Part shown: positions 1 through 64,000 of the stretch, one piece after another
Layout: the number at the start of each line of letters is the position of its first letter
How positions within the stretch are numbered: the first letter of the stretch is position 1
Source of the DNA: Candidatus Marinacidobacterium sp.
Lineage (GTDB): Bacteria; Acidobacteriota; Vicinamibacteria; Marinacidobacterales; Marinacidobacteraceae
Assembly: GCA_965204755.1 (NCBI GenBank)
Contig: OZ242011.1
Coordinates: 1,504,001 to 1,568,000 of the forward strand
Direction: 5' to 3'
Length of the DNA: 64,000 nt
Program-made: the position numbers and the translations under genes
Notes under the pieces: model-generated
Databases searched by the model: none
Told to the model about the DNA's origin: nothing
What the model saw: only the letters and a program-made list of their open reading frames with translations

Positions 1-1638
1 GGCAACCTGCGCCCGGACGAGAGCGTCCGGGTGACCCGCCTGGCCGATGTGGTGACGGCGGGCGTCCGGCCGGCGCTCGACCTGCTCCTGTGGGGCGCGC
101 TCCTGCTGACGCTGGCCGCCTCGGTCAGCATGACCGCCCTCCGCATGTCGGCGATGCTCGCGGAACGCGTCGCCGCGGCGACGCGGCGGGCGCTCGGCGC
201 TTCGTCGGGAGACGAACTGCGCCGCGCGCTTTCGCGGGTCGTCGTCCAAGCCGTATTCGTCGGCGCGGCGGCCAGTCTGGTCGCGTTCTGGCTCATTTCC
301 GCGGCGCGCCGGTTCGCCGGCGCCGTGCCTTTCTCGGAATCGTGGGGCCTCACGCCGGCCGGCGTCGGCCTCGGGTTCGCCCTGGCGCTCGTCGCGGTGG
401 CCATTTCCGAGACACCGGCCGTGTTCGCGGCGCTGCGCCACCCGCCGCGGCTGGTGGGGGCGCAGCCGCTCACTCCGGGAACCGGGGCGCTCGCGTCCTC
501 CTACCTCGCCTTCGGAACTCTTGCTTCGACGGCGATGCTCATCGCGGCGGGGGCGTTCAGCGCTCGGGCCTTCGATCTCGTACGGGGCCTCGGCGGCTAT
601 TCCGCGGAGGGGTTGGCGCAACTCACCGTGGACTTCGGCGGTACGACTCGGCCGCCGTCCCACGACGAAAAGGCCGCGGCGCTGAAGCGCGCCGCCGACC
701 GCCTCCGCGCCCTCCCGGGCGTGGTGGAAGTCGGTTACGCGGACGCCCTCCCCGACGCCATGGGCCGGGTGAATTTCGAGAGTTTCGAGCCCGGCGCCGC
801 CGCCTTCACGGAGATCCGGGCGAGCCCTCGACTGCTCCAGACCCTCGGGCTCGAAGTACTTCGGGGACGCGGGCTCCTCGAGACGGACGACCCGCCGGCG
901 GAAACGGTCGCCGTGCTGTCGCGCTCCCTGGCGCTGCGGCAGGGCGGCGATCCGATGAACCGGATGATCGGGTCGAGGGGCTCCGAGGCGCGCGCCGTCG
1001 GCGTCACGGCGGATGTGCTGCGCTTTCCCGCCGAGGCGGCGCCGCCCGCGGCGTACATCCCGTTCGCCGAGCCGCCGATCGCCGCGATGCCGGCGCCGCG
1101 CGCCGAGATCGTGGTCCGGTTCGACCGCGCCGTTCGCGAGGCGGACGCCGCCGCGCTCGCGCGGGAAGTCGCCTCGGCCGCCCCGGCGCTCCGAATCCTG
1201 CGCGCCGAATCCGTGCGAGATCGCCGCGCCCGTCTGCTCGGCGGCAATGTCCTCGCTGCGGCGCTGGTGGCGCTCTTCGCGGCGGTTTCGGCGCTCTTGG
1301 CAGTCGTGGGCGCGGTGGGTCTGGTGGTCGAGACCGCGGCCCGGCGAGTCCGGCGCCTCGCGATCCTCCAGGCCGTGGGCGCCCCGCCGGACGCCGTCGT
1401 CCGGGCCGCCGCCGGCCGCAGCGGGTGGGCGTCCGGGGTCGGCGTCGGTTTGGGGGTCGCCGGCGGGTGGGTGCTCCTGCGGGTCGTGGGGAGCCGGATC
1501 GCCTGGGTGGAGACCGGGGACTGGACGCTCTACGCCGGGCCGGCCGCGCTCATGGGGCTCGCCCTGCTCGCCGCGTGCGCCGCGACCGGGCTCCGGGCGC
1601 TTCGCGCCAACCCTTGGGCGGCGCTTCGTTCGTTGTAA
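1..1638 (+). CDS. ABC/FtsX-MacB-type permease (ADOP-like duplicated orphan permease), 5' truncated by the window edge
   Basis: Open frame from the window start; two FtsX-like TM blocks (RRALGAS..., RRLAILQAVGA) flanking a periplasmic domain; C-terminal NPWAALRSL. Confidence 0.8.
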   Translation, partial: GNLRPDESVRVTRLADVVTAGVRPALDLLLWGALLLTLAASVSMTALRMSAMLAERVAAATRRALGASSGDELRRALSRVVVQAVFVGAAASLVAFWLISAARRFAGAVPFSESWGLTPAGVGLGFALALVAVAISETPAVFAALRHPPRLVGAQPLTPGTGALASSYLAFGTLASTAMLIAAGAFSARAFDLVRGLGGYSAEGLAQLTVDFGGTTRPPSHDEKAAALKRAADRLRALPGVVEVGYADALPDAMGRVNFESFEPGAAAFTEIRASPRLLQTLGLEVLRGRGLLETDDPPAETVAVLSRSLALRQGGDPMNRMIGSRGSEARAVGVTADVLRFPAEAAPPAAYIPFAEPPIAAMPAPRAEIVVRFDRAVREADAAALAREVASAAPALRILRAESVRDRRARLLGGNVLAAALVALFAAVSALLAVVGAVGLVVETAARRVRRLAILQAVGAPPDAVVRAAAGRSGWASGVGVGLGVAGGWVLLRVVGSRIAWVETGDWTLYAGPAALMGLALLAACAATGLRALRANPWAALRSL

Positions 1639-1678
1639 CCCAGCGCCGCCCGTTAGGGCCTCGGCGTTCTCCCGGCGG

Positions 1679-4600
1679 TTACCCGGTCTTCTGCGAGCGG
1701 GCCGGGGCCACCGGCTCCGCGCCGGCGTCGGTGAGTTGGCGGTTCAGGTCGTCGAGGCGGGGGCCGAGGGCGGTGTCCAACTGCTCCAGGTGGGCGTCGA
1801 GTTCGCCGGAGAGTTCCTCGAAGACGGCGTAGGCGCCGTCGGTGGGTTTGGCGTCGCCGGTTTCCACGCTGCGGCGGAGGGAGGCGAGGCGGTTGTTCAG
1901 CCGGATCGGGAAGTTCAGAGGATCCTGGTTGCTGCGGTTCTTGGTCTGGTAGAGCGCTTCCTCGATCTCGGTGAGGTCGGCGGTGAGTTCGCCGCCGGCT
2001 TCCAGCACGCCCCGGTCGCTGGTTCCTTCGAGGCGTTCCTCCAACCGGGCGCGGACCTCGCGGATGCGGATCACCGCCTCATTCGCCGAGGTGGTGCGGT
2101 CGCGGATCCGGCTGGCCAACTCGAACTGCTCCACCAGGTCGGCGGTGCTCACGCCCTCGAGCCGCGGATCGGCGATCAGGGTGAGCGTCGTCGTCTCGGT
2201 GACGCCGGCGGCTTCCACGCTGACTTCGTAGTCGCCCGGAGGCGCCTTGGGGCCGCTGGTGGCGCGGGCGCTCCAGAGGATCATTCCCTCGAACTCCGCC
2301 GCGCCCCGGTAGCGGCCGTTCCAGACGAAACGGTTCAGCCCGCCGGCGGTCGTCGGCGACGAAGAACGGCGGGAGCGGAACCAGGAAAAGTCCGGCTCGG
2401 CTTCCCAGTCCGGTTCGGTTCCTTCGAAGCGGTCCACCAGGTTGCCCGATGCATCGTGGATCTCGACGGTGACTTTCTCCGCTTCCGAAGCGAGGTGGTA
2501 CTGGATCACCGCGTCCTGGACGCCGCGCACCGCCCGCCCGGGTTCGAAGACGGTCAGGGCGGCGTTTTCCGTGTCCGCCGCGAGTTGGCGCAGCGGTTCG
2601 ATGTCGTCGAGGATCCAGAACCCGCGTCCGTGGGTGCCGAGCACCACATCGCTCCCCTTCACCACGAGGTCGCGTATGGGCGTGTCCGGCAGGTTCTGCT
2701 GGAGCGCCTGCCAACGATCCCCGTCGTTTAGCGATACATAGGCGCCGTGCTCCGTTCCGAGGAACAGGAGTCCTTGGCGCACCGGGTCTTCGCGCACCGC
2801 GCGGGCGAAGTGGCCGGGGGCGATTCCGTCCACGATCTTCGTCCAGGTGGCGCCGTAGTCGGTCGTGCGGAAGACATACGGTTCGCGGTCGTCCACCTGG
2901 TACCGGTTCGCCGCGACGAACGCGGTCCCCGGACGGTGGGACGATTCTTCGATGATGCTCACCCGGCTGAACTTCGGCAGGTCCGGCGGAGTGATCTCGG
3001 TCCAGGCGGCGCCGTGGTCGCGGGTGAGGTGGAGGCGGCCGTCGTCGGAGCCGACCCAAATCGTGTCGATGTCGTGCTGCGACGGAGCGGCGGCGAAGAT
3101 CGTCGCGTAGATCTCCGGCCCGTTCATGTCCATGGTGATGAGGCCGCCGGTCTCGCCGAGCGTCTCCGGGTCGGCGTAGGTGAGGTCGGGGCTGATCTTC
3201 GTCCACGACTGCCCGTCGTTCGTCGTCATGTACAGGAATTGCGAACTGGTGTAGAGCCGGTTCTCGTCGAGGGGCGAGAACACGATCGGGAAAGTCCACT
3301 GCCAGCGGTCGGGAAGCGCGCTCGCCGGTTCGCCGGAGAAGAACCGCGGATAGACCTGGATGTCCCGGATCTGTCCGTTCGCGCGGTTGTAGCGGGTCAG
3401 CAGCGCTCCCTGGCTGCCGGCGTAGAACACATCCAGGTTCGACGGGTGCTGGGTGATGTAGCCGCTCTCGCCGCCGCCGGCCGCGTAGTACCAACGGCTG
3501 CCCGGCCCCCGCGCCTGCATGTGGTCCCAACCCTCGCTGGGAACGCAGATCGTGGAGTTGTCCTGCTGCGCCCCGCATACATGGTAGGGAAAGTCGTTCG
3601 TGACATTCACATGGTACAACTGCGTGGTCGAATACGCCTGACCGGTCCAGGTGTCGCCGCCGTTGACGGAGACATTGCCGCCGCCGTCGTTCGAGTTGCA
3701 CATGCGCATCGGATCGTTCGGGTCGATCCAGAGGTCGTGCTGGTCTCCGTGCGGCGGACGAATGACATGGTCGAAGGTCTCGCCGCCGTCGTCCGAACGG
3801 TAGAAGCCGGTATTCAGCGCATACACCCGTTCCGGATCCACCGGGTCGGCATACACCCGCGAGTAGTAGAAGGCGCGCTGGCGCAGTTTCCGCTCGTTGT
3901 TCGTGAGGCGCCAGGTGGCGCCCCGGTCGTCGGAGCGGAACACGCCGCCTTCGGGCGCTTCCACGATGGCCCATACCCGGTCCGGATTCGCCGGCGAAAC
4001 GGTCACGCCGATCTTTCCGATCGGGCCGGCCGGCATTCCCGGGTTCTCCGTGAGTTCGGTCCAGGTGTCTCCGCCGTCGTCGGAGCGGTAGAGCCCGGAA
4101 TCGGGGCCGCCGCCCCACATCTTCCAGGCCTTCCGGTACACCTGCCACAGGGTGGCGTAGAGCACCTGCGGATTCGTCCGGTCGATGATGAGGTCGGCTG
4201 CGCCGGCTTTCGGGCTCGCGAAGAGGATCCGCTCCCAGGTGTTCCCGCCGTCCGTCGAGCGGAAGACGCCGCGTTCCTCGTTGTCGCCGTAGGGATGGCC
4301 GAGGGCGGCCACATACACGATGTCCGGATTCACCGGATGGATGCGGATCCGGGCGACCGCCTGGGTGTCCGCGAGGCCCACATGCCGCCAGGTCTTCCCG
4401 CCGTCGCCGCTGCGATAGACGCCGTCGCCCTGGGTGATGCTGCCGCGCAACTGCGTTTCACCTCCGCCGATGAAGACGATGTCCGGGTTGGTCTCCGCCA
4501 CCGCGACCGCGCCGATCGAGGAACTCGAGATCTGGCCGTCGGTCACCGGGAACCAGGTGGTTCCCGAGTCGAGGGTCTTCCACAACCCCCCGCCGGTCGC

Positions 4601-4870
4601 GCCGAAGTAGTACTCGTGGCGGCGCCCCGGGCTGCCGGAGCAGCCGAGGGACCGTCCGCCGCGCAGCGGGCCGATGTTGCGCCACTGCATCGGGCGGAGG
4701 AAGGACTCGTCGAGCGTGAGGTCGGCGGCCCCGTCCTGCGCGGCGGCGCCCGGCGCGGCGAAGGCCGGCGCGAGGAGCGCGGTCAGCGAAGTCGCGAGGG
4801 CGGTCGAAGTGCGCCGGAGGGACCGGCGGGCGGGATGCGGCCGGGATTTCGACCTGCGAAGAATGGACAT
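1679..4870 (-). CDS. Secreted VPS10/sortilin-like BNR (Asp-box) repeat glycosyl hydrolase-like protein
   Basis: Signal peptide; WRNIGP.RGGR start; many SxDGGxTW Asp-box repeats. Confidence 0.85.
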   Translation of the reverse strand: MSILRRSKSRPHPARRSLRRTSTALATSLTALLAPAFAAPGAAAQDGAADLTLDESFLRPMQWRNIGPLRGGRSLGCSGSPGRRHEYYFGATGGGLWKTLDSGTTWFPVTDGQISSSSIGAVAVAETNPDIVFIGGGETQLRGSITQGDGVYRSGDGGKTWRHVGLADTQAVARIRIHPVNPDIVYVAALGHPYGDNEERGVFRSTDGGNTWERILFASPKAGAADLIIDRTNPQVLYATLWQVYRKAWKMWGGGPDSGLYRSDDGGDTWTELTENPGMPAGPIGKIGVTVSPANPDRVWAIVEAPEGGVFRSDDRGATWRLTNNERKLRQRAFYYSRVYADPVDPERVYALNTGFYRSDDGGETFDHVIRPPHGDQHDLWIDPNDPMRMCNSNDGGGNVSVNGGDTWTGQAYSTTQLYHVNVTNDFPYHVCGAQQDNSTICVPSEGWDHMQARGPGSRWYYAAGGGESGYITQHPSNLDVFYAGSQGALLTRYNRANGQIRDIQVYPRFFSGEPASALPDRWQWTFPIVFSPLDENRLYTSSQFLYMTTNDGQSWTKISPDLTYADPETLGETGGLITMDMNGPEIYATIFAAAPSQHDIDTIWVGSDDGRLHLTRDHGAAWTEITPPDLPKFSRVSIIEESSHRPGTAFVAANRYQVDDREPYVFRTTDYGATWTKIVDGIAPGHFARAVREDPVRQGLLFLGTEHGAYVSLNDGDRWQALQQNLPDTPIRDLVVKGSDVVLGTHGRGFWILDDIEPLRQLAADTENAALTVFEPGRAVRGVQDAVIQYHLASEAEKVTVEIHDASGNLVDRFEGTEPDWEAEPDFSWFRSRRSSSPTTAGGLNRFVWNGRYRGAAEFEGMILWSARATSGPKAPPGDYEVSVEAAGVTETTTLTLIADPRLEGVSTADLVEQFELASRIRDRTTSANEAVIRIREVRARLEERLEGTSDRGVLEAGGELTADLTEIEEALYQTKNRSNQDPLNFPIRLNNRLASLRRSVETGDAKPTDGAYAVFEELSGELDAHLEQLDTALGPRLDDLNRQLTDAGAEPVAPARSQKTG

Positions 4871-5158
4871 GGCGGAACTCCTTTCGGTAAGCGGAAGTCC
4901 GGCGAGCGGAATCGGAGCGAACGGGAAAGCATATGAAACGCGCCGCCCCGGGGCGCGGCGCGCCGGCGAAGCGCCGACCGGGCAGGAGTGCGGGGAGGGG
5001 CCTTCCCACGAAAGAAGGCGGGGGGGTCGCGCCGCGATTCGCGCCGCCGGCCCGCAGGAAGAGCGTCCAGTCAGCGAACCGGACGGGGACTTCGCGCGCT
5101 CCGGTCGAGGAGCGGAGGGCGGGGCCCCCTCGACGGGCTGTTAGCATTTTCGCCACCG

Positions 5159-5431
5159 ATGGCCAACCGCTCCCGTCAGACCTTCCTCAAGCGGCGGAAG
5201 GAGAAGGAACGGGCCGCCCGCCAGAAGGCCAAGGAGATGCGCCGCCGGGAGCGCGCGCTCGAACGGGCCTCCGAAGGTCCCCGGCCGACCGGCGCCGACC
5301 GGGACATCGAGGGCATCGTCGCCGGTCCGCAGGAACCGGTGTGGAAGATGGCCGGCGTCCTCACCGACGACGAGATCGACGAGATCGAGGCCGCCGAAGA
5401 AGCGGCCCGCCAGGAAGAGGCGAAGCGATAG
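5159..5431 (+). CDS. Small hypothetical protein (basic N-terminus, acidic C-terminus)
   Basis: ATG at 5159 preceded by a TAGCAT -10-like box; typical GC3 codon usage; MANRSRQTFLKRRKEKER... Confidence 0.65.
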   Translation: MANRSRQTFLKRRKEKERAARQKAKEMRRRERALERASEGPRPTGADRDIEGIVAGPQEPVWKMAGVLTDDEIDEIEAAEEAARQEEAKR

Positions 5432-5553
5432 GAACCGGCGGGGTCGGGGCTCCCCCGGCTTTCGGAAACCGGTCCTTCCGCCCGCGCGGACTCAGGTGCG
5501 CGGGCCCGAGGCCGGCGCCGCCCCCCTTTTCGGAGCGGCGCCGGCGGGCCGGG

Positions 5554-6225
5554 TCAGCGCCCGCTGCCGCGGCGGCCCCGGCGGTCGTTCCGCTCGACGA
5601 GTTTCGACCGCTGCTCCTCGGTGAGCAGCGCGCGCATCCGCTCCCGATCCGTCCGGCGGCGGAGCGCCTGTTCCGCCTCGAGGACGCCGACAGCGGCGCC
5701 GAGTTCCTTCACTTCGTCCGGGGAGCGGTTCTCGTCCCCGACCGCGCGGGCGAGTTCCCGGCGGGCGTCCGCGAGAGCGCGCCGACCGTCGCGCCGCTCG
5801 TCGGCGAGGTCACGGAAGAGGGTCCGCAACCCGTCCCGTTGCGCCTCGGTCAACTCGAGTTCCTCGGCGAGGCGGGGAGAGAGCAGCGCGCGGCCGCCGG
5901 AGTACCCGTATGCGCCTCGGCGGTCGCGGAACCGGCGCTCCACCCGCGCGCGGCGGCGGTCGCGGTTCCCCTCGCGCCGGGCGCGCTCCCGGTCGCGGCG
6001 GGCTTGGACGCGACCCTGCGCTTCGGCCGGGGCGCGGACCGTGGACGACGGCGAGGCTTCGGCCTCCGAAGGGCCGGCGGCGGCCGTCGCCGGAGCCGGG
6101 CTTTCCGCCCGCGCGGCGGCGCCGGCCACGGTGAGGGCGGCGAACGCCGCAGCGGCGGCGAGCAGGAACGAGCGGCTCCGAACCGCGCGGCGGGCGGCCG
6201 AAACGGAGTTCCGGGTGTTCGTCAT
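5554..6225 (-). CDS. Periplasmic Spy/CpxP/ZraP-family protein
   Basis: Signal peptide; two LTxxQ motifs (LELTEAQR, LLTEEQR); AGGAGG SD upstream. Confidence 0.8.
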   Translation of the reverse strand: MTNTRNSVSAARRAVRSRSFLLAAAAAFAALTVAGAAARAESPAPATAAAGPSEAEASPSSTVRAPAEAQGRVQARRDRERARREGNRDRRRARVERRFRDRRGAYGYSGGRALLSPRLAEELELTEAQRDGLRTLFRDLADERRDGRRALADARRELARAVGDENRSPDEVKELGAAVGVLEAEQALRRRTDRERMRALLTEEQRSKLVERNDRRGRRGSGR

Positions 6226-6284
6226 GAGTCTTCCTCCTGACGGGAAATGGCCTCGCAGCCGATCCGCGGGCCCGCGGCCGGATT

Positions 6285-6300
6285 TGCAAGTGAAATGCCA
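6285..6300 (-). promoter_or_regulatory. Sigma-54 (-24/-12) promoter of the Spy/CpxP gene
   Basis: Minus strand reads TGGCATT-TCAC-TTGCA, matching TGGCACG-N4-TTGC with correct spacing, about 60 nt upstream of the ATG. Confidence 0.7.
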
Positions 6301-6383
6301 CCCGGCGGCCGGGATGCCGCCGGGCGAGAAGCGCTCCGGAGTGATAGCCTCACCGGTTTCGCGGGCGTCCGGCCGAGGCGGTG

Positions 6384-6460
6384 GGCGGGGTAGCTCAGTC
6401 GGTTAGAGCGGAGGACTCATAACCCTCAGGTCGGCGGTTCGAGTCCGCCCCCCGCTACCA
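6384..6460 (+). tRNA. tRNA-Met (CAT), elongator type
   Basis: GGCGGGG acceptor stem, TAGCTCAG D-arm, CTCATAA anticodon loop, GTTCGAGTC T-loop, encoded CCA. Confidence 0.93.
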
Positions 6461-6546
6461 CCCCGTTCGGCGCGACGCGGCGCCCCCGGAAGATCCCCGG
6501 CGCCGGCGCCGCCGGCCGCCACCGGCCGTCCCGAGGCCAAATCCCC

Positions 6547-6876
6547 ATGCGCACCAAGCGAACCTTCAAGATCAAGGCCCGGCGCGATGTGTCCTGTCCC
6601 GAGACCTACGCGAACTTCTGCGAGGCCACCCATTCCCCCTTCGACCTGACGCTCACCTTCTGCTGCCTCTCCGGCATCCAGCCCGAAGATGTGACCGAGA
6701 CCGGGGAGGGCGGGGACGGCGTGGTGTACGCGGACCCGAAGACCCGGATCGTCCTTCCCTTCCGGATCGTGCCGGCGCTCATCAAGATGCTGGAGACCCA
6801 GATGCGGGCCGTCGAGGAGGGCGAGGAGGAAGAACCGTCGGGTCTGCAGCAGGCGGATTTCCCGGTCGTCCACTGA
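6547..6876 (+). CDS. DUF3467-like small protein
   Basis: YANF...HSPFDLTLTF motif and RIVLP...LIKML tail resemble DUF3467. Confidence 0.65.
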   Translation: MRTKRTFKIKARRDVSCPETYANFCEATHSPFDLTLTFCCLSGIQPEDVTETGEGGDGVVYADPKTRIVLPFRIVPALIKMLETQMRAVEEGEEEEPSGLQQADFPVVH

Positions 6877-6903
6877 CTTGGGCCCGGATGACTTGGGCCC
6901 GGA
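6874..6903. repeat. Perfect 15-bp tandem duplication (TGACTTGGGCCCGGA x2)
   Basis: Read directly; spans the stop of the upstream gene and the start region of the next. Confidence 0.9.
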
Positions 6904-7375
6904 CAGGCCGTCGAGCCGGAGAGTGCCGACCAGAACGACCCGAACCACGCGCGCGCCCCGCCCCGCGGGTCGGAGCGAACGCGAGCGGAGCCTCGAACGG
7001 ATCCAGGCGGCGCGGGTGACCCTCGCCGCCCGCTCGCTGTGGATGAAGCGGGCGAGCGTCGCCGGAGTGGTGGTCCCGGTCGGCGTCGGCGCGCTTCAGG
7101 AGTGGCCGCTCCTGCAACTGCTCGCGATCCCGGCGGCGCTCCTCTGCTGGTGGCGCGACGCCGGGATCACCCGCGCCGACCGCCGGCTCGACCGGCTCTA
7201 CGAAGCGGTTACCGAGGGCGCGGTTCCGCCCCCGTCCACCGGGGAAGAGGAGGAGGCCGCCGACAGCCTGCCCGAGCCGGCGGACGCCCTCCGCAGCGCG
7301 TTGCTCTCAGGCCCCGGAGTCAGCCTCCACCTGCTGATGATCGGGATGGCCGTCTTCTTCAACCTCCTCGGCTGA
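6878..7375 (+). CDS. Hypothetical membrane protein (about 3 TM; start uncertain, GTG 6923 possible)
   Basis: Hydrophobic segments; WWRDA...DRRLDRLYEAV motif. Confidence 0.55.
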   Translation: MGPDDLGPDRPSSRRVPTRTTRTTRAPRPAGRSERERSLERIQAARVTLAARSLWMKRASVAGVVVPVGVGALQEWPLLQLLAIPAALLCWWRDAGITRADRRLDRLYEAVTEGAVPPPSTGEEEEAADSLPEPADALRSALLSGPGVSLHLLMIGMAVFFNLLG

Positions 7376-7696
7376 GCCGACCGGCGCCGGGGCGCCGGAA
7401 TCCCCGGCCTCTCCGGCGGCGCCCGCCGACTCGTCGGCGCCGTCCGCCAAGGGCAACGCGAGCCGCTCGCCGATCAGCATGATGGGGATCCCGTTGCGGA
7501 CCGGATAGAGACAGGCGCCGTCCTCGCGCACCAGGCCGCCTTCGATCTCTTCGCCGACCGGCTCCCCGTCCCGGTTTCGGGCCGTCCCGCCGCGAATCGC
7601 CGTATTCACCTCGGCGACGAGCGCTTCGGGCGCTTCGCCCACCGGCTGGTGGGACTCCGGACAGCAGAGGATCTCGAGCAGTTCGGGATGGATCAT
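7307..7696 (-). CDS. Trm112-family protein
   Basis: LLEILCCP...YPVRNGIPIML signature. Confidence 0.8.
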   Translation of the reverse strand: MIHPELLEILCCPESHQPVGEAPEALVAEVNTAIRGGTARNRDGEPVGEEIEGGLVREDGACLYPVRNGIPIMLIGERLALPLADGADESAGAAGEAGDSGAPAPVGSAEEVEEDGHPDHQQVEADSGA

Positions 7697-7751
7697 CGCG
7701 GACTTCGGAGAGTCGGACCGGGAGAGTCGGGACGGCGGGACGGGACGGCGG

Positions 7752-7837
7752 TGCCGGAGGAGGGGCTCGAACCCTCACGACCACTAAGGATCTCGGGATT
7801 TTGAGTCCCGCGCGTCTGCCGATTCCGCCACTCCGGC
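7752..7837 (-). tRNA. tRNA-Leu (CAA)
   Basis: Minus strand GCCGGAGTGGCGGAATCGGCAGACGCG..CTCAAAA..long variable arm..GGTTCGAGCCC..CCGGCA; CCA not fully encoded. Confidence 0.93.
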
Positions 7838-7981
7838 GAGGGCCGCCGCTCGCGCCGTCCCGTCCGGGGGCGGGCAGTGTAAACGCTCGGCAGGCGGCGC
7901 GTTCGGGCGCTCTCTCGACCGGCTCGGGGCCGCCCCGCGCCCGGCCGGCGCGTTTTTCGATGCGTTTTCGGCGGGAAAATG

Positions 7982-7990
7982 TGGTAGAAT
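7982..7990 (+). promoter_or_regulatory. Extended -10 promoter element upstream of carD
   Basis: TGGTAGAAT (TGn-TAnnnT) in an AT-rich intergenic stretch about 58 nt before the ATG. Confidence 0.5.
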
Positions 7991-8047
7991 TCGGGAATTC
8001 GGGCGTTGAACCCGTTGTTTTTTCAACCGGAGCGTCGTTGAGGGCCC

Positions 8048-8674
8048 ATGCAGTTCGAAGTCGGTGACAAGGTGATCTACCCGAACCAGGGAATCAGCAT
8101 CGTGGAGGGAATCGAGAGCGCCGACGGAGTTTCGGGCACTTGTTTCTACCGCCTGCGCCTGCTCGAGAAGTCCACGCTGGTGATGGTGCCCGTGGAGAAA
8201 GTGGGGGAAGTGGGACTCCGGCGGATCATGACCGACGGCGATGTCGAGGCGGTCCTCGATGTGCTCGAACACGGTGAAGTGGACGAGCAGTTGAACTGGA
8301 AGACCCGGTACAAGGACAACTCCGACCGGATGAAGAGCGGTTCGCCGGTGGAAGTCGCCGGGGTGCTCAAGGGTCTCTACTACCTGAGCGAGCGGAAGAC
8401 GCTCTCCTTTCGGGAGAAGCGGATGCTCGACCGCGCCCACCAGTTGACGGTCACCGAGGTCGCGGAAGTGGCCGGCCAGTCGGTGGAGGAAGTGGAGAAC
8501 AAGGTGTTCGACGCGCTCCGCCGCAGCCGCAACGGCGCGACCGGCCGGGACGACGCCGACGACGGCCACCCCCGGGCGACGAGCGTCGTCCCCCGCCCGG
8601 TGCGGAGGCGGCGCAAGGGGCGGAGCGTGGAAGGCGGCCGCTGCACGGTCTCCATCTCGATCAACCGCTACTGA
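8048..8674 (+). CDS. carD: CarD/CdnL-family RNA polymerase-binding regulator
   Basis: FEVGDKVIYP.QG, GLRRI, NWKTRYK (conserved Trp), LSFREKRML. Confidence 0.9.
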   Translation: MQFEVGDKVIYPNQGISIVEGIESADGVSGTCFYRLRLLEKSTLVMVPVEKVGEVGLRRIMTDGDVEAVLDVLEHGEVDEQLNWKTRYKDNSDRMKSGSPVEVAGVLKGLYYLSERKTLSFREKRMLDRAHQLTVTEVAEVAGQSVEEVENKVFDALRRSRNGATGRDDADDGHPRATSVVPRPVRRRRKGRSVEGGRCTVSISINRY

Positions 8675-8715
8675 ATCCCCCGCGCCGGCGCCCGCCGAGT
8701 ACGCCTTCGCGCTCC

Positions 8716-9468
8716 GTGGGCCGGCGCTCCCCCTTCGCTGCGCTTCGCGCCCTCCTCGGGACCGCCGGCGTGGCGGTGGCGCTGCCGCTGATGCTGGTGG
8801 CGGCGCTGGCGGCGATCCCGCTCGGCGACCGGCTCAGCGGCCGGAGGCGGCTCGGCTACGAGTTCGGGCGGCTGATCATGCAGGTCTGCTGGCGGATCAC
8901 CGGCATCCGCATCCGGGAGACGGCGCGCGAGCGGATCGAACCGCTCCGGCCGCGGGTGTACATGACGAACCACACCTCGCTCCTCGACATGCCGGCGATC
9001 CTGGCGCTGCTGCCCGGCCAGAACACGACGCTCATCAAGAAGGAGGCGTTCCGGGTGCCGCTGGTGGGGTCGGCGTTCCGCGCGGTGGGGTTCGTGCCGG
9101 TGGACCGGACGAATCCGACCGCCGCGCGCCGCAGTTTGGAGCGCGCCGTGGACGCGATTCGGGAGGGGCACTCGCTGGTGATCGCCCCGGAAGGAACGCG
9201 GAGCCGCGACGGGAAGGTCGGGCCCTTCAAGACCGGCGGCTTCCGGATCGCGGTGGCCGCCGGCGCCCCGATCGCGCCGATCACCGTGACCGGCGCGCGG
9301 GAGCGGCTGGTCCCGGGTTCGAAACTCGTCCGCCCCGGCTTCATCCGGGTGCGCTACCACGAACCGGTGCCCACCGACGGCATCGAGCCCGGGGACCGCG
9401 GGGCAGTGGCGGCGCTGGTCACCCAGGTGCGGGAGACCATCTCCGCGGGCCTTCCGGCGAGCGCGTGA
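8716..9468 (+). CDS. plsC: 1-acyl-sn-glycerol-3-phosphate acyltransferase
   Basis: NHTSLLD (HxxxxD) and PEGTRS motifs. Confidence 0.88.
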   Translation: MGRRSPFAALRALLGTAGVAVALPLMLVAALAAIPLGDRLSGRRRLGYEFGRLIMQVCWRITGIRIRETARERIEPLRPRVYMTNHTSLLDMPAILALLPGQNTTLIKKEAFRVPLVGSAFRAVGFVPVDRTNPTAARRSLERAVDAIREGHSLVIAPEGTRSRDGKVGPFKTGGFRIAVAAGAPIAPITVTGARERLVPGSKLVRPGFIRVRYHEPVPTDGIEPGDRGAVAALVTQVRETISAGLPASA

Positions 9469-9635
9469 ACGCCGCCGGCCCGCCGACGCCGGGGTCTCCC
9501 CGGACTTCCCACGGGCCGTTCGGCGAGCGACACTTCCCGCCGCCCGGTCCCTTCCGGTTCCTCGTCCGGTAACCGCCGCGCCGCCGTTCCGGCGGCCTCC
9601 ACCTGTTCCTCCACCGCGCTTAGGGAGCGTTCTAC

Positions 9636-11252
9636 TTGACCCACCTCACGACGGAACACCTCGGTTTCGCCCGAAGCCGCCACGACCTCTCCACTTCCGG
9701 GATCCGCTACCCGCGGCGGGTGCTGTGGAACCTGTCCACGGCGGCGCTCACCCAGGAGGCCGTCTTCCGCGGGGAGGCGACGCTGGCCCACGGCGGCCCC
9801 ATCGTGGTGCGCACCGGCGAGTTCACCGGCCGGTCGCCCAAGGACAAGTACATCGTCGAGGAGCCGAACACGAGCGGCGAGGTGTGGTGGGGCCCCCACA
9901 ACCAGCCGTTCTCGCGCGAGCAGTACGACCGGCTCCGCTGGCGGCTCACCGCCTACATGCAGAACCGGGAGTTGTTCGTCCAGGACTGCTTCGCCGGCGC
10001 CGACCCCGAGTTCCGGCTGCCGCTGCGCGTGATCACCACCACGGCGTGGCAGAGCCTGTTCGCCCGCAACATGTTCATCCGGACGCGCGACGAAACCCGG
10101 CTGACCGAGCACGAACCGCAGTTCACGGTCATCGCCGCGCCCAGTTTCCGCGCCGCGCCCGACCAGGACGGCACCCGGTCCGAAGTCTTCGTGATCGTGA
10201 ACTTCGAGCGCCGGGAGATCCTCATCGGCGGCACCGCCTACGCCGGCGAAATCAAGAAGTCCGTCTTCTCGGTGATGAACTGGCTGCTGCCGGAACGCGG
10301 CGTCCTGCCGATGCACTGCTCGGCGAACTACGGCGCCGACGAGGACGACCTCGCCATCTTCTTCGGCCTCTCGGGCACCGGGAAGACCACGCTCTCCGCC
10401 GACCGGGGCCGCACGCTGGTCGGCGACGACGAACACGGGTGGGGCGAGAACGGCGTCTTCAACTTCGAGGGCGGCTGCTACGCGAAGGTCATCCGGCTGT
10501 CCCGCGAAGGGGAACCGGAGATCCACGCCACGACGCGCCGCTTCGGAACCATCCTGGAGAATGTGAAGGTGCGGGAGGAGACCCGGCGCCTCGACCTCGA
10601 CAGCGCCGAGTTCACCGAGAACACGCGGGCGTCCTACCCGGTCACCCACATCCCGAGCGCCTCCCGAACCGGTTGCGGCGGGCAGCCGCGGGTGGTCCTG
10701 ATGCTGACTGCGGACGCCTTCGGCGTGCTCCCGCCCATCTCCCGGCTCACCCCGGAGCAGGCGCGCTACCACTTCGTGTCCGGCTACACCGCGAAGGTCG
10801 CCGGCACCGAGCGCGGCGTCAGCGAGCCGCAGGCGACCTTCAGCGCCTGCTTCGGCGCGCCGTTCATGACCCGCCGACCGGAGGCGTACGCGGAACTCCT
10901 CGGCCGCCGCCTCGAGGAGCGCCAGGTGAAGTGCTACCTGGTGAACACCGGCTGGACCGGCGGCCCCTGCGGCGCCTCCCCGCGGATGCCGCTGGCGCTG
11001 ACCCGCGCGCTGGTGCGCGCCGCCCTCGACGGCTCGCTCGAGAAGACCGAGTTCCGACGGGAGCCGATCTTCGGGCTGCAGATCCCGAAGGAATGCCCCG
11101 GAGCCCCGCCGGAGATCCTCGATCCCGGTCGGAGTTGGCAGGACCCGGACGCCTACGGGCGCCAGGCGCGGAAACTCCTCGGCATGTTCGAGGAGAACAC
11201 CGAGAAACTCGGCCCGGCCGCCGGTTCGTTCGCCGCCGCGGCGGCGGCCTGA
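9636..11252 (+). CDS. pckA: Phosphoenolpyruvate carboxykinase (ATP)
   Basis: TGRSPKDK, YAGEIKK, GLSGTGKTTLS, GDDEHGW, FEGGCYAK motifs. Confidence 0.97.
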   Translation: MTHLTTEHLGFARSRHDLSTSGIRYPRRVLWNLSTAALTQEAVFRGEATLAHGGPIVVRTGEFTGRSPKDKYIVEEPNTSGEVWWGPHNQPFSREQYDRLRWRLTAYMQNRELFVQDCFAGADPEFRLPLRVITTTAWQSLFARNMFIRTRDETRLTEHEPQFTVIAAPSFRAAPDQDGTRSEVFVIVNFERREILIGGTAYAGEIKKSVFSVMNWLLPERGVLPMHCSANYGADEDDLAIFFGLSGTGKTTLSADRGRTLVGDDEHGWGENGVFNFEGGCYAKVIRLSREGEPEIHATTRRFGTILENVKVREETRRLDLDSAEFTENTRASYPVTHIPSASRTGCGGQPRVVLMLTADAFGVLPPISRLTPEQARYHFVSGYTAKVAGTERGVSEPQATFSACFGAPFMTRRPEAYAELLGRRLEERQVKCYLVNTGWTGGPCGASPRMPLALTRALVRAALDGSLEKTEFRREPIFGLQIPKECPGAPPEILDPGRSWQDPDAYGRQARKLLGMFEENTEKLGPAAGSFAAAAAA

Positions 11253-11260
11253 CGGCGGCG

Positions 11261-12019
11261 TTGCCGGCAGCGTCGCCGACCGACCGCCGGACGCTGGTTC
11301 TGCTCCGCCACGGCGAAAGCGTCTGGAACCGGGAGAACCGGTTCACCGGCTGGACCGATGTCCCGCTCGCCGACACCGGCCGGGAGCAGGCCCGCCGCGC
11401 CGGCGACCTGCTGGTCGAGGCGGGGATCGTCCCGGCCACCGCCCACACCTCGCGCCTCCGCCGGGCGGAGGACACCCTGAGCGAGGTGATGGCCCGGGCC
11501 CGGTGGGAGGCGGTCCCCGTCCGCCGGGCCTGGGAACTCAACGAGCGCCACTACGGCGTCCTCCAGGGCGAGGACAAGGCGGAGACAGAGCGCCGCTACG
11601 GCCGGGAGCAGACGAGGCGCTGGCGCCGGAGTTACGCCGACGGCCCTCCCCCGGTGGACCGCGCCGACCCCCGCCACCCGGCGCAGGATCCGCGGTACCG
11701 AGAAGTCCCGCCGGAGGCCCTCCCGGCCGGCGAGTCCCTGCGGGACACCGCGGAGCGCGTCCTCCCCTACTGGGAGCGGGCGATCCTCCCCGACCTCGAC
11801 CTCGGCCCGGTGCTGGTCGCCGCCCACGGCAACAGCCTCCGGGCGCTGGTGATGCGCCTCGAAGCCCTGTCCCCGGAGGAGATCGAACACCGCAACATCC
11901 CCACCGGGATCCCCTTGGTCCTGACGCTGGACGGGGCCTCTCGCGCGGTCGAGCGCCGCTACCTGGCCTCCGAGGCCGAACTCGACCGGGGCATCACCTT
12001 GGCGGCGCATCGCCCGTAG
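11261..12019 (+). CDS. gpmA: 2,3-bisphosphoglycerate-dependent phosphoglycerate mutase (start TTG 11261 or CTG 11249)
   Basis: LLRHGES.WN..NRFTGW, LNERHYG, AHGNSLR, NIPTG motifs. Confidence 0.93.
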   Translation: MPAASPTDRRTLVLLRHGESVWNRENRFTGWTDVPLADTGREQARRAGDLLVEAGIVPATAHTSRLRRAEDTLSEVMARARWEAVPVRRAWELNERHYGVLQGEDKAETERRYGREQTRRWRRSYADGPPPVDRADPRHPAQDPRYREVPPEALPAGESLRDTAERVLPYWERAILPDLDLGPVLVAAHGNSLRALVMRLEALSPEEIEHRNIPTGIPLVLTLDGASRAVERRYLASEAELDRGITLAAHRP

Positions 12020-12080
12020 AATTGCGTCCGTTCCGAGCGAGGGCGCCGCGCGGCCCCGTTTCCGGAACAGCCCCTCCGAC

Positions 12081-13990
12081 ATGAAGAAGAACCGCTCGAA
12101 CCGGCAGTGGCGGTGGGAAACCGTCGACCCGAATGTGGGCGCTGCCGGCGGCGCCTTCGCGAAGGTGTTTCGCAACCTGGAGGAGAAGAAGCCCGGCTTT
12201 CTGGAGGAAGGCGCTCCGGGGTTGAACGCTTACCTGATGGCTCGAGAGGTCATCCAGAACGCATGGGACGCCGCCCTCGAGTTGCGGAAACCTGCCCCCC
12301 CCCCCCCCCCGCAAAAAGTCTTCCAGATTTCTACATCCAGTTCGACTTTCGTGTGCTGAGCGGTTCGGAAAAGAAGTCGCTCATCGCCACACTGGACTTG
12401 GGCGGGCATGTCGAGCGGCTTTCGCAACTCGAACGACAGACGATCGGTCTCGATGACGATCTCTGTCTGGATCATCTCGAGAGCAACGAACCGCTCCCGG
12501 TTCTCGTCATCGAGGAGACGGCAACGACCGGGATGTTCGGGCCGTGGAAGGGCGCCAAGTCGAAACTCTTCAAGGCTCTCGCCGCCCTCGGCATCCAAGG
12601 CAAGGACGATGCGGATGCCGGGGGTGCCTTCGGTTTCGGCAAGGCGGGCCTGATTCGCGGTTCGGCCCCGCGGATCGTGGTGGCCTACACCTGCTTCCGG
12701 GAACAGATGGACGATCCAGGAGTTACCCGTCGCCTCTTGGGAATCACCTATTGGGACGCACATTCACTGGACGACCGAGACTTCACCGGAATGGCGCGTT
12801 GGGACACGAACTCCGATGAGCCGCGACCGTTCGAGAACGACGAGGCGGACGGTATCGCCGAGGAACTGGGGCTGAGGCTTCGCCACCCGGACAACGACGA
12901 GGACTTCGGCACTTCGTTCTTGATCCTGCAACCCACCGTCGATCCGGGGAGGCTGGAGACCGCGATCAACCGCTCTTGGTGGCCGGCGCTGGAAGACACG
13001 ACGCTCGGCTTCCAGGCAGCGATCCGGCCGCCCGGCGAAGACGCGCGTTCTCCGCGACCGCAACAGGACGCCGACCTGCAGCCCTTCGTCCGTGCTTATC
13101 GGCAGGCGACCTCCACCGCAAAGTTCATCGGCAAAGTTCCCAACCTCCACTCTTTTGATATCTGGGACTCGTCCCGACTACTGGGAAAACTCGTACTGGT
13201 CACCGACCCGGACGGTTGGTCGTTCCAGGACCCGAGTTCGTCATCGGATGAGAGTCTCGTCGCGCTGATGCGCAACACGCGGATGGTCGTGGAATATCGA
13301 AAGTTGGGGTTCCGGGAGACCACTCCGATCGTTCGCGGCGTCTTCGTGGCGGACGACGGCGTGAGCGGTCTTCTCCGGGAAACGGAACCCGTCGGGCACG
13401 ATGCTTGGTATTCGGGTGGTGACGAGAACGATGCCAGCGAAGAGGCTCGTGCTGTCGCAGACTGCATCCTGAAGAAAATCAAGGATCGCGTTCGCAAGGT
13501 TCGCAAGGACTTGGCGCCGCCCGCACCGAAACCGGAGTTCGTGAGGCTCCCGGAGTTCGACCGCATCATGCGGCGCATCTTGGGCGGCGAGGGCCGAAAA
13601 CAGGGGCCGACCGCGCAGAGGCGTTTCGTACGGTTGGATGGAATCGAGAGCGAGCCCGAGATCGTTGGCCACGGGCTCATCCGTACCACCGGGTCCGCGC
13701 AGTTCGGTCTGAGCGAAAATTTTCCGGTGTCCCGCCCCGGCGCACGCGTTGCCATCCAAGTCCGTTTCGTGGTACTCGAGGACGGTCAGGCCCGCGGCGC
13801 CAATAGCGTCCCGGTCGCAGTCGCGCCTCCCGATGGCTTCGAAGTCGCCGACGACGCCGATCCCCACCGCTTCACGGGCTGGTTGGCTCGCGGCGACGAA
13901 CACGGCTTCTCCTTCCAAACGGATCCTTACGACGAGGATTGGACCGGTCGGCTCTACATCGAGGCCGAATTCCTTTCCGAGGACTCTTGA
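12081..13990 (+). CDS. GHKL (MORC/MutL-like) ATPase, frameshifted at a poly-C tract (phase-variable, pseudogene or sequencing error)
   Basis: Motif I REVIQNAWDA in ORF 12081-12359; motifs IEETATTGM, GGAFGFGKAG and GTSF in the frame ending at 13990; frames switch at C16. Confidence 0.75.
12295..12310 (+). repeat. C16 homopolymer
   Basis: Counted directly; C14 or C17 would restore the frame. Confidence 0.9.
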
Positions 13991-14976
13991 ATCGAGAACG
14001 CAAGACCGTACGCCCGTTTCGGGGCGTAGCGCCGTCGCTGACCAGAGCCCTGCGGAATGCGGTTCTTCGGTTCGGAGAGAAACAGGTCACCGCGGGCGCT
14101 CGCCTCCAGTGGGACGACTTCGAGACCTACCGAGACCAAGACATTTTGCTGGAGTGGAGCGCGGACGACGAGTCTCCGACCTTCTTGTCCGGGCTGAAAC
14201 AAGGCTGCCGCGAGTCCGGTCTGCCTCCCGACAGTCTGGCTCTCGTCGTCACGGCCACCAGCCGGTATCTCGGTATCGTGGATGTCCTCTTCAACTGTCC
14301 TCTGGACGACTTGGATGAACTCGAACCTGCCCTTGACCTTCGGGCCGAGAAAACCGACGCGGCGGCTTGGAGGACATGTGTCCGAGGTTGCCGGGTGGAC
14401 GCGTATCTCCTGCTCGCCCGCAAACTGGAAGAACGGCCTCTTCGCCCCTGGAGGAAGGGAGTGTGGCTGTCGAGGGCGAGTTTCACGGTAGCGACAGACT
14501 ACACGGAGAGTCTGTTTCGACCGAGGAAACTGGACGACAAACAGCGGAAGCGATTTCAACTCTCGGTTCAGGCGCTCCGCTATGTCCATCTTCCGGAACC
14601 CGTCTGGGAGGAATATGACCCCGAAGAGCCGCCGGAGGTGTACTTGGACGCCGAGATCATGGCGCAGATCGCGGCGAAGCCGAAAGCGCTGCCGAGCCGC
14701 CTGGCCCAAGCGGAACTCGCCTATGTGTTCCTGCGTGGCGTCCTCACCGATGCTCACATGAACCGAAAGCAGTGGCGCGGGCGCATGTGGCGGGACATCG
14801 CGAACACACTGCTCGGCAAGGCCCTTCGCGCCATCGCCGGGAAGAACGCGCCCGTCGCCGAGTGCGCTCGATGGATGGACAGACTCGGCAGTGACGGTGG
14901 CTTGGAGGGTGTCGTGTCGGAGTGCGAGGGCGTCACCGAAATTCGCGCTCTTCTTCGCGACGCGTTTCGGGAGTAG
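13987..14976 (+). CDS. Hypothetical protein, second gene of the GHKL-Dcm cassette
   Basis: TTG overlaps the ATPase TGA (TTGA coupling); 329 aa globular-looking sequence; no motif recognised. Confidence 0.7.
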   Translation: MNRERKTVRPFRGVAPSLTRALRNAVLRFGEKQVTAGARLQWDDFETYRDQDILLEWSADDESPTFLSGLKQGCRESGLPPDSLALVVTATSRYLGIVDVLFNCPLDDLDELEPALDLRAEKTDAAAWRTCVRGCRVDAYLLLARKLEERPLRPWRKGVWLSRASFTVATDYTESLFRPRKLDDKQRKRFQLSVQALRYVHLPEPVWEEYDPEEPPEVYLDAEIMAQIAAKPKALPSRLAQAELAYVFLRGVLTDAHMNRKQWRGRMWRDIANTLLGKALRAIAGKNAPVAECARWMDRLGSDGGLEGVVSECEGVTEIRALLRDAFRE

Positions 14977-14981
14977 CCACG

Positions 14982-15704
14982 ATGCGATACAAGACACTCC
15001 CGCTCCAGGAGTGTCGGCGTTTCGCCCGCGAGCGACTCGCGGGAGAGACGCCGGACATCGGTACGGGCGTTGTCTTCGCCGGAGCCGGCGAAGACCTCGA
15101 CATAAAGCCGATCCGCAAGGCCGCCAAGAAGATCGTCCGTCTCGTCGACGACAAGGCGAAGGATCGGGATCGAATCGAGGGGAAGGCCGCTGTTCTCCTC
15201 TACGACGGCCTTGCCGGAGTCCCGGTCGACGCACTCGACGATCCGGGTTTCTGGCGCTACCTGAGTGTCGGATTGGCGTTTTGGGGCTTCATCGCCTGGA
15301 GGGAGCACCGCGCACTGCAGAAGGGCGACAACTTCCTCAAGTATGTCGACGGGAAGAAGGCGACCGAGTGTGTCCTTCCGCGCATGTACATGCGCGTGTT
15401 GGCGCTCGGCGCCCGGGACGACCCGAAGGGACAGTTCCGGGAACTGGCTACGGCGCTTCCGGCCGCGACGGACTTCTGGCGGAGTCATGTGGTCCGGGTG
15501 CAGACCGCGGCGTCGCCGGCCGTCGTTCGGGCGTTCGCGCGAATGCAAAAAGAGAGGCGTCTCAACACCGACGATCTCCGGGAGTTCGCGAAGGACATTT
15601 CCAAGATCCGTTCGACGGTCGTTTTGAGCATCTACAACGACGAGGAAGCCGACATCTTCATCCGAGACCTTCGCGCGAAGTTCGACCGCCGGAAGGCCGG
15701 ATAG
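14982..15704 (+). CDS. Hypothetical protein (weakly DUF6339-like), third gene of the cassette
   Basis: ATG 5 nt after the previous stop, preceded by GGAG; DDPGFWRYLS motif. Confidence 0.65.
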   Translation: MRYKTLPLQECRRFARERLAGETPDIGTGVVFAGAGEDLDIKPIRKAAKKIVRLVDDKAKDRDRIEGKAAVLLYDGLAGVPVDALDDPGFWRYLSVGLAFWGFIAWREHRALQKGDNFLKYVDGKKATECVLPRMYMRVLALGARDDPKGQFRELATALPAATDFWRSHVVRVQTAASPAVVRAFARMQKERRLNTDDLREFAKDISKIRSTVVLSIYNDEEADIFIRDLRAKFDRRKAG

Positions 15705-17071
15705 TGAGTCTTGCCGGCGCCGCCCGGCAGTCCCGTGTGGTTGCCGCGAAGGGAACGCTTCGGGAGGATTATCGGCACAACGGGAGTGTCCGGCACTCGC
15801 TCGCGCTCGGCGCGCGACGGGGCCTGAGCGCCGATCTGGGAGAGCCGGAGAGCGCCCCTCGCTGCAGCGGCGATCCCAAGGGCGAGTGGTGGCGCGCCTA
15901 TCTCCGCGGCCGCCGACCGGTCACAGCGAACCCGAGCGGGAAGACCCTGCGCATCGCCGACCTGTTCTGCGGGGCCGGGGGACTCGCGCTCGGGGTTCGC
16001 CAGTTGTGCGACGAAGCCGGTCTCGAGCCGGTCTGGGAGTTCATCGCCGACCGAGACGACGGCGCGGTGGCGGTGTACGCGGGGAACCACCCGGTGCGGC
16101 GGGTCTCGAGGGAATCGGTGTCCGACCTGCTGGACTACCGGGTGCGGCGGCGGTCGAGCGGGGCCGAGTTCGTCTATGAATCGGAGTTCCTCGACCCCGA
16201 GTTGCGCAAGGCGGTGCGCGGCGTGGACCTGGTGATGGCCGGGCCGCCGTGCGAGGGGCATTCGAACCTGAACAACCACACGCGCCGGGACGACCGGCGG
16301 AACCACCTCTATCTCGCGGTTCCGGCGTTCGCGGTCGCTGCGGGGGCGCGGATGGTGCTCATCGAGAATGTGCCCGCGGTGGAGAACGACCGCAGCGGAG
16401 TGGTCGAGGCGGCGCGTAACCTGTTGGAGGCTGCCGGTTATTCCGTCGAAACCGGCGTCCTCGCCGCCGACGCCATGGGATGGCCGCAGACGCGGCGGCG
16501 GTTCTTCCTGGTGGCTCACCGTTCCCGCGCGCCAGTGCCGTTCGCGGCGATCCGTGAGGGTCTCGCCGACGATGCTCCGCGCCCGCTCTGGTGGGCCATC
16601 GAGGACCTGGAGGAGACCGGCGGCGACGATCCGCTGCATCGCGTGGGGGAACTCAGCGAGGAGAACCGCGCTCGTATCGCGTGGCTGTTCGACAACGACG
16701 CTCACGAACTCGACCTCTCCGAACGGCCGGCCTGCCACCGGGACGGCACGACCTACTCGGCGGTGTACGGGCGTATGCACCGGGACCAGCCCGCGCCGAC
16801 GATCACGACCGGTTTCCTGACACCGGGCCGCGGCCGGTTCGTGCATCCGACCCGGCGACGGACGCTGACCCCGCGCGAAGCGGCCCGGCTGCAGGGTTTT
16901 CCCGACACCTACCGGTTCGCTCCGGAGGCCGACCGAGTCCCCACCCGGTCGCAACTCGCGAAGTGGATCGGGGACGCGGTGCCCATGCCGCTCGGCTACG
17001 CCGCGGCGCTCTCCCTGCTCGCCCCCGAGTTGGGCCGGGCGAGCCCGCGACGGAAACCGCAGCACGCGTGA
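15704..17071 (+). CDS. dcm: DNA (cytosine-5)-methyltransferase
   Basis: DLFCGAGG (I), GPPCEGHS (IV), IENV (VI), QTRRR (VIII), RTLTPREAARLQGFP (IX), IGDAVP (X); GTG overlaps the previous TAG. Confidence 0.92.
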   Translation: MSLAGAARQSRVVAAKGTLREDYRHNGSVRHSLALGARRGLSADLGEPESAPRCSGDPKGEWWRAYLRGRRPVTANPSGKTLRIADLFCGAGGLALGVRQLCDEAGLEPVWEFIADRDDGAVAVYAGNHPVRRVSRESVSDLLDYRVRRRSSGAEFVYESEFLDPELRKAVRGVDLVMAGPPCEGHSNLNNHTRRDDRRNHLYLAVPAFAVAAGARMVLIENVPAVENDRSGVVEAARNLLEAAGYSVETGVLAADAMGWPQTRRRFFLVAHRSRAPVPFAAIREGLADDAPRPLWWAIEDLEETGGDDPLHRVGELSEENRARIAWLFDNDAHELDLSERPACHRDGTTYSAVYGRMHRDQPAPTITTGFLTPGRGRFVHPTRRRTLTPREAARLQGFPDTYRFAPEADRVPTRSQLAKWIGDAVPMPLGYAAALSLLAPELGRASPRRKPQHA

Positions 17072-17510
17072 CCGGCGCCGGCGCCGGGCCGGCGCGGGAG
17101 GAGTCGGTCCCGGAGTCCGTTCGGCGGCGGATGCGGAATACGCCGCGGCGGGATACGCCGTTCGAGGTCGCGGTGCGGAAGCAGGCGTACGCGTTGGGCC
17201 TGCGCTATCGCGTGGACTGCGGCGTTCCCGGAGTGACCCGGGGACGGCCCGACCTGGTATTCAGCGGACGCCGGGTGGCCGTGTTCCTCGACGGCTGCTC
17301 TGGCACTCCTGCCCGATCCACCGCTCGGCCCCGGCCACGAACCGCGAGTGGTGGGCCGCCAAACTGCGGGCGAACGCCGACCGCGACGAACGCCACCGCC
17401 GGGAACTCGAGGACGCCGGATGGACCGTCCTCCGCTTCTGGGAACACGAAGATCCCGCAACCGTCGCCGCCGAAATCGCCGCCGCGGTTCGCGGGTCCCA
17501 ACCGGGCTGA
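17068..17510 (+). pseudogene. vsr: Very-short-patch repair endonuclease Vsr, 1-nt deletion frameshift near 17299
   Basis: RRM...RRDTPFE..GLRYR..GRPDLVF..AVFLDGC, then WHSCP..WWAAKL..N..RD..GWTVLRFWEHE in another frame (tgc t_c tgg instead of tgc ttc tgg). Confidence 0.85.
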
Positions 17511-17540
17511 CGGGCCGCAACCGGCCCCGCATGAGTTACT

Positions 17541-17599
17541 GACCCGGCGGGCGCCGGGTCGAGGGCGCGCCCCGGGGCCGGGGAGACCCCGGGGCGCGC
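17541..17599. terminator. Two GC-rich hairpins between convergent vsr and flotillin genes
   Basis: GACCCGGCG/CGCCGGGTC (17541-17560) and GCGCGCCCCGGGG/CCCCGGGGCGCGC (17565-17599); no clear U-tract. Confidence 0.45.
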
Positions 17600-17605
17600 G
17601 GGTGC

Positions 17606-18925
17606 TCAGTGGCCGCTGTGGCCGAGGGGGCCGCGGGCGGAACCGCGCTTGGCTCCCCGTTCCGCTTCGCCTGCCGCCGGCGGGCCGTCGCTGTCCTTCC
17701 TGTCGGAGGAGAGGAGCGCCGGGACATCCACGCCGGTGGCGGTCTTCAACTGCTCGAGGAAGGCCGCGACGGAACCGGTGAGGCCGCGCACATGGCTCGG
17801 CACGCCGCCGCCGTCGCCGTTGTCCACCACCGTGAGCCGCTCCACATGGAGGTTGTCGTGGAGGACATGGGTGACCTTGTCGATCAGGTGCGGGAGCATC
17901 TGGAGCAGCATGATCTCCCGTGCGGTCTCGTCGGTCCACTGCATCTTGATCTGCTCGATCGCGGCGGCGGTGGCCTTACCGTTCTCGCGGATCTTCGAGG
18001 CGGCGCCCTCGGCGGCGAGGATCTTGGCCCGGCTCGCCGCTTCGGCGGGAATGACCGTGTTCGCCTGTTCCCGCTTCTGGTTGCGCTCGACCCGGATGTC
18101 TTCGAGTTCGCTCTGCTGGCGGGCGCGGGAGATGGCCCGGGCGACCTCCGCGACCTCTTCCGCCTCGTTCGACTTGGCGGAGCGCTCGGCGCGGCGCATG
18201 CGGACTTCGTGCTCGGCGTCCACGATGGCCTGCTCGGCCTCGGTCTCCGCCACCACCGCGCTGCGCTTGGCTTCGGCGGCCACGCTGCGCGCCTCGGCGT
18301 CCGCGGTCGCTTCCTTCTTGAGGGCGTCACGCCGGACTTCCGCGCTCTTCTGCCGTCCGATGGCTTCGAGGTAGCCCTCGGAGTCGGAGAGGTGCTGGAT
18401 CTTGAAGGTGTCGAGCACCAGCCCGAGGCGGCCGAAGTCGGTCTGCGCCGCCTCGGAGGCGGAGTCGGCCACGGCGAGGCGCTCGGCGTTCGCCGCTTCC
18501 GGCGTCCGGGTGGCGAGCACGCCGCGGAGGCTGCCTTCGAGCGTCTGCCGCGCCACGGTCTGGATCTCGTGTTCGCTCTTGCCGAGGAAACGCTCGACCG
18601 CCTGGTCGAGGCCGCCGCCGACTTCGCCGGACACCTTGACCGTGGCGAGGCCTTCGACATCCAGCGAGATCATGCCGGCGGAGAGCGCCTTCTGGACCTT
18701 CACTTCGATCGGGATCGTGTTCAGCGAGATGCGGGACACGGTCTCGATGAGCGGCCGGCGGAAGCCGCGGCCCCCGCGAATCACCCGGAACCCGCGCTTG
18801 CGGCCGGAGAAGATCACCGCTTCGTTCGGCGCGCAGACGACGACATGGCTGCGGATGAAGATGATGAACGCCATGACGGCGGTGGCCCCGAGGGCGATGA
18901 TGATTCCGATGGTTCCTGGAGTCAT
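17606..18925 (-). CDS. Flotillin (SPFH domain) protein
   Basis: N-terminal TM, PNEAVIFSG, LEGSLRGVLA, YLEAIG, AEA-rich coiled coil. Confidence 0.88.
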   Translation of the reverse strand: MTPGTIGIIIALGATAVMAFIIFIRSHVVVCAPNEAVIFSGRKRGFRVIRGGRGFRRPLIETVSRISLNTIPIEVKVQKALSAGMISLDVEGLATVKVSGEVGGGLDQAVERFLGKSEHEIQTVARQTLEGSLRGVLATRTPEAANAERLAVADSASEAAQTDFGRLGLVLDTFKIQHLSDSEGYLEAIGRQKSAEVRRDALKKEATADAEARSVAAEAKRSAVVAETEAEQAIVDAEHEVRMRRAERSAKSNEAEEVAEVARAISRARQQSELEDIRVERNQKREQANTVIPAEAASRAKILAAEGAASKIRENGKATAAAIEQIKMQWTDETAREIMLLQMLPHLIDKVTHVLHDNLHVERLTVVDNGDGGGVPSHVRGLTGSVAAFLEQLKTATGVDVPALLSSDRKDSDGPPAAGEAERGAKRGSARGPLGHSGH

Positions 18926-18985
18926 GAAAACCTCTTCGAAGTCGGCGGCGGGCGGGTCGGTTGTCCGGCGCCGGCGGATCCTCTG

Positions 18986-20401
18986 CTAGCAGTCGTAGTA
19001 GAGCGCGAATTCCGCCGGGTGCGGGCGCTGGTCCATGTAGGCGAGTTCGTTGGCTCGCTTGTACCGGATCCAGGTGTCCACCACATCCGGCGTGAACACG
19101 CCGCCGCGCAGCAGGTAGTCGTGGTCGTCCTCCAACGCGCGGAGGGCGGCCTTGAGCGTGGGCGGCGTGTCCTTGATCTTGCGCTGTTCGTCTTCCGGCA
19201 GTTCGTAGATGTCCCGGTCAACCGGGTCGGGCGGCATCGTCTTGTTGAAGATGCCGTCGAGGCCGGCCATCAGCATGGCGGAAAACGCCAGGTAAGGATT
19301 GGCGCTCGGGTCCGGACACCGGAATTCCACGCGCTTCGCGGCCGGCGCCTGCGAATACATCGGGATCCGGATCGCGGCGGACCGGTTCCGCTGCGAGTAC
19401 ACCAACTTGATCGGCGCCTCGAACCCGGGCACCAGCCGGCGGTAGGAATTCGCGGTGGGGCAGGCGAAGGCGAGCAGCGAGCCGGCGTGCTCCAGCAGGC
19501 CGCCGATGAACCAAAGCCCCATCTCGGAGAGACCGGCGTAGCCGTCGCGGTCGTAGAAGAGGTTCTTCCCGTCGCGCCACAGGCTGAGGTGGCAGTGCAT
19601 CCCGGAGCCGTTGTCGCCGAACAGCGGTTTGGGCATGAAGGTGGCGGTGCGCCCGCAGTCGTTCGCCGTGTTCCGCACCGTGTGCTTGAACTTCATCAGC
19701 GCATCGGACATGCGGGTCAGCGGCTCGTACTTCAGGCCGATCTCGCACTGCCCGCCGCTTCCCACTTCCTGGTGGTGGAGTTCGGCGTCCACGCCGCAGA
19801 GGCGCAGGTTCGAGATCATCTGCGACCGGATGTCCTGGTAGGGATCCGTCGGCGGCATCCGGAAGTACGCTTCCTTGAGGCCCGGCTTGTGGGCCAGGTT
19901 CGGCTTCTCGTCCCGCCCGGTGTTCCACCCGCCCCAGGCGGAATCCACCCGGTAGAACGCCTCGTTGACCGTCTGGTCGAAACGGGCGTCGTCGAAAATG
20001 TAGAACTCGGCCTCCGGGCCGACATAGCAGGTGTCGGCGAGGCCGGAAGTGTTCAGGTAGCGGGTGGCCTTCTCGGCGATGTGGCGGGGATCGCGGGAAT
20101 AGAGTTCGAGAGTGACCGGATCCTTGACATTGCAGATGAACACCATCGTCGGATCCTTGTAGAAGGGATCCACGAACAGGGTGTCCGGGTCGGGGCGCAG
20201 CAGCATGTCGCTGTCTTCGATGCTCTGGAAGCCGCGCACCGAGGAGCCGTCGAAGCCCACGCCCTTGACGAACATGTCCTCCTCGAAGGCTTCCACCGCG
20301 TAGGTGATGTGCCGCCAACTGCCGAGGAGGTCCGCGAAGCGGAAGTCCACGAACCGGATGTCCCGGTCCGAGATCATGCGGCGGACTTGGCGCAGCGACA
20401 T
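18986..20401 (-). CDS. glnA: Glutamine synthetase type I
   Basis: FDGSS, GPEAEFY, HHQEV, TATFMPKP, NGSGMH, SYRRLVPGFEAP, RNRSAAIRIP; adenylylation-site Tyr kept (DIYEL). Confidence 0.97.
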   Translation of the reverse strand: MSLRQVRRMISDRDIRFVDFRFADLLGSWRHITYAVEAFEEDMFVKGVGFDGSSVRGFQSIEDSDMLLRPDPDTLFVDPFYKDPTMVFICNVKDPVTLELYSRDPRHIAEKATRYLNTSGLADTCYVGPEAEFYIFDDARFDQTVNEAFYRVDSAWGGWNTGRDEKPNLAHKPGLKEAYFRMPPTDPYQDIRSQMISNLRLCGVDAELHHQEVGSGGQCEIGLKYEPLTRMSDALMKFKHTVRNTANDCGRTATFMPKPLFGDNGSGMHCHLSLWRDGKNLFYDRDGYAGLSEMGLWFIGGLLEHAGSLLAFACPTANSYRRLVPGFEAPIKLVYSQRNRSAAIRIPMYSQAPAAKRVEFRCPDPSANPYLAFSAMLMAGLDGIFNKTMPPDPVDRDIYELPEDEQRKIKDTPPTLKAALRALEDDHDYLLRGGVFTPDVVDTWIRYKRANELAYMDQRPHPAEFALYYDC

Positions 20402-20410
20402 GGAGCGCCC

Positions 20411-20752
20411 CTAGCCGATCGCCTGCGAGCCGCGGTCCCCGGTGCGGATGCGGACGCAGTCGTGGAGGTCGGTGATCAGGATCTTGCCGTCGCCCGCCTT
20501 GCCGGTCTGGGCGCCGCGAAGGATGGCGCTCACCGTCCGCTCCACGAAGTCCTCGTTGACCGCCACATCCACGCGGACGCGCTTCAGGACATCCACCTGC
20601 GTCTGGATGCCCCGGAACTGGGCTTCGTAGCCCTTCTGGGTGCCGTGGCCGACGCCGGCGGTGATGGAGAACTTGCCGACCTGGGCGGCGAACAACTCTT
20701 CTTGCACCTTCGGCAGGACTTCGGGCTGGATCAGCGCGGTAATCAGTTTCAT
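20411..20752 (-). CDS. glnK: Nitrogen regulatory protein P-II
   Basis: MKLITALI, TGKAGDGKI, VRIRTG; adjacent to amtB. Confidence 0.9.
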   Translation of the reverse strand: MKLITALIQPEVLPKVQEELFAAQVGKFSITAGVGHGTQKGYEAQFRGIQTQVDVLKRVRVDVAVNEDFVERTVSAILRGAQTGKAGDGKILITDLHDCVRIRTGDRGSQAIG

Positions 20753-20783
20753 GGAGCAGCCACTCGCAGAGGTTGGGGCGCGG

Positions 20784-22175
20784 TCAGGAGGACAGGATCT
20801 GGAAGCCCGTGTAGGACTCCATGCCGTGTTCGTTCTCGTCGAGGCCGCGGATCTCTTCCTGGCGCGAGACCCTCAGGCCGAAGAGCGACTTGATGGTCAA
20901 GAAGACGAGTCCCATGGAAATGGCGACGAACAGGCCGGTGGAGAAAGTGCCGAGCGCCTGGATTCCCAACTGCTCGAAGCCGCCGCCGTAGAAGAGGCCT
21001 TCGCGGGCGAGGCCGAGGGACTCCCGCCCCCACAGGCCGACGGCGAGCGTGCCCCAGATGCCGCAGGCGCCGTGCACCGGGAACGCGCCGCAGGGATCGT
21101 CCACCTTGACTGCGTCGAGGAACTTGACCGCGAGCACGACCACGAAGCCGCCGGCGGCGCCGATCCAGATCGAGGCCGACGGACTCACGACCGCGCAGGG
21201 CGCGGTGACGGAGACCAGTCCGGCGAGGGCGCCGTTCATCGTGAAGAACAGGTCGGGCTTGCCGAACACGATCCAGGAGATCAGGGTGGTGGTCACCGCC
21301 CCGGACGCCGCGGCGAGGTTCGTGTTCACCGCGATCAACGAGATCGCCTCGCCGTCGCCGACCGCGAGGTTCGACCCGGCGTTGAAGCCGAACCAGCCGA
21401 ACCAGAGGATGAAGACGCCGAGGGAGGCCAGCGGCACCGAGTGCCCGGGAATCGCGTTGGCCTTGCCGTCCGGGGTGAACCGGCCGAGGCGGGGCCCCAG
21501 GATCCAGGCGCCGACGAACGCGGTGGCGCCGCCGGTCAGGTGGACGACGGTGGAGCCGGCGAAGTCGAAGAAGTCGAGTTGGGCGAGCCAGCCGCCGCCC
21601 CAGGTCCAGTGGCCGACGACCGGATAGACGAACGCGGAAATGATGAAGGAGTAGGCCAGGTAGGCGGTGAACTTCATCCGTTCCGCCATGCCGCCGGCGA
21701 CGATCGTGGCGGCGGCCCCGCAGAAGGCGGCCTGGAAGAGCCAGAAGGCCCACAGGGGCACATCGGCGGCGGACTCGGCGCCGATCAGGAGGAACCCGCT
21801 GGTGCCGAAGAACGCGTTCCCCTCGGAGAACATCAGCGCGTAGCCGAAGATGAAGAACCCGAGCGACGCCAAGCAGTAGTCGAGGAAGTTCTTCGTGAGG
21901 ATGTTCGAGGTGTTCTTCGCCCGGATGAAGCCCGCCTCGAGCATCCCGAACCCGCACTGCATCAGGAACACGAGGAACGCGGACAGCAACACGAACAGCG
22001 TGTCGAGGCCGACCGCATGCGCGGCGGGACCGCCTTCCTGGGCGGAGGCCGGCTCCGCGGCGAAGAGGGCGGCGAAGAGGCCGAGGGCGAGAGCCGGGCC
22101 GAGGCGGAGGCGCCGCCTTCGCGCCGCCGCGCGGTCGGAAGACCGGAACGCCGAAGAGAGAAATCGCCCGATCAT
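20784..22175 (-). CDS. amtB: Ammonium transporter (start approximate)
   Basis: MQCGFGMLEAG, GGMAER, DFAGSTVVH, LWFGWFGFN, NGALAGLV, VDDP...PVHG. Confidence 0.95.
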   Translation of the reverse strand: MIGRFLSSAFRSSDRAAARRRRLRLGPALALGLFAALFAAEPASAQEGGPAAHAVGLDTLFVLLSAFLVFLMQCGFGMLEAGFIRAKNTSNILTKNFLDYCLASLGFFIFGYALMFSEGNAFFGTSGFLLIGAESAADVPLWAFWLFQAAFCGAAATIVAGGMAERMKFTAYLAYSFIISAFVYPVVGHWTWGGGWLAQLDFFDFAGSTVVHLTGGATAFVGAWILGPRLGRFTPDGKANAIPGHSVPLASLGVFILWFGWFGFNAGSNLAVGDGEAISLIAVNTNLAAASGAVTTTLISWIVFGKPDLFFTMNGALAGLVSVTAPCAVVSPSASIWIGAAGGFVVVLAVKFLDAVKVDDPCGAFPVHGACGIWGTLAVGLWGRESLGLAREGLFYGGGFEQLGIQALGTFSTGLFVAISMGLVFLTIKSLFGLRVSRQEEIRGLDENEHGMESYTGFQILSS

Positions 22176-22424
22176 GGAAGAAAGAGTTCCTGCTGAGTTG
22201 GCCGCGGGGCGCTGTCGAACATCCGGAGCATCCATTGGAGGGGGGTTGATGGAATCGGTTCCCGGCGGAGGCGGGCGCCGAACCGCGTCGCGCCCGGCCG
22301 CCGCCTGCACGGGGAGGTTCACCGTCCCGTCAGCGAACGCCGTTTCCCGGCGCGCCGCGGAAACGGAGCCGCGAAGGGCCGAAAGGAATTTCGGCCGCCC
22401 GTCGGGCTCCCGGCGGGGCGGGCA

Positions 22425-22454
22425 ATAGTACGGACGCAGCCGGGCGGGAGTCAA
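22425..22454 (-). promoter_or_regulatory. Sigma-70-type promoter for amtB-glnK-glnA
   Basis: TTGACT-N18-TACTAT on the minus strand. Confidence 0.6.
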
Positions 22455-22711
22455 TACACAAATTCGCGCGGGGTCGGTCGGGCGCGGGCGCCGACGACGA
22501 ACCCTCCGCTCGACGGGCCGAGCGGGTCGGCCGCGGGCGGCGCTCGCCGGGAGGGCGGCCCGGGGGACGGGGCGGACCGCCCGTGGAGAAAGTCCGGCCG
22601 GGAGCGCCGGGCAGGGCGGAGCGCCGGGTAGAGCGGAGCGCCGCGCGAAGGAGTGCGGGGAGGGGGTTCCCCTGCCCGCGGGCCGCTGACGCGGCCGGTT
22701 GCGCAACCGAA

Positions 22712-23088
22712 TGGTGGAGGCGGCGGGAATCGAACCCGCGTCCGAAAGCCTTCCACAGCGACCTCTACATGCTTAGCCGCGTCGTGGCGGGGAACTGCGC
22801 CCGAGGGCGCGCTCCCCTTTTCGCCTCCGCGCCGCATCGACCCGGCGAGTCGCGGCGTGGACGCTATCCCTGGGGTTTCGCCGCCGGCGCGGGAGAACCG
22901 TCGGCTGAGCCCGCCTCGTCGTCGCCCCTTCCCGCCCGGCAGGCGTGGTCAGGAGGGGCGTGACGGCCTAAGCCGCCAGAGCCAGTTCAGTGTTGTTGGC
23001 TTGTGTGTGGTTTCCACCGTTCGCGAGAGGTGGACCCTCGGCATGCAATCGCTGCTTCCTGTACCTTCGTCGAACCCAGTACGCCCCC
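22712..23088 (-). ncRNA. ssrA: tmRNA; tag peptide (A)ANNTELALAA* at 23000-22968
   Basis: 5' GGGGGCGTACTGGGTTCGAC, 3' GGTTCGATTCCCGCCGCCTCCACCA, internal tag ORF ending ALAA-stop. Confidence 0.95.
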
Positions 23089-23171
23089 TCCTTTTCGGTG
23101 AGATCTTCCGGTGAGTTCCGGGTGGCCCGGCGCGGGATGCGCCGGGCGAACGGCTACCATTCTAGCAGCCC

Positions 23172-25478
23172 GTGACGACACTCCGGTGCCGCAGAGGCGG
23201 GAAGGCTCTCGCATCCGCGGGGCGGAGCCGTCGGCGGTTTGCGTTCTTCGCCGGCGCCCTCCCGGTCGTTCTCGCGGCCATCCTGCTGTTCCGGCCGGGT
23301 TTCGGCGCGCCGCCGGGCCCGGACGCCGTCCCCCCGATCGCCTGGGCGGAACTCGAGACCCCGCCGGCCGACTTGGCGGCGGTCCACCGGGCGAGCCGGA
23401 TCGAGAACGCGGGGGCGCGGCGAACGGCGCTCCAAGCGATCGCCGACGACGAGGCGCTCGCCGCCCGGACCCGGGCCGCCGCATCGTTCCGTCTCGGCCG
23501 CGACGCCCTCCGTCGGGGGCGCTGGACGGAGGCCGCCGAGCGGCTGGGCGCGCCGGAACTCGCCCGGAGCGAACTCGCCGCCGACGCCATGCACCTCCTC
23601 GCGGCCAACCTGCCCGGGGCGAAGCGCGACGAAGCCATCGCCCGCCTCGAGACGCTGCTCGCGGAGCATCCGGACTACCGCAAGACGCCCGCGGTCCGGC
23701 TGCTGCTCGGTCAGCGGCTCGCCGCGGCCGGCCGCCGGGAGGACGCCCTGCCCCACTTCGCGGCGGCGGCGGAGGGCGGGGCCGACCTCCGGGGGGACGC
23801 GCTCGCCGCGCAGGCGGCGGCGCTCGAGCGGCTGGGCCGGTTCGAGGACGCGGTCCGCGCGCTGGAGACCCTCTACTACGACCTGCCGACCCATGCGGAG
23901 TCGCTGAATGCCGGACGCCGCCTGACCCGGCTCTACCGCGGTCCGAACGCGGCGTCTCCCCCGCCGGAGGAGCGGTACCCGCGGGCGATGGCCCGCGCCG
24001 CCGGGTTCGCCTCGGCCGGGAACCACCGCCGGGCCCACGAGAACTACCGGGAGATCGCCCGCCGCTTCTCTTCGGTGGCGGACACGGAACTGGTCCGCCT
24101 CCGGATCGGGATCTCGGAGTTCCATCGGGGCCGGCTCAGCGCCTCCCTCCGGACGCTCGCCCGGATCACCCGGGAGGACCTGCGTCCGGCGGCGCTCTAC
24201 TACCGGGGCGAGTCCCTCCGGCGCTTGGAGCGGCTGACCACGCAGAGCCGGATCCTCGAGGAACTGCTGGAACTCGAGACCGAGCACCCCTACGGGGCGC
24301 GGGCCCTCTACAGTCTGGCCCGCGCCCGGCTGGCGGAGAACGACCGGGAGGCCGCGGTTCCCTACCTCCGGCGGCTGGCCGCCGGCTACCCGCATTCCGG
24401 TCACGCGGTGTTCGCGGTCTGGCACGACCTGTGGGACCTCTACCGGAACGGGGACTTCGAGCGGACCGCGCCGGCCTTCGAGCGGGCCGCCCGCGAGCAC
24501 CCCGGGGACTTCCGCGCCGGGCAGTTCCTGTACTTTTCCGGGCGGGCGGGGGAACGGCTCGACCGGGGCCGCGAGGCCGCCGAGCGCTATCGCGAGGTGG
24601 TCCTCGGCTACCGGAACTCGTTCTACGGGCGGCGGGCGGCGGACCGGCTCGCGGCGTCCTCGCTGGCCGAGCCGACCGTGGAGAACCCGATCACGGAGCG
24701 GGGGCTGCTCCTCGACCGGTTCCGCGTCCGCCGAACCCGGGAAGCCGCCCTCGTGGCGGAACTCCACGCCGCCGGGGCCTCGGACCGGGCCCGCGAAGCG
24801 GCAGCGGCCGCGGCGGGCGCCGGAGAACCGGACGACGCGGCGTTCGGGGCGATGGAGGCGTGGCTGCTGGCGCGCGAGGGGAAGAATGTGCCCTCGATCC
24901 AGGCGATGCGCCGGGCGGCGCCGTTCTTCACCTCGGCCGCCGGCGACCTGCTCCCGGACGAGTATTGGCGGCTGCTCTACCCGCTCCGCTACATCGAAGG
25001 CGTGAAGGAGCAGTCGGCGCGCCGGAACCTGGATCCGTTCCTGGTGGCCGGGCTCATCCGGCAGGAGTCGGCCTTCGCGCCGCGGACCCGGTCCCCGGTG
25101 GGCGCCCGCGGTCTCATGCAGATCATGCCCGGCACCGGGCGCGCGCTGGCCCGGGTCGAGGGGCTGCGCTGGCGGCTCTCCGGGCTCTACGACCCCGGAG
25201 TGAACATCCGGTTCGGCACCCGCTACCTGCGGCAGTTGCTGGACGAATTCGGCGGGCGGCGGGACTACGCGCTCGCCGGCTACAACGCCGGGCCGCACCG
25301 GGTGCGCAATTGGACCGGGATGGACCTGGAGATCGCCTCCGAGCGGTTCATCGAGGAGATCCCCTTCACCGAGACCCGGAACTATGTGAAGTTGATCCTG
25401 CGGAACGAGATGCTCTACCGGCGCCTCTACCCGGAACTGGCGGACCCTCCGGCCGAGGCGGCGCCCGACCGCGGATGA
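23172..25478 (+). CDS. Soluble lytic transglycosylase (Slt70-like) with TPR repeats
   Basis: IRQES, GARGLMQIMP, ALAGYNAG, ETRNYV. Confidence 0.9.
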   Translation: MTTLRCRRGGKALASAGRSRRRFAFFAGALPVVLAAILLFRPGFGAPPGPDAVPPIAWAELETPPADLAAVHRASRIENAGARRTALQAIADDEALAARTRAAASFRLGRDALRRGRWTEAAERLGAPELARSELAADAMHLLAANLPGAKRDEAIARLETLLAEHPDYRKTPAVRLLLGQRLAAAGRREDALPHFAAAAEGGADLRGDALAAQAAALERLGRFEDAVRALETLYYDLPTHAESLNAGRRLTRLYRGPNAASPPPEERYPRAMARAAGFASAGNHRRAHENYREIARRFSSVADTELVRLRIGISEFHRGRLSASLRTLARITREDLRPAALYYRGESLRRLERLTTQSRILEELLELETEHPYGARALYSLARARLAENDREAAVPYLRRLAAGYPHSGHAVFAVWHDLWDLYRNGDFERTAPAFERAAREHPGDFRAGQFLYFSGRAGERLDRGREAAERYREVVLGYRNSFYGRRAADRLAASSLAEPTVENPITERGLLLDRFRVRRTREAALVAELHAAGASDRAREAAAAAAGAGEPDDAAFGAMEAWLLAREGKNVPSIQAMRRAAPFFTSAAGDLLPDEYWRLLYPLRYIEGVKEQSARRNLDPFLVAGLIRQESAFAPRTRSPVGARGLMQIMPGTGRALARVEGLRWRLSGLYDPGVNIRFGTRYLRQLLDEFGGRRDYALAGYNAGPHRVRNWTGMDLEIASERFIEEIPFTETRNYVKLILRNEMLYRRLYPELADPPAEAAPDRG

Positions 25479-27817
25479 AGGCGCCTGGAGAGGCGAAGGA
25501 GGCAGGCGCGGCAGGGGCCCACGGCGGCGCGGCGGGCGCGGGGCGGCCGCCCGGGCCGGGCGCCGGCCGCGCGGCGGGGATCCTGGCGGCGGCGCTCGCG
25601 GCGGCGGGAATCGCCGCGGCGCCCGGGATCGCCGCGGAGGAGCGGCCCGCCGGGAGCGGCGGGGCCGAGGGCGGGCGACCGGCCCGGGGTGAGCGGCCCG
25701 CCGAAGGCGGCGGACCGAGCGAAGGCCGCCGGCGCGCCGGGATCGGCCGCCTCTTCGAGGGTCGGGCGGCGGCGACCACCGGTTCCTCGTCCCGCCTCGT
25801 CGAGCGCCCCGGCGCCGAGGAGCACGCCGCAGCCCGGCAACGGCTCGACGCCGGCGACTTCGCCGGGGCGGTCGAATCGGCCTTCGACGCGCTGCTCCGC
25901 TCCCGGGAGTTCGCGCCGGAGGATTGGGGCGGCGAAGCGCCGGAGGGGAACCTCGTGCTCGACGACTTCGCCGGAGCGGCGGCCGCCGCCTACCGGGCAG
26001 CCCGCCAAGCCTACCGGGCGACGCTCGCTGCCGCCCTGGCCGGCGCGGGCGACTTCGCCGGGGCGGAGGCCGAATATCGCCGGCTGATCGCGCTCGACCC
26101 CCGGTCGGAACACCTCGCGAGACTCGCGGACCTCCCCGGCGTCGCGCCGGAGGAGCGGGTCCGGCTGCTCCTCCGCGCCTGGGCCGCTGCGCCGGCGGCG
26201 GAGCGCGGGGCGGCCCTCGAACGCCTCCGGGAGAGCGGCGCCTTCCGCACCGCGAACGGACTCGCCGCCGCCCTCGACCGGTTCCGCTTCGACGATCCGG
26301 ACGCCTTCCGCGGCCGCCCGCCGGAAGGGCTGGAGTTGAGATCGACCCCGTTCCCGCCGCTGACGATCGCGGTCGAAGGGGGCGCGTACTCCACCGGGAG
26401 GTCCTTCGGCGAAGGCCGCTCGCTGCTCCTCTACTTCCCCGGACGCGGCTGTCCCCGCTGCGGGGAGTTGATCGGCGACCTCCAGGTCGTTCTCCGGGAA
26501 CGCCGGGTGGATGTGGTCTTCGCCGCGCAGGACGCGGAACTGCCGCTGCTCCGCCGGGCGGCCGAACTCACCGGCGCGGGCCTCTTCCAGCCGGAGCCGC
26601 ACACCGCCGCCGGCCGTTCGGCGCTCACGCCGCGTCCGGTCGCCCATGTGGCCCGGCGGGCGGCGCTCGACTTCCGACCGGGCCGCGATGCGGAGGAAAC
26701 CCTCTGGCTCGCCGCCCGGGGCGGGCTGAGTGTCCTTCGCGCCCGGCTCGGCGACGGGGATTCGCCGCGGCGGCTGGTGGCCGCCCTGTTCGACTTCCTC
26801 GACGATTCGCCGGTCGCCGGCCGCCCGGAACCGCTTTCCTCGGCGCCCGCGGACTCCGACTCCCCCGAGTCGCTGATCGAGGCGCTCCGCCGGCTCGAGG
26901 CCGGCGGGGAGCCGCTCGCCGACCTCGAACGGGCGCTCCTCGGGAGCGTGCGGAGCCGGGTGCGGCAGGAAGCGGAACCGGCGGAATTCGCGCGCCGGTT
27001 GCTGGCGTCCGCCGCCGGGCTTCGCGGGAGTACCGGAACCAAATTGCGCCTCCTCGGGGCGATGGCCCCCGAGTTCGGGACGCGGTCGCTGGAAGCCGCG
27101 CAGGCCCGCGACGCGCTGGTGATCGGGCCGGCCTCCGGCGGCAGGGTCGCCGTCGCCGTCGGAAGCGGGGCGGGCGAGGGTTGGACGGCGGCGCTGCGCG
27201 AGTACGAGAGGTACGGCGGCGGCCGGCGGGTCCTCGCGGTGACGACCCGGGAGGTCCCGGGCGGCGGCCCGGGAATCGTTCGGGCCCTCGACCTGTTCGC
27301 CGGGCGGGTCGGGAGGGCGGCGGCGCGGGAGGACGGATTCGCGTTCTCCTGGCGCGAAGGCCCCGACCGGACGAGTTGCGCGGCCTGGGGGCCGCCGACC
27401 GGCCCGCTGGAGCGGCTCTGCCCGGCCCAAATCGGCCCCGCAGGCGAAATCCTCGTCCGAACGCCGCAACTGGTCGCCTTCCCCGGCGAGAGCGATCCGC
27501 CGGCGGGCGGGCCGGAGACGCTCCTGCGGGCCGACGGCGGCGCAGACGCGCCGGAAGCGGCGCTTCTCGGCGCCGGCCGGGAGGCGGCCGCCGCCGGGGA
27601 TCTCGCCGCCGCCGAGACCGCGTTCCGGGGGGCGCTCGAAGCTATCGGGCCGGGTTCCCCGGTGGATGCGGCGGCGGTCCGCTACGACCTGGCCGTCGTC
27701 CGGGCCGCCCGCGGGGAGCGGGACGAAGCGCTCGCGAGGTTGCTCGCGCTCGGGGACGCTTCCTTCCCGGCGACGCTCGAACAGGCCGTCGCCCGGCTCT
27801 ACCGGGAAGGCCGGTAG
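25475..27817 (+). CDS. Secreted hypothetical protein with TPR-like helices and a thioredoxin-like CxxC
   Basis: ATGA overlap with slt; signal-like segment; LLLYFPGRGCPRC. Confidence 0.6.
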   Translation: MKAPGEAKEAGAAGAHGGAAGAGRPPGPGAGRAAGILAAALAAAGIAAAPGIAAEERPAGSGGAEGGRPARGERPAEGGGPSEGRRRAGIGRLFEGRAAATTGSSSRLVERPGAEEHAAARQRLDAGDFAGAVESAFDALLRSREFAPEDWGGEAPEGNLVLDDFAGAAAAAYRAARQAYRATLAAALAGAGDFAGAEAEYRRLIALDPRSEHLARLADLPGVAPEERVRLLLRAWAAAPAAERGAALERLRESGAFRTANGLAAALDRFRFDDPDAFRGRPPEGLELRSTPFPPLTIAVEGGAYSTGRSFGEGRSLLLYFPGRGCPRCGELIGDLQVVLRERRVDVVFAAQDAELPLLRRAAELTGAGLFQPEPHTAAGRSALTPRPVAHVARRAALDFRPGRDAEETLWLAARGGLSVLRARLGDGDSPRRLVAALFDFLDDSPVAGRPEPLSSAPADSDSPESLIEALRRLEAGGEPLADLERALLGSVRSRVRQEAEPAEFARRLLASAAGLRGSTGTKLRLLGAMAPEFGTRSLEAAQARDALVIGPASGGRVAVAVGSGAGEGWTAALREYERYGGGRRVLAVTTREVPGGGPGIVRALDLFAGRVGRAAAREDGFAFSWREGPDRTSCAAWGPPTGPLERLCPAQIGPAGEILVRTPQLVAFPGESDPPAGGPETLLRADGGADAPEAALLGAGREAAAAGDLAAAETAFRGALEAIGPGSPVDAAAVRYDLAVVRAARGERDEALARLLALGDASFPATLEQAVARLYREGR

Positions 27818-27859
27818 GGAAAGCCCGGCCCGCGCCCCCTCGGCCAGGGGGCGGCGACC

Positions 27860-28951
27860 TCAGTCGGGCGCGGCGAAGACGGCGCGGAGGGCGGCGGCCG
27901 CCGGGCGGACGGTCTCCGGGGTCGCCCAGCCCAAGTGGCCGATGCGGAGGACTTTCCCCGCGAGGCGCCCGAGGCCGCCGGCGAGCGTGACGCCGTGTTC
28001 CTCCCGGAGGCGCGCCGCCGCCGCCGGCCAGTCCGTTTCCGGGGGCAGGTAGGCGGCGGTGACCGTCGGGGACGCCCACTCCTCGGGGGCGACCGCCTCC
28101 AGGCCGGCGCCGGCGATGGCCCGGCGGGCCTCCGCCGCCGCGGCCCGGTGCCGGCGGAAGACGGCTTCCCGGCCCTCTTCGAGCAGGAGCGCGGCGCCGG
28201 CTTCGAGCGCGTGGAACACCGGGAGCGCCGGGGTGAACGGCAGGGTGCCCCGGTTGCGGGCTTCGCGGTAGCGGGCGAAGTCGAAGTAGAAGCGCGGGAG
28301 CCGCGCTTCGGCCTCCCGGGCCTCGGCGCGGGGGGAGGTCCAGACCATCGCCGCCCCGGGAGGAAGCCCCCAAGCCTTCTGCGACGCCGTGAACACCACA
28401 TCGAAGTCGTCCACCGCGAGCGGCGCGGCGCCGAGGCTCGACACCGCGTCCACGAGCGCCAGCGCCCCGCTGAATTCGCGGACGACCCGGAGGAGGGCGT
28501 CCACCGGGTGCAGGACGCCGGTGGAGGTCTCGGAGTGCGTGAGCAGCACCGCCTTCGTCCCGGGTTCCGCGCGGAGCGCCCGGCGCAGGGCCTCCGGGTC
28601 CGCCGGACGGCCCCACTCCGTCTCCAGCGACCGGCACTCCAGGCCGAAGGCCCGCGCCACGCCCAGGAACCGCTCGGCGAACTGGCCTCCCCCGAGACCG
28701 AGGACCCGGTCCCCGGGAGAGAGGTGGTTGGCGAGCGACGCCTCCATCGCCCCGGTGCCGGAAGCGGTCAGCAGCAGCGGCGGGCGCGCGGTTCCGAGGT
28801 ACTGCCGCAGCGACTCGGAGATCCGCTCGAGCAACGCCCGCATCTCCGGCCCCCGGTAGTTCATCGCCGGGCGGGTCATCGCCCGTTCCACCGCCGGGTG
28901 GACCGGGGTGGGCCCGGGAACGAGGAGCGCCGGCGGGTCTCCCCGGCTCAC
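27860..28951 (-). CDS. Class V PLP aminotransferase (alanine-glyoxylate/serine-pyruvate type)
   Basis: VPGPT, SGTGAMEA, HSETSTG, VDAVSS, SQKAW, RIGHLG. Confidence 0.9.
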   Translation of the reverse strand: MSRGDPPALLVPGPTPVHPAVERAMTRPAMNYRGPEMRALLERISESLRQYLGTARPPLLLTASGTGAMEASLANHLSPGDRVLGLGGGQFAERFLGVARAFGLECRSLETEWGRPADPEALRRALRAEPGTKAVLLTHSETSTGVLHPVDALLRVVREFSGALALVDAVSSLGAAPLAVDDFDVVFTASQKAWGLPPGAAMVWTSPRAEAREAEARLPRFYFDFARYREARNRGTLPFTPALPVFHALEAGAALLLEEGREAVFRRHRAAAAEARRAIAGAGLEAVAPEEWASPTVTAAYLPPETDWPAAAARLREEHGVTLAGGLGRLAGKVLRIGHLGWATPETVRPAAAALRAVFAAPD

Positions 28952-30504
28952 ATCGTCAGGATCGCGGCGAAGAGGACCACCGAGCGGAAGAAGTGGCCGA
29001 GGCGCAGGTTCTCGTTCGGGCTGTGCTGGTTGTTGTCGTGGTTCACCGTCGGGATCATGAGCGCCGGAACGCCGAGCGCCTCCACGAAGGGCGCGATGGG
29101 AACGGTGCCGCCGCTGGTGCGCTTCCGCACCGGCGCTTCGCCGGCGGCCTCCGCGAGGGCCTCGACCGGACGCGCGGCGACCGGGTGGTCGAGCGGGGTG
29201 CGGAAGGCGTTGGTCCCGGCCCGCCGGGTCAGGCGGACCAGCCGCGGGTGCTGCCGCCGGTCGTCTTCCGAGGGTTCCCGGTCGAGGACGACATAGCCGG
29301 CGGACTCGATGAAGCCCCGGACCAGGTCGAACATCCGGTCGGCGGGGGTCTCGGCCACCAGCCGGACATCCAGCGCCGCGGTGGCGGTCGCCGGAACGAT
29401 CGTCCGCGCCTCGGCCCCCACCCAGGCGCTTTCCAGCCCGCGCACATTGAGCGACGGGAACTGGATCGCTTCCTGGAGCGACTCTCCCACCCGGTCGGCC
29501 TCGGCGAAGCCGAGGGCGCGGCGGAGCGCCGGGAGGTCGTCCGGGACGGCCTCGAGCGCCGCCCGCTCCTCCGGGGTGAACTCGATCCCGTCGTAGAAGC
29601 CGGGGATGAGGACGCGCCCGTCCGGGCCCTTCATCGAGGCCAGGAGTTGCGCCAACCGGACCGCCGGGTTCGGCGCCCAGTTCCCGTAATGGCCGCTGTG
29701 GAGCGGGACGCGCGGGCCGTACACGATGAGTTCGAGCGGCAGGATGCCCCGGGCGCCGAAACTGACCGTGGGGCGGCCGCTCTGGTGGAGCGGGCCGTCG
29801 AGGATCAGCATCGCGTCGGCGGCGAACCGGCCGCGGTAGCGGTCGATGGCCGGGACCAGGTTCGGCGACCCGGCCTCTTCCTCGCCGTCGAGGACGACCT
29901 TGAGATGGCTGGAGACGCCGATACCGGCGGATTCCAGCGCGTCCAGCGCTCCCAGGAAGGCGATGATCGGGGCGCTGTCGTCGGCGACCGATCGGGCGTA
30001 GATGCGGTCGTCCGGGGAGAACACCTCGCTCGCCTCGAGGTCGAGCCGTTCCGCCCCGTCTTCGAGGGCGCCGGAGCGCAGGATCGGCCGGAAGGGGTCC
30101 TCCTGCGCCCAGCGCGACGGGTCCACCGGCTGCCCGTCGTAGTGGAAATAGACGAGGAGCGTCCGCTCGGCGCCCGGCGCCGGCCGCTCCCCGAAGACCA
30201 GCGGGTTGCCGTCGGTCTCCAGCAGTTCGGCGGCGAAGCCCCGCCGGGCGAAGCCGTCGCGCAGCCGCTCCGCCTTTCGCCGGATGTTCTCCCGGTCCGC
30301 CGCCACCGAAGGGATGGAAACGACCTCGACCAGTTCGCGGACGAGTTCCGCCTGGCGGGCCTCGGTGAACGCTTCGACGGTCTCGCGGAGGTCCTGCGCG
30401 GCCGCGGCGGATGCGAAGGCGAGAAGCGCCGCGGCGACCGGGACAGGGAGGAGGGCCGGGAGCGCCGCCCGGCGGCGGTCGCGAGTCCCGGCCGGGGCGC
30501 TCAA
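28948..30504 (-). CDS. Secreted M20/M25/M40 metallopeptidase
   Basis: YFHYDGQP, ARSVADD, GEEEAGS, HSGHYG, NQHSPNEN; TTG overlaps the upstream TGA. Confidence 0.88.
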   Translation of the reverse strand: MSAPAGTRDRRRAALPALLPVPVAAALLAFASAAAAQDLRETVEAFTEARQAELVRELVEVVSIPSVAADRENIRRKAERLRDGFARRGFAAELLETDGNPLVFGERPAPGAERTLLVYFHYDGQPVDPSRWAQEDPFRPILRSGALEDGAERLDLEASEVFSPDDRIYARSVADDSAPIIAFLGALDALESAGIGVSSHLKVVLDGEEEAGSPNLVPAIDRYRGRFAADAMLILDGPLHQSGRPTVSFGARGILPLELIVYGPRVPLHSGHYGNWAPNPAVRLAQLLASMKGPDGRVLIPGFYDGIEFTPEERAALEAVPDDLPALRRALGFAEADRVGESLQEAIQFPSLNVRGLESAWVGAEARTIVPATATAALDVRLVAETPADRMFDLVRGFIESAGYVVLDREPSEDDRRQHPRLVRLTRRAGTNAFRTPLDHPVAARPVEALAEAAGEAPVRKRTSGGTVPIAPFVEALGVPALMIPTVNHDNNQHSPNENLRLGHFFRSVVLFAAILTM

Positions 30505-31589
30505 TTGGGGAGCCCGGGCCCCCGGTCCGTGATCTCGCTGTCCGGTGGGACGCCGAGGAGACTGCGGTCGAGGGAGAACTCGTAGATCGTGTTCGAGGTC
30601 GCCACCGCCAGGAGGCCCTTGTGGTCGAGCGCCACCCCGACCACCGGCGGCCCCGCGATGATCCGGCGGGCGCCGGCGGGGGAGAACAGGAACACGCCGG
30701 CGTCGCCGGCCAAGCCCTCGGCGACGAAGCAGCGGTCCCGTTCGTCGAAGGCGATCCCCTGCGGCCGACCGAAGCCGCAGTGCACCCGGCAGGGCTGGCC
30801 GCCCGGCCCGAATTCCACGATCTGGTCGCGGGAGGAGAGGGTCGGGCCGGCGACGAACAGGCCTCCTGCCGAGTTGAACGCCAGGTGGTACGCCGAAATC
30901 GAGGGGCGGAGATGCGAGAACACCTCGACCTGGCCGTCGGGGCCGTCCACCTGGTACAGCGTGCCGTCCCGGTCGCCGATCAGCAGCCGGCCGTCGGGGG
31001 CGAAGGTGATTCCGGTGGCGCAGCCGAGTTCCTCGGCGAACACCTGGAACGACTCCGAGTCGTCCATCCGGTACACCCGGCCGTCCTCGCGCGACGAGAC
31101 ATAGAGCGTGTCGTCCGGGCCCCAGGCCAGGCCGGTGGGGTTGACGATGCCTTCGCCGAGCGGTTCCGGCTCCCGGCGGCGGCGGAGCCGGTAGATCGGG
31201 TTGGGGACGCGCTCCGAGCGGCGGCCGCTGAAGGTGGCGTAGAGGATGCCCCGCCGGTCGAAGACCGGGTTCGCCACCATGTCGAGGTCCTCGGCGAAGG
31301 CGCGGCCGATCGCCACCGGGAAGGGGTCGGTTTCCCGGCCCCCCACGGCGACGCGGATCTCTTCCCCGGCCCCCGGGGGCACGCGAACCCCGATCCGGGT
31401 GGAGGAAACCCGGCACACATGGGCTTCCTGCTCGCCGAAGAACACGCGGAGCCGGGACGCTTGGTCCACGGCGAAACCGCGGCCGCCGATGTCCAGCCGG
31501 CCGCCCGGGATCGCATGACGCGGCCAGACCCGCTCCACCGCCAGCCGCCGCCGGGGCCGCCGCTCCGTATCGGTGGCGGCGGGAGGCAT
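30501..31589 (-). CDS. IPT/TIG domain plus SMP-30/gluconolactonase-like beta-propeller protein
   Basis: NPTGLAW, ATGITF, PQGIAFD repeats. Confidence 0.7.
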   Translation of the reverse strand: MPPAATDTERRPRRRLAVERVWPRHAIPGGRLDIGGRGFAVDQASRLRVFFGEQEAHVCRVSSTRIGVRVPPGAGEEIRVAVGGRETDPFPVAIGRAFAEDLDMVANPVFDRRGILYATFSGRRSERVPNPIYRLRRRREPEPLGEGIVNPTGLAWGPDDTLYVSSREDGRVYRMDDSESFQVFAEELGCATGITFAPDGRLLIGDRDGTLYQVDGPDGQVEVFSHLRPSISAYHLAFNSAGGLFVAGPTLSSRDQIVEFGPGGQPCRVHCGFGRPQGIAFDERDRCFVAEGLAGDAGVFLFSPAGARRIIAGPPVVGVALDHKGLLAVATSNTIYEFSLDRSLLGVPPDSEITDRGPGLPN

Positions 31590-31735
31590 GGGCGAGTCGG
31601 GAGGTTAGCAGCCGGTCGGCGGGCGCCGAGGCGCCTTCGACGCGGAGCCGGGTGGCCGGGATTCCCCACTGATCCCCTACTTCGGCGAGCGGCTCGCGCT
31701 GTGGAAAACTCACCGGCTTCCCGAAGGGGCCACCG

Positions 31736-32311
31736 ATCACCGAACCGAATGGGACCGCCGGCAGCGCCGACCGGGGAAGCGTCTCCGGCGGGCCGCCGAC
31801 CGGGCCCGGGCGCCCGCCGATCGCGGTCATCGGCGGCAGCAGCGCTTCCGACGCCGTCCTCGCGCTCGCCGAAGCCGTCGGGCGGGAGATCGCCGCGTCC
31901 GGGTCTCCGCTCGTCTGCGGGGGGCTGGGCGGGGTGATGGAGGCCGCCTGCCGGGGCGCGGAGGCCGCCGGGGGGCTCACCATCGGGTTGCTGCCGGGAA
32001 GCGACCCGCGCGCGGCGAACCCGCATGTCCGGGTTCCGCTTGCGACCGGTCTCGGCCACTTCCGCAACTTCCTGGTGGTTCACGCCGCCGCCGGGGTGGT
32101 CGCGTTGCCGGGCGCCGCCGGGACGCTCTCCGAAGCGGCGATGGCCCGGACGCTCGGCCGGCCGCTGGTGGCGCTGGGAGACGCCTCCGCGGCGTCCGTT
32201 CCCGGCGCCCGGCGGGCGGGTTCGGCGCGGGAGGCCGTCTCGCTGGCGCTGCGGCTCGTCGAGGAGGGTTCGACCGAGGTTCCGGCGGCGCGCGAGGACT
32301 TCGACCGATGA
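31736..32311 (+). CDS. TIGR00725-family (LOG/lysine decarboxylase-like) nucleotide-binding protein; start non-canonical or uncertain
   Basis: IAVIGG...LVCGGLGGVMEAACRGA, TGLGHFRN, GTLSE. Confidence 0.8.
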   Translation: MTEPNGTAGSADRGSVSGGPPTGPGRPPIAVIGGSSASDAVLALAEAVGREIAASGSPLVCGGLGGVMEAACRGAEAAGGLTIGLLPGSDPRAANPHVRVPLATGLGHFRNFLVVHAAAGVVALPGAAGTLSEAAMARTLGRPLVALGDASAASVPGARRAGSAREAVSLALRLVEEGSTEVPAAREDFDR

Positions 32312-35300
32312 ACGCGCCGCCGCGCCCGCCGGGGTTCGAGGCGCTCTTCGACGCAGTGGCGCGGCGGCGGGAGGCCGGCGTCCGGGAAGTCGTCCGGCTC
32401 TCCGGCCCGGCCCGGCTGGCGGTGGCGGCGGCCTGGGCGGCGCTCGGCCAGCGGCCGCTGGCGCTCTTCCTGCCCGGCGATCCGGAACTGCTCCCCGCCT
32501 CCGCCGACTTGGAGACGCTGCTGCGCGCCTTCGGCGTCTCCCGCCCGGTGCTTCGGCTTCCCGGCGTCGCGGTGAACCCGTACGGGGGCGGCTCGCCGCA
32601 TCCGGAGGCGCTGGCGCTCCGCGCGGAGGCGCTCGCCTCGCTGGCGTCCGGCGGCGCCGACGGGGCGCCTCCGCCGGTGGTCGTCGCCTCGGCCGCCGGG
32701 GCGCTCGCCCGCACGGCCGCGCCTGACCGGATCGCCGCCGCCGGGATCCGACTGGCGCGCGGAGGCTCGGGTTCGCCGATCGGGATCGCCCGGCGGCTGG
32801 CCGACGCCGGCTACCGGCACGAGAACCCGGTCGGGTCGCCCGGGGACTTCGCCCGCCGGGGCGGCATCCTCGATGTGTTCCCGGTGCGCCGGAGACTGCC
32901 GGTGCGCGTCGAGTTCGCCTTCGACGAAGTCGAAGACCTGCGGGAGTTCGAAGTGGACACCCAGCGAAGCGGCGACCACCTGGAGCGGCCCGCCGAACTC
33001 CGGGTCCCGCCGGCGTGGGAGTGGATCGGCGCGAACCCGCCGGCCGGCCCGGAAGAGCCGCATCCGGCGTTCTCCTCGCCGGGTAAGGCCGGCTTCCGGA
33101 GCGGCCTCGCGGAGTACTTGGAGGGCGCGGACCTCCTCCTCGCCGACCCGGAGCGGTTCCGGGAAGCCGCCGAGGGGGAGACCCTGCGGATCGCGGAATC
33201 ACATTCGTCCGCCGGGCGCCGGCGTCCGGTCGGCGCGGCGGCGCCGGAGGAGTTGCTCTCCGACCACGAGGAACTGCTCGACCATCTCGATCGGCGGCCG
33301 CCGGCCGGCGCGGTGCGGCTCCGCGCGCTCGATCCGCCGGCGAGGCGGCGGCGGGCGCCGGAGGGAGCGTTCCCCGCCGAGGAGATCGCGTCCCGGCCGG
33401 CGGAGTCCTACGCCCGCCGCCCGGCGGAACTCTTCGAGAGTCTGACCCGGCCGGCGCCGGCGGGGGCCGCGGCGCATGTGTTCGCCCCCGGGGAGGGCGC
33501 CGCCGCCCGGTTCCGGGAACGCGCCGCGCAGGCGGGCGCCCGGGTTTCCGACGACGAGAGCGGGGTCGGCGTCGGGGTCGAAGCGCCGCCGCGGGTCTTC
33601 ACGCACTCCGGCCGGTTGAGCGCCGGGTTCGAGATGCCCGGCATCGCGCTCCGCGTGGTGAGCGCCGCCGCTCTCCTGGGCGCCCCGCCCCGCGCGCGCC
33701 CCGCCCGTTCTTCCCGGACCCGGAGTTTCTTCTCCGACTTCCGCGACCTGAAACCCGGAGACCCGGTGGTCCACGCCGACCACGGGGTGGGCCGGTTCGT
33801 CCGGATCACCCGGCTGGACTCCGGCGAGGGCGCGCCGGAACTCGTGGAGATCCAGTACGCCAAGGGGGCGCGGCTCTTCGTGCCGGTGGACCGGCTGGAC
33901 CTGCTCGACCGCTACAGCGCCGGCGGCGACGGGGCCGCGCCGCCGCTCGACCGGCTGGGGGGCGGCGCCTGGGGACGGCGGCGGAAGCGGGTGGCCCGGG
34001 CGCTCCGGGACATCGCCGACGACCTCATCCGGTTGTACGCCGAGCGGCGCGAGACTCCGGGGCACGCGTTCGCGCAGGACACGCCGGGGCTCGGCGAATT
34101 CGAGGACGGCTTCGAGTGGGAGGAGACCGAAGACCAGGCGCGGGCGATCCGGGAGGTCTTCGCCGACATGGAGTCCCCGGCGCCGATGGACCGGCTGCTC
34201 GCCGGCGATGTGGGTTTCGGCAAGACGGAAGTGGCGCTCCGGGCGGCGTTCAAGGCCGCGATGGACGGCAAACAGGCGGCGATCCTGGCGCCGACGACGG
34301 TGCTCGCCGCGCAGCACGCCCGGGTGTTCGCCGAGCGGTTCCGCCCCTTCCCGATCCGGGTGGAACTGCTCTCCCGGTTCCGCGCGCCGAAGCAGCAGCG
34401 CGAGACCGCCGCCGGGCTCCGGAGCGGGGCGGTGGACATCGTCATCGGGACGCATCGGCTCCTGTCGAAGGATGTGGAGTTCCGCGACCTGGGCCTGCTG
34501 GTGGTGGACGAGGAGCAGCGCTTCGGGGTGGCGGCCAAGGAGCGGCTCAAGCGGCTGGCCTCCGGGGTGGACCATCTCGCCCTGACCGCGACCCCGATCC
34601 CCCGGACGCTGAACATGTCGCTCGCCGGCATCCGCGACCTCTCGGTCATCGAGACCGCGCCCCGGGACCGCATGGCCATCCACACCGAGGTCCGGCCGTT
34701 CGACCCGCCGTTGATCGCCGAGGCCATCCGGCACGAGATGGCGCGGGACGGGCAGGTGTACTTCGTCCACAACCGGATCGGGTCGCTGGACGCGATGGCC
34801 GCCTGGCTCGGCGACCTGACGCCGGAAGCGAAGATCCTCACCGCGCACGGAAAGATGCCGGAGGCGGCGCTCGAGCGGACGATCCTCCGCTTCCAGAACG
34901 GGGAGGCCGACATCCTGCTGGCGACCACGATCATCGAGAACGGTCTCGACCTGCCCCGGGTGAACACCCTGCTGGTGAACCGGGCGGAGACTTTCGGCCT
35001 GTCGCAGTTGTACCAAATCCGCGGCCGGGTGGGGCGCTCCTCGCGGAGGGCGTACGCCTACCTGCTGACGCCGCCGGGAGGCCCGGTCCCGGAACGGGCG
35101 GAGCCCCGGCTCCGGGCGCTGCGCGAGTTCAGCGAACTCGGGGCCGGCTTCCGCATCGCGGCGCTCGACCTGGAGTTGCGCGGAGCGGGGAACCTGCTCG
35201 GAGCGGCGCAGCACGGCCACCTCGAAGCGGTCGGCTTCGACCTCTACCATCGGCTGCTCGAAGAGGCGGTGGCCGAAGCGCGCGGAACGCCGAAGCGCGG

Positions 35301-35754
35301 CCGCTGCTCCATGAACCTGAAATTCCAGTTGCGGATCCCGGACGCCTACATCGAAGAGGAGCGGCAGCGGATGTGGCTCTACAAGCGGTGCTCGTCGGCG
35401 GCTTCGGAGGAGGATCTCTCCCGGCTGACCTCGGAGGCGCGCGACCGGTTCGGGCCGCCGCCGGAGGAGGTCTCGCTCCTGTTCCGGCATGTGGGCCTGC
35501 GCCTCCGGGCCGAGGCTCTCGGCTACGCGGGAATCCACCGGGAGAGCGGGCGGGACGGCGGCGCCCTCCGCTTCGACTCCGCCGGAGAAGAAGGCGCGGC
35601 CGGCGGGTTCCGGGCGCCGCTGCCGGCGGCATCCGACCCGGCGGCGGTGCTCGACTCGCTGGAGACCGCGCTTTCGGCGGTGGAAGCGGTCCGCGCCGGA
35701 GCGCCGCCTCCCCCGCCGACCCCCGCGGTCGCCGCCGCGGCAGCGGGAACATGA
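32308..35754 (+). CDS. mfd: Transcription-repair coupling factor
   Basis: RGGILDVF, VVHADHGVG, GDVGFGKT, DEEQRFG, TATPIPRT, QIRGRVGR, TRCF domain. Confidence 0.96.
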   Translation: MNAPPRPPGFEALFDAVARRREAGVREVVRLSGPARLAVAAAWAALGQRPLALFLPGDPELLPASADLETLLRAFGVSRPVLRLPGVAVNPYGGGSPHPEALALRAEALASLASGGADGAPPPVVVASAAGALARTAAPDRIAAAGIRLARGGSGSPIGIARRLADAGYRHENPVGSPGDFARRGGILDVFPVRRRLPVRVEFAFDEVEDLREFEVDTQRSGDHLERPAELRVPPAWEWIGANPPAGPEEPHPAFSSPGKAGFRSGLAEYLEGADLLLADPERFREAAEGETLRIAESHSSAGRRRPVGAAAPEELLSDHEELLDHLDRRPPAGAVRLRALDPPARRRRAPEGAFPAEEIASRPAESYARRPAELFESLTRPAPAGAAAHVFAPGEGAAARFRERAAQAGARVSDDESGVGVGVEAPPRVFTHSGRLSAGFEMPGIALRVVSAAALLGAPPRARPARSSRTRSFFSDFRDLKPGDPVVHADHGVGRFVRITRLDSGEGAPELVEIQYAKGARLFVPVDRLDLLDRYSAGGDGAAPPLDRLGGGAWGRRRKRVARALRDIADDLIRLYAERRETPGHAFAQDTPGLGEFEDGFEWEETEDQARAIREVFADMESPAPMDRLLAGDVGFGKTEVALRAAFKAAMDGKQAAILAPTTVLAAQHARVFAERFRPFPIRVELLSRFRAPKQQRETAAGLRSGAVDIVIGTHRLLSKDVEFRDLGLLVVDEEQRFGVAAKERLKRLASGVDHLALTATPIPRTLNMSLAGIRDLSVIETAPRDRMAIHTEVRPFDPPLIAEAIRHEMARDGQVYFVHNRIGSLDAMAAWLGDLTPEAKILTAHGKMPEAALERTILRFQNGEADILLATTIIENGLDLPRVNTLLVNRAETFGLSQLYQIRGRVGRSSRRAYAYLLTPPGGPVPERAEPRLRALREFSELGAGFRIAALDLELRGAGNLLGAAQHGHLEAVGFDLYHRLLEEAVAEARGTPKRGRCSMNLKFQLRIPDAYIEEERQRMWLYKRCSSAASEEDLSRLTSEARDRFGPPPEEVSLLFRHVGLRLRAEALGYAGIHRESGRDGGALRFDSAGEEGAAGGFRAPLPAASDPAAVLDSLETALSAVEAVRAGAPPPPPTPAVAAAAAGT

Positions 35755-36746
35755 CTCCTCGGCGGCGCGCGCGCGTTCCCGCGGCGGCCCTCTTCGCCCT
35801 CCTGTTCGCCCTGTTCGGCCTGTTCGCCCTGTCGGCCGGATGCGGGTTCGTCGCCGACCCGGACGGGCGTCCGGTCCTGAGCATCGGCGACCGGGACTAC
35901 ACCCACGCCGAGTTCGACGAGTTCGTGACCGCCCGGACCGCGCTGGGCATTCCCGTCGACGCCGCCCTGCTCAGCGTGCTGTTCGACGAGTTCGTGCGGG
36001 AGCAGTTGTTCCTGATCGCCGCCGACGACGCCGGGATCGAGGTCTCCGCGATGCGGGTGGCGGCGGAAGTGAGCGCCCTAGAACGGCTGCCCGGCGCCGG
36101 CCCGGGCGGAGGGGAAGCGGCCGCCGACGAGCCGGCCCCCGCGGGTCCGCCCCCGGTCGCGCGCCGGCAGGTGCGCAACCGGCTGCGGATCGAACGCCTG
36201 CTGGAAACCGAGTTGCTCGGCGACCTGGCGCCGTCGGACGAGGCGGCGCTGCTGGAGTTCGAGAGCGGGCTCCCGTTCTATTCCCGCCCGGAAACGGTGT
36301 CGCTCTCCGAGCGGGCGTTCGAGGACCGCGAAGAGGCGGAGGCCGCGCTCGCCGAGATCCGGGCGGCGGCTTCGGAAACGGAGGACGGAGGGGAACCGGG
36401 GGCGGAGGGACCGTCGGCGCCGGAAGGTTTCGCCGCCATCGGCGCCTTCCGGCGCGGCGAGTTGCCGGAAGCGGTGGGTGAAGTCGTCTTCGAACTGGAG
36501 GCCGGCGACGCGACGGAGGTCATCGAGACCGCTACCGGTTTCCGCATCTACCGGGTCGAAGAACACCAGCCGGGCGGCCGGCTGGAGTTCGAGGAAGTCG
36601 AGGAAGTGGTGCAGTTGACCGTGCTGCGGCGGGAAGCGGATGCCCGCATCGCCGCCTTCCTCGAAGACCTGCGCGCCCGGCACCCGGTGGAAGTCCACGC
36701 CGCCCGGCTCCGCTTCCCCTATGTCGGCCTCCTCGCCGAACCCTGA
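35751..36746 (+). CDS. SurA/PpiC-type peptidyl-prolyl isomerase lipoprotein
   Basis: ATGA overlap with mfd; lipobox LSAGC; degenerate rotamase domain. Confidence 0.75.
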   Translation: MTPRRRARVPAAALFALLFALFGLFALSAGCGFVADPDGRPVLSIGDRDYTHAEFDEFVTARTALGIPVDAALLSVLFDEFVREQLFLIAADDAGIEVSAMRVAAEVSALERLPGAGPGGGEAAADEPAPAGPPPVARRQVRNRLRIERLLETELLGDLAPSDEAALLEFESGLPFYSRPETVSLSERAFEDREEAEAALAEIRAAASETEDGGEPGAEGPSAPEGFAAIGAFRRGELPEAVGEVVFELEAGDATEVIETATGFRIYRVEEHQPGGRLEFEEVEEVVQLTVLRREADARIAAFLEDLRARHPVEVHAARLRFPYVGLLAEP

Positions 36747-36806
36747 CCGGCCGAAGATCCTCCGACCGAACCCGTTTCCCCGCTCTCTACAATGCCTTCG
36801 CGCCCG

Positions 36807-37886
36807 ATGACTCCCCCGCTGCCCCGCCTGCTGACCCGCCCCCTGACCCACCTGCCGCCACTCCCGAAGTTCCGACTCTCGGCGCCGTCCGCGGGGCCCC
36901 GGCGCTTCGCCCCGGCGCTGGCCGCCGCCGCGCTCGCCCTCGCGGCCGCGGCCGCCTCCGCCCAGGAGACGCCCCCTCCGGGGCCGGAGGTGGTGGACCG
37001 GGTGGTGGCGCTGGTGAACGGGGACATGATCACGCTCAGCGAACTCGAGCGGCAGGTCACCGTCCAGTCCGAGCGGCTCGGCGTCCCCGAAGACGATCCG
37101 GCGCTGGCGGCGGAGTTCCGCTCGCGCATCCTCCAGGGGATGGTGGACAACGCCCTCATCCTGCAACTGGCGGAAGAACGCGGCCTCCGGGTTCCCGACC
37201 GCTACTTCGACGACTGGAAGGAGCAGACGATCAAGGAGATGAACCTGCCCGACGAGGCGGAGTTCATCCGCCAGGTGGAACTGCAGGGGACGAACCTCGA
37301 AGAACTGAAGAAGCAGTTCTTCGAAGGCGTGCTCATCCAGGAGATCCGCCGGCAGGACATCGAGGAGCGGGTGCGGATCAGCGAGCCGGAGATCGAGCAG
37401 CGCTACCGCGAGAATGTGGACGAGTTCGTCACGCCGCCCAAGGTCCGCCTCAACGAGATCGTGATCCACATCGGGGAAGCGGGAGAGGCGGACGCCCGCT
37501 CGCGCATCGAGGAGGCGAAACGGCTCGTCGCTTCCGGGAACGCGTTCTCGGAAGTCGCCGGCGTGCGCTCCGAATCCGCCTCCGCGGAGAGCGGCGGCGC
37601 GCTCGGGCTCTTCGAACTCGGCGAGTTGGACGAAACCTTCCGGACCGTGGTGGAGAGCCTCGAGACCGGCGGGGTGTCGGACCCGATCCGCCTCGGCGAC
37701 TCGTTCTACCTGCTCGGCGTGGAGGAACGGACCGAGGAGACCACCACGCCGCTCGACGAGGTGCGCAACCAGATCGCGGAATCGCTCTACGCCGAGAAGA
37801 TGGAGACCGAGATGGCCGCCTTCGTGGAGAACCTGCGCAAGAACGCGATCGTCGAAATCCGGCTCGAGGACTCGCCGTCGCCCTGA
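36807..37886 (+). CDS. surA: SurA-like peptidyl-prolyl cis-trans isomerase
   Basis: VDRVVALVNGDMITLSE; SE..SA.SGG.LG rotamase motif. Confidence 0.85.
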   Translation: MTPPLPRLLTRPLTHLPPLPKFRLSAPSAGPRRFAPALAAAALALAAAAASAQETPPPGPEVVDRVVALVNGDMITLSELERQVTVQSERLGVPEDDPALAAEFRSRILQGMVDNALILQLAEERGLRVPDRYFDDWKEQTIKEMNLPDEAEFIRQVELQGTNLEELKKQFFEGVLIQEIRRQDIEERVRISEPEIEQRYRENVDEFVTPPKVRLNEIVIHIGEAGEADARSRIEEAKRLVASGNAFSEVAGVRSESASAESGGALGLFELGELDETFRTVVESLETGGVSDPIRLGDSFYLLGVEERTEETTTPLDEVRNQIAESLYAEKMETEMAAFVENLRKNAIVEIRLEDSPSP

Positions 37887-37934
37887 TCCGCCCTCCGGTG
37901 GGCGAAGCCGCCCGGGAGGCGGGGCCGCCGGCGC

Positions 37935-38975
37935 TCAGCCTCCCCGGGTGTGCATCTCGAGGTGCGGGTTCTCCTCGAGCGCCTTCCGGCCGAGCAGCGC
38001 CGTCCGATCGGCGAGCGCTGCCCGCTCTTCGGCCCCGCGGGCGTCCCGGGCGGCCCACTCGCCGAGGATGAGCGCCTCGAGGGCGTCCGCGTCCGCGCCG
38101 GCGCGGAGCGGCGCCCGCAGGTCCCGGCCGGAGGCGGCGTAGAGGCAGTCGAACCACCTCCCGTCGGCGGTCAGCCGGCTCCGGTCGCAGGCGCGGCAGA
38201 AGGGCTCGGTGACCGAGGCGATGGTCCCGAACACCCGACCGTCGGGAATCCGGTAGCGCCGCGCCGGCGCCGCCGGGTCGCCGTCCGGGACGGACTCCGG
38301 GGCGCCGTAGCGCGAGGCCATGGCGCTGCGGATCTCGGCGGCGGAGACCACCCGGTCGGCGCTCCACTCGGTCGCGCCGCCCACATCCATGTACTCGATG
38401 AACCGGACTTCGGCGCCCTGCTCCGAGGCGAACTCGAAGAGGTCGGTCAACTCGTCCTCGTTCACGCCGCGCATCACCACCGTGTCCAGTTTCAGCGGGG
38501 CGAGACCGGCGGCGCCGGCGGCGGCGATCCCGGCCCGAACCCGGTCGAGGCCGTCGCGGCGGGTCAGGGCGCGGAAGCGGTCGGGGCGCAGCGTGTCCAG
38601 ACTCACGGTGATCCGGGAGAGGCCCGCCGCGGCGAGCGCCCCCGCCGCCGGCGCGAGCAGCAGCCCGTTGGTGGTGAGCGCGAGGTCCTCGACGAGTTCC
38701 AGCGCGGCCAGCCGTTCCAAGAGTTCCGGGAGGTGGGGACGGATCAGCGGCTCCCCGCCGGTGATCCGGAGGCGGCGGACCCCGAGCGCCGCGAACCGTT
38801 CGGTCAGGAAGACCGTCTCCTCGAAGGAGAGGAGGTCCCGGCGCGGCAGCCAGCGGTAGGTCTCCTCCGGCATGCAGTAGTGGCAGCGGAGGTTGCAGCG
38901 GTCGGTGACCGAGAGCCGGAGGCTCCGCAGCGGGCGCCCGAACCGGTCGAGGGCGGCGGAGGCGGGAGGGGGCAT
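37935..38975 (-). CDS. moaA: GTP 3',8-cyclase (molybdenum cofactor biosynthesis)
   Basis: LRLSVTDRCNLRCHYC, TGGEP, FCRACDRSR, C-terminal GG. Confidence 0.95.
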   Translation of the reverse strand: MPPPASAALDRFGRPLRSLRLSVTDRCNLRCHYCMPEETYRWLPRRDLLSFEETVFLTERFAALGVRRLRITGGEPLIRPHLPELLERLAALELVEDLALTTNGLLLAPAAGALAAAGLSRITVSLDTLRPDRFRALTRRDGLDRVRAGIAAAGAAGLAPLKLDTVVMRGVNEDELTDLFEFASEQGAEVRFIEYMDVGGATEWSADRVVSAAEIRSAMASRYGAPESVPDGDPAAPARRYRIPDGRVFGTIASVTEPFCRACDRSRLTADGRWFDCLYAASGRDLRAPLRAGADADALEALILGEWAARDARGAEERAALADRTALLGRKALEENPHLEMHTRGG

Positions 38976-38997
38976 CGCCGGGACCGGGCGCCGCCGG

Positions 38998-39837
38998 TCA
39001 GTTCACCGAGAGCAGTTCGATCTCGAACAACAGCGTGGCGAAGCCGGGAATGCTGCTGCCCCGCCCGGCGTCGCCGTACGCCAGGTCGTGCGGGATCACC
39101 AGCCGGCGCCGGCCGCCGACCCGCATCCCGGCCACCCCCCGGTTCCACCCGGCGATGACCCCGCCGGCGCCGGTGTTTCCCAAGGTGAAGGAGAACGGCT
39201 CGTCCGCGCCGGCGCTGTCGAACTGCTCGCCGCGGCGGTCTTCGGCGAGCGGGGCGTAGAGCCAGCCGGTGTAGGTCACGGAGAGCGACGCCCCCTCCGT
39301 CGCTTCCTCGCCGGTTCCCTCCTCCAGGTCGGTCTGCCCGTAGGGGACCGGGTCGGCGAAGAGCAACTCGAATTCGACCAGCAGGTGCGCGTTCGCCGGG
39401 ACGCTGGCGGTGCCGTCGGCGCCCCAACCCCGATCCGGCGGAATCACGATCCGCCGCCGGCCGCCGACCCGCATCCCGGCGACCCCGGCATCCACCCCGG
39501 CGATCGTCTGGCCGGCGCCGAGCCGGAAGACGATGGGATCCTCGGCGGTGGCCACGCCGAATTCCCGCCCGCGGTTGTCGTCCGCGTCCTCGTCATAGAC
39601 CCAGCCCTGGTAGGCGCCGGCGACCAGGTCGCCGTCGGACGCCTCCCGGCCGTCCCCCTCCTCCAGATCGGTCGCGCTGAACGGGAGGTCCAGCGCCGGA
39701 GGAGCGGGATCGGGCGTCGTCGGCGAGTCGCCTCCGCAGGCGGCGAGGAGCGCCGAGGGCAGGAACGCCGCAGCGAGCGCGCGGCCGAACGGGGGGCGGC
39801 GCGGGAGCGGGAGTCGGGGCATCTGTTTCCGATTCAC
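38998..39837 (-). CDS. Tandem-domain FKBP-type PPIase lipoprotein
   Basis: Lipobox LLAAC; two GMRVGGRRR..IP FKBP domains. Confidence 0.9.
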   Translation of the reverse strand: MNRKQMPRLPLPRRPPFGRALAAAFLPSALLAACGGDSPTTPDPAPPALDLPFSATDLEEGDGREASDGDLVAGAYQGWVYDEDADDNRGREFGVATAEDPIVFRLGAGQTIAGVDAGVAGMRVGGRRRIVIPPDRGWGADGTASVPANAHLLVEFELLFADPVPYGQTDLEEGTGEEATEGASLSVTYTGWLYAPLAEDRRGEQFDSAGADEPFSFTLGNTGAGGVIAGWNRGVAGMRVGGRRRLVIPHDLAYGDAGRGSSIPGFATLLFEIELLSVN

Positions 39838-40037
39838 TGGGGGTTCAACGGGATTCGATCACGAACGCGGGAGGAACCCGCCCGGACGGGCGGCGGCGAC
39901 CCGGCCTTCGGCGAAGACCGTCCCACCGGGGACGGCGCCGCGGTGACAGCCCGCCGCAGACGACGCCGGCCGCGGCGACGACTGCGGCCGCGGCGGGGGA
40001 GAGAAAAAGACCGGTCTCGGGAACCGGACGGAGGGGC

Positions 40038-40379
40038 TCAGCCGGCGAGGAGGGACTCCAGTTTGGCGGCCAGTTTGTCCTTCGTCTGCACGCCGATCAC
40101 CTGACCGACGACCTCCCCGTTCCGGAAGAAGAGCAGCGTCGGGATGGACCGCACCTTGTAGTTCTCTGCGATCCGGGGCTGGTCGTCGATGTTCACCTTG
40201 CCGACGACCGCGCGCCCGTGGAAGTCCTCCGCGAGTTCCGCGATCGTGGGCGCGATCATCCGGCAGGGCCCGCACCACTCGGCCCAGAAGTCCACGAGAC
40301 TCGGCTGGCTGCCCTGCACCACCGAGTCGAAGTTGGCGTCCGTCAGTTCGACGGCCTGTTTGCCGTTGCCTTCAGCCAT
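40038..40379 (-). CDS. trxA: Thioredoxin
   Basis: VDFWAEWCGPC, SIPT. Confidence 0.95.
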   Translation of the reverse strand: MAEGNGKQAVELTDANFDSVVQGSQPSLVDFWAEWCGPCRMIAPTIAELAEDFHGRAVVGKVNIDDQPRIAENYKVRSIPTLLFFRNGEVVGQVIGVQTKDKLAAKLESLLAG

Positions 40380-40511
40380 GAGTTCTCGTTCCACTCCGTT
40401 GAAGCGGCGCCTGCCGATGGCGGCGGCGCCGGGAAAACGCCGATTTTAGCAGCGGGACGAGGTTTCCCCGCCGCGGCCGCGGGCCGCCTCCGCCCGCCGG
40501 GGAGGCCGAGA

Positions 40512-41498
40512 ATGGGATACTTGACGCCGGTACCGGCGCGAAAACCACCCCCGCTACGAGCGGACGACAGCACTTTGGACTTCCACCATCACGACCACTC
40601 GCACGGCCACGCGCACGGGAAAAAGCCGTCGCAGCGGGCGCTGCTGGCGGCGATCGCGTGCACGCTGACCATCGCGCTGGCGGAGTTCGTCGGCGGATGG
40701 ATGGCGAACAGCCTGGCGCTCCAGGGCGACGCCGGGCACATGTTGAGCGACACGGCGGCGCTGGGCGTGTCCTTGTTCGCCGCCTGGCTCGCCACCCGCC
40801 CGCTGACGGCGCGCCGCACCTTCGGCCTCCACCGGGCCGAAGTGCTGGCCGCCCTGCTGAACGCGCTGCTGCTGCTCGGCATCGCCGGCTGGGTGGCGCT
40901 CCGGGCGTTCGGCCGGGTCGGGCACCATGTCCACATCTCGGCGCTCCCGGTGCTGGTGATCGCCATCATCGGGCTCATCGTCAACCTGATCGCGCTCCGG
41001 CTGCTCGGGCACCACCAGCACAGCAACCTGAACATCCGCGGCGCGTTCCTCCATGTGCTCGGGGACACGCTGGGTTCGGCGGGAGTGATCGCCTCGGCCA
41101 TCGTCATCTACTTCACCGACTGGACGCCGATCGACGCGCTGGTCTCGCTGGGGATCGCCGCGCTGCTCGTCCTCTCCGGAGTCCGGCTGCTGCGCGACAG
41201 CGTCTCGGTGCTCATGCTGGCCACGCCGTCCGATGTGGACGCCGGCGAAGTGGAGGCCAGCCTGCGCGCGGTTCCCGGCATCCGGGGGATCCACGACCTC
41301 CACATCTGGACGGTGAACAGCGGTTTCGTTTCCTTCAGTTGCCACGCGGAGATCGAGGAAGACGCCGTGCCCGACCGGATCCTCCGGCGGGCGACCGATC
41401 TCCTCCGGGAGAAGTTCGGGATCCGCCATGTGACGATCCAGCCGGAAGCCGGACCGGTGCACTCCGAGAGCGACGCCTGCCGGATCGTGGCCACCTGA
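40512..41498 (+). CDS. Cation diffusion facilitator (CzcD/ZitB-like)
   Basis: His-rich N-terminus, DAGHMLSD, FLHVLGD, HDLHIW, HVTIQ. Confidence 0.9.
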   Translation: MGYLTPVPARKPPPLRADDSTLDFHHHDHSHGHAHGKKPSQRALLAAIACTLTIALAEFVGGWMANSLALQGDAGHMLSDTAALGVSLFAAWLATRPLTARRTFGLHRAEVLAALLNALLLLGIAGWVALRAFGRVGHHVHISALPVLVIAIIGLIVNLIALRLLGHHQHSNLNIRGAFLHVLGDTLGSAGVIASAIVIYFTDWTPIDALVSLGIAALLVLSGVRLLRDSVSVLMLATPSDVDAGEVEASLRAVPGIRGIHDLHIWTVNSGFVSFSCHAEIEEDAVPDRILRRATDLLREKFGIRHVTIQPEAGPVHSESDACRIVAT

Positions 41499-41578
41499 CG
41501 GCCCGTGGCAAAGGCGCTCCGGCGCGAACCCGTGAGGGGCGTTTCGGGCCCCCGCCGGCCCGCCCCGCCGAGGCGCCG

Positions 41579-44098
41579 ATGACCCCGCGGCGAGGGTCGC
41601 TGACCGGCGGCGCCGCCGCCTTCGCGCTGCTCGCGGCGCTCGGGAGCCCGGTGGCGCCCGCCCTCGCGCAGATGAGCCCGCTGCGTTTCCCGCCGGTCGC
41701 CGGCGGCCAGATCCGGATCGAGAACTACCTGGTCCCGCGGGTGACTTCCTGGCCGGCCTACCCGGCGTGGTCTCCGGACGGCAGCGAGATCGCCTTCGCC
41801 CTCGACGGGCGCCTGTGGGCCGTTCCGGCGGACGGCGGCGAAGCGCGGCAACTCACCGGCGGCCCGACCGACCCGGCCCCGGCGTACGACTTCGAGCCGG
41901 ACTGGACGCCGGACGGGGAGTTCGTCGTCTTCTCCCGCGACCTCGACGGCAACCTCGACATCTGGCGGATCGCCGCCGCGGGAACCGGCGGCGGCGCGGC
42001 GCCGACCCGGCTCACCGACGACCCGGCGATGGACTTCCACCCGCGGGCCGGCGAAGGCGGCCGGGTTCTCTACTCCTCGGCCGGCGGCGGCGACTTCGAC
42101 ATCCGCGAGATCGGGCTCGAGGACGGCGAAGACCGCCTCCGCTGGGGCGGCGGCTCCAACGAGATCCAGCCGGACCCGGGGCCGGGCGCCGGCGAGGACG
42201 CGTTCTTCGTCGCCGTCTCCTCGCGGTCGGACGCCCCCGGAACGGGCGGGATCTTCCGGGTGGAGGGGCCGGACGACGCCCGGGAACTCCACTTGGAGGA
42301 AACCACCTTCCGCACGCGGCCGGCCGTCTCCCCGGACGGCAAGACGATCGCCTTCGCCTCCGACATCCGCGGGACCTACGACCTGTTCCTGCTGTCGTCC
42401 GAGGGCGGGATGCCGTTCCGGCTGACTCGGGATAACGATGCAGACGAGCGCGAACCCGCCTGGTCGCCGGACGGCTCGCGCATCGCGTACGCGACGAACC
42501 GGGGCCGCGAGCCGGAACTCCGGACGATCGGCGTCGAGGGCGGCGGTTCCCGGCGCCTGGCCATCCCGGGCCTTCGCCGGGCCGGCCCGGAGTGGGGGAG
42601 GCTGCGGGTCGAGAGCGACCTTCCGGCGCGGGCGACCGTGCTCGGCGCCGACGGCCGGGCCCACGCCCCGCGCGGCGCCTTCCGGCGCATCGTCTCCTAC
42701 ACCGAGACCCACTACTTCCACACCGCCGGGAGTTTCGAGGTCGAACTCCCGCCCGGCCGGGCCGTCGTCCGGCTGAAGCGCGGCGTCGAGTTCCGGCCGT
42801 TCCAACGGGAAGTCGAGATCCGTTCCGGCGAAGCGGCGGCGCTGGAAGTGCGCCTCGAACGGTTCGCGAACTCCGGCGAAGCGGGCTGGCATTCCGGGGA
42901 CACCCATGTCCACGACCTCCACGCCGGCGACCTGCAGATCACTCCGGCGGACCTGGTGGCGCAGGCGGAAGCCGAGGCGGTGGAGGTGGTCCACGCGCTC
43001 ATCCATGTGGACGGGAGCCGCACCATGGGCGACCCCGCCCGGTTCGTCCCCGGCGCCCACCCGGCGTCTTCGGGCGGCGTGCTGCTCCGCTACGGGCAGG
43101 AGTACCGGATGCCCTTCGGGCACCGCACCTTCCTGAATCCCGAGCGGCTGTTCTACCCGCTGGCCACCGGGGTGCCCGGAACCGCCCGCGCCGCCCCCTT
43201 CCCGCCGCTCTTCGAGTACATCCGCCGGATCCGCGCCGAGCAGGGCGACCACCTCGTGGTGGGAATGCCGCACCCCTACTTCGGCTATCTCGCCGCCGGG
43301 GAACCGTTCACCGGCGCCTCTCCTTCGGAGATCCCGGTGGATGCGGCCCTCGGGGTGGTGGACTTCTTCGACCTGAACTGCATCCCCAGTTCCGAGGCGG
43401 GCGCGGCGGCGATCTACGCCCGGCTGCTGAACGCCGGGTTCCGGCTCGCGGCCGCCGGGGGTTCCGACACTTTCTCGGACACCTCCCGCGACCCCCCGCT
43501 CGGTACCGGCCGCACCTACGCGCGGGTGGAGGGGGAGTTGACCGTCGAGAAGTGGGACCGGGCGCTGAAGGCCGGGCGCAGTTACTCGACGAACGGGCCG
43601 CTGCTCGAACTCGCGGTGGACGGCGCCGGAATGGGCGAGGAAGTCCGCCGCCCGGCCGGGGCGGCGCTGCCGGTGGCAGCCCGCGCCGTTTCCGCCGTCC
43701 CGATGGAGCGGCTGACGGTGCTCGTGAACGGGCAGCCGTGGCTGGAGGCCGTCGGGAACCCCGACGCCGACCCGGTCGCCGACTCACCCTTCGAGTTGGA
43801 AGCGCGCGGCGAACTCGAACTCCCGGAGAGCGCCTGGATCGCCGTCCGCGTGGACGGCCCGAAATCGGTATGGACGACCGACAGCGCCCTCTTCGCCCAC
43901 TCCACCCCGGTGTACGCCGTCATCGGCGGCCGCCCGATCGTGGTGGAGAGCGACCGGGCCTACCTGGAGCGGATGATCGTGGACTTCGGGGAGGCGATGG
44001 AGCGTCGCGATGACTGGCGAAACGAGGAGCAGCGCCGCCTGGTCCTCGCCGGCGTCACCGAAGCCCTCGAACGAATCCGCTCCGCCGCGCGCCGATAG
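41579..44098 (+). CDS. Secreted TolB/PD40 beta-propeller fused to a CehA/McbA-type PHP metallohydrolase
   Basis: PAWSPDG repeats; SGDTHVH, GQEYR, GGSD, GRTY, TNGP. Confidence 0.8.
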   Translation: MTPRRGSLTGGAAAFALLAALGSPVAPALAQMSPLRFPPVAGGQIRIENYLVPRVTSWPAYPAWSPDGSEIAFALDGRLWAVPADGGEARQLTGGPTDPAPAYDFEPDWTPDGEFVVFSRDLDGNLDIWRIAAAGTGGGAAPTRLTDDPAMDFHPRAGEGGRVLYSSAGGGDFDIREIGLEDGEDRLRWGGGSNEIQPDPGPGAGEDAFFVAVSSRSDAPGTGGIFRVEGPDDARELHLEETTFRTRPAVSPDGKTIAFASDIRGTYDLFLLSSEGGMPFRLTRDNDADEREPAWSPDGSRIAYATNRGREPELRTIGVEGGGSRRLAIPGLRRAGPEWGRLRVESDLPARATVLGADGRAHAPRGAFRRIVSYTETHYFHTAGSFEVELPPGRAVVRLKRGVEFRPFQREVEIRSGEAAALEVRLERFANSGEAGWHSGDTHVHDLHAGDLQITPADLVAQAEAEAVEVVHALIHVDGSRTMGDPARFVPGAHPASSGGVLLRYGQEYRMPFGHRTFLNPERLFYPLATGVPGTARAAPFPPLFEYIRRIRAEQGDHLVVGMPHPYFGYLAAGEPFTGASPSEIPVDAALGVVDFFDLNCIPSSEAGAAAIYARLLNAGFRLAAAGGSDTFSDTSRDPPLGTGRTYARVEGELTVEKWDRALKAGRSYSTNGPLLELAVDGAGMGEEVRRPAGAALPVAARAVSAVPMERLTVLVNGQPWLEAVGNPDADPVADSPFELEARGELELPESAWIAVRVDGPKSVWTTDSALFAHSTPVYAVIGGRPIVVESDRAYLERMIVDFGEAMERRDDWRNEEQRRLVLAGVTEALERIRSAARR

Positions 44099-44496
44099 CG
44101 ACTCTCGAATTCAAGCGGGGCGGGACTGCGCCTGGTAGTCCCATGGGGTCGCACGACGGCGTTTCGAAGCACCGCCCCACCCGGCTTGAAGCCGAGCGTT
44201 CCCTCTGTCGGGCTTGCCAAGCATCCCTCACTCACGAAGAGGTGTCGGATGGGATGCGACCCTTGGCCGGGAATGTAGCGCGAGAACGCCCCCGAAGCAC
44301 TCCACCGGCGTCAGTCGGCTCCGGCGGCGACGGACCTGACCTCGCGGCGCTCTCGGACGGGAGGAACCAGTGGCGGTCGTCCCCGATTTCCGAAAGGCGG
44401 GGGCTGCCCGGCGCTTCTCGGTGCGGCGAACGATCCGTTCCTTCGGGTGGCCCGAAAGAACGAGCGCGGCGCTGACGCCTATCGCGTCCGGTCCGG

Positions 44497-45522
44497 TCAG
44501 ATGACAACTTGGCGCAACCGCCGGACGGCCGCTTCGTAGAACTCCGGGACGATTTCGGCGCTGAAGCATCGTCTGTCGAGAACGGCGGACGAGAGCGCGG
44601 CCGGACAGAGTCCTCCGAACGGCTCCCAAACGACATCCCCCGGATCGGTGCTGGCCTCGATGGCGATTCGGATGAGCGCCACCGGCTTCTGGCTGCCGTG
44701 GAGGCTCCGGTACTTCCACTTCATTCGAGAGCGAACGCCGCGGAGGCGTTCCCGCCCGGAAACCTGGGGATGGCGCCAGACATTCGTGATACCGACGGAG
44801 CAGCGGAACTTCGCGCGCATCCGCGTCCAGTCGGCGGCGGTGAGCGGCTCTCGACCGTCGAGACTGAAGTACGGCCGACCCTTCGGATCGCCGTTCTCGT
44901 TCGCATGGCGAACGAGGCGCGCAAACAGGCGCGGGGGCGGGTGGTACCAGTGATGGTCGGCGGTCAGGTACTTGCGCGTGGCGGCGCTCGACACCCCGCA
45001 GGCGTCGTTGGCGGCGCGGTAGGGAAGACCGGTGCGCCTCCACTCCGCCCGGAGCCAGTCCTGCGCGGAAACCCGTCCCCCGGGCGCGGCGAAGCGAGCC
45101 GGCAGCACGTACTGCGCGCACGCTTCGGTGACCACCGGAAACTTGCGAAGCGTCGCCGTGTTGCAATTGCCGGCGACATGACCGAGCCCCTTGTCCCAGA
45201 TGTGGCACGAGCGGTATTCCCAACCGTACTCCGCGAGCACCGGATGCACCGTCGCCCAGCCGAGTTCGGTATTCCAAAACCACAGGGTCGTCTCCGGGCT
45301 CGAGCCGGCGGTCCATTCGCGAATGTGAGGCCGATACCACTCGGCGAGGCCGCGCGCGTCCGGGAGATCGCCGGGGAACCCGCCGACGCCGTACGGCCCG
45401 TCCACGATCACGCACACCGGTGTCGGCCAAGTGGCGTACAGTCCTTCGGCGGGCGCGAAATGGATCGCTACGCCGCCTCGTCGAAACGAGTCTGCCGCCG
45501 GCGACGCGGGCGGGTGCTCCAC
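44497..45522 (-). CDS. Orphan N4/N6 DNA methyltransferase (beta class), start approximate
   Basis: VIVDGPYG (motif IV variant) precedes HGSQKP and GDVVWEPFGG (motif I variant). Confidence 0.82.
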   Translation of the reverse strand: MEHPPASPAADSFRRGGVAIHFAPAEGLYATWPTPVCVIVDGPYGVGGFPGDLPDARGLAEWYRPHIREWTAGSSPETTLWFWNTELGWATVHPVLAEYGWEYRSCHIWDKGLGHVAGNCNTATLRKFPVVTEACAQYVLPARFAAPGGRVSAQDWLRAEWRRTGLPYRAANDACGVSSAATRKYLTADHHWYHPPPRLFARLVRHANENGDPKGRPYFSLDGREPLTAADWTRMRAKFRCSVGITNVWRHPQVSGRERLRGVRSRMKWKYRSLHGSQKPVALIRIAIEASTDPGDVVWEPFGGLCPAALSSAVLDRRCFSAEIVPEFYEAAVRRLRQVVI

Positions 45523-45555
45523 GCCGACAATTCTGCGCGTTCGGTAGGACAGGAA

Positions 45556-47103
45556 ATGTCGCGGGCCGGCCGACCCGGGGCCGATCGGGTTCGGAGGCGA
45601 AACGGCGAACGCCGCCCCTTCGCCGGAGGGGGGGATACGGCGACGCGGCCACTCCTGAGACCGGAGCGTTCGGCCGAGGTCGTCGTCGTCGGGGCCGGGC
45701 CGGCGGGGGCGCTGGCGGCGCGGCAGTTGGCTCGGTTCGGGGTCGAGGTCGTCCTCGTCCATCGGGCTCGGCGGCAGCAGCGGGCGGAGAGTCTGGGGGC
45801 TTCCGCGGCGCGGCTGCTCGGCTCCTACGGGCTGGAACTGCCGGAGTCGGTGTTCTCGCCGCGTCCCTCCGACCACTTCGTGTTCTGGGGCGGACGCGAG
45901 GATCGGGTGGCCGCCCAGCCGGAGGATCCCGGGCGATTCGGCGAGGGGCAGCGACTGGTCTGGCGCGGCGCGCTCGACGAGTGGGCGCTCGCGGAGGCGA
46001 AGCGCGCCGGCGCGATCGTCCTGGAGGGGTCCGCGGCGCCGGCGGACGATGCGGCGCGACGGGGCGGGGGAGTCGTCCGGGTGCGGGAGAGCGCAGGGCG
46101 CGCGTTCCGGATCGAGGCGCGGGCGGTCGTGGACGCCAGCGGGCGGAGCGGGGCCTTCACCGGCGCGAGGCGCATCCGGCCCGACTTCCGGACGACCGCC
46201 CTGACCGCGCACTTCGCGGGGAGCGAAGCGCGGGGGACTTCCGTGGTCTCGTTCCCGGACGGGTGGATCTGGAGCGCGCCGCTGCCGGACGGACGACGGG
46301 AGGTGACGGCGCTGGTGGACGCGGAGGCCGCCGCGGGGAACGCCGAGGGCTGCTTCCACGCGGCGGCGGCCTCGGCGGCGGCAGCGGCCCCGGGAGTGCG
46401 GCGCTTCCTCTCCGGTTCGCAGATGGCGGCGGTCCGCGCTGCGGACGCCACGCCCTATGTGTCGGGAGCGGCGCCGCCGGAGAGGGCGAGCGCGACCGTC
46501 TTGGCGGTGGGGGACGCGTCGAGCGCGCTCGACCCGTTGACCGGGCTCGGGGTCCTGAAGGCGATGGACTCCGGGCTGACCGGGGCGGTCGCGCTCCGGA
46601 CGGCGCTCGCCCGTCCGGAGGACGCCGCGCTCGCGCTGGCCTTCCACGCCGACAAGGAGCGCGGGCTCGCCGCCGGGAGCGCGGAGCGGATCGCCGGCTT
46701 CTACGCCGAGGAGCGGCGGTTCGCCGACCGCCCGTTCTGGCGCCGCCGCGCCGGGACGCCTCCGTCGCCGTCCCCGCCGCCCGCGCCGCCGAGTCCGGAG
46801 ACCCCGCTCCATCCGGCGAAGGATGCGCGGATCGAGACGCGGGGGGTGCTCGAAGGCGACTGGATCGTTCCCGCGGAAGTCGTCGTCCGGCCGGGCCGCC
46901 ACCGGCCGGCGCATCGCGTCGGGGGCGCGCCGCTCGCGCCCCTGTTCCGGGGCGCCGAAGGAGGGGCCACCGCCGCCGAACTGGCGCGGCGAGTCCCGGG
47001 GACCGGCGCTTCCGGGATTCGGGCGGTCGGCTGGCTCGTCCGGGAGGGGTTCCTCGCCCCGGAGCGGGGCGGTCAGCCTCCCCGCCGCGAACGCTCCGAC
47101 TGA
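45556..47103 (+). CDS. qhpG: FAD-dependent monooxygenase, QhpG-like (CTQ Trp hydroxylase)
   Basis: GAGPAG Rossmann motif; GDASSALDPLTGLG...TALARPE.AALA..FH...FYAEERRF.DRPFW matches the QhpG family as recalled. Confidence 0.68.
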   Translation: MSRAGRPGADRVRRRNGERRPFAGGGDTATRPLLRPERSAEVVVVGAGPAGALAARQLARFGVEVVLVHRARRQQRAESLGASAARLLGSYGLELPESVFSPRPSDHFVFWGGREDRVAAQPEDPGRFGEGQRLVWRGALDEWALAEAKRAGAIVLEGSAAPADDAARRGGGVVRVRESAGRAFRIEARAVVDASGRSGAFTGARRIRPDFRTTALTAHFAGSEARGTSVVSFPDGWIWSAPLPDGRREVTALVDAEAAAGNAEGCFHAAAASAAAAAPGVRRFLSGSQMAAVRAADATPYVSGAAPPERASATVLAVGDASSALDPLTGLGVLKAMDSGLTGAVALRTALARPEDAALALAFHADKERGLAAGSAERIAGFYAEERRFADRPFWRRRAGTPPSPSPPPAPPSPETPLHPAKDARIETRGVLEGDWIVPAEVVVRPGRHRPAHRVGGAPLAPLFRGAEGGATAAELARRVPGTGASGIRAVGWLVREGFLAPERGGQPPRRERSD

Positions 47104-47106
47104 CCG

Positions 47107-48339
47107 CTACGCCGAGCAGCCGCGGGCGGCGACCGGCCAGACCGCCTCGACCACCCCGCCGCGGACGGCGTACATCCGGTCGTAGAGATTCACCACCGGG
47201 TCGCAGTGGGAGACGATGAGTTCGAGTCGGTCGCCGACCCGGTAGGTGCGGCTGGGATCCTCGTAGCGGAGCGTCCCGAACTCGTCGGAGCCGGAGGTGT
47301 AGGTCATCCCGGTCTCGCCCTTCACGATCGCCCAGGGCCGGTTGATCGTGCACGCCTTCGCCCCGGCGTCGGTGGTGGCGCGGCCTTCGTACTGGGCGTT
47401 CAGCACCGTCGCCAGGACCGTGAGCGACGGCCGGAAGTCGGTGTACGCCTCCGGGTCGGACTCGCCGCCGATGGCCAGGTACTGGGCGTCCATGAAGACA
47501 TAACTCCCGGCCTGCACATCGGTGAAGCCGGGCGTCCCGTGGTCGATGTTGTAGGTGCCCGTGCCGCCGCCGCTGAAGATGCCGGTGTCGAGCCCTGACG
47601 CCTCCATCCGCTCGCAGGTTTCGGCGGCCGCCGCCAGCCGCCCGAGCGTCTGTTCGCGCCGCTTCTCGAAGCCGTGGACATGCTGCGAACCGCCGTCGTA
47701 GCAGAGCAGGCCGCGCAGCCGAAGCCCCGGCAGCCGGTCCACCAGCCGGGCCAGCGCGAGCGCCGGGTCGCCCGGCGTGATTCCCGTGCGGTGGCCGCCG
47801 GGGTCCACATCCACCACCACCTCGGCGGTAACGCCGGCGGCCCCGGCCGCCTCGGAAAGCATCCGGGCGTTGTCCTCGGTGTCGGTGGCCTGGATGAACG
47901 ACGGGTTCCGCTTCGCGAGCCCCATGGCGCGCCGGATCTTGTAGGGGGTCACATTGCTGGTGGTCATCAGCAGCGGCCCGATCCCGTGGTCGTGGAGCGC
48001 CTGCGCCTCGCTGACCTTCGCCACCGAGATGCCGAGCGCGCCGGAGTCGAGTTGCATCCGGGCGATCGCCGGGCACTTGTGGGTCTTGGCGTGCGGCCGC
48101 ACGGCGATCCCGTTGGCGGTCACCGTCCGCTGCATGACCGCGAGGTTGGCTTCGAGGGCGTCGAGGTCCACGAGCAGCGCCGGGGTGTCCAGGTCGTGGA
48201 CGGCCATCCCGTACTCCGGGGCCTCCGGGGTGGCGGCGGCGGGGTGCGGCGTTCGGGCGCCGGCGGCGGCGCTCGGGCCGAGCGCGGCCGCTCCGGCGGC
48301 GCCCAGGAAAACACGGCGGGACATCGAGTTCTCGGTCAT
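47107..48339 (-). CDS. DSD1/D-threonine aldolase-family PLP enzyme with a Tat signal
   Basis: SRRVFL Tat motif; DTPALLVD, RPHAKTHK, SGGGTGT, QAGSYVFMD, HCDPVVNL. Confidence 0.88.
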   Translation of the reverse strand: MTENSMSRRVFLGAAGAAALGPSAAAGARTPHPAAATPEAPEYGMAVHDLDTPALLVDLDALEANLAVMQRTVTANGIAVRPHAKTHKCPAIARMQLDSGALGISVAKVSEAQALHDHGIGPLLMTTSNVTPYKIRRAMGLAKRNPSFIQATDTEDNARMLSEAAGAAGVTAEVVVDVDPGGHRTGITPGDPALALARLVDRLPGLRLRGLLCYDGGSQHVHGFEKRREQTLGRLAAAAETCERMEASGLDTGIFSGGGTGTYNIDHGTPGFTDVQAGSYVFMDAQYLAIGGESDPEAYTDFRPSLTVLATVLNAQYEGRATTDAGAKACTINRPWAIVKGETGMTYTSGSDEFGTLRYEDPSRTYRVGDRLELIVSHCDPVVNLYDRMYAVRGGVVEAVWPVAARGCSA

Positions 48340-48640
48340 GCGGAGTTTGTATCAGACCCGCGGAGGCGGGGGCCGCCTCGGTGCCGCACCGCTCGGCGCT
48401 CCCCGTTGTCCGCCGGAGGGGGGCGTCGCCGGCCGCGCGCGGGCCCCGGTCGGGCGGCTCCGCTCCCGCCCCGGCCGCTGCCCATCGGGCTCTCCGCACC
48501 ATCGGGCCTCCCCCGCCTAGAATCCGTCCCGCCACCCGGCGATGGGTTCCCTCCCCCCTCGGGGCGCTCCTGCGCACCGCGCCCCCTTCCCGCCCGACTT
48601 CCGGCCGTCCCGCCGGGCTTAGGCCCCTCTACACCGCCCC

Positions 48641-50381
<1,741 letters not shown>

Positions 50382-50385
<4 letters not shown>

Positions 50386-52913
50386 TCCTCAAGGAGTACC
50401 AGCGAAGGGCGCTGGAGCGGGTGAGGATGTATCTTCGCCTGCTCGCCGAATGGCGCGACAAGGCAGGGGGCCTCGATCCCGCGCTCGGTGTGGACTGGGC
50501 CGAACGGGCTTGGGAGGCCGCGGCGACGCGCCGCGCCTACTTCAAGAGAACGAACGGGCTCGACCAGCCGTTGCCGGTCTTCTGCCTCAAGATCCCCACG
50601 GGGGGCGGCAAGACGCTGCTGGCGACGAAAATCATCGATCTCGTCAATGTGCACTTCCGTTATCGCCAGAGCGGGCTGGTGCTTTGGGTAGTTCCGACCA
50701 AACAGATCTACGACCAGACCCTTCGCGCCCTGCGAGATCGGGACCACCCCTACCGCCAGCAACTCGACATCGCCTCCGCCGGGCGCACCGTAGTATTGGA
50801 GAAGAACAGCGGGTTCGGCCCGTCGCAGGTCGCGGAAAACCTCTGCATCCTGCTCCTCATGCTGCCCTCGGCCAACCGCGAGACCAAGGAGCAGTTGCGG
50901 ATGTTCCGGGACAGCGGCGGCTTTGCGAGTTTCTTTCCGGGCGACGACGACTTCGACGGGCACAAGGGCTTGCGGAAGAGGATCCCGAATCTGGACACTT
51001 TCGAGAAGGAGGGCGCTTACGGGAGGCACCAGATCAAGACCTCGCTCGGCAACACGCTGCGTCTGCTGGAGCCGCTGATCGTTCTCGACGAGGGGCATAA
51101 GGCCTACGGCTCGCTGGCCCGGGAGACCCTCGAAGGATTCAATCCCCACATGATCGTGGAATTGTCGGCGACGCCGACCAAGGAAGCGAATGTCCTCGTG
51201 GAAGTGTCGGGACAGGCGCTGAACGCGGAAGAGATGATCAAACTGGATCTCCATATCCAGAACAAGTCGAGCGTCAGTTGGCAGGACACGATGCTCGCCG
51301 CCGTCGAGCACCGACAACGCTTGGAGGAACGGGCGCTGGCGCACGAGGGCGAGACGGGGACCTACATCCGACCGATCTGCGTGGTGCAGGTGGAACGGAC
51401 CGGAAAGGAGCAGAGAAAGGCCGGCTTCATCCACGCGGAGGATGTGCGCGACTACCTTCTCCGCCATCCCGCAATCACGGCCGAACAGGTGGCGGTCAAG
51501 ACCAGCGCGCGCGACGAGTTGAAGGAGGTGGACGAGGTCGGCGGCCTGTTGTCGCGCGACTGCCCGATCCGCTTCATCATCACCAAGCAGGCGCTGCAGG
51601 AGGGCTGGGACTGCGCGTTCGCCTATGTCCTGGCGATCCTGACGAGCCCGAGTTCCAAAAGCGCCCTGACGCAGTTGGTGGGGCGCATCCTGCGTCAACC
51701 GTACGCCCGGAAGACGCAAGTCCCGGCCCTCGACGAGAGTTATGTCTTCTGCTTCCAACGAAACGCCAGGGACCTCCTCGATCAGGTGCGCAGAGGGTTC
51801 GGCCAAGAGGGCCTTGAGGACCTGACATCCCGCGTCCGGACGGACGACGGGGATGCGCCGCGGCCCGGAGAGACCATCACCGCCAGCCAGAGAGGCCGCT
51901 TCCGTCGGACCACCAAGGAGTTCGTCCTCCCGACCTTCGTGATTCACGAGGACGGACGATGGCGGCCCGTTCATCACGAAGTCCATCTTCTGTCCCGCGT
52001 CCGGTGGAACGAAGTGGATCTGACTCCGCTCTTCGACTTGGAACTCGGCCAAGCGGGTGGCGATCAAGTCCTTCGCGCCGGCTTGGACGGCGAGCGCTTC
52101 AATGCGGCTCCGCTCGCGGCGCCGGCGATGTCGGGAGATGCGGAAGACGGCGTGGTGGACTACTACTTCGCGGCCAACCACCTGAACGAAGTGATGCCGA
52201 ACCCGTGGAGAGCCGCCGAAGCGGCGCGGCGAGTGTTCGAGACACTGATGTCGAAGCGACCGAAGGAACTCGTCGCCGCCAACGCCCTGTTCGTCCTCGA
52301 GGAGTTGCGCAAGCACCTGGCCCTCGAACGCGACCGGCTCTCCCGGAAGGTCTTCTCCGAACTCCTCGATTCGGGAACGATGCGGTTCCTGGTCATCGCG
52401 AAGGACTTCGGCTTCAACCGGCTCCCGCTGACGATCGACTATCCCGTGAAGGAGCGCCAGGCCAACCGCGACGATGGAAGCCAGTTCCAACGCAACCTCT
52501 TCGACCGTACGAACGAGACCGACCTGAACGGCCTCGAACAGAAAGTCGCCGCCTATCTCGACGGGCAGGAACGGCTGTTCTTCTGGTACCGCAATCGATC
52601 TCGCAAGGACTTCTTCGTCCAAGGCTGGAGACCGCACCGGATCTACGCCGACTTCATCCTTACGCTCGAAGCCGACGAACCGGACGCCGACGACGAATTC
52701 CACCGCGTCTTCGTCGTAGAGACGAAGGGGGTCCACCTGAAGGATTCGGAGGACACCGCCTACAAGCGGTCGGTCTTCGACCTCTGCTCCCGCCACGCCC
52801 GGAAAGCCGACTGGGCGGACTTCGTGCCCGCCATGCGCGACAAGGTGATGCGCTTCGAAGTCGTGGACGAAGACCAGTGGGAGAGACACTTGAACACGCT
52901 CTTTCGAGCATGA
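50382..52913 (+). CDS. res: Type III R-M restriction subunit (SF2 helicase plus PD-(D/E)xK nuclease)
   Basis: TGGGKT, DEGH, SAT, EGWD, QLVGRILR; YADF...VETKG; ATGA overlap with mod. Confidence 0.9.
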
Positions 52914-53089
52914 AGAGGCACTCGCCGAACACCGCCAGACAAGCCTGAGGAGCCAACCCTGAGGCCGGTCGCCGAGGGTTCCCGGATGACTTCGCTCCCG
53001 TTGGCAACTTCAACGCGGAGGCGCTGAGTTCGACTCGGGCCCGCCGTCCGCGTAGCGTCCCGGACTCCGTGCGGCCCAGGTCGAAACAC

Positions 53090-54607
53090 TCAGTCCCCGT
53101 GTTCTTCATTCAGGGCCACGAGTGCTTTCCGCAGTTCTACCATGGCGGTGGTGTCGCGCTCGCAGTAACGGCGCAGCGCCTCGAAGTCTCGGTGGCGCGA
53201 ATTCTCGTCCCTGTTTTCTATGGCGCGTTCATAGTACGCCGAGGCCATGAGGCCGTCCGAGACCTCAAGATCGTCGTAACCCAGACCGGAAACCAGGGCG
53301 GGGAAGACTCGCTTGATCGAGAACGAGCCCCGGAACTCAGGGTCGTAGAGCGTCTTCTTGACGACTTGAAGCAGGTCCAGGAGCCGTTCCTGGATACTCA
53401 CCAGCGCCGCCGCATGTTGCGGAGACAACCGCGCCAAGTCGCCAAGGACAGAATTCTCAAAACCGCTGTAGACGCAAATGGTCCCTTCGTCGCCGAGAGC
53501 CGCGATGAGGCGCTCGGTCAACTCCGGCCGTGGGTCACTGTCGTGAGCGTGAATGTGGTCCGAGTGCGAAATGCGCCCGTCGGGGTGTTCGGTATGGACC
53601 GAGAAGAGAAACGGTACGCGAGCGAACGGACGCGTACCGGCAAAGCGAGGCACTGCGGGCGAGAATGTCTCGAAGTCCAAATGACGCACTGGCCACTTAA
53701 CGGCATCCAGTCTGGCCGTCAAGTCTCCGTGGATCTGGATGGACTTCGTTTGCACCGCCGTCCGAACGACCCGTTGGAGCCGCGTCAGCGGAACGGTGCG
53801 CGGGATATCTCGAATCTCCTCGATACCCTGCTTGTCCAACTTCTGCCGCACTGACGAAGTAGATCGGAGATTCGGCAGTTCGCTGATGCCATGTTCCGGT
53901 TGCCGGATATCGTGGGTGCAGTGCCCATAGTACGGACACGGGAAGGGCGTCTTGCAGTGATCGCCAGGTGCGATCCGTGGTTCTTTTTCGCTGGAGAGCA
54001 CGCGCCGCATCGCCAAGACATCCTCGTCCATGCCAGGCAGCATGGCCTCTGCCTTCTCCAGCAGGGTATGGAAGCGAAACATCGTGTCGACATCGAGTTG
54101 GATCCCGTCATAGACATAGTTCCCGTTCAGAAGGAGTACTCCGGCGTCGTGGACACGCAGCCCAGCCCCTCGGACCGCCCATAGTTGAAGGGCCACATCC
54201 AAGACATGGTAGTCCTTGGTGTGGACTCCGGACTTGACCATGACGATGCGCCAACTGCTCTTGTCTACACGCTCAAGGATGTCAACGGTGACCATGACAC
54301 CACCGTGCTCGAAGGTGGCGCCGAAGAGCGCGGGGACTTCGGTTCGGAGAATCCGATCCGTCTCTGCGGTGGCCTCCGCCGAACTGCGGTCGGCTGTGAT
54401 GTTCTGTCCGTGGGGGTGACGGGCGCGAGCGAGTGCGCTTACATGATGAATGGGGTTGAAGATGTGAAGAAAGGACTCATCCGCGTCAGTAGCGCGGTCG
54501 GGCGCGTTGAAGTCCTGCCATAGACGAAGGCGGCACTGCCTTCCGGCCAAGTAGTCGGACCGGCGTAGCGGAGCGGGCGGAGGGTTGTCGGCAGATATCG
54601 TTGTCAT
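53090..54607 (-). CDS. DUF2779 protein (Cas4/RecB-like Fe-S nuclease domain plus RNase H-like domain)
   Basis: QC.LRLW, VDIL...VKS, HCKTPFPCPYYGHC, LDFET, PFLFSVH, SIKRV.P, YCERDT. Confidence 0.82.
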   Translation of the reverse strand: MTTISADNPPPAPLRRSDYLAGRQCRLRLWQDFNAPDRATDADESFLHIFNPIHHVSALARARHPHGQNITADRSSAEATAETDRILRTEVPALFGATFEHGGVMVTVDILERVDKSSWRIVMVKSGVHTKDYHVLDVALQLWAVRGAGLRVHDAGVLLLNGNYVYDGIQLDVDTMFRFHTLLEKAEAMLPGMDEDVLAMRRVLSSEKEPRIAPGDHCKTPFPCPYYGHCTHDIRQPEHGISELPNLRSTSSVRQKLDKQGIEEIRDIPRTVPLTRLQRVVRTAVQTKSIQIHGDLTARLDAVKWPVRHLDFETFSPAVPRFAGTRPFARVPFLFSVHTEHPDGRISHSDHIHAHDSDPRPELTERLIAALGDEGTICVYSGFENSVLGDLARLSPQHAAALVSIQERLLDLLQVVKKTLYDPEFRGSFSIKRVFPALVSGLGYDDLEVSDGLMASAYYERAIENRDENSRHRDFEALRRYCERDTTAMVELRKALVALNEEHGD

Positions 54608-54793
54608 TTGCGGAGGTAGAGAGAAGTGAATCCCGGATGCCGCAAGTGTAATCCGTCGGGAGATCGAGTGGCGACGGACCTCGTTCTGGACGCCCCCTTC
54701 CGTGGACATCTGCCGTAGAGGCTGTTTCGACCGGAGCGGCAGGAATTCGGTGAGAGGTCGCCGGGCCCTCTCATGCGGTAGTGTCCGTTCCTC

Positions 54794-55315
54794 ATGAAGC
54801 GACCGATTCGCCACTGCTACTGGGTCGAGCCCGGGCGGCTGCTCGCCGGGGAGTATCCGCGGGAACTCGACGAGGAGGCGTCGAGGGAGAAGGTTCGCGC
54901 CCTGACCGGGGCGGGGGTCACGCACTTCATCGACCTCACCGAGGAAGGCGAGACCTTCCTGACTCTGTTGGAGCCCTACGCCCACTTGGCGGCGCCGGCG
55001 AAGCACCTGCGGTTCCCGATCCGGGACATGAACACTCCGGCGTCCCGGGAGGTCGCCGAGGCGGCGCTCGACGCGATAGACGAGGCCATCGCCGGCGGCG
55101 GGATCGCGTATGTCCACTGTCTCGGCGGGATCGGCCGCACCGGGACCATCATCGGATGCTGGCTCGTCCGGCGGGGCCTCGGCGGGGAGGAGGCGCTCGT
55201 CCACCTCGCGGGACTCTGGCGGCAGAACCCGAAGTCGAGGATCTGGGCGGACACTCCGCAGACGGAGGAGCAGCGCGACTACATCCGGCGCTGGCGGGAG
55301 AAGCGGGGCCGGTAG
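54794..55315 (+). CDS. Dual-specificity/tyrosine phosphatase
   Basis: LAGEYP, FIDLTE, HCLGGIGRTG (CX5R). Confidence 0.88.
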   Translation: MKRPIRHCYWVEPGRLLAGEYPRELDEEASREKVRALTGAGVTHFIDLTEEGETFLTLLEPYAHLAAPAKHLRFPIRDMNTPASREVAEAALDAIDEAIAGGGIAYVHCLGGIGRTGTIIGCWLVRRGLGGEEALVHLAGLWRQNPKSRIWADTPQTEEQRDYIRRWREKRGR

Positions 55316-55688
55316 TCCCGTCCGGGCACTGCGGGGGCGGACCGGGCCCGGCGCGCTTCCCACCGGGGCGCTCCGGCCCGCAGACCGCCGGACGGCGGCG
55401 GGTTCCGGCCCGCGACCCGGCGCCCGGCGCCGCCATCCGCCGGCCCCGGCCTTCCAACCGCCGGGAGACTCCGCGCCCGCGGCCCGGCGCCCCGGGGGGA
55501 CGGGGAGAGAAGGGGATGACCGATTCTGACGCGGCCTCCGCCTAGGCTTCCTTCCCTCGGGCGCCTCCCCGGATCGGAGCGGCTTCCGGAACAGGAACGA
55601 CCCATGACTCTCGCGGCGGCCCCGAAGGCCCAACCTGCATTGGAGAGCCCCGGCCCCGTTCGGGGGCGAGCCCCGGCGCGGCGGCGCC

Positions 55689-55730
55689 CCTGTCGGCGCC
55701 CCTGTCGGCGCTCCTGTCGGCGCGTATAGT
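55689..55730 (+). promoter_or_regulatory. Three 12-bp-period direct repeats (CCTGTCGGCGC) followed by a TATAGT -10 box
   Basis: Read directly; the nfeD ATG is 10 nt downstream of the -10 box. Confidence 0.5.
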
Positions 55731-55740
55731 GTCCGCCTCT

Positions 55741-56187
55741 ATGCCGTGGTGGCAGTGGATCGTCCTCGGCGCCGTGTTGCTCGGCGCGGAGTTGTTCGTC
55801 GTGGACACCACCTTCTACCTGGCGATCCTGGGCCTGGCGGCGCTGCTCGTCGGGCTCGGCGCCGGGGTCGGACTCGTGGCCGGCCCGCTCTGGTTCCAGT
55901 TGGCGGTGTTCGGCGTGCTCTCGGTCGGACTCCTGGTCGGGGTGCGGCGGCACTTCTACCGGCGGCTGCGCGGCGGGGCGGCGGAGGAACTGGACCCGGT
56001 CGTCGGGGAGACCGCGACCGTGGCGGAGCCCATCGAACCCGGCGGTACCGGCCGCGCCCAACTGCGCGGCTCCGAGTGGACCGCCCGCAACGCCGGCAGG
56101 ACGGCCATCGCACCCGGACAGCGCGTCCGCGTCCGGGCGGTGCGTGATCTCGTGCTCGAACTGGACGCCGAGGAGCAGATTCCATGA
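55741..56187 (+). CDS. NfeD-family membrane protein
   Basis: W.W...LLGAEL TM segments; C-terminal OB fold (G.A.LRGSEWTAR). Confidence 0.88.
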   Translation: MPWWQWIVLGAVLLGAELFVVDTTFYLAILGLAALLVGLGAGVGLVAGPLWFQLAVFGVLSVGLLVGVRRHFYRRLRGGAAEELDPVVGETATVAEPIEPGGTGRAQLRGSEWTARNAGRTAIAPGQRVRVRAVRDLVLELDAEEQIP

Positions 56188-57116
56188 ATACCGGTTTCAT
56201 CGCCGTCGTGGCGGTGGTCGTTCTGGTGATCGTCGTCATCGCCAAGACGGCGACGATCGTCCCCCAACAGTCCGGCTATGTGGTCGAACGGCTGGGGCGC
56301 TACAGCCGCACGCTTCAAGCGGGCTTCCACATCCTGATCCCGTTCCTGGAGCGGATCGCCTACAAGCACTCCCTGAAAGAGAAGGCGATCGACATCTCCG
56401 AGCAACTCTGCATCACCCGCGACAATGTCCAAGTCGGGGTGGACGGGGTGCTCTACCTGCAGGTGCTCGACCCCCGCCAGGCGTCCTACGGGATCACCGA
56501 CTTCGTGTTCGCCATCTCCCAACTCGCGCAGACCACGCTGCGCAGCGAAGTCGGCAAGATCGACCTCGACCGGACCTTCGAGGAACGCTCCTCGATCAAC
56601 GGCCTGGTCGTCACCGAACTCGACAAGGCGTCGGCGCCGTGGGGCGTGAAGGTGCTCCGCTACGAGATCCGCAACATCAACCCGCCGCGCGATGTGCTCG
56701 CCGCCATGGAGAAGCAGATGCGCGCCGAGCGGGAGAAGCGCGCGGTCGTCCTGACCTCCGAGGGCGAACGCGACGCCAAGATCAACGAGGCCGAAGGCGA
56801 GAAGCAGCGGATCATCAAGGAGTCCGAAGCCGCCCGGACCCAGCAGATCAACGAGGCGCAGGGCGAAGCGGAGGCCATCCTCGCGGTGGCGACCGCGACC
56901 GCCGAGGGGCTCCGGCGCGTGGGCGAGGCCGCCGGGACCGAAGGCGGCATGGACGCTATCCGCCTGCGGATCGCCGAGCAGTATGTCCAGCAGTTCGGCC
57001 AACTCGCCAAGGAGGGCAACACCTTCGTGGTGCCCGCCAACCTGGGCGATCTCGCCTCGATGCTCACGCTGGCCACGACCATCGTGAAGGGCGGCGAGAC
57101 CCAGCAACCGGGCTAG
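56184..57116 (+). CDS. Stomatin/paraslipin SPFH protein (QmcA-like)
   Basis: VVERLGRY, ITRDNV, QTTLRS.VG, QMRAEREKRA. Confidence 0.92.
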   Translation: MNTGFIAVVAVVVLVIVVIAKTATIVPQQSGYVVERLGRYSRTLQAGFHILIPFLERIAYKHSLKEKAIDISEQLCITRDNVQVGVDGVLYLQVLDPRQASYGITDFVFAISQLAQTTLRSEVGKIDLDRTFEERSSINGLVVTELDKASAPWGVKVLRYEIRNINPPRDVLAAMEKQMRAEREKRAVVLTSEGERDAKINEAEGEKQRIIKESEAARTQQINEAQGEAEAILAVATATAEGLRRVGEAAGTEGGMDAIRLRIAEQYVQQFGQLAKEGNTFVVPANLGDLASMLTLATTIVKGGETQQPG

Positions 57117-57279
57117 CCCCGATCCGGGGAGGCGGCCGGCGCCGCGGGGAGACCGGGAGCGGGTCTCGCAGCGGCGTCGGGGCCGGAGACCGGCCACTGC
57201 GGCCCGGCCCGTCGGAGAACCGCGGGGGCTTCGCGTTCGCGCCGGGCGGCGGGAGCGCGTACTATCGGGGGTTCGCCTC

Positions 57280-58974
57280 ATGCGCCTGTTCCCGGTCGCC
57301 CTTCCCGCGGCGCTGGCGGCGGTACTCGCCGCCCCCGCCCCCGCCGCCCCGGCGGAGAGCGACGGCATCCCGGTCACCAGCGACCTGGTGCAGGCGGCCT
57401 GCGGCTCCTGCCACCTGACCGACGACGAGGGCCGGATGTCGCGGATCTCCTGGCAGCGGAAGTCCGCCGAGGGGTGGCAGATCACCGTCGTGCGGATGAT
57501 GCGGACCGGCCATGTCTCCCTCGGCCCGGAGGACGCCCGCGAAATCGTCCGCTACCTGACCGACCGCCACGGCCTCGCGCCGGAGGAGGAGCGGCCCTAC
57601 TTCTACCTGGCCGAGCAGCGCCCCCGGCAGGAGTCCTTCGGCCCGGACGAAGCCATCCTCTACGACACCTGCTCCCGCTGCCACCTCACCGCCCGGTTCC
57701 GCGCCCAGCGGCGGACCGCCGAGGAGTGGGAGTTGCTCAAGGGGATGCATGTGGGCTACTTCCCGGTCATCGAGAGCCAGACCTTCCGCGACGGCTCGAA
57801 CTGGGACGACCGGGGCGAGGGCGGCCGGCCGGCGGAGGAAGGCGCGGCGGAGGACGACCGCTGGGCGGTGGACCGGGCGCTCGAACGCATCCAGGCGATG
57901 TACCCCTTCGAGACCCCCGAGTGGCGGCAGCACCGAACCAAGGGGCGCGGCCCCGGGATCGCCGGGAAGTGGCTCTTCAGCGGCAACCGGCCCGGCGCCG
58001 GCCCGGTCGGCGGCGTCGTCGAATTCGTGGCCGGTGGACGCGAGGGCGACTACGCCTACACCGCCCGCCTGGTCCACGCCGACGGAACCGCCGAAGCCCG
58101 ATCCGGGAACGGCGTCCTCTACGGCGGCTACTCCTTCCGGGGGCGGTCGAACGGCCCGCAACTGCTCGAGCGCCGGGCGGCGCTGCTCCTCTCGGCGGAC
58201 GGACGGACCCTGGCCGGCCGCCTCTTCGCGGGCCGGTTCGGCGAAGACGGGCTCGACCTCACGCTGACCCGGCTCGACGGAGGCGCCGCCGCGACCGCGG
58301 TCTGGCCCCCGGCGGCCCGCGCCGGGACGAGCGCCGGCCCGGCGCGGGTGCTCGGCGCCGGGTTCACCGCCGAGACGGCGGGGTCGCTGGACTTCGGGCC
58401 CGGAGTGACCGTCGTCTCCGCTTCGCTCGAGTCCGAGAACGAAATCGTCCTCGACCTGGCGGTGGACGAGGACGCCGCGCCCGGCTACCGCGATCTCGCG
58501 CTCGGCGGGGCCCGGCTGGTGGACGCCTTCGCGGTGTACGACCGGGTGGACTACCTCCGGGTGAGTCCGGAGACCGCGCTCGCCCGGGTGGGCGGCATCG
58601 CCGTCCCGAAGCAGCCCGTCCAATTCGAGGCCGCCGGCTGGAACCGGGGCCCGGACGGCGAGCGGTTCACCGACGACGACCTCGCGCTCGGGTTGGTCCC
58701 GGTGAGTTGGAGCACCGAGGAGTACTACATCCGCGACGAGGACTCGGACACGATGTTCGTCGGCAACATCAGCGACTCCGGCTTCTTCACGCCGGGGCCG
58801 GACGGGCCGAACCCGGAGCGGGAGTTGATGGCCGACAACATGGGGGATGTCTGGGTGGTCGCGGAGCACCGCGACGAGACCAGCGGCGAAACCCTGCGCG
58901 GCCGGGCGCGGCTGGTGGTGGCGCCGCCGCTCTTCATCTACTGGGACCTCTTCCCGCAACGGAGCGCGCCATGA
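57280..58974 (+). CDS. qhpA: Quinohemoprotein amine dehydrogenase alpha subunit (di-heme c)
   Basis: CGSCH and CSRCH heme motifs; RIS.QRK..EGW..T..RM; F.PGPDGPNP.R. Confidence 0.93.
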   Translation: MRLFPVALPAALAAVLAAPAPAAPAESDGIPVTSDLVQAACGSCHLTDDEGRMSRISWQRKSAEGWQITVVRMMRTGHVSLGPEDAREIVRYLTDRHGLAPEEERPYFYLAEQRPRQESFGPDEAILYDTCSRCHLTARFRAQRRTAEEWELLKGMHVGYFPVIESQTFRDGSNWDDRGEGGRPAEEGAAEDDRWAVDRALERIQAMYPFETPEWRQHRTKGRGPGIAGKWLFSGNRPGAGPVGGVVEFVAGGREGDYAYTARLVHADGTAEARSGNGVLYGGYSFRGRSNGPQLLERRAALLLSADGRTLAGRLFAGRFGEDGLDLTLTRLDGGAAATAVWPPAARAGTSAGPARVLGAGFTAETAGSLDFGPGVTVVSASLESENEIVLDLAVDEDAAPGYRDLALGGARLVDAFAVYDRVDYLRVSPETALARVGGIAVPKQPVQFEAAGWNRGPDGERFTDDDLALGLVPVSWSTEEYYIRDEDSDTMFVGNISDSGFFTPGPDGPNPERELMADNMGDVWVVAEHRDETSGETLRGRARLVVAPPLFIYWDLFPQRSAP

Positions 58975-60422
58975 TCGCCGCCGAGGCTTCGAACCTGCCC
59001 TCGAACCTGATCGCCGCCGGCGAGATGCACCGGTTCACCGGCGGCAGCCGCCGGTTCGCCTATCTGGTTCCCTCCTCGATGATCTTCGAGTTGGACGAGA
59101 TGAGCGACCGGCTGCTGACCCGGCTCGAAGCCGGGCCGCTTCCCCCGGACCGGGTCGCGGAGAGTCCGGAGGAGGCCGAGGCGCTCCGCGAACTCGCCGG
59201 AATCGGGGCGGTCGCCCGCCAGGGCGCCCCGCTGATCCCCATCGGCGGCTTGGCGGAAGTGGAGTCGCCGCCGCCGATCCGCACCGTCGTCCTGAACATC
59301 ACGAACTCCTGCAACCTGGCTTGCCGGTATTGCTACGAGTACGGGGACGACCGGATCGCCGAGGCGGAAGTCCCGGCGGCCATGACCGAGGAGACAGCCC
59401 GGCAGTCCGTGGATCGCCTGATCGCGGACTCCGGGGAGGCGAAGGACCTGCAGGTGACCTTCTTCGGCGGCGAGACGCTGCTGAACTGGAAGGTGATCCG
59501 CCCGACCGTGGAGTACGCGAGGGCCGAAGCGGAGCGCGCCGGCAAGCGGGTGGATTTCAGCCTGACCACCAACGCGACGCTCCTCACCCGCGGGATCTCC
59601 GAGTGGATCGCCGACAACGACATCGGCGTCACCATCAGCGTGGACGGCCCCAAGGAGTTCCAGGACTCGATGCGGGTGTACCGGAGCGGGATGGGCAGTT
59701 ACGAAGTCATAGCTCCCCGCATCGCCGAGTTCCTGAAGTTGCAGCGCCGGCCGGTCGGCGCCCGGGTCACCGTGACCTCGAAGACGCTCGACATCCCGAA
59801 GATCTTCGACCACCTGATCGGTCTCGGCTTCTACGAGGTCGGCTTCGCGCCGGTGACTTCGTCGCCGAACCGGGACTACGCGCTCGACGAGGGCGGTTTC
59901 GACGCGCTGCTCGACCAGTTCCGGGACTTGGCCGACCACTATGTGGACGCCGCCGGCGAAGGCCGGTACTTGGGCTTCTCCAACCTGAGCGACCTGCTGG
60001 GCGAGATCCACCAGGGCGTGAGCAAGGCGTACCCCTGCGGTGCCGGGCTCGGGCTCGTCGGCGTGGCGCCGGGAGGCGAAGTGGGGCTCTGCCACCGGTT
60101 CGCCGGTTCCGGCGACCACGACCTCGGCCATGTGGCCACCGGGATAGACGACGCGAAACGCGCCGAGCACCTCGAGAAAGCGCACATTGACGCCCGCACC
60201 GACTGCAGCCGGTGCTGGGTGCGCAGCCTCTGTTCCGGCGGCTGCTACCACGAAGCGCAGGTGCGCTACGGCGACCGGTTCCGCCCGAACCTCCACTACT
60301 GCGACTGGATCCGCGATTGGACCGCGCTCGGCCTCTCGGTGTACGGGAGGCTGATGGAGAACAGCCCCGCGTTCCTCGCCCGATTCGAAGGCGCTCCCCG
60401 CGCCGAGCGCGCCACCCCGTAG
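58971..60422 (+). CDS. qhpD: Radical SAM/SPASM thioether-forming maturase
   Basis: CNLACRYC, FFGGETL, PCGAG, CHRF, CSRC..RSLCSGGC; directly upstream of qhpC. Confidence 0.93.
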   Translation: MIAAEASNLPSNLIAAGEMHRFTGGSRRFAYLVPSSMIFELDEMSDRLLTRLEAGPLPPDRVAESPEEAEALRELAGIGAVARQGAPLIPIGGLAEVESPPPIRTVVLNITNSCNLACRYCYEYGDDRIAEAEVPAAMTEETARQSVDRLIADSGEAKDLQVTFFGGETLLNWKVIRPTVEYARAEAERAGKRVDFSLTTNATLLTRGISEWIADNDIGVTISVDGPKEFQDSMRVYRSGMGSYEVIAPRIAEFLKLQRRPVGARVTVTSKTLDIPKIFDHLIGLGFYEVGFAPVTSSPNRDYALDEGGFDALLDQFRDLADHYVDAAGEGRYLGFSNLSDLLGEIHQGVSKAYPCGAGLGLVGVAPGGEVGLCHRFAGSGDHDLGHVATGIDDAKRAEHLEKAHIDARTDCSRCWVRSLCSGGCYHEAQVRYGDRFRPNLHYCDWIRDWTALGLSVYGRLMENSPAFLARFEGAPRAERATP

Positions 60423-60449
60423 GATGCACGCCCGGAGGACGACGACTCC

Positions 60450-60776
60450 ATGAAGCACCTCACCCCGAAGAACCTGAAGGCCCGCTTCGCCGCCGAGTGG
60501 CTGGAGGGGGGCGGTTCCGCCCGCGCCACCGCCGACGACCCCGCGCCGCACTACCCCTCGCAGTGCACCACCATCTTCTCGCCGGGGTGGGAGGTGGACT
60601 CCACCGGAGGGACCGCCGCCCTCTGCCAGCCGATGGAGCGCGACCTCTACGACTGCTACAAGACCTGCTACTGGCCGGCGCAGGTGCCCGACTACATCAG
60701 CAACAACCCGGACTGGCACAAGAACTGTGCGGCGGCCACCCAGGACTGGCGGGAGATCGACCTCATCTTCCCGTGA
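60450..60776 (+). CDS. qhpC: QHNDH gamma subunit (CTQ precursor with leader peptide)
   Basis: MKHL leader; CTT.F.PGWEVD, LCQPME.DLY.C...C.WPAQV.D, DWR. Confidence 0.95.
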   Translation: MKHLTPKNLKARFAAEWLEGGGSARATADDPAPHYPSQCTTIFSPGWEVDSTGGTAALCQPMERDLYDCYKTCYWPAQVPDYISNNPDWHKNCAAATQDWREIDLIFP

Positions 60777-61912
60777 TGCCGCGCCGCTCCCGCTCGCACC
60801 CCGGGCGCGCGCTTCGGCGCGCCGCGCCCCCTGGCGCGCCGCTGCTCTGCGCTCTCGGTCTGCTCTGGGCGGCCGCGGCAGCCGCGCAAACCTCGTCGAG
60901 CGGTTCGCCGAACAAGTTGCTCGCCGGCATCTGGCCGGACCAGTTGCTGACCTTCGACCAGGAAACCATGGAGTTCGAGAAGATCGGCTCGCTGCGGCAC
61001 GGCGCGGCCACGAACTTCCGCCGGACCGCCGACGGGCGGTTCTTCCTGTTCGTGACGAACCGGATGGAGACCGTCGAAGTCTTCGACGCCGCCGAGATGG
61101 CCGTGGTGGACGAGGTGATGCTGAGCGAGGGGAATCGCCGCGTGCGGTTCATGAGCGCGACTCCGGGGCCCGGCGCCCGGCGCATCTTCCTCGTGCCCGT
61201 CGTCGTGGAGATGGAAGCCGACCGTTTCCTCCACCGCAGCGAAGACGACATCCTGGTGTTCGACCGGGAGCGGGGCGAGGTCGTCCACCGCATCCCGACC
61301 GGCGATCTCGACTCCTGGCGCCCCAGCATCCATTTCAGCCCCGACGGCAGCCGGATGTACTTCGTGGGTGACGAGATCGTGGAAGTGGACAGCGAAACCT
61401 ACGAAGAGTTGGACCGGGTTCGGCTCGACGCTCCGCTCGCCCCGGGTTACGGCGGCGTTCGCGGCCATTCGCTCTCCGTGATCGCGCCCGGCCGGCTGTT
61501 CGGGATCTACCGCACGACGGAGCCGCGTCAGGGTCTGGCCCTGTTCGGCGTCCTCGAGATCCGGCTGCCGGAGAAGACCTTCACGCACTACGAGGTCGGC
61601 CCGGCGATGCGGCTCTCCCGCTTCGCGATGTCACCCGACGGTTCGCGGGGTTACGCGGGGCTGAGCGACGCGGCCGTGATCGATATGGAATCGCGTCGGG
61701 TGATCCTGCGGAAGAAGGGCTTCGAGCGCGGGCGGACGAACACCTCGATGATCGTCTCCCACGACGGCGAACGGGTGTTCATCTCCGGAGTCGGCGACAG
61801 CATCTGGGTGCATGACGCCGAAACCCTGGAGCGCGAGGCGGAAGTCTTCGCCGGGGGCGACTTCATGATCGCTCCCACGGAAATCACCTACCGGGCCGCC
61901 GCCGGCAACTGA
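60776..61912 (+). CDS. qhpB: Beta-propeller protein, probable QHNDH beta subunit
   Basis: Signal peptide; FSPDG/MSPDG/SHDG repeats; TGATG coupling to qhpC. Confidence 0.75.
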   Translation: MPRRSRSHPGRALRRAAPPGAPLLCALGLLWAAAAAAQTSSSGSPNKLLAGIWPDQLLTFDQETMEFEKIGSLRHGAATNFRRTADGRFFLFVTNRMETVEVFDAAEMAVVDEVMLSEGNRRVRFMSATPGPGARRIFLVPVVVEMEADRFLHRSEDDILVFDRERGEVVHRIPTGDLDSWRPSIHFSPDGSRMYFVGDEIVEVDSETYEELDRVRLDAPLAPGYGGVRGHSLSVIAPGRLFGIYRTTEPRQGLALFGVLEIRLPEKTFTHYEVGPAMRLSRFAMSPDGSRGYAGLSDAAVIDMESRRVILRKKGFERGRTNTSMIVSHDGERVFISGVGDSIWVHDAETLEREAEVFAGGDFMIAPTEITYRAAAGN

Positions 61913-63609
61913 CCCGGAATCCGCCGGCGCCGGCGAAGGCGGGCGCGCCCGCCGGCGCGTACCGCCGCGCCTTCCGGCTGGCGCTTCCCTACTGGAGGCG
62001 GCTCTCCGGGACGCTCGTCCTGTCGCTGGCGGCGGCGCTGCCCGGGCTGCTGTGGCCGCTGCTGCTGCGTCCGCTGGTGGACGACGCCCTGCTCGGCGGT
62101 CAACTGCGCCTGCTCGCCGGGCTGGCGGGGCTGATGGCGGCGATGCAGATCGGCGGTTTCGTCCTCACCTCGTTCGTCGGCTACCGGTATGTGCGGATTT
62201 CCGCCGAGGCGCTGTTCGCCCTGCGGCTTTCCGTGTTCCGGCATCTGCAGCGCCTGTCTCCCCGGTTCTTCGCCCGGGCGCGCACTGGCGACATCCTCTC
62301 CCGGCTGAACGGCGATGTCTCGGAACTGCAGCGGACCGCGGGCGACCTGCCGCTGTCCTTGGTCTCCAACCTCTTCGGCTTGGTCGTCGCGCTCGCCGCG
62401 CTGCTCTGGCTGGCGCCGGCGCTGCTCCTGCCTCCGCTGCTCGCGTTGCCGTTCGCGGCGTTTTCCCTGTGGAAGTGGCGCGAACGGGTCACGCGGCAGA
62501 ACCGGGAACTGCGCGAAGCGAGCGCCTCCGTCGGCAGCGCGCTCGTCGAGTCGGTCCTCGGGATGCGCCAAACCGTCGCCTTCCGGCAGGAAGAACGCGA
62601 AGCGGAGCGGTTTCGCGCCGAGAACGACGGCTTCATCCGCGTGCTGCTGCGCTCGCGCATCACCACCTACGCGGCGTCCGGGATTCCGTCGGGACTCGTT
62701 TCCCTGGCGGGCGCCGCGGCATTCCTCTACGGCGGCGCTCTCGTGATCTCCGGGGAGATGACGCTGGGAACGCTGGGCGCGGCGATGATGTACCAAACCC
62801 GCCTCTTCGGCCCGGTGCAGGGCGTGCTCGGGCAATACCTCGGGCTGCGCGCCGCGCGGGCGTCGTTCGAGCGGGTGTTCGAGTTGCTGGACGAACCGGC
62901 CGGAGTGGAGCCGCCGACCCGCCCGGCGCCGTTCCCGCAGCCGCCGGGGCCGCTGACCGTCGAGCGGGTTTCGCTCTCGTTCGAACGCGGCGGCCCGCCG
63001 GTGTTCGCCGGCGCCGACCTGACCCTGCCGGAGCGGTCGTTGACCGTGCTCGTCGGCCCGACGGGAGTCGGGAAGACGACGCTCACCGATCTCCTCCTGC
63101 GCCGCGCCGACCCCGACTCGGGCCGGATCGTCTGGGGCGGCGCCGACATCCGCGAGTTGGGATTGGAAGACCTGCGGTCGCGGATGGCGGTCGCCGAGCA
63201 GGACCCCTTCCTCTGGAACGCGACCATCGCGGAGAACATCCGCTACGGGCGGCCCGGCGCTTCGGACCCGGAGGTCGCCGAAGCCGTGCGGCTGGTCGCG
63301 CTCGACGAGTTCACGGACTCGCTCCCGGAGGGATTGGAGACCGTGGTGGGCGAACGCGGACAGCAACTCTCCGCCGGCCAGCGCCAACGCATCGCCGCCG
63401 CCCGCGCCGTCCTGGTGGCCCCGGCGCTCGTCGTCCTGGACGAACCCACCTCCGCGCTCGACGAGGCCACGGAGGCGTTGCTGGTGGAACGGCTGACGCC
63501 GTGGCTGCGGAAGCGGATCGCGCTGGTGATGACTCATCGCCCGGCATTCGTCCAAGCCGCCGACCGCGTATGGCGCCTGGAGGACGGCCGCATCGAACCG
63601 GCGCCGTGA
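61909..63609 (+). CDS. qhpF: ABC exporter (TMD plus NBD), QhpF-like; probable CTG start
   Basis: TMD homology extends to about 61960; GPTGVGKT, LSAGQRQR, LDEPTSALD. Confidence 0.85.
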   Translation: MTRNPPAPAKAGAPAGAYRRAFRLALPYWRRLSGTLVLSLAAALPGLLWPLLLRPLVDDALLGGQLRLLAGLAGLMAAMQIGGFVLTSFVGYRYVRISAEALFALRLSVFRHLQRLSPRFFARARTGDILSRLNGDVSELQRTAGDLPLSLVSNLFGLVVALAALLWLAPALLLPPLLALPFAAFSLWKWRERVTRQNRELREASASVGSALVESVLGMRQTVAFRQEEREAERFRAENDGFIRVLLRSRITTYAASGIPSGLVSLAGAAAFLYGGALVISGEMTLGTLGAAMMYQTRLFGPVQGVLGQYLGLRAARASFERVFELLDEPAGVEPPTRPAPFPQPPGPLTVERVSLSFERGGPPVFAGADLTLPERSLTVLVGPTGVGKTTLTDLLLRRADPDSGRIVWGGADIRELGLEDLRSRMAVAEQDPFLWNATIAENIRYGRPGASDPEVAEAVRLVALDEFTDSLPEGLETVVGERGQQLSAGQRQRIAAARAVLVAPALVVLDEPTSALDEATEALLVERLTPWLRKRIALVMTHRPAFVQAADRVWRLEDGRIEPAP

Positions 63610-64000
63610 CCGAGGCGGCCCGACGGGAAGCGGGCGGTCCGCCCGGCCCCGCGTTGTCGCCGCCGCTGACGATCGCGGTCGTGGACAGCGGCATCAACCC
63701 GACGCACCCGCAGGTCGGGCCGGTCGCCGGCGGCGTTCGAATCGCCCTCGTCGAGGGCGAAGTCCGTTACGCGGACGACTGGCGCGACGGCCTCGGCCAC
63801 GGCACCGCTGTCGCCGCCGCGATCTCCGAAGACCTGCCGGAGGAAGGCTGGCGGCTGCTTTCCGTCCGCGTCTTCGGCCGCCGCCTGGAAGCCCCCTCGG
63901 AATGCCTCGCCGCGGGAATCCGCTGGGCGGCGAAACACCGGGCGCGCCTCGTGAACCTCAGCGCCGGAATCCCGCTCGGCTCCGACCCCGCCGGGGAAGC
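63606..64000 (+). CDS. qhpE: Subtilisin-like S8 leader peptidase, 3' truncated by the window edge (not in the ORF track)
   Basis: GTGA overlap with the ABC gene; IAVVDSG, DGLGHGTAVA, VNLSAG. Confidence 0.85.
   Translation, partial: MTEAARREAGGPPGPALSPPLTIAVVDSGINPTHPQVGPVAGGVRIALVEGEVRYADDWRDGLGHGTAVAAAISEDLPEEGWRLLSVRVFGRRLEAPSECLAAGIRWAAKHRARLVNLSAGIPLGSDPAGE

Follow-up and report, generated by a model that had tools for sequence, protein, structure and literature searches.

The DNA analyzed here, referred to below as the window, is a 64,000-nt stretch of contig OZ242011.1 (positions 1,504,001–1,568,000, forward strand) of Candidatus Marinacidobacterium sp. (GCA_965204755.1, hereafter G000). 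Its GC content is 70.8%, and the whole genome comprises 3.98 Mb. Genes identified by Pfam include pckA (9636–11252, + strand; native, GC3 0.95), glnA (18986–20401, − strand) and mfd (32308–35754, + strand). A compositionally foreign operon (12107–17781, GC about 63%) contains an ORF weakly matching PDC-M33A (12107–13990), two further unknown ORFs (13939–14976 and 14922–15704), the C5 methylase gene M6 (approximately 15905–17071) and a Vsr-like ORF (17068–17781), all of them on the + strand. The window also includes an 805-aa gene with an N6_N4 methylase domain (44497–46914, − strand, GC3 0.80) and a 514-aa N6_N4 methylase gene (48641–50185, GC3 0.74), which is followed by a ResIII helicase gene (50382–52913).

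Two tetranucleotides are almost absent from this DNA. AGCT is found four times: in the D-arm of a tRNA-Met (6392–6395, + strand; tRNA at 6384–6460), in a stretch without called gene (27640–27643, within 25479–27859), inside the 514-aa methylase gene (49537–49540) and between called genes (59711–59714, within 59653–59939). The single ACGT (45107–45110) lies inside the 805-aa methylase gene. A preliminary description of the window had reported both words as nearly absent; exact counting confirms its one ACGT and its three AGCT positions (6392, 49537 and 59711), which are not the only ones, the copy at 27640 having been missed. Base composition predicts 171 copies of each word, in agreement with the hundred or more estimated earlier, and a second-order Markov model predicts 125 (AGCT) and 109 (ACGT); the Poisson tails for the observed counts are 8e-48 and 3e-46, respectively. 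Among the 256 four-letter words, AGCT and ACGT are the two lowest in the window and CTAG is the third, while TCGA, GATC, ACCT and AGGT are as abundant as had been stated (499, 416, 238 and 180 copies). The foreign operon contains 0 AGCT and 0 ACGT. In pckA all Glu/Gln/Lys-Leu and Asn-Val pairs are recoded, and glnA and mfd are recoded likewise. The codon-pair avoidance described for these three genes is borne out: NAG CTN is used in 0 of 20 Glu/Gln/Lys-Leu pairs, and NAC GTN in 0 of nine Asp/His/Asn/Tyr-Val pairs.

The deficit in the window is part of a genome-wide depletion and is stronger than initially claimed. G000 contains 332 AGCT and 265 ACGT (597 residual sites together), composition predicting 10,247 of each; the Markov-corrected counts that had been proposed as a check give expectations of 7,446 and 7,147. 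The three lowest of the 256 words genome-wide are AGCT, ACGT and CTAG, all of them palindromes, an outcome with a chance probability of 2e-4. We then applied a codon-aware null, in which the amino-acid sequence is fixed and codons are drawn independently, to 1,724 high-GC3 genes of G000 (837,687 codons); genes were delimited by a GC3-based caller that reaches only about 82% of the genome, and high-GC3 subsets of them were scored. AGCT was observed 58 times against 5,993 expected and ACGT 71 times against 4,789, an observed/expected (O/E) ratio of about 0.01 and not the value near 1 that the preliminary description had named as contradicting it. About 5,900 AGCT and 4,700 ACGT positions are missing from these genes. 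The same null in 400 kb of G004, a non-depleted control of the same family, yields O/E ratios of 0.65–0.97, and the deficit therefore survives codon correction. Whole-genome 4-mer differences between G000 and G004 are confounded by composition.

The depletion is present in every codon frame. For frames 1, 2 and 3, observed and expected counts under the codon-aware null are 18/1,241, 30/4,548 and 10/204 for AGCT, and 18/1,328, 40/3,279 and 13/182 for ACGT. Frame-3 sites (xxA|GCT, xxA|CGT) are depleted 14–20 fold although their C-to-T products are non-synonymous, about 6-fold less than sites in the other two frames (binomial p = 2e-5 and 3e-6). The weaker loss in frame 3 has the direction predicted by a C-to-T mutational contribution. 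Between called genes, AGCT (21/289) and ACGT (11/375) are depleted as well, with mixed neighbours in excess; as this set (GC 73%) is contaminated by uncalled genes, we give it little weight.

The leftover sites are located in rRNA and tRNA genes and in DNA of recent acquisition, where selection or time would be expected to leave them. Six AGCT and four ACGT persist in the 16S gene, and 16 and two in the 23S region. AGCT also persists in tRNA D-arms; it is kept, mostly at position 9, in 23 of the 67 ARAGORN tRNA predictions in G000, which include evident false positives. Per 10 kb, residual sites number 0.04 where GC3 is above 0.95, compared with 3–6 where it is below 0.75.

Depletion of this magnitude is restricted to one lineage. 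Counts of GAGCTG relative to its reversed control are 60/8,801 in G000 and 382/9,460 in G001, the only sister species, and the ratio is at least 0.38 in the other 39 relatives. GACGTG occurs 42 times in G000, 173 times in G001 and 2,446–2,732 times in G002–G004, so that close relatives share the avoidance and more distant ones do not. Among 400 genomes of the phylum, comparable depletion was not seen, the lowest ratio among those listed being 0.16. G000 and G001 have the same Glu/Gln/Lys-Leu recoding at 175 of 249 positions; since this agreement is in line with that at ordinary synonymous sites (71%) and exceeds the 56% predicted by independence, the purge predates the split of the two species. 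Sequence nearly identical to G000 is found in runs labelled sponge and marine metagenomes, and the region has matching contigs in four further public runs, with few differences in the long pieces. The strain differences are uninformative on site turnover, because none of the 40 listed (of 539) affects a site and about 1.3 would be expected. The depletion recurs in unrelated, methylase-laden MAGs that share mobile methylase cassettes and show the same or wider palindrome loss; each of them carries 28–51 N6_N4 methylase matches, and a likewise depleted MAG from the Gammaproteobacteria lacks TCGA, GATC, GGCC and CTAG in addition. In the titles and opening lines of abstracts on sponge symbionts and restriction, nothing was found on palindrome depletion in symbiont genomes.

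We searched G000 for a cognate system. The genome is rich in restriction-related genes, with six C5 methylase genes and 26 matches to N6_N4 methylases. No specificity could be derived from Pfam, NCBIfam or PADLOC; among the matches, neither a methylase nor a nuclease cognate to AGCT or ACGT was found, and the protein searches and NCBIfam returned no informative names for the candidate genes. M1 adjoins an EcoRII-type gene and M4 a BbrUII/HgiDII-family gene, both of which point to other sites. GTCGAC is avoided in G000 (416/2,076, 0.20), where a C5 methylase is accompanied by a BbrUII/HgiDII-family restriction gene; the O/E of AGCT and ACGT together (0.01–0.04) is far below that of such other avoided words. 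CCWGG is not avoided in G000 despite the EcoRII-type system; the presence of a system is therefore no guarantee of avoidance and does not set its strength.

Several candidates were rejected. PDC-M33, a PADLOC candidate system, consists of a C5 methylase, M33A and M33B, often with Vsr, and is carried by both G000 and G001 (methylase 73% identical, partners 57% and 54%). For M3/PDC-M33, the cassette is present at 76 of the 80 loci from other genomes, and most of the 21-kb flanks are normal; pooled flanks of the 48 loci with at least 57% identity, two depleted ones left out, contain 2,819 AGCT against 2,777 expected and 2,902 ACGT against 3,062. As these flanks are not depleted, PDC-M33 is not the determinant. 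M6 has homologues (44–60% identity) in five of 50 panel genomes, the four outside the genus having undepleted flanks, and is absent from the four other depleted genomes; G001 loci resembling M6 and M4 are full of sites. M2 and a 330-aa partner (R330) form a conserved two-gene cassette. Full-length R330 occurs in G000 and G443 only, that is, in two of six depleted and none of 45 undepleted genomes (Fisher p = 0.012); nevertheless, the flanks of 80 metagenome loci of M2/R330 are not poor in AGCT or ACGT (0.82 and 0.55 by composition), and GGWCC is the better candidate site for this cassette. A profile search with R330 against solved structures gave nothing below E = 1. An orphan N6_N4 methylase common to G000 and G001 has a 72% orthologue in the non-depleted G004, and a second one, nearly genus-specific, is found at 59% in the non-depleted G007 and only in part in G444. 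The conserved orphan methylases show no clean link to the depletion.

The preliminary description offered two causes, long-term C5 methylation without efficient repair and restriction avoidance. Under the former, resident C5 methylases would methylate AG(m5C)T and A(m5C)GT, and poorly repaired deamination to thymine would erode the sites. The six C5 methylase genes, the weaker loss in frame 3, where a synonymous C-to-T route is lacking, and the fact that sites in frames 1 and 2 are replaced mainly by AACT/AGTT and ATGT are in keeping with it. AGTT/AACT and ATGT/ACAT are the C-to-T products and are in excess, as had been described, but they are not diagnostic of deamination: a site in NAG|CTN or NAC|GTN can be lost synonymously only through C-to-T changes, so any cause of site loss leads to the same products. 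Where the genetic code leaves a choice, replacement is undirected. At ACG|T, the C-to-T-type ACA|T shows no rise (66 observed/43 expected in G000 versus 19/10 in G004), whereas ACT|T (789/163) and ACC|T (2,838/2,338) are raised; ACT|T is about 2-fold above a pure equilibrium-selection expectation. At 21 conserved orthologous positions ACG|T became ACC 17 times, ACT four times and ACA never, and of 265 amino-acid-conserved positions where G004 has a site, G000 retains it at none. Replacement is not confined to C-to-T or G-to-A changes, and loss is severe in frame 3, where a C-to-T change alters the protein. Putative genes for dedicated T:G mismatch repair are also present: six Vsr-family matches in G000, lying within about 6 kb of five of its six C5 methylase genes, and matches near all three in G001. 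As, in addition, the equally depleted Gammaproteobacteria MAG has only two C5 methylase matches and none of the three cassettes tested is tied to AGCT or ACGT, we consider mutational decay improbable.

Three other explanations were weighed. In a community dense in 4-base cutters, only site-poor transferred DNA might survive, and genomes and their shared gene pool would therefore converge on site-free sequence. In line with this, both words have already dropped about 10-fold in 38 compositionally foreign islands (147 kb; AGCT 37/372, ACGT 49/546), the foreign operon of the window is free of both words, the cassette-sharing MAGs with their many methylases show similar or wider losses, and near-identical strains differ in restriction gene content; nevertheless, most of the 80 M3-cassette genomes have undepleted flanks, and the native high-GC3 genes are the most depleted, which simple vertical self-restriction explains equally well. 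We regard such filtering as unlikely, although less so than mutational decay. A sequence-specific process beyond classical restriction-modification, be it DNA-targeting defence or editing or an RNA nuclease acting on AGCU/ACGU, appears decidedly improbable. The failure to find a cognate system in G000 would fit it, as would excerpts of a report on A-clade pandoraviruses (10.1101/712018), where a comparable AGCT loss is unexplained, and the strand asymmetry of palindromes cannot separate DNA- from RNA-level selection; against it, abundant RNAs retain the words, stretches between genes (a set containing uncalled genes) are also depleted, and every strongly depleted word, in G000 and in other MAGs, is a palindrome. 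An assembly or base-calling artefact has practically negligible likelihood. Some long-read chemistries do produce systematic consensus errors where motifs are methylated, but the rRNA and tRNA genes have intact canonical AGCT and ACGT, replacements are synonymous within conserved proteins, the depletion is also seen in G001 and three further assemblies, and the contigs of the four other runs match the region, with few differences in the long pieces.

Of the two causes initially offered, the evidence supports restriction avoidance. We conclude that the lineage of G000 has probably (roughly 0.66) experienced long-lasting selection against AGCT and ACGT as double-stranded sites, likely exerted by AluI-like and MaeII/HpyCH4IV-like Type II restriction enzymes, whose specificities are AGCT and ACGT, respectively. 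The avoided words (AGCT, ACGT and CTAG) are short palindromes, AGCT and ACGT being under-represented beyond composition, Markov and codon expectations, and the palindromic nature of all strongly depleted words, here and in other MAGs, points to dimeric DNA enzymes. The lineage would carry, or would long have carried, enzymes cutting both words; every unprotected site would pose a small risk of self-cleavage, and mutations destroying a site without harm to the gene would therefore be favoured. In coding DNA the cheapest synonymous change would be taken, sites bound to RNA function in rRNA and tRNA would stay, presumably tolerated because they are methylated, and imported DNA would be purged over time. 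The wealth of methylase genes and the avoided GTCGAC beside a restriction gene favour this reading; the failure to find a cognate system, the weaker loss in frame 3, the ACT|T overshoot, and the far milder avoidance of GTCGAC and lack of CCWGG avoidance weigh against it. The extent of the depletion, its presence in every frame, its confinement to one lineage and its age are shown by the data; the restriction cause is inferred, and the putative enzymes may have been lost from the lineage. More tentatively, and with the odds against it, near-total purging of several 4-bp palindromes could have arisen convergently in unrelated bacteria that live in one habitat and each carry tens of DNA methylase genes, driven by a community pool of 4-base cutters that includes unrecognised AGCT and ACGT families; if so, the purge would act on the common gene pool no less than on individual genomes.

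If selection by restriction is the cause, such pressure is able to recode codon pairs by the thousand within one bacterial genome, and the depleted words of the flagged MAGs predict specificities of uncharacterised restriction systems. The case is also a worked example of how an excess of "deamination products" in coding DNA is no evidence of deamination. In practical terms, AluI or MaeII-type digestion would yield very large fragments of G000 DNA.

One known parallel is CpG-type depletion by 5-methylcytosine deamination, together with Dcm/Vsr very-short-patch repair. G000 resembles it in that C-to-T products are over-represented, and differs in that sites are also lost where C-to-T is non-synonymous, non-C-to-T products dominate when there is a choice, and Vsr genes are present. 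According to excerpts of Poirot et al. (10.1101/712018), A-clade pandoraviruses have undergone a near-total, clade-specific loss of AGCT with normal ACGT, and restriction-modification was excluded by digestion and gene content; the likeness lies in a large GC-rich genome, undirected replacement and synonymous recoding, but those are eukaryotic giant viruses and G000 is a bacterium rich in methylases and restriction genes that has lost ACGT as well. The purge in G000 is almost as complete, in a setting where its cause is testable. Avoidance of palindromic Type II restriction sites in prokaryotes was reportedly treated by Gelfand and Koonin in 1997 and by Rocha and colleagues in 2001. Portions of Rusinov et al. 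(2015, PMC4687349) state that long-resident orthodox Type II systems deplete their own sites and that the trace outlasts the system. G000 shares with that avoidance the short palindromes, the lineage specificity and the sharing by close relatives, the known effect being stronger for long-resident systems and able to persist as a trace after their loss. It differs in magnitude (O/E about 0.01–0.04 for two 4-bp words in a 4-Mb genome), in that no cognate system was found in G000 and in that the pattern recurs in unrelated cassette-sharing MAGs. The depletion in G000 is most likely an extreme case of this known effect.

AGCT and ACGT are nearly absent from the window, as the preliminary description had claimed. 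AGCT occurs at positions 6392, 27640, 49537 and 59711 and ACGT at position 45107; the site at 27640 had been overlooked, while the other four had been correctly located. At the GC content of the window (70.8%), 171 sites per word are expected from composition, and 125 AGCT and 109 ACGT from a second-order Markov model (Poisson tails for the deficit of 8e-48 and 3e-46, respectively). The window corresponds to C1:1504001-1568000 of a single-contig genome of 3,975,858 bp, which contains 332 AGCT and 265 ACGT, composition predicting 10,247 of each and the Markov model 7,446 and 7,147. Both words are the lowest among the 256 four-letter words genome-wide, CTAG being the next. TCGA (499), GATC (416), ACCT (238) and AGGT (180) are abundant in the window, and the recoding noticed in pckA, glnA and mfd was also found: none of 20 Glu/Gln/Lys-Leu pairs is written NAG-CTN and none of nine Asp/His/Asn/Tyr-Val pairs NAC-GTN (hyphens mark codon boundaries).

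Genes were called by GC3 periodicity, and 1,724 high-GC3 genes (837,687 codons) were scored against a null in which the protein sequence is fixed and codons are drawn independently. The depletion persists after Markov and codon correction, in all three codon frames: observed over expected counts for frames 1, 2 and 3 are 18/1,241, 30/4,548 and 10/204 for AGCT and 18/1,328, 40/3,279 and 13/182 for ACGT. Under the identical null, 400 kb of G004, a member of the same family and our non-depleted control, gave ratios of 0.65-0.97, and 400 kb of the sister species 0.03-0.11, except for frame-3 ACGT (6/18).

As to the sites that remain, the single rRNA operon retains six AGCT and four ACGT in 16S (gene at C1:2266234-2267794) and 16 AGCT and two ACGT in the 23S region. 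AGCT is kept, mostly in the D-arm (TAGCTCAG), in 23 of 67 ARAGORN predictions; about one third of all 67 are GC-rich oddities of 85-98 nt and likely false, and a tRNA-SeC is among the predictions. Genes hold 0.04 sites per 10 kb at GC3 > 0.95 but 3-6 per 10 kb at GC3 < 0.75. Islands of foreign composition (38, totalling 147 kb) are nonetheless about 10-fold depleted. Of the five window sites, two fall within methylase genes of low GC3 and a third within a tRNA-Met. Sites are tolerated where function or recency preserves them, and this pattern of location in rRNA, tRNA and low-GC3 genes rules out a base-calling artefact.

The taxonomic extent of the depletion was surveyed with the proxies GAGCTG (against its reversed control) and GACGTG, counted over whole genomes. 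GAGCTG gave 60/8,801 in the source genome and 382/9,460 in the sister species; the ratio is at least 0.38 in 39 other relatives of the same family and order, and the lowest among those listed for a phylum-wide set of 400 genomes is 0.16 (relative G033 and G192, G064 and G089 of the phylum set are unpublished genomes). GACGTG counts are 42 and 173, respectively, and 2,446-2,732 in relatives G002-G004. As syntenic DNA identity between the two depleted species is only 76-82%, the genus is deep. Of 249 conserved Glu/Gln/Lys-Leu pairs (in 107 orthologue pairs), 175 are recoded identically in both, 56% agreement being predicted under independence (chi-square 24.6). Ordinary synonymous sites agree likewise at 71%, so most of the purging is older than the species split.

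Two causes had been put forward, unrepaired m5C deamination and restriction avoidance. The excess of C-to-T products is indeed present, frame-2 AACT, AGTT and ATGT reaching 4,719/1,754, 4,476/2,436 and 3,753/514. Taking into account that synonymous escapes from NAG-CTN are limited to NAA-CTN and NAG-TTG, and from NAC-GTN to NAT-GTN, these products are dictated by the code whatever removes the sites, and their excess is not diagnostic of deamination. Thr ACG before T, with three synonymous alternatives, allows a choice: ACT-T (789/163) and ACC-T (2,838/2,338) are used in the source genome, whereas the deamination-type product ACA-T (66/43) is not above the control (19/10). Where G004 has ACG-T at amino-acid-conserved positions, the source genome has ACC 17 times, ACT four times and ACA never. 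Furthermore, frame-3 sites (xxA-GCT, xxA-CGT) are depleted 14-20 fold although both C-to-T products alter the protein. Of the six C5 methylase genes, five have a Vsr-family match no more than about 6 kb away; in the sister species, all three have one nearby. Erosion by unrepaired deamination is thus not supported.

Among 265 amino-acid-conserved positions bearing a site in G004 (94 orthologue pairs), none keeps it in the source genome. Pure selection is opposed by frame-3 sites being about 6-fold less depleted than those of frames 1-2, and by ACT-T exceeding its equilibrium expectation. The route of site loss is therefore shaped by mutational accessibility, possibly including some deamination, which is nonetheless insufficient to explain the loss itself. 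Restriction avoidance is supported as the cause, the causal enzymes being putative.

Restriction avoidance operates in this lineage, as GTCGAC avoidance fits a resident system. Six genes for C5 methylases and 26 matches to N6_N4 methylases were counted in the genome; an EcoRII-type gene adjoins one C5 methylase, and a BbrUII/HgiDII-family restriction gene another (C1:2392933-2396051; L012 6933-10051). Word counts show no CCWGG avoidance in this genome. GTCGAC is at 416/2,076, 50/239 in the sister species and 7/168 in G004. This avoidance is family-wide: GTCGAC and GTAGAC/GTCTAC, also low, are 5- to 25-fold scarce in three genera, and the GTMKAC-like pattern fits the BbrUII/HgiDII-family system. 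Contigs nearly identical to this genome come from runs with the labels sponge metagenome and marine metagenome, and in contigs of two runs (X1, X2) the methylase-restriction cassette of L012 is swapped for other sequence. Window 44497-52913, containing two of the five residual sites, is probably a Type III-like system: N6_N4 methylase-domain genes of 805 aa (minus strand) and 514 aa (plus strand), an alanine-racemase-like gene between them, and a ResIII helicase (50382-52913).

No AGCT- or ACGT-specific enzyme could be named from M3, M6, M2 or the orphan methylases. The C5 methylase M3 and two PADLOC PDC-M33 proteins are common to both depleted species. The complete cassette of four genes (the C5 methylase, PDC-M33A and PDC-M33B, plus Vsr in most cases; methylase identity 41-73%) is present at 76 of 80 loci in MAGs of several phyla (L064-L143), titled Dehalococcoidia, Bryobacterales, Vicinamibacterales, Binatia, Entotheonella, Spirochaetia, Alpha- and Gammaproteobacteria, which is evidence for wide horizontal transfer; M3 was rejected as the determinant, flanks of its loci being mostly normal for both words. 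The M6 operon (window 12107-17781; 5.7 kb, GC about 63%, no AGCT or ACGT) comprises a C5 methylase, a Vsr-like ORF and three ORFs without Pfam family, ORF 1 weakly matching PDC-M33A and ORF 3 DUF6339. The operon resembles a methylase-linked defence cassette of an uncharacterised type. M6 was discarded as the cause because its homologues turn up in undepleted genomes and the other depleted ones lack them. M2 belongs to a widespread cassette of two genes, in which its partner is a conserved Cys-rich protein of 330 aa (C1:1860840-1862866, L010 6840-8866; also L216-L295). The partner family, with no Pfam model, always adjoins an M2-like C5 methylase and has invariant motifs CDGGGNR, PCGxC and EVMTxSTSGG; it is a likely new family of Type II restriction enzymes whose specificity may be GGWCC. 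Cassette flanks indicate GGWCC instead of AGCT, and M2 was set aside. Syntenic orphan methylases common to both species show no clean association with depletion; one N6_N4 methylase (414 aa, C1:1033879-1035123, metabolic genes on both sides) is 80% conserved and syntenic in the sister species, conserved at 59% in G007, present as a fragment in G005 and at most 35% conserved in the rest of the family. The cognate enzymes may have been lost, as allowed by a published model that describes site avoidance as a trace able to outlast its restriction system (PMC4687349).

Depletion was also found elsewhere, in a panel of genomes found through M3. In two Dehalococcoidia MAGs, AGCT is the one word lacking (5/355 and 20/413, expected counts from composition). 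Six 4-bp palindromes are lacking in G441 (L154-L160), a Gammaproteobacteria MAG with 53% GC: GGCC (16/692), AGCT (4/543), TCGA (46/543), ACGT (25/543), CTAG (9/543) and GATC (134/543); a second Gammaproteobacteria MAG looks similar in the 4.9 kb examined. The unrelated depleted MAGs G441-G444 (2.0-2.9 Mb each) have 28-51 N6_N4 and just 2-3 C5 methylase matches, and probably represent two further independent lineages. In 400 kb of G004 (L037-L056), CAGCTG occurs four times vs. 111 expected with AGCT normal overall, which is PvuII-type avoidance in a neighbouring genus. The AGCT/ACGT purge belongs to a known phenomenon (PMC4687349), of which it is an extreme case; in degree it is comparable to the unexplained AGCT loss of pandoraviruses (10.1101/712018).

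Follow-up and report, generated by a model that had tools for sequence, protein, structure and literature searches.

A five-gene cassette in the genome of a Candidatus Marinacidobacterium looks like a candidate, uncharacterised anti-phage system, and its first gene, which encodes a GHKL-like ATPase, carries a hypermutable tract whose changes in length break or restore the reading frame. This repeat in gene 1 is our main new result: a slippery run of C probably switches the ATPase gene on and off. With a probability of about 0.6, we read the cassette as a widespread, horizontally moving, methylation-linked module of defence type, of predicted function, that resembles a restriction-modification (R-M) system with a phase-variable restriction side.

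Open reading frames and their translations place five genes on the forward (+) strand between 12081 and 17510 of the window, the whole stretch of 64,000 nucleotides that was analyzed. Gene 1 (12081-13990, ~635 aa) is read in two frames, 12081-12296 and then 12311-13990, on either side of a 16-base poly-C tract at 12295-12310. It is followed by gene 2 (13987-14976, 329 aa) and gene 3 (14982-15704, 240 aa), both full length; by dcm (15704-17071, 455 aa), which encodes an intact Dcm-type C5 cytosine DNA methyltransferase; and by vsr (17068-17510), a very-short-patch repair endonuclease gene broken by a one-base frameshift. The genes overlap at TTGA (13987-13990), TAGTG (15702-15706) and GTGA (17068-17071), with a 5-nt gap at 14977-14981. 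The cassette lies between a His_Phos_1 (gpmA-like) gene and a convergent Band_7/SPFH gene; a GC-rich palindrome between the latter and the end of vsr (17554-17581, inverted repeat I25) is likely a shared terminator, and homology of a same-genus genome (G001) to the window picks up again at 17570. G+C content is 0.61-0.65 in genes 1-3 and 0.68-0.74 in dcm and vsr, compared to 0.69-0.76 in the flanks. A preliminary description of this DNA had reported the co-oriented genes with these overlaps and gap, a mostly AT-richer composition, and a position between gpmA and flotillin genes, and all of this was recovered. It had also hinted at breaks in the cassette, but missed the conserved hypermutable C run at the gene 1 frameshift.

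That frameshift lies within the 16-C homopolymer, one of only two runs of at least 10 bases in the window. The tract encodes a loop of prolines that follows Bergerat motif I, and an intact homologue (P0002, 635 aa, 75% identical) reads APPPPPPAKSLPDF across the break. Reading the sequence, lengths of 17, 14 or 20 C would keep the frame and 16 C breaks it, and gene 1 is therefore off in this assembly. We confirmed 184 relatives of gene 1 in reference genomes and kept 80 loci (1.24 Mb), in which gene 1 accounts for 20 of the 25 G/C runs of at least 9 bases, located at three sites that recur; gene 2, gene 3 and dcm have none. Gene 1 makes up 13.3% of the 1.24 Mb, and the binomial p of 8e-14 for the excess of runs is overstated because related loci are not independent. 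Tracts in relatives are poly-C or poly-G, and tract type has changed at least 13 times on the cassette tree. The genome itself contains 37 G/C runs of 14-34 nt, and the 10-13 nt range is empty; genes for DNA methylases or defence proteins carry several of these runs, among them a Type III mod gene located in the window.

The dcm product matches PF00145 (6.7e-38, profile positions 2-319 of 324), TIGR00675 (1.4e-30), and the PADLOC models DruM (2.8e-84) and MTase_II (5.4e-79), and its translation contains the FxGxGG, PPC, ENV and QxRxR motifs. For vsr, the Vsr profile is matched in two pieces, positions 5-64 by frame 1 (17068-17292) and positions 67-119 by frame 0 (17292-17507), a split that fits the loss of one base near 17290-17293. 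The break reads GACGGCTGCTCTGGCAC, where the intact orthologue in genome G005 encodes DGCFWH. In this assembly vsr, too, is dead.

Gene 1 has the four Bergerat motifs named in the preliminary description, and they form invariant columns in a 26-member alignment. However, none of the 26 gene 1 relatives matched Pfam, a PDB profile search gave 0 matches, and hhalign probabilities were 0.8% against MutL and 4-5% against HATPase_c_3 proteins. The earlier assignment to the GHKL ATPases has the motifs and a language-model likeness behind it, and found no support in any Pfam or profile test; we write “GHKL-like”.

Gene 2 is outside every known family: there was no Pfam, NCBIfam, PADLOC or PHROG match. 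The family has 694 representatives. In its model (pLDDT 91.3), an Ig/FnIII-like beta sandwich at the N terminus is joined to a helical domain at the C terminus; a Foldseek search gave no match at E <= 0.001, and the best VIA-align Z score, 7.1, was to a generic beta sandwich. Gene 3 is all-alpha (pLDDT 95.2, pTM 0.91), with no clear fold match in the PDB. Its score against DUF6339 (PF19866) is 20 bits, below the Pfam cut-off of 23.2, and all 120 listed homologues carry this domain. The structure checks proposed earlier for these two reading frames gave confident models but no clear fold match, and neither profile nor structure searches found a nuclease, helicase or other effector fold in either protein. 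Modelling supports binding between the two, as the predicted gene 2-gene 3 complex scored 0.85 vs. 0.00 for the best control. Of 157 solved complexes, 116 attain this mark, as do 2 of 215 mismatched pairs; these counts hold only roughly here because our analysis used its own alignments. Runs of the complex agreed in at least 80% of contacts, with a partner pLDDT of at least 84, and conserved residues lie at the modelled interface (154-160 in gene 2; 85-88 and 212-218 in gene 3).

Among the 70 loci whose downstream sequence extends for at least 3.3 kb, 63 keep the order gene 1-gene 2-gene 3-dcm, so the arrangement is far above chance and the four-gene core is the standard form. This supports a conserved, methylase-tied unit and speaks against the earlier suggestion that it is a reduced derivative of a larger system. 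The cassette occurs in Acidimicrobiia, Vicinamibacteria, Thermoanaerobaculia, Gemmatimonadota, Chloroflexota and Proteobacteria, many of the hosts being uncultured marine, environmental or sponge-associated bacteria, and gene 2 is patchy, found in 2 of 41 related genomes. A haloarchaeal plasmid encodes Dcm, a gene-1-like protein, a 345-aa protein and DUF6339, and an Agrobacterium plasmid has a related trio with no listed methylase closer than 7 kb. By raw count, a further PADLOC defence match lies within ~8 kb at 9 of the 14 loci sampled (5 have none), with neighbors that include Type III R-M, pAgo, DarT, HmaB and NsnC. One of two plasmid loci adjoins DUF1998 and PLD genes, and the other a Z1 protein and an AAA ATPase-UvrD pair. 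The association with defence islands that had been anticipated is seen at most of these loci.

Sequencing and assembly errors occur mainly at long homopolymers, and the out-of-frame state could be such an artefact, in which case gene 1 is intact and the tract only a poly-proline loop. Among the relatives, 20 tracts could be scored, 7 of them in frame and 13 out of frame (2 more are not scorable); this is near the two thirds out of frame expected from random length, and therefore also from homopolymer assembly errors. In public run X10, bridging unitigs have a depth of 90 for the reference length, 44.9 for one additional C, 27 for a record with two gaps and 12 for an additional CCC; public runs were read here as unitigs, not raw reads, library slippage can mimic length variants, and X10 may be the source data of the assembly and so not independent. 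Even so, the 16-C form has the highest depth, and every X10 variant listed is longer than 16 C and none shorter, although slippage artefacts mostly yield shorter runs. Other lengths also appear in other samples (an additional CCC in X12, at least 25 C in X1), and three tract sites using both C and G are hard to square with a need for a proline loop. We consider an artefact unlikely. The cassette could instead be decaying, with the frameshifts in gene 1 and vsr as inactivating mutations in an island under loss rather than a regulated switch. Two of the five genes are broken, the vsr break lies outside any repeat and points to some decay, 7 of the 70 loci are remnants from which gene 2, gene 3 or dcm is missing, and 20 of 63 loci have a split or partial gene 1, a count that does not yet include breaks near the gene start. 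Yet gene 2, gene 3 and dcm have kept their full length, the gene 1 break falls exactly in a tract kept at the same site in the 54%-identical G005 orthologue (there 32 C), X10 has an in-frame 17-C allele with roughly half as much depth as the 16-C allele, and the genome has its 37 such tracts. We consider decay as unlikely as an artefact.

A third reading is that of a housekeeping epigenetic or repair module, in which a MutL-like ATPase and two helpers support Dcm methylation and Vsr-type T:G repair. One operon holds both dcm and vsr, and Vsr is the only nuclease found; cooperation of MutL with Vsr is discussed, with a paper on their functional interaction cited, in Iyer et al. (2008, PMC2292703). 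Against this, vsr is in only 27 of the 70 loci vs. 63 for genes 1-3 with dcm, the distribution is patchy across phyla with plasmid copies, defence genes often adjoin the loci, and hhalign did not detect a likeness to MutL. A hypermutable switch in the ATPase would also be typical of costly conflict genes. A housekeeping role is very unlikely, and we compare the cassette below as a phase-variable, defence-type module.

Phase-variable R-M genes include Type III mod and Type I hsd “phasevarions”, and a poly-G tract is present in pglX of the Streptomyces coelicolor Pgl system. As in these, a simple repeat in a defence gene shifts the frame and differs in length among strains, and the genome has further tracts, including that in the Type III mod gene of the window; here, however, the tract is in an ATPase rather than a methylase, and recurs at three sites in uncultured bacteria of several phyla, environmental and sponge-associated. 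A C5 methyltransferase translationally coupled to vsr (the GTGA overlap) is shared with classical Type II Dcm-Vsr cassettes, of which EcoRII with its Dcm and Vsr is an example, but in our cassette three other conserved genes replace the Type II endonuclease. The Mza system (reportedly from Gao et al. 2020) was grouped for comparison with the MORC/paraMORC systems. Like those in Iyer, Abhiman and Aravind (2008, PMC2292703), the cassette links a GHKL-type ATPase with a cytosine methylase and Vsr; that paper also describes a minority of neighborhoods with methylases and without helicase, and proposes an ATP-driven DNA-looping or clamping role. The cassette differs in lacking an SF2 helicase, a Z1 domain and a recognisable nuclease, as the preliminary description had noted, with the unrelated gene 2 and the DUF6339 protein in place of helicase and nuclease, and gene 1 matches neither HATPase_c_3 nor another Pfam model. 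Tiamat (bioRxiv 10.64898/2026.09.30.754977) is described as a single-protein defence of GHL ATPase and DNase; it shares the anti-phage use of a GHKL-class ATPase, but has its own DNase in one protein instead of a multi-gene, methylase-linked cassette.

The closest named counterpart, PADLOC PDC-M33, is one of 145 candidates from “guilt-by-embedding”, listed as untested in Payne et al. (bioRxiv 10.1101/2024.01.29.577857); the name “PDC-M33” was not found in the main text of the literature searched. Like our cassette, it comprises several genes and is associated with defence islands. PDC-M33A is matched by all 26 gene 1 relatives (colinear, best E 6.2e-17), and two PDC-M33C models by 29 and 25 of 67 gene 3 relatives (best E 9.5e-11). 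The matches are weak, however: 4.4e-6 for the window's own gene 1 pieces, no PADLOC model for its gene 3, and 0 of 68 gene 2 relatives. The earlier claim that the system is undescribed holds for gene 2 but must be qualified for genes 1 and 3, given these matches and the DUF6339 of gene 3 relatives.

We propose a core of the GHKL-like ATPase, gene 2, gene 3 (DUF6339) and the C5 cytosine methyltransferase, with vsr as an optional add-on that would repair T:G mismatches arising from deamination of 5-methylcytosine. Dcm would mark the host's own DNA, and a heterodimer of the gene 2 and gene 3 proteins, together with the ATP-driven gene 1 protein, would act as the side that restricts or senses incoming unmethylated DNA. 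In the same data, a minority allele of 17 C, which is in frame, accompanies the 16-C form of the assembly, in which gene 1 is off. Only the presumed toxic side would be switchable, never the protective methylase, an asymmetry that the logic of R-M systems predicts.

The cassette lies on the + strand of the window at 12081–17510 and consists of five co-oriented genes: gene 1 (12081–13990), which ORF calls and translation read in two frames; gene 2 (329 aa, 13987–14976); gene 3 (240 aa, 14982–15704); dcm, encoding a 455-aa C5 methyltransferase (15704–17071); and vsr (17068–17510), which is broken by a frameshift. The window sequence and its translation bear out the preliminary description in the placement of these genes, in the coupled junctions between them (TTGA, a 5-nt gap, TAGTG, and GTGA), and in the gpmA and flotillin flanks, as the neighbors are PEPCK, a His_Phos_1 (gpmA-like) gene, a Band_7/SPFH gene, and glnA. 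The genes were also said to be mostly AT-richer than their surroundings; the G+C content measured is 0.61–0.65 for genes 1–3 and 0.68–0.74 for dcm and vsr, vs. 0.69–0.76 in the flanks. Homology to G001, a genome of the same genus, stops at 12018 and restarts at 17570, so that the cassette-specific DNA spans 12019–17569. The gpmA-like and Band_7 genes are about 600 kb apart in G001, and for this reason no simple empty site can be demonstrated there; no direct repeats or att-like sites were found in the flanks of the island within the window.

Profile matches identify dcm as a full-length C5 methyltransferase (PF00145 at 6.7e-38, with TIGR00675 above its cut-off). Two different frames of the vsr gene match the Vsr profile, over positions 5–64 and 67–119; a single base lost near 17292 would account for this split, and the break site is not a repeat. 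Neither a Z1/SF2 helicase nor a PD-(D/E)xK nuclease had been recognized in the cassette. Genes 1–3 gave no family match to a nuclease or helicase, and the models of genes 2 and 3 match no nuclease fold. The search for an effector covered genes 1–3 with profiles and genes 2 and 3 with structures, gene 1 being examined by sequence only.

GHKL ATPases carry four motifs: I (ExxxNxxD), II (DxGxG), III (GxxGxG), and IV (GT). The four motifs quoted earlier for gene 1 (REVIQNAWDA, IEETATTG, GGAFGFGK, and GTS) are all present in its translation. The first of them, REVIQNAWDA, conforms to motif I; its residues E56, N60, and D63 are invariant among 26 sequences, and in hhalign it is in register with ELIANAWDA of HATPase_c_3 proteins from the same genome. 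Residues G184, G185, G188, G190, K191, and G280, at the positions of motifs III and IV, are invariant in the same 26 sequences. Motif II is a variant, ExxxxGMxG, in which E149 replaces the D and the spacing differs; about 90 aa separate it from motif I. Profile comparisons were largely silent: Pfam, with its curated GHKL profiles PF13589 and PF02518, matches 0 of 26 gene 1 members at E ≤ 1 and none of the window pieces, a sequence-profile search of the PDB with the gene 1 alignment gave 0 matches at E ≤ 1, and the hhalign probability was 0.8% for MutL (an alignment from 8 relatives) and 4–5% for HATPase_c_3 proteins (two pairs, up to 5.4%; E 0.007–0.011). The best ten named Atlas matches of residues 1–320 all belong to the HATPase_c_3/sacsin family or clan, with scores up to 0.90, a language-model likeness that serves as a lead rather than a test. 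Taken on its motifs and language-model features, gene 1 likely encodes a GHKL ATPase. Some of the Atlas clusters nearest to gene 1 (scores 0.90–0.98, 666–704 aa, mostly Actinomycetota) have members with HTH_3 or HTH_31, which suggests that the ATPase also occurs as an HTH fusion.

Gene 2 has no family match in four libraries. Its own family is compact: out of 1.84 billion representatives, 694 belong to it at E ≤ 0.001, and almost all of them are about 330 aa long. Its predicted structure (pLDDT 91.3) combines an N-terminal beta sandwich with a helical C-terminal domain. The best Foldseek E-value for this model was only 0.035, and the VIA-align matches were all generic sandwiches of the Ig/FnIII type (Z at most 7.1), among them a Pycsar AGS-C domain (Z 6.5). 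The gene 3 model is all-alpha (pLDDT 95.2, pTM 0.91) and has no clear solved fold relative in Foldseek (best E 0.83). The fold searches proposed earlier for these two proteins therefore ended without a clear match in either Foldseek or VIA-align, despite confident models. The best VIA-align match of gene 3 is DndI (9jfl_A; Z 7.0, rmsd 3.2, 96 residues). This match falls in the C-terminal HNH domain (DndI residues 239–596), away from the HNH residue N541, and because it lies under the noise bar for helical proteins we make no nuclease claim for gene 3.

The predicted complex of the gene 2 and gene 3 proteins scored 0.85, vs. 0.00 for the best control. In calibration, 116 of 157 solved complexes attained that mark, as did 2 of 215 mismatched pairs, counts that hold only roughly here because custom alignments were used. 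Contact agreement across runs was at least 80%, and partner pLDDT was at least 84. On gene 2 the predicted interface comprises residues 154–160, the PLRPWRKG motif, which is the most conserved stretch of that protein; on gene 3 it comprises the conserved residues 85–88 and 212–218. The two proteins probably bind each other, the score being the model's own confidence.

A word-indexed search returned 223 relatives of gene 1, mostly about 635 aa long and unnamed. With a single genome scanned for each species, 184 relatives were confirmed, and the set retained comprises 80 loci. Their hosts are Acidimicrobiia (many of them sponge symbionts), Vicinamibacteria, Thermoanaerobaculia, Gemmatimonadota, and Chloroflexota, together with a few Proteobacteria, the cultured Mycobacterium fragae DSM 45731 (L071), and one Bifidobacterium bin. 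Iterative searches of the ORFs at these loci, in which genes 2 and 3, dcm, and vsr served as queries, recovered gene 2, gene 3, and dcm in that order at 63 of the 70 loci that have at least 3.3 kb of DNA downstream of gene 1, and the remaining 7 are partial; vsr is present at 27 of the 70, either upstream or downstream. A C5 methylase and three other proteins thus form a conserved operon, and the neighborhood survey upholds the co-occurrence of genes 1–3 with dcm across several phyla. The alternative raised in the preliminary description, that the cassette is a reduced derivative of a larger system, finds no support in these counts, since four genes plus an optional vsr are the standard form.

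Among 41 genomes related to that of the window, the latter included, gene 2 occurs in two. The second is G005, from another genus of the same family, where all five genes are intact and in the same order. Some Acidimicrobiia loci (L016 and L028, also L027) hold two copies of the cassette close together and in opposite orientation, and two genomes have two separate loci each (L012/L042 and L034/L040), which makes the system multi-copy in some sponge-associated lineages. At five loci (L012, L044, L057, L064, and L074) gene 1 is broken not by a frameshift but by an insertion of about 1–3.5 kb; these may be mobile-element insertions.

The system had been put forward as undescribed, and this is true of it only in part. 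Relatives of genes 1 and 3 match components of PDC-M33, a phage defense candidate in PADLOC: for PDC-M33A, the model PDLC04582 matches 26 of 26 gene 1 relatives colinearly (best E 6.2e-17) and the C-terminal piece of the window gene at 4.4e-6; for PDC-M33C, PDLC04584 and PDLC04586 match 29 and 25 of 67 gene 3 relatives (best E 9.5e-11), with no match at E ≤ 0.1 between the window's own gene 3 and the PADLOC models. No PDC-M33 model matches gene 2 (0 of 68 relatives). The window's gene 3 scores 20.0 bits against DUF6339 (PF19866; gathering cut-off 23.2), and all 120 gene 3 homologues listed carry a precomputed PF19866 match. Judging from these matches, gene 3 is probably related to both DUF6339 and PDC-M33C, and the candidate PDC-M33 is probably a distant relative of the cassette. 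Neither “PDC-M33” nor “DUF6339” appears in the main text of the papers in the literature searched. The broad theme was already set out by Iyer et al. (2008; PMC2292703): that paper describes GHKL ATPases in restriction-modification (R-M) operons with cytosine methylases and Vsr, a minority of these operons being without helicases.

Defense context was sampled at every third of the 42 full-length loci (14 in all), with a cut-off of E ≤ 1e-8 for defense matches. At 9 of the 14, at least one flanking ORF matches another defense family, this being a raw count. Upstream of the G005 cassette (L003/L004) are a DUF499 ORF (2e-17), an HmaB/DUF1156-type methylase (1.7e-103), and an NsnC match (4.1e-100), which together form a defense island. 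Distant relatives of gene 1 (25–27% identity) also lie on five plasmids. On one from Halomicrobium urmianum, Dcm is followed by genes of 632 aa and 345 aa and then by DUF6339, and the locus has DUF1998 and PLD-family genes as neighbors; its positional counterpart of gene 3 is annotated as a DUF6339 family protein and scores 74.4 bits against PF19866. An Agrobacterium salinitolerans plasmid has a Z1 protein, genes of 524 aa and 298 aa, and DUF6339, in this order; its listed genes include no methylase within 7 kb, the plasmid gene tables being incomplete. The middle genes of these two plasmid loci have no detectable likeness to gene 2 (probability under 1%). No gene 1 relatives were found in phage records.

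The break in gene 1 falls inside a run of 16 C at 12295–12310, and the upstream and downstream frames differ. Across this point P0002, an intact 635-aa homologue that is 75% identical, reads APPPPPPAKSLPDF. A tract of 17 C would restore the frame of P0002, and lengths of 14 or 20 C would also read through in frame; 16 C is out of frame. The orthologue in G005 has 32 C at the corresponding site and is in frame. Gene 1 carries a hypermutable tract of the kind expected of a simple-sequence contingency (phase-variable) locus, a long homopolymer within the coding sequence whose length sets the reading frame. Over the 80 loci, 20 of the 25 G/C runs of at least 9 bases lie inside gene 1, which makes up 13.3% of the DNA (binomial p 8e-14, a value overstated because the loci are related), and gene 2, gene 3, and dcm contain none; one further run lies just upstream of the gene 1 start at L066. 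The tracts, poly-C or poly-G, recur at three sites, around profile positions 67–92, 110–130, and 311–328. With the window counted, the tracts of at least 9 bases divide into 7 in frame, 13 out of frame, and 2 that are unscorable. A quickly built tree of genes 2 and 3, with 59 rows, requires at least 13 changes of tract type, and tract-bearing loci often have tract-free sister loci.

The stretch around the window tract is present in fifteen public sequencing runs from five studies, labeled as sponge or marine metagenomes or with two coded organism names. All fifteen are assembled unitigs that break at the tract, and the comparison with them covered 11700–13700 of the window. In run X10, bridging unitigs have the reference length at depth 90, one additional C at depth 44.9, and three additional C at depth 12, with a further two-gap record at depth 27 and a flank depth of about 275–283. 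Run X12 has the +3 form, and a contig of X1 has nine extra C ahead of the tract and hence at least 25 C. The length of the gene 1 tract is polymorphic within and between populations, and both on and off states occur among relatives; the length variants are drawn from unitigs rather than raw reads, so slippage during library preparation may contribute to them. In run X15, a 92%-like contig departs from the window at 12284 and enters a run rich in G in place of the C run of the window, possibly an assembly artifact or a strain with another tract.

Long G/C runs are not confined to the cassette. Their lengths in the window's genome are bimodal, with five runs of 9 nt, none of 10–13 nt, and 37 of 14–34 nt. 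Many of the long ones lie close to the 5′ end of a long ORF; among these ORFs are three, each of about 1000 aa, that stand in tandem at 2079661–2085610. Genes beside tracts include an N6_N4 DNA methylase, an N6_Mtase/Eco57I-type methylase, a DUF4007 gene split at its tract, arylsulfotransferases, PMT_2 glycosyltransferases, GDSL/AlgX-type esterases, and a TonB receptor; no family match was found for 18 of the 37 tract-associated ORFs scanned. For the two methylase genes, the long runs are adjacent or internal (N6_N4_Mtase near 2398758; N6_Mtase/Eco57I near 2720960). In the DUF4007 gene (L113, C1:2446665–2446684) the tract is a run of 20 G, and the two resulting ORFs match profile positions 1–78 and 74–288. 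The second long run of the window, 34 G at 49961–49994, splits the mod gene of a Type III R-M system upstream of res, and the frames differ across it. This system (48641–52913, + strand) comprises mod (N6_N4_Mtase, 1.4e-26) and res (ResIII) from 50382, and lies in a lower-G+C stretch at about 49000–55000. It is adjoined in the same stretch by a gene for an 846-aa protein (53090–55633, − strand) with a C-terminal DUF2779 (6.5e-35).

Genes 2, 3, and dcm are intact in the window assembly, but, read from its frames, the cassette is off there and vsr is dead. In the mechanism that we consider most likely, Dcm would mark self DNA, the gene 2–gene 3 heterodimer and the ATP-driven gene 1 protein would act against DNA lacking the mark, and vsr would repair the deamination damage that C5 methylation brings. 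We place at roughly one in three the probability of a bolder reading, by which the cassette represents a new class of methylation-based immunity that works without a helicase or known nuclease: an ATP-driven, GHKL-like clamp, together with a heterodimer in which both folds are new (the Ig-like protein and DUF6339), would read C5 methylation and disable unmarked DNA, and the ATPase would repeatedly have acquired a hypermutable on/off switch. The repeats lie in gene 1 and never in the methylase, a pattern that would mark gene 1 as the costly or self-toxic side against which the methylase guards, the asymmetry expected of a restriction function. Deep conservation of gene order, the defense-island context, and the predicted binding of gene 2 to gene 3 support the candidate; no effector was recognized in genes 1–3.

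Phase variation has mostly been studied in host-adapted pathogens. A limited literature search found no relevant paper on phase-variable homopolymer repeats of R-M systems in sponge symbionts. The 37 long G/C runs of a high-G+C sponge-associated acidobacterium, and the tracts of one candidate defense gene across phyla, would extend phase variation beyond pathogens, and annotation pipelines will label genes split in this way as pseudogenes. If the immunity reading is true, the cassette would provide bet-hedging defense across uncultured sponge-associated and other environmental bacteria, and would be part of a set of about 37 switchable genes in an acidobacterial symbiont of 72% G+C.
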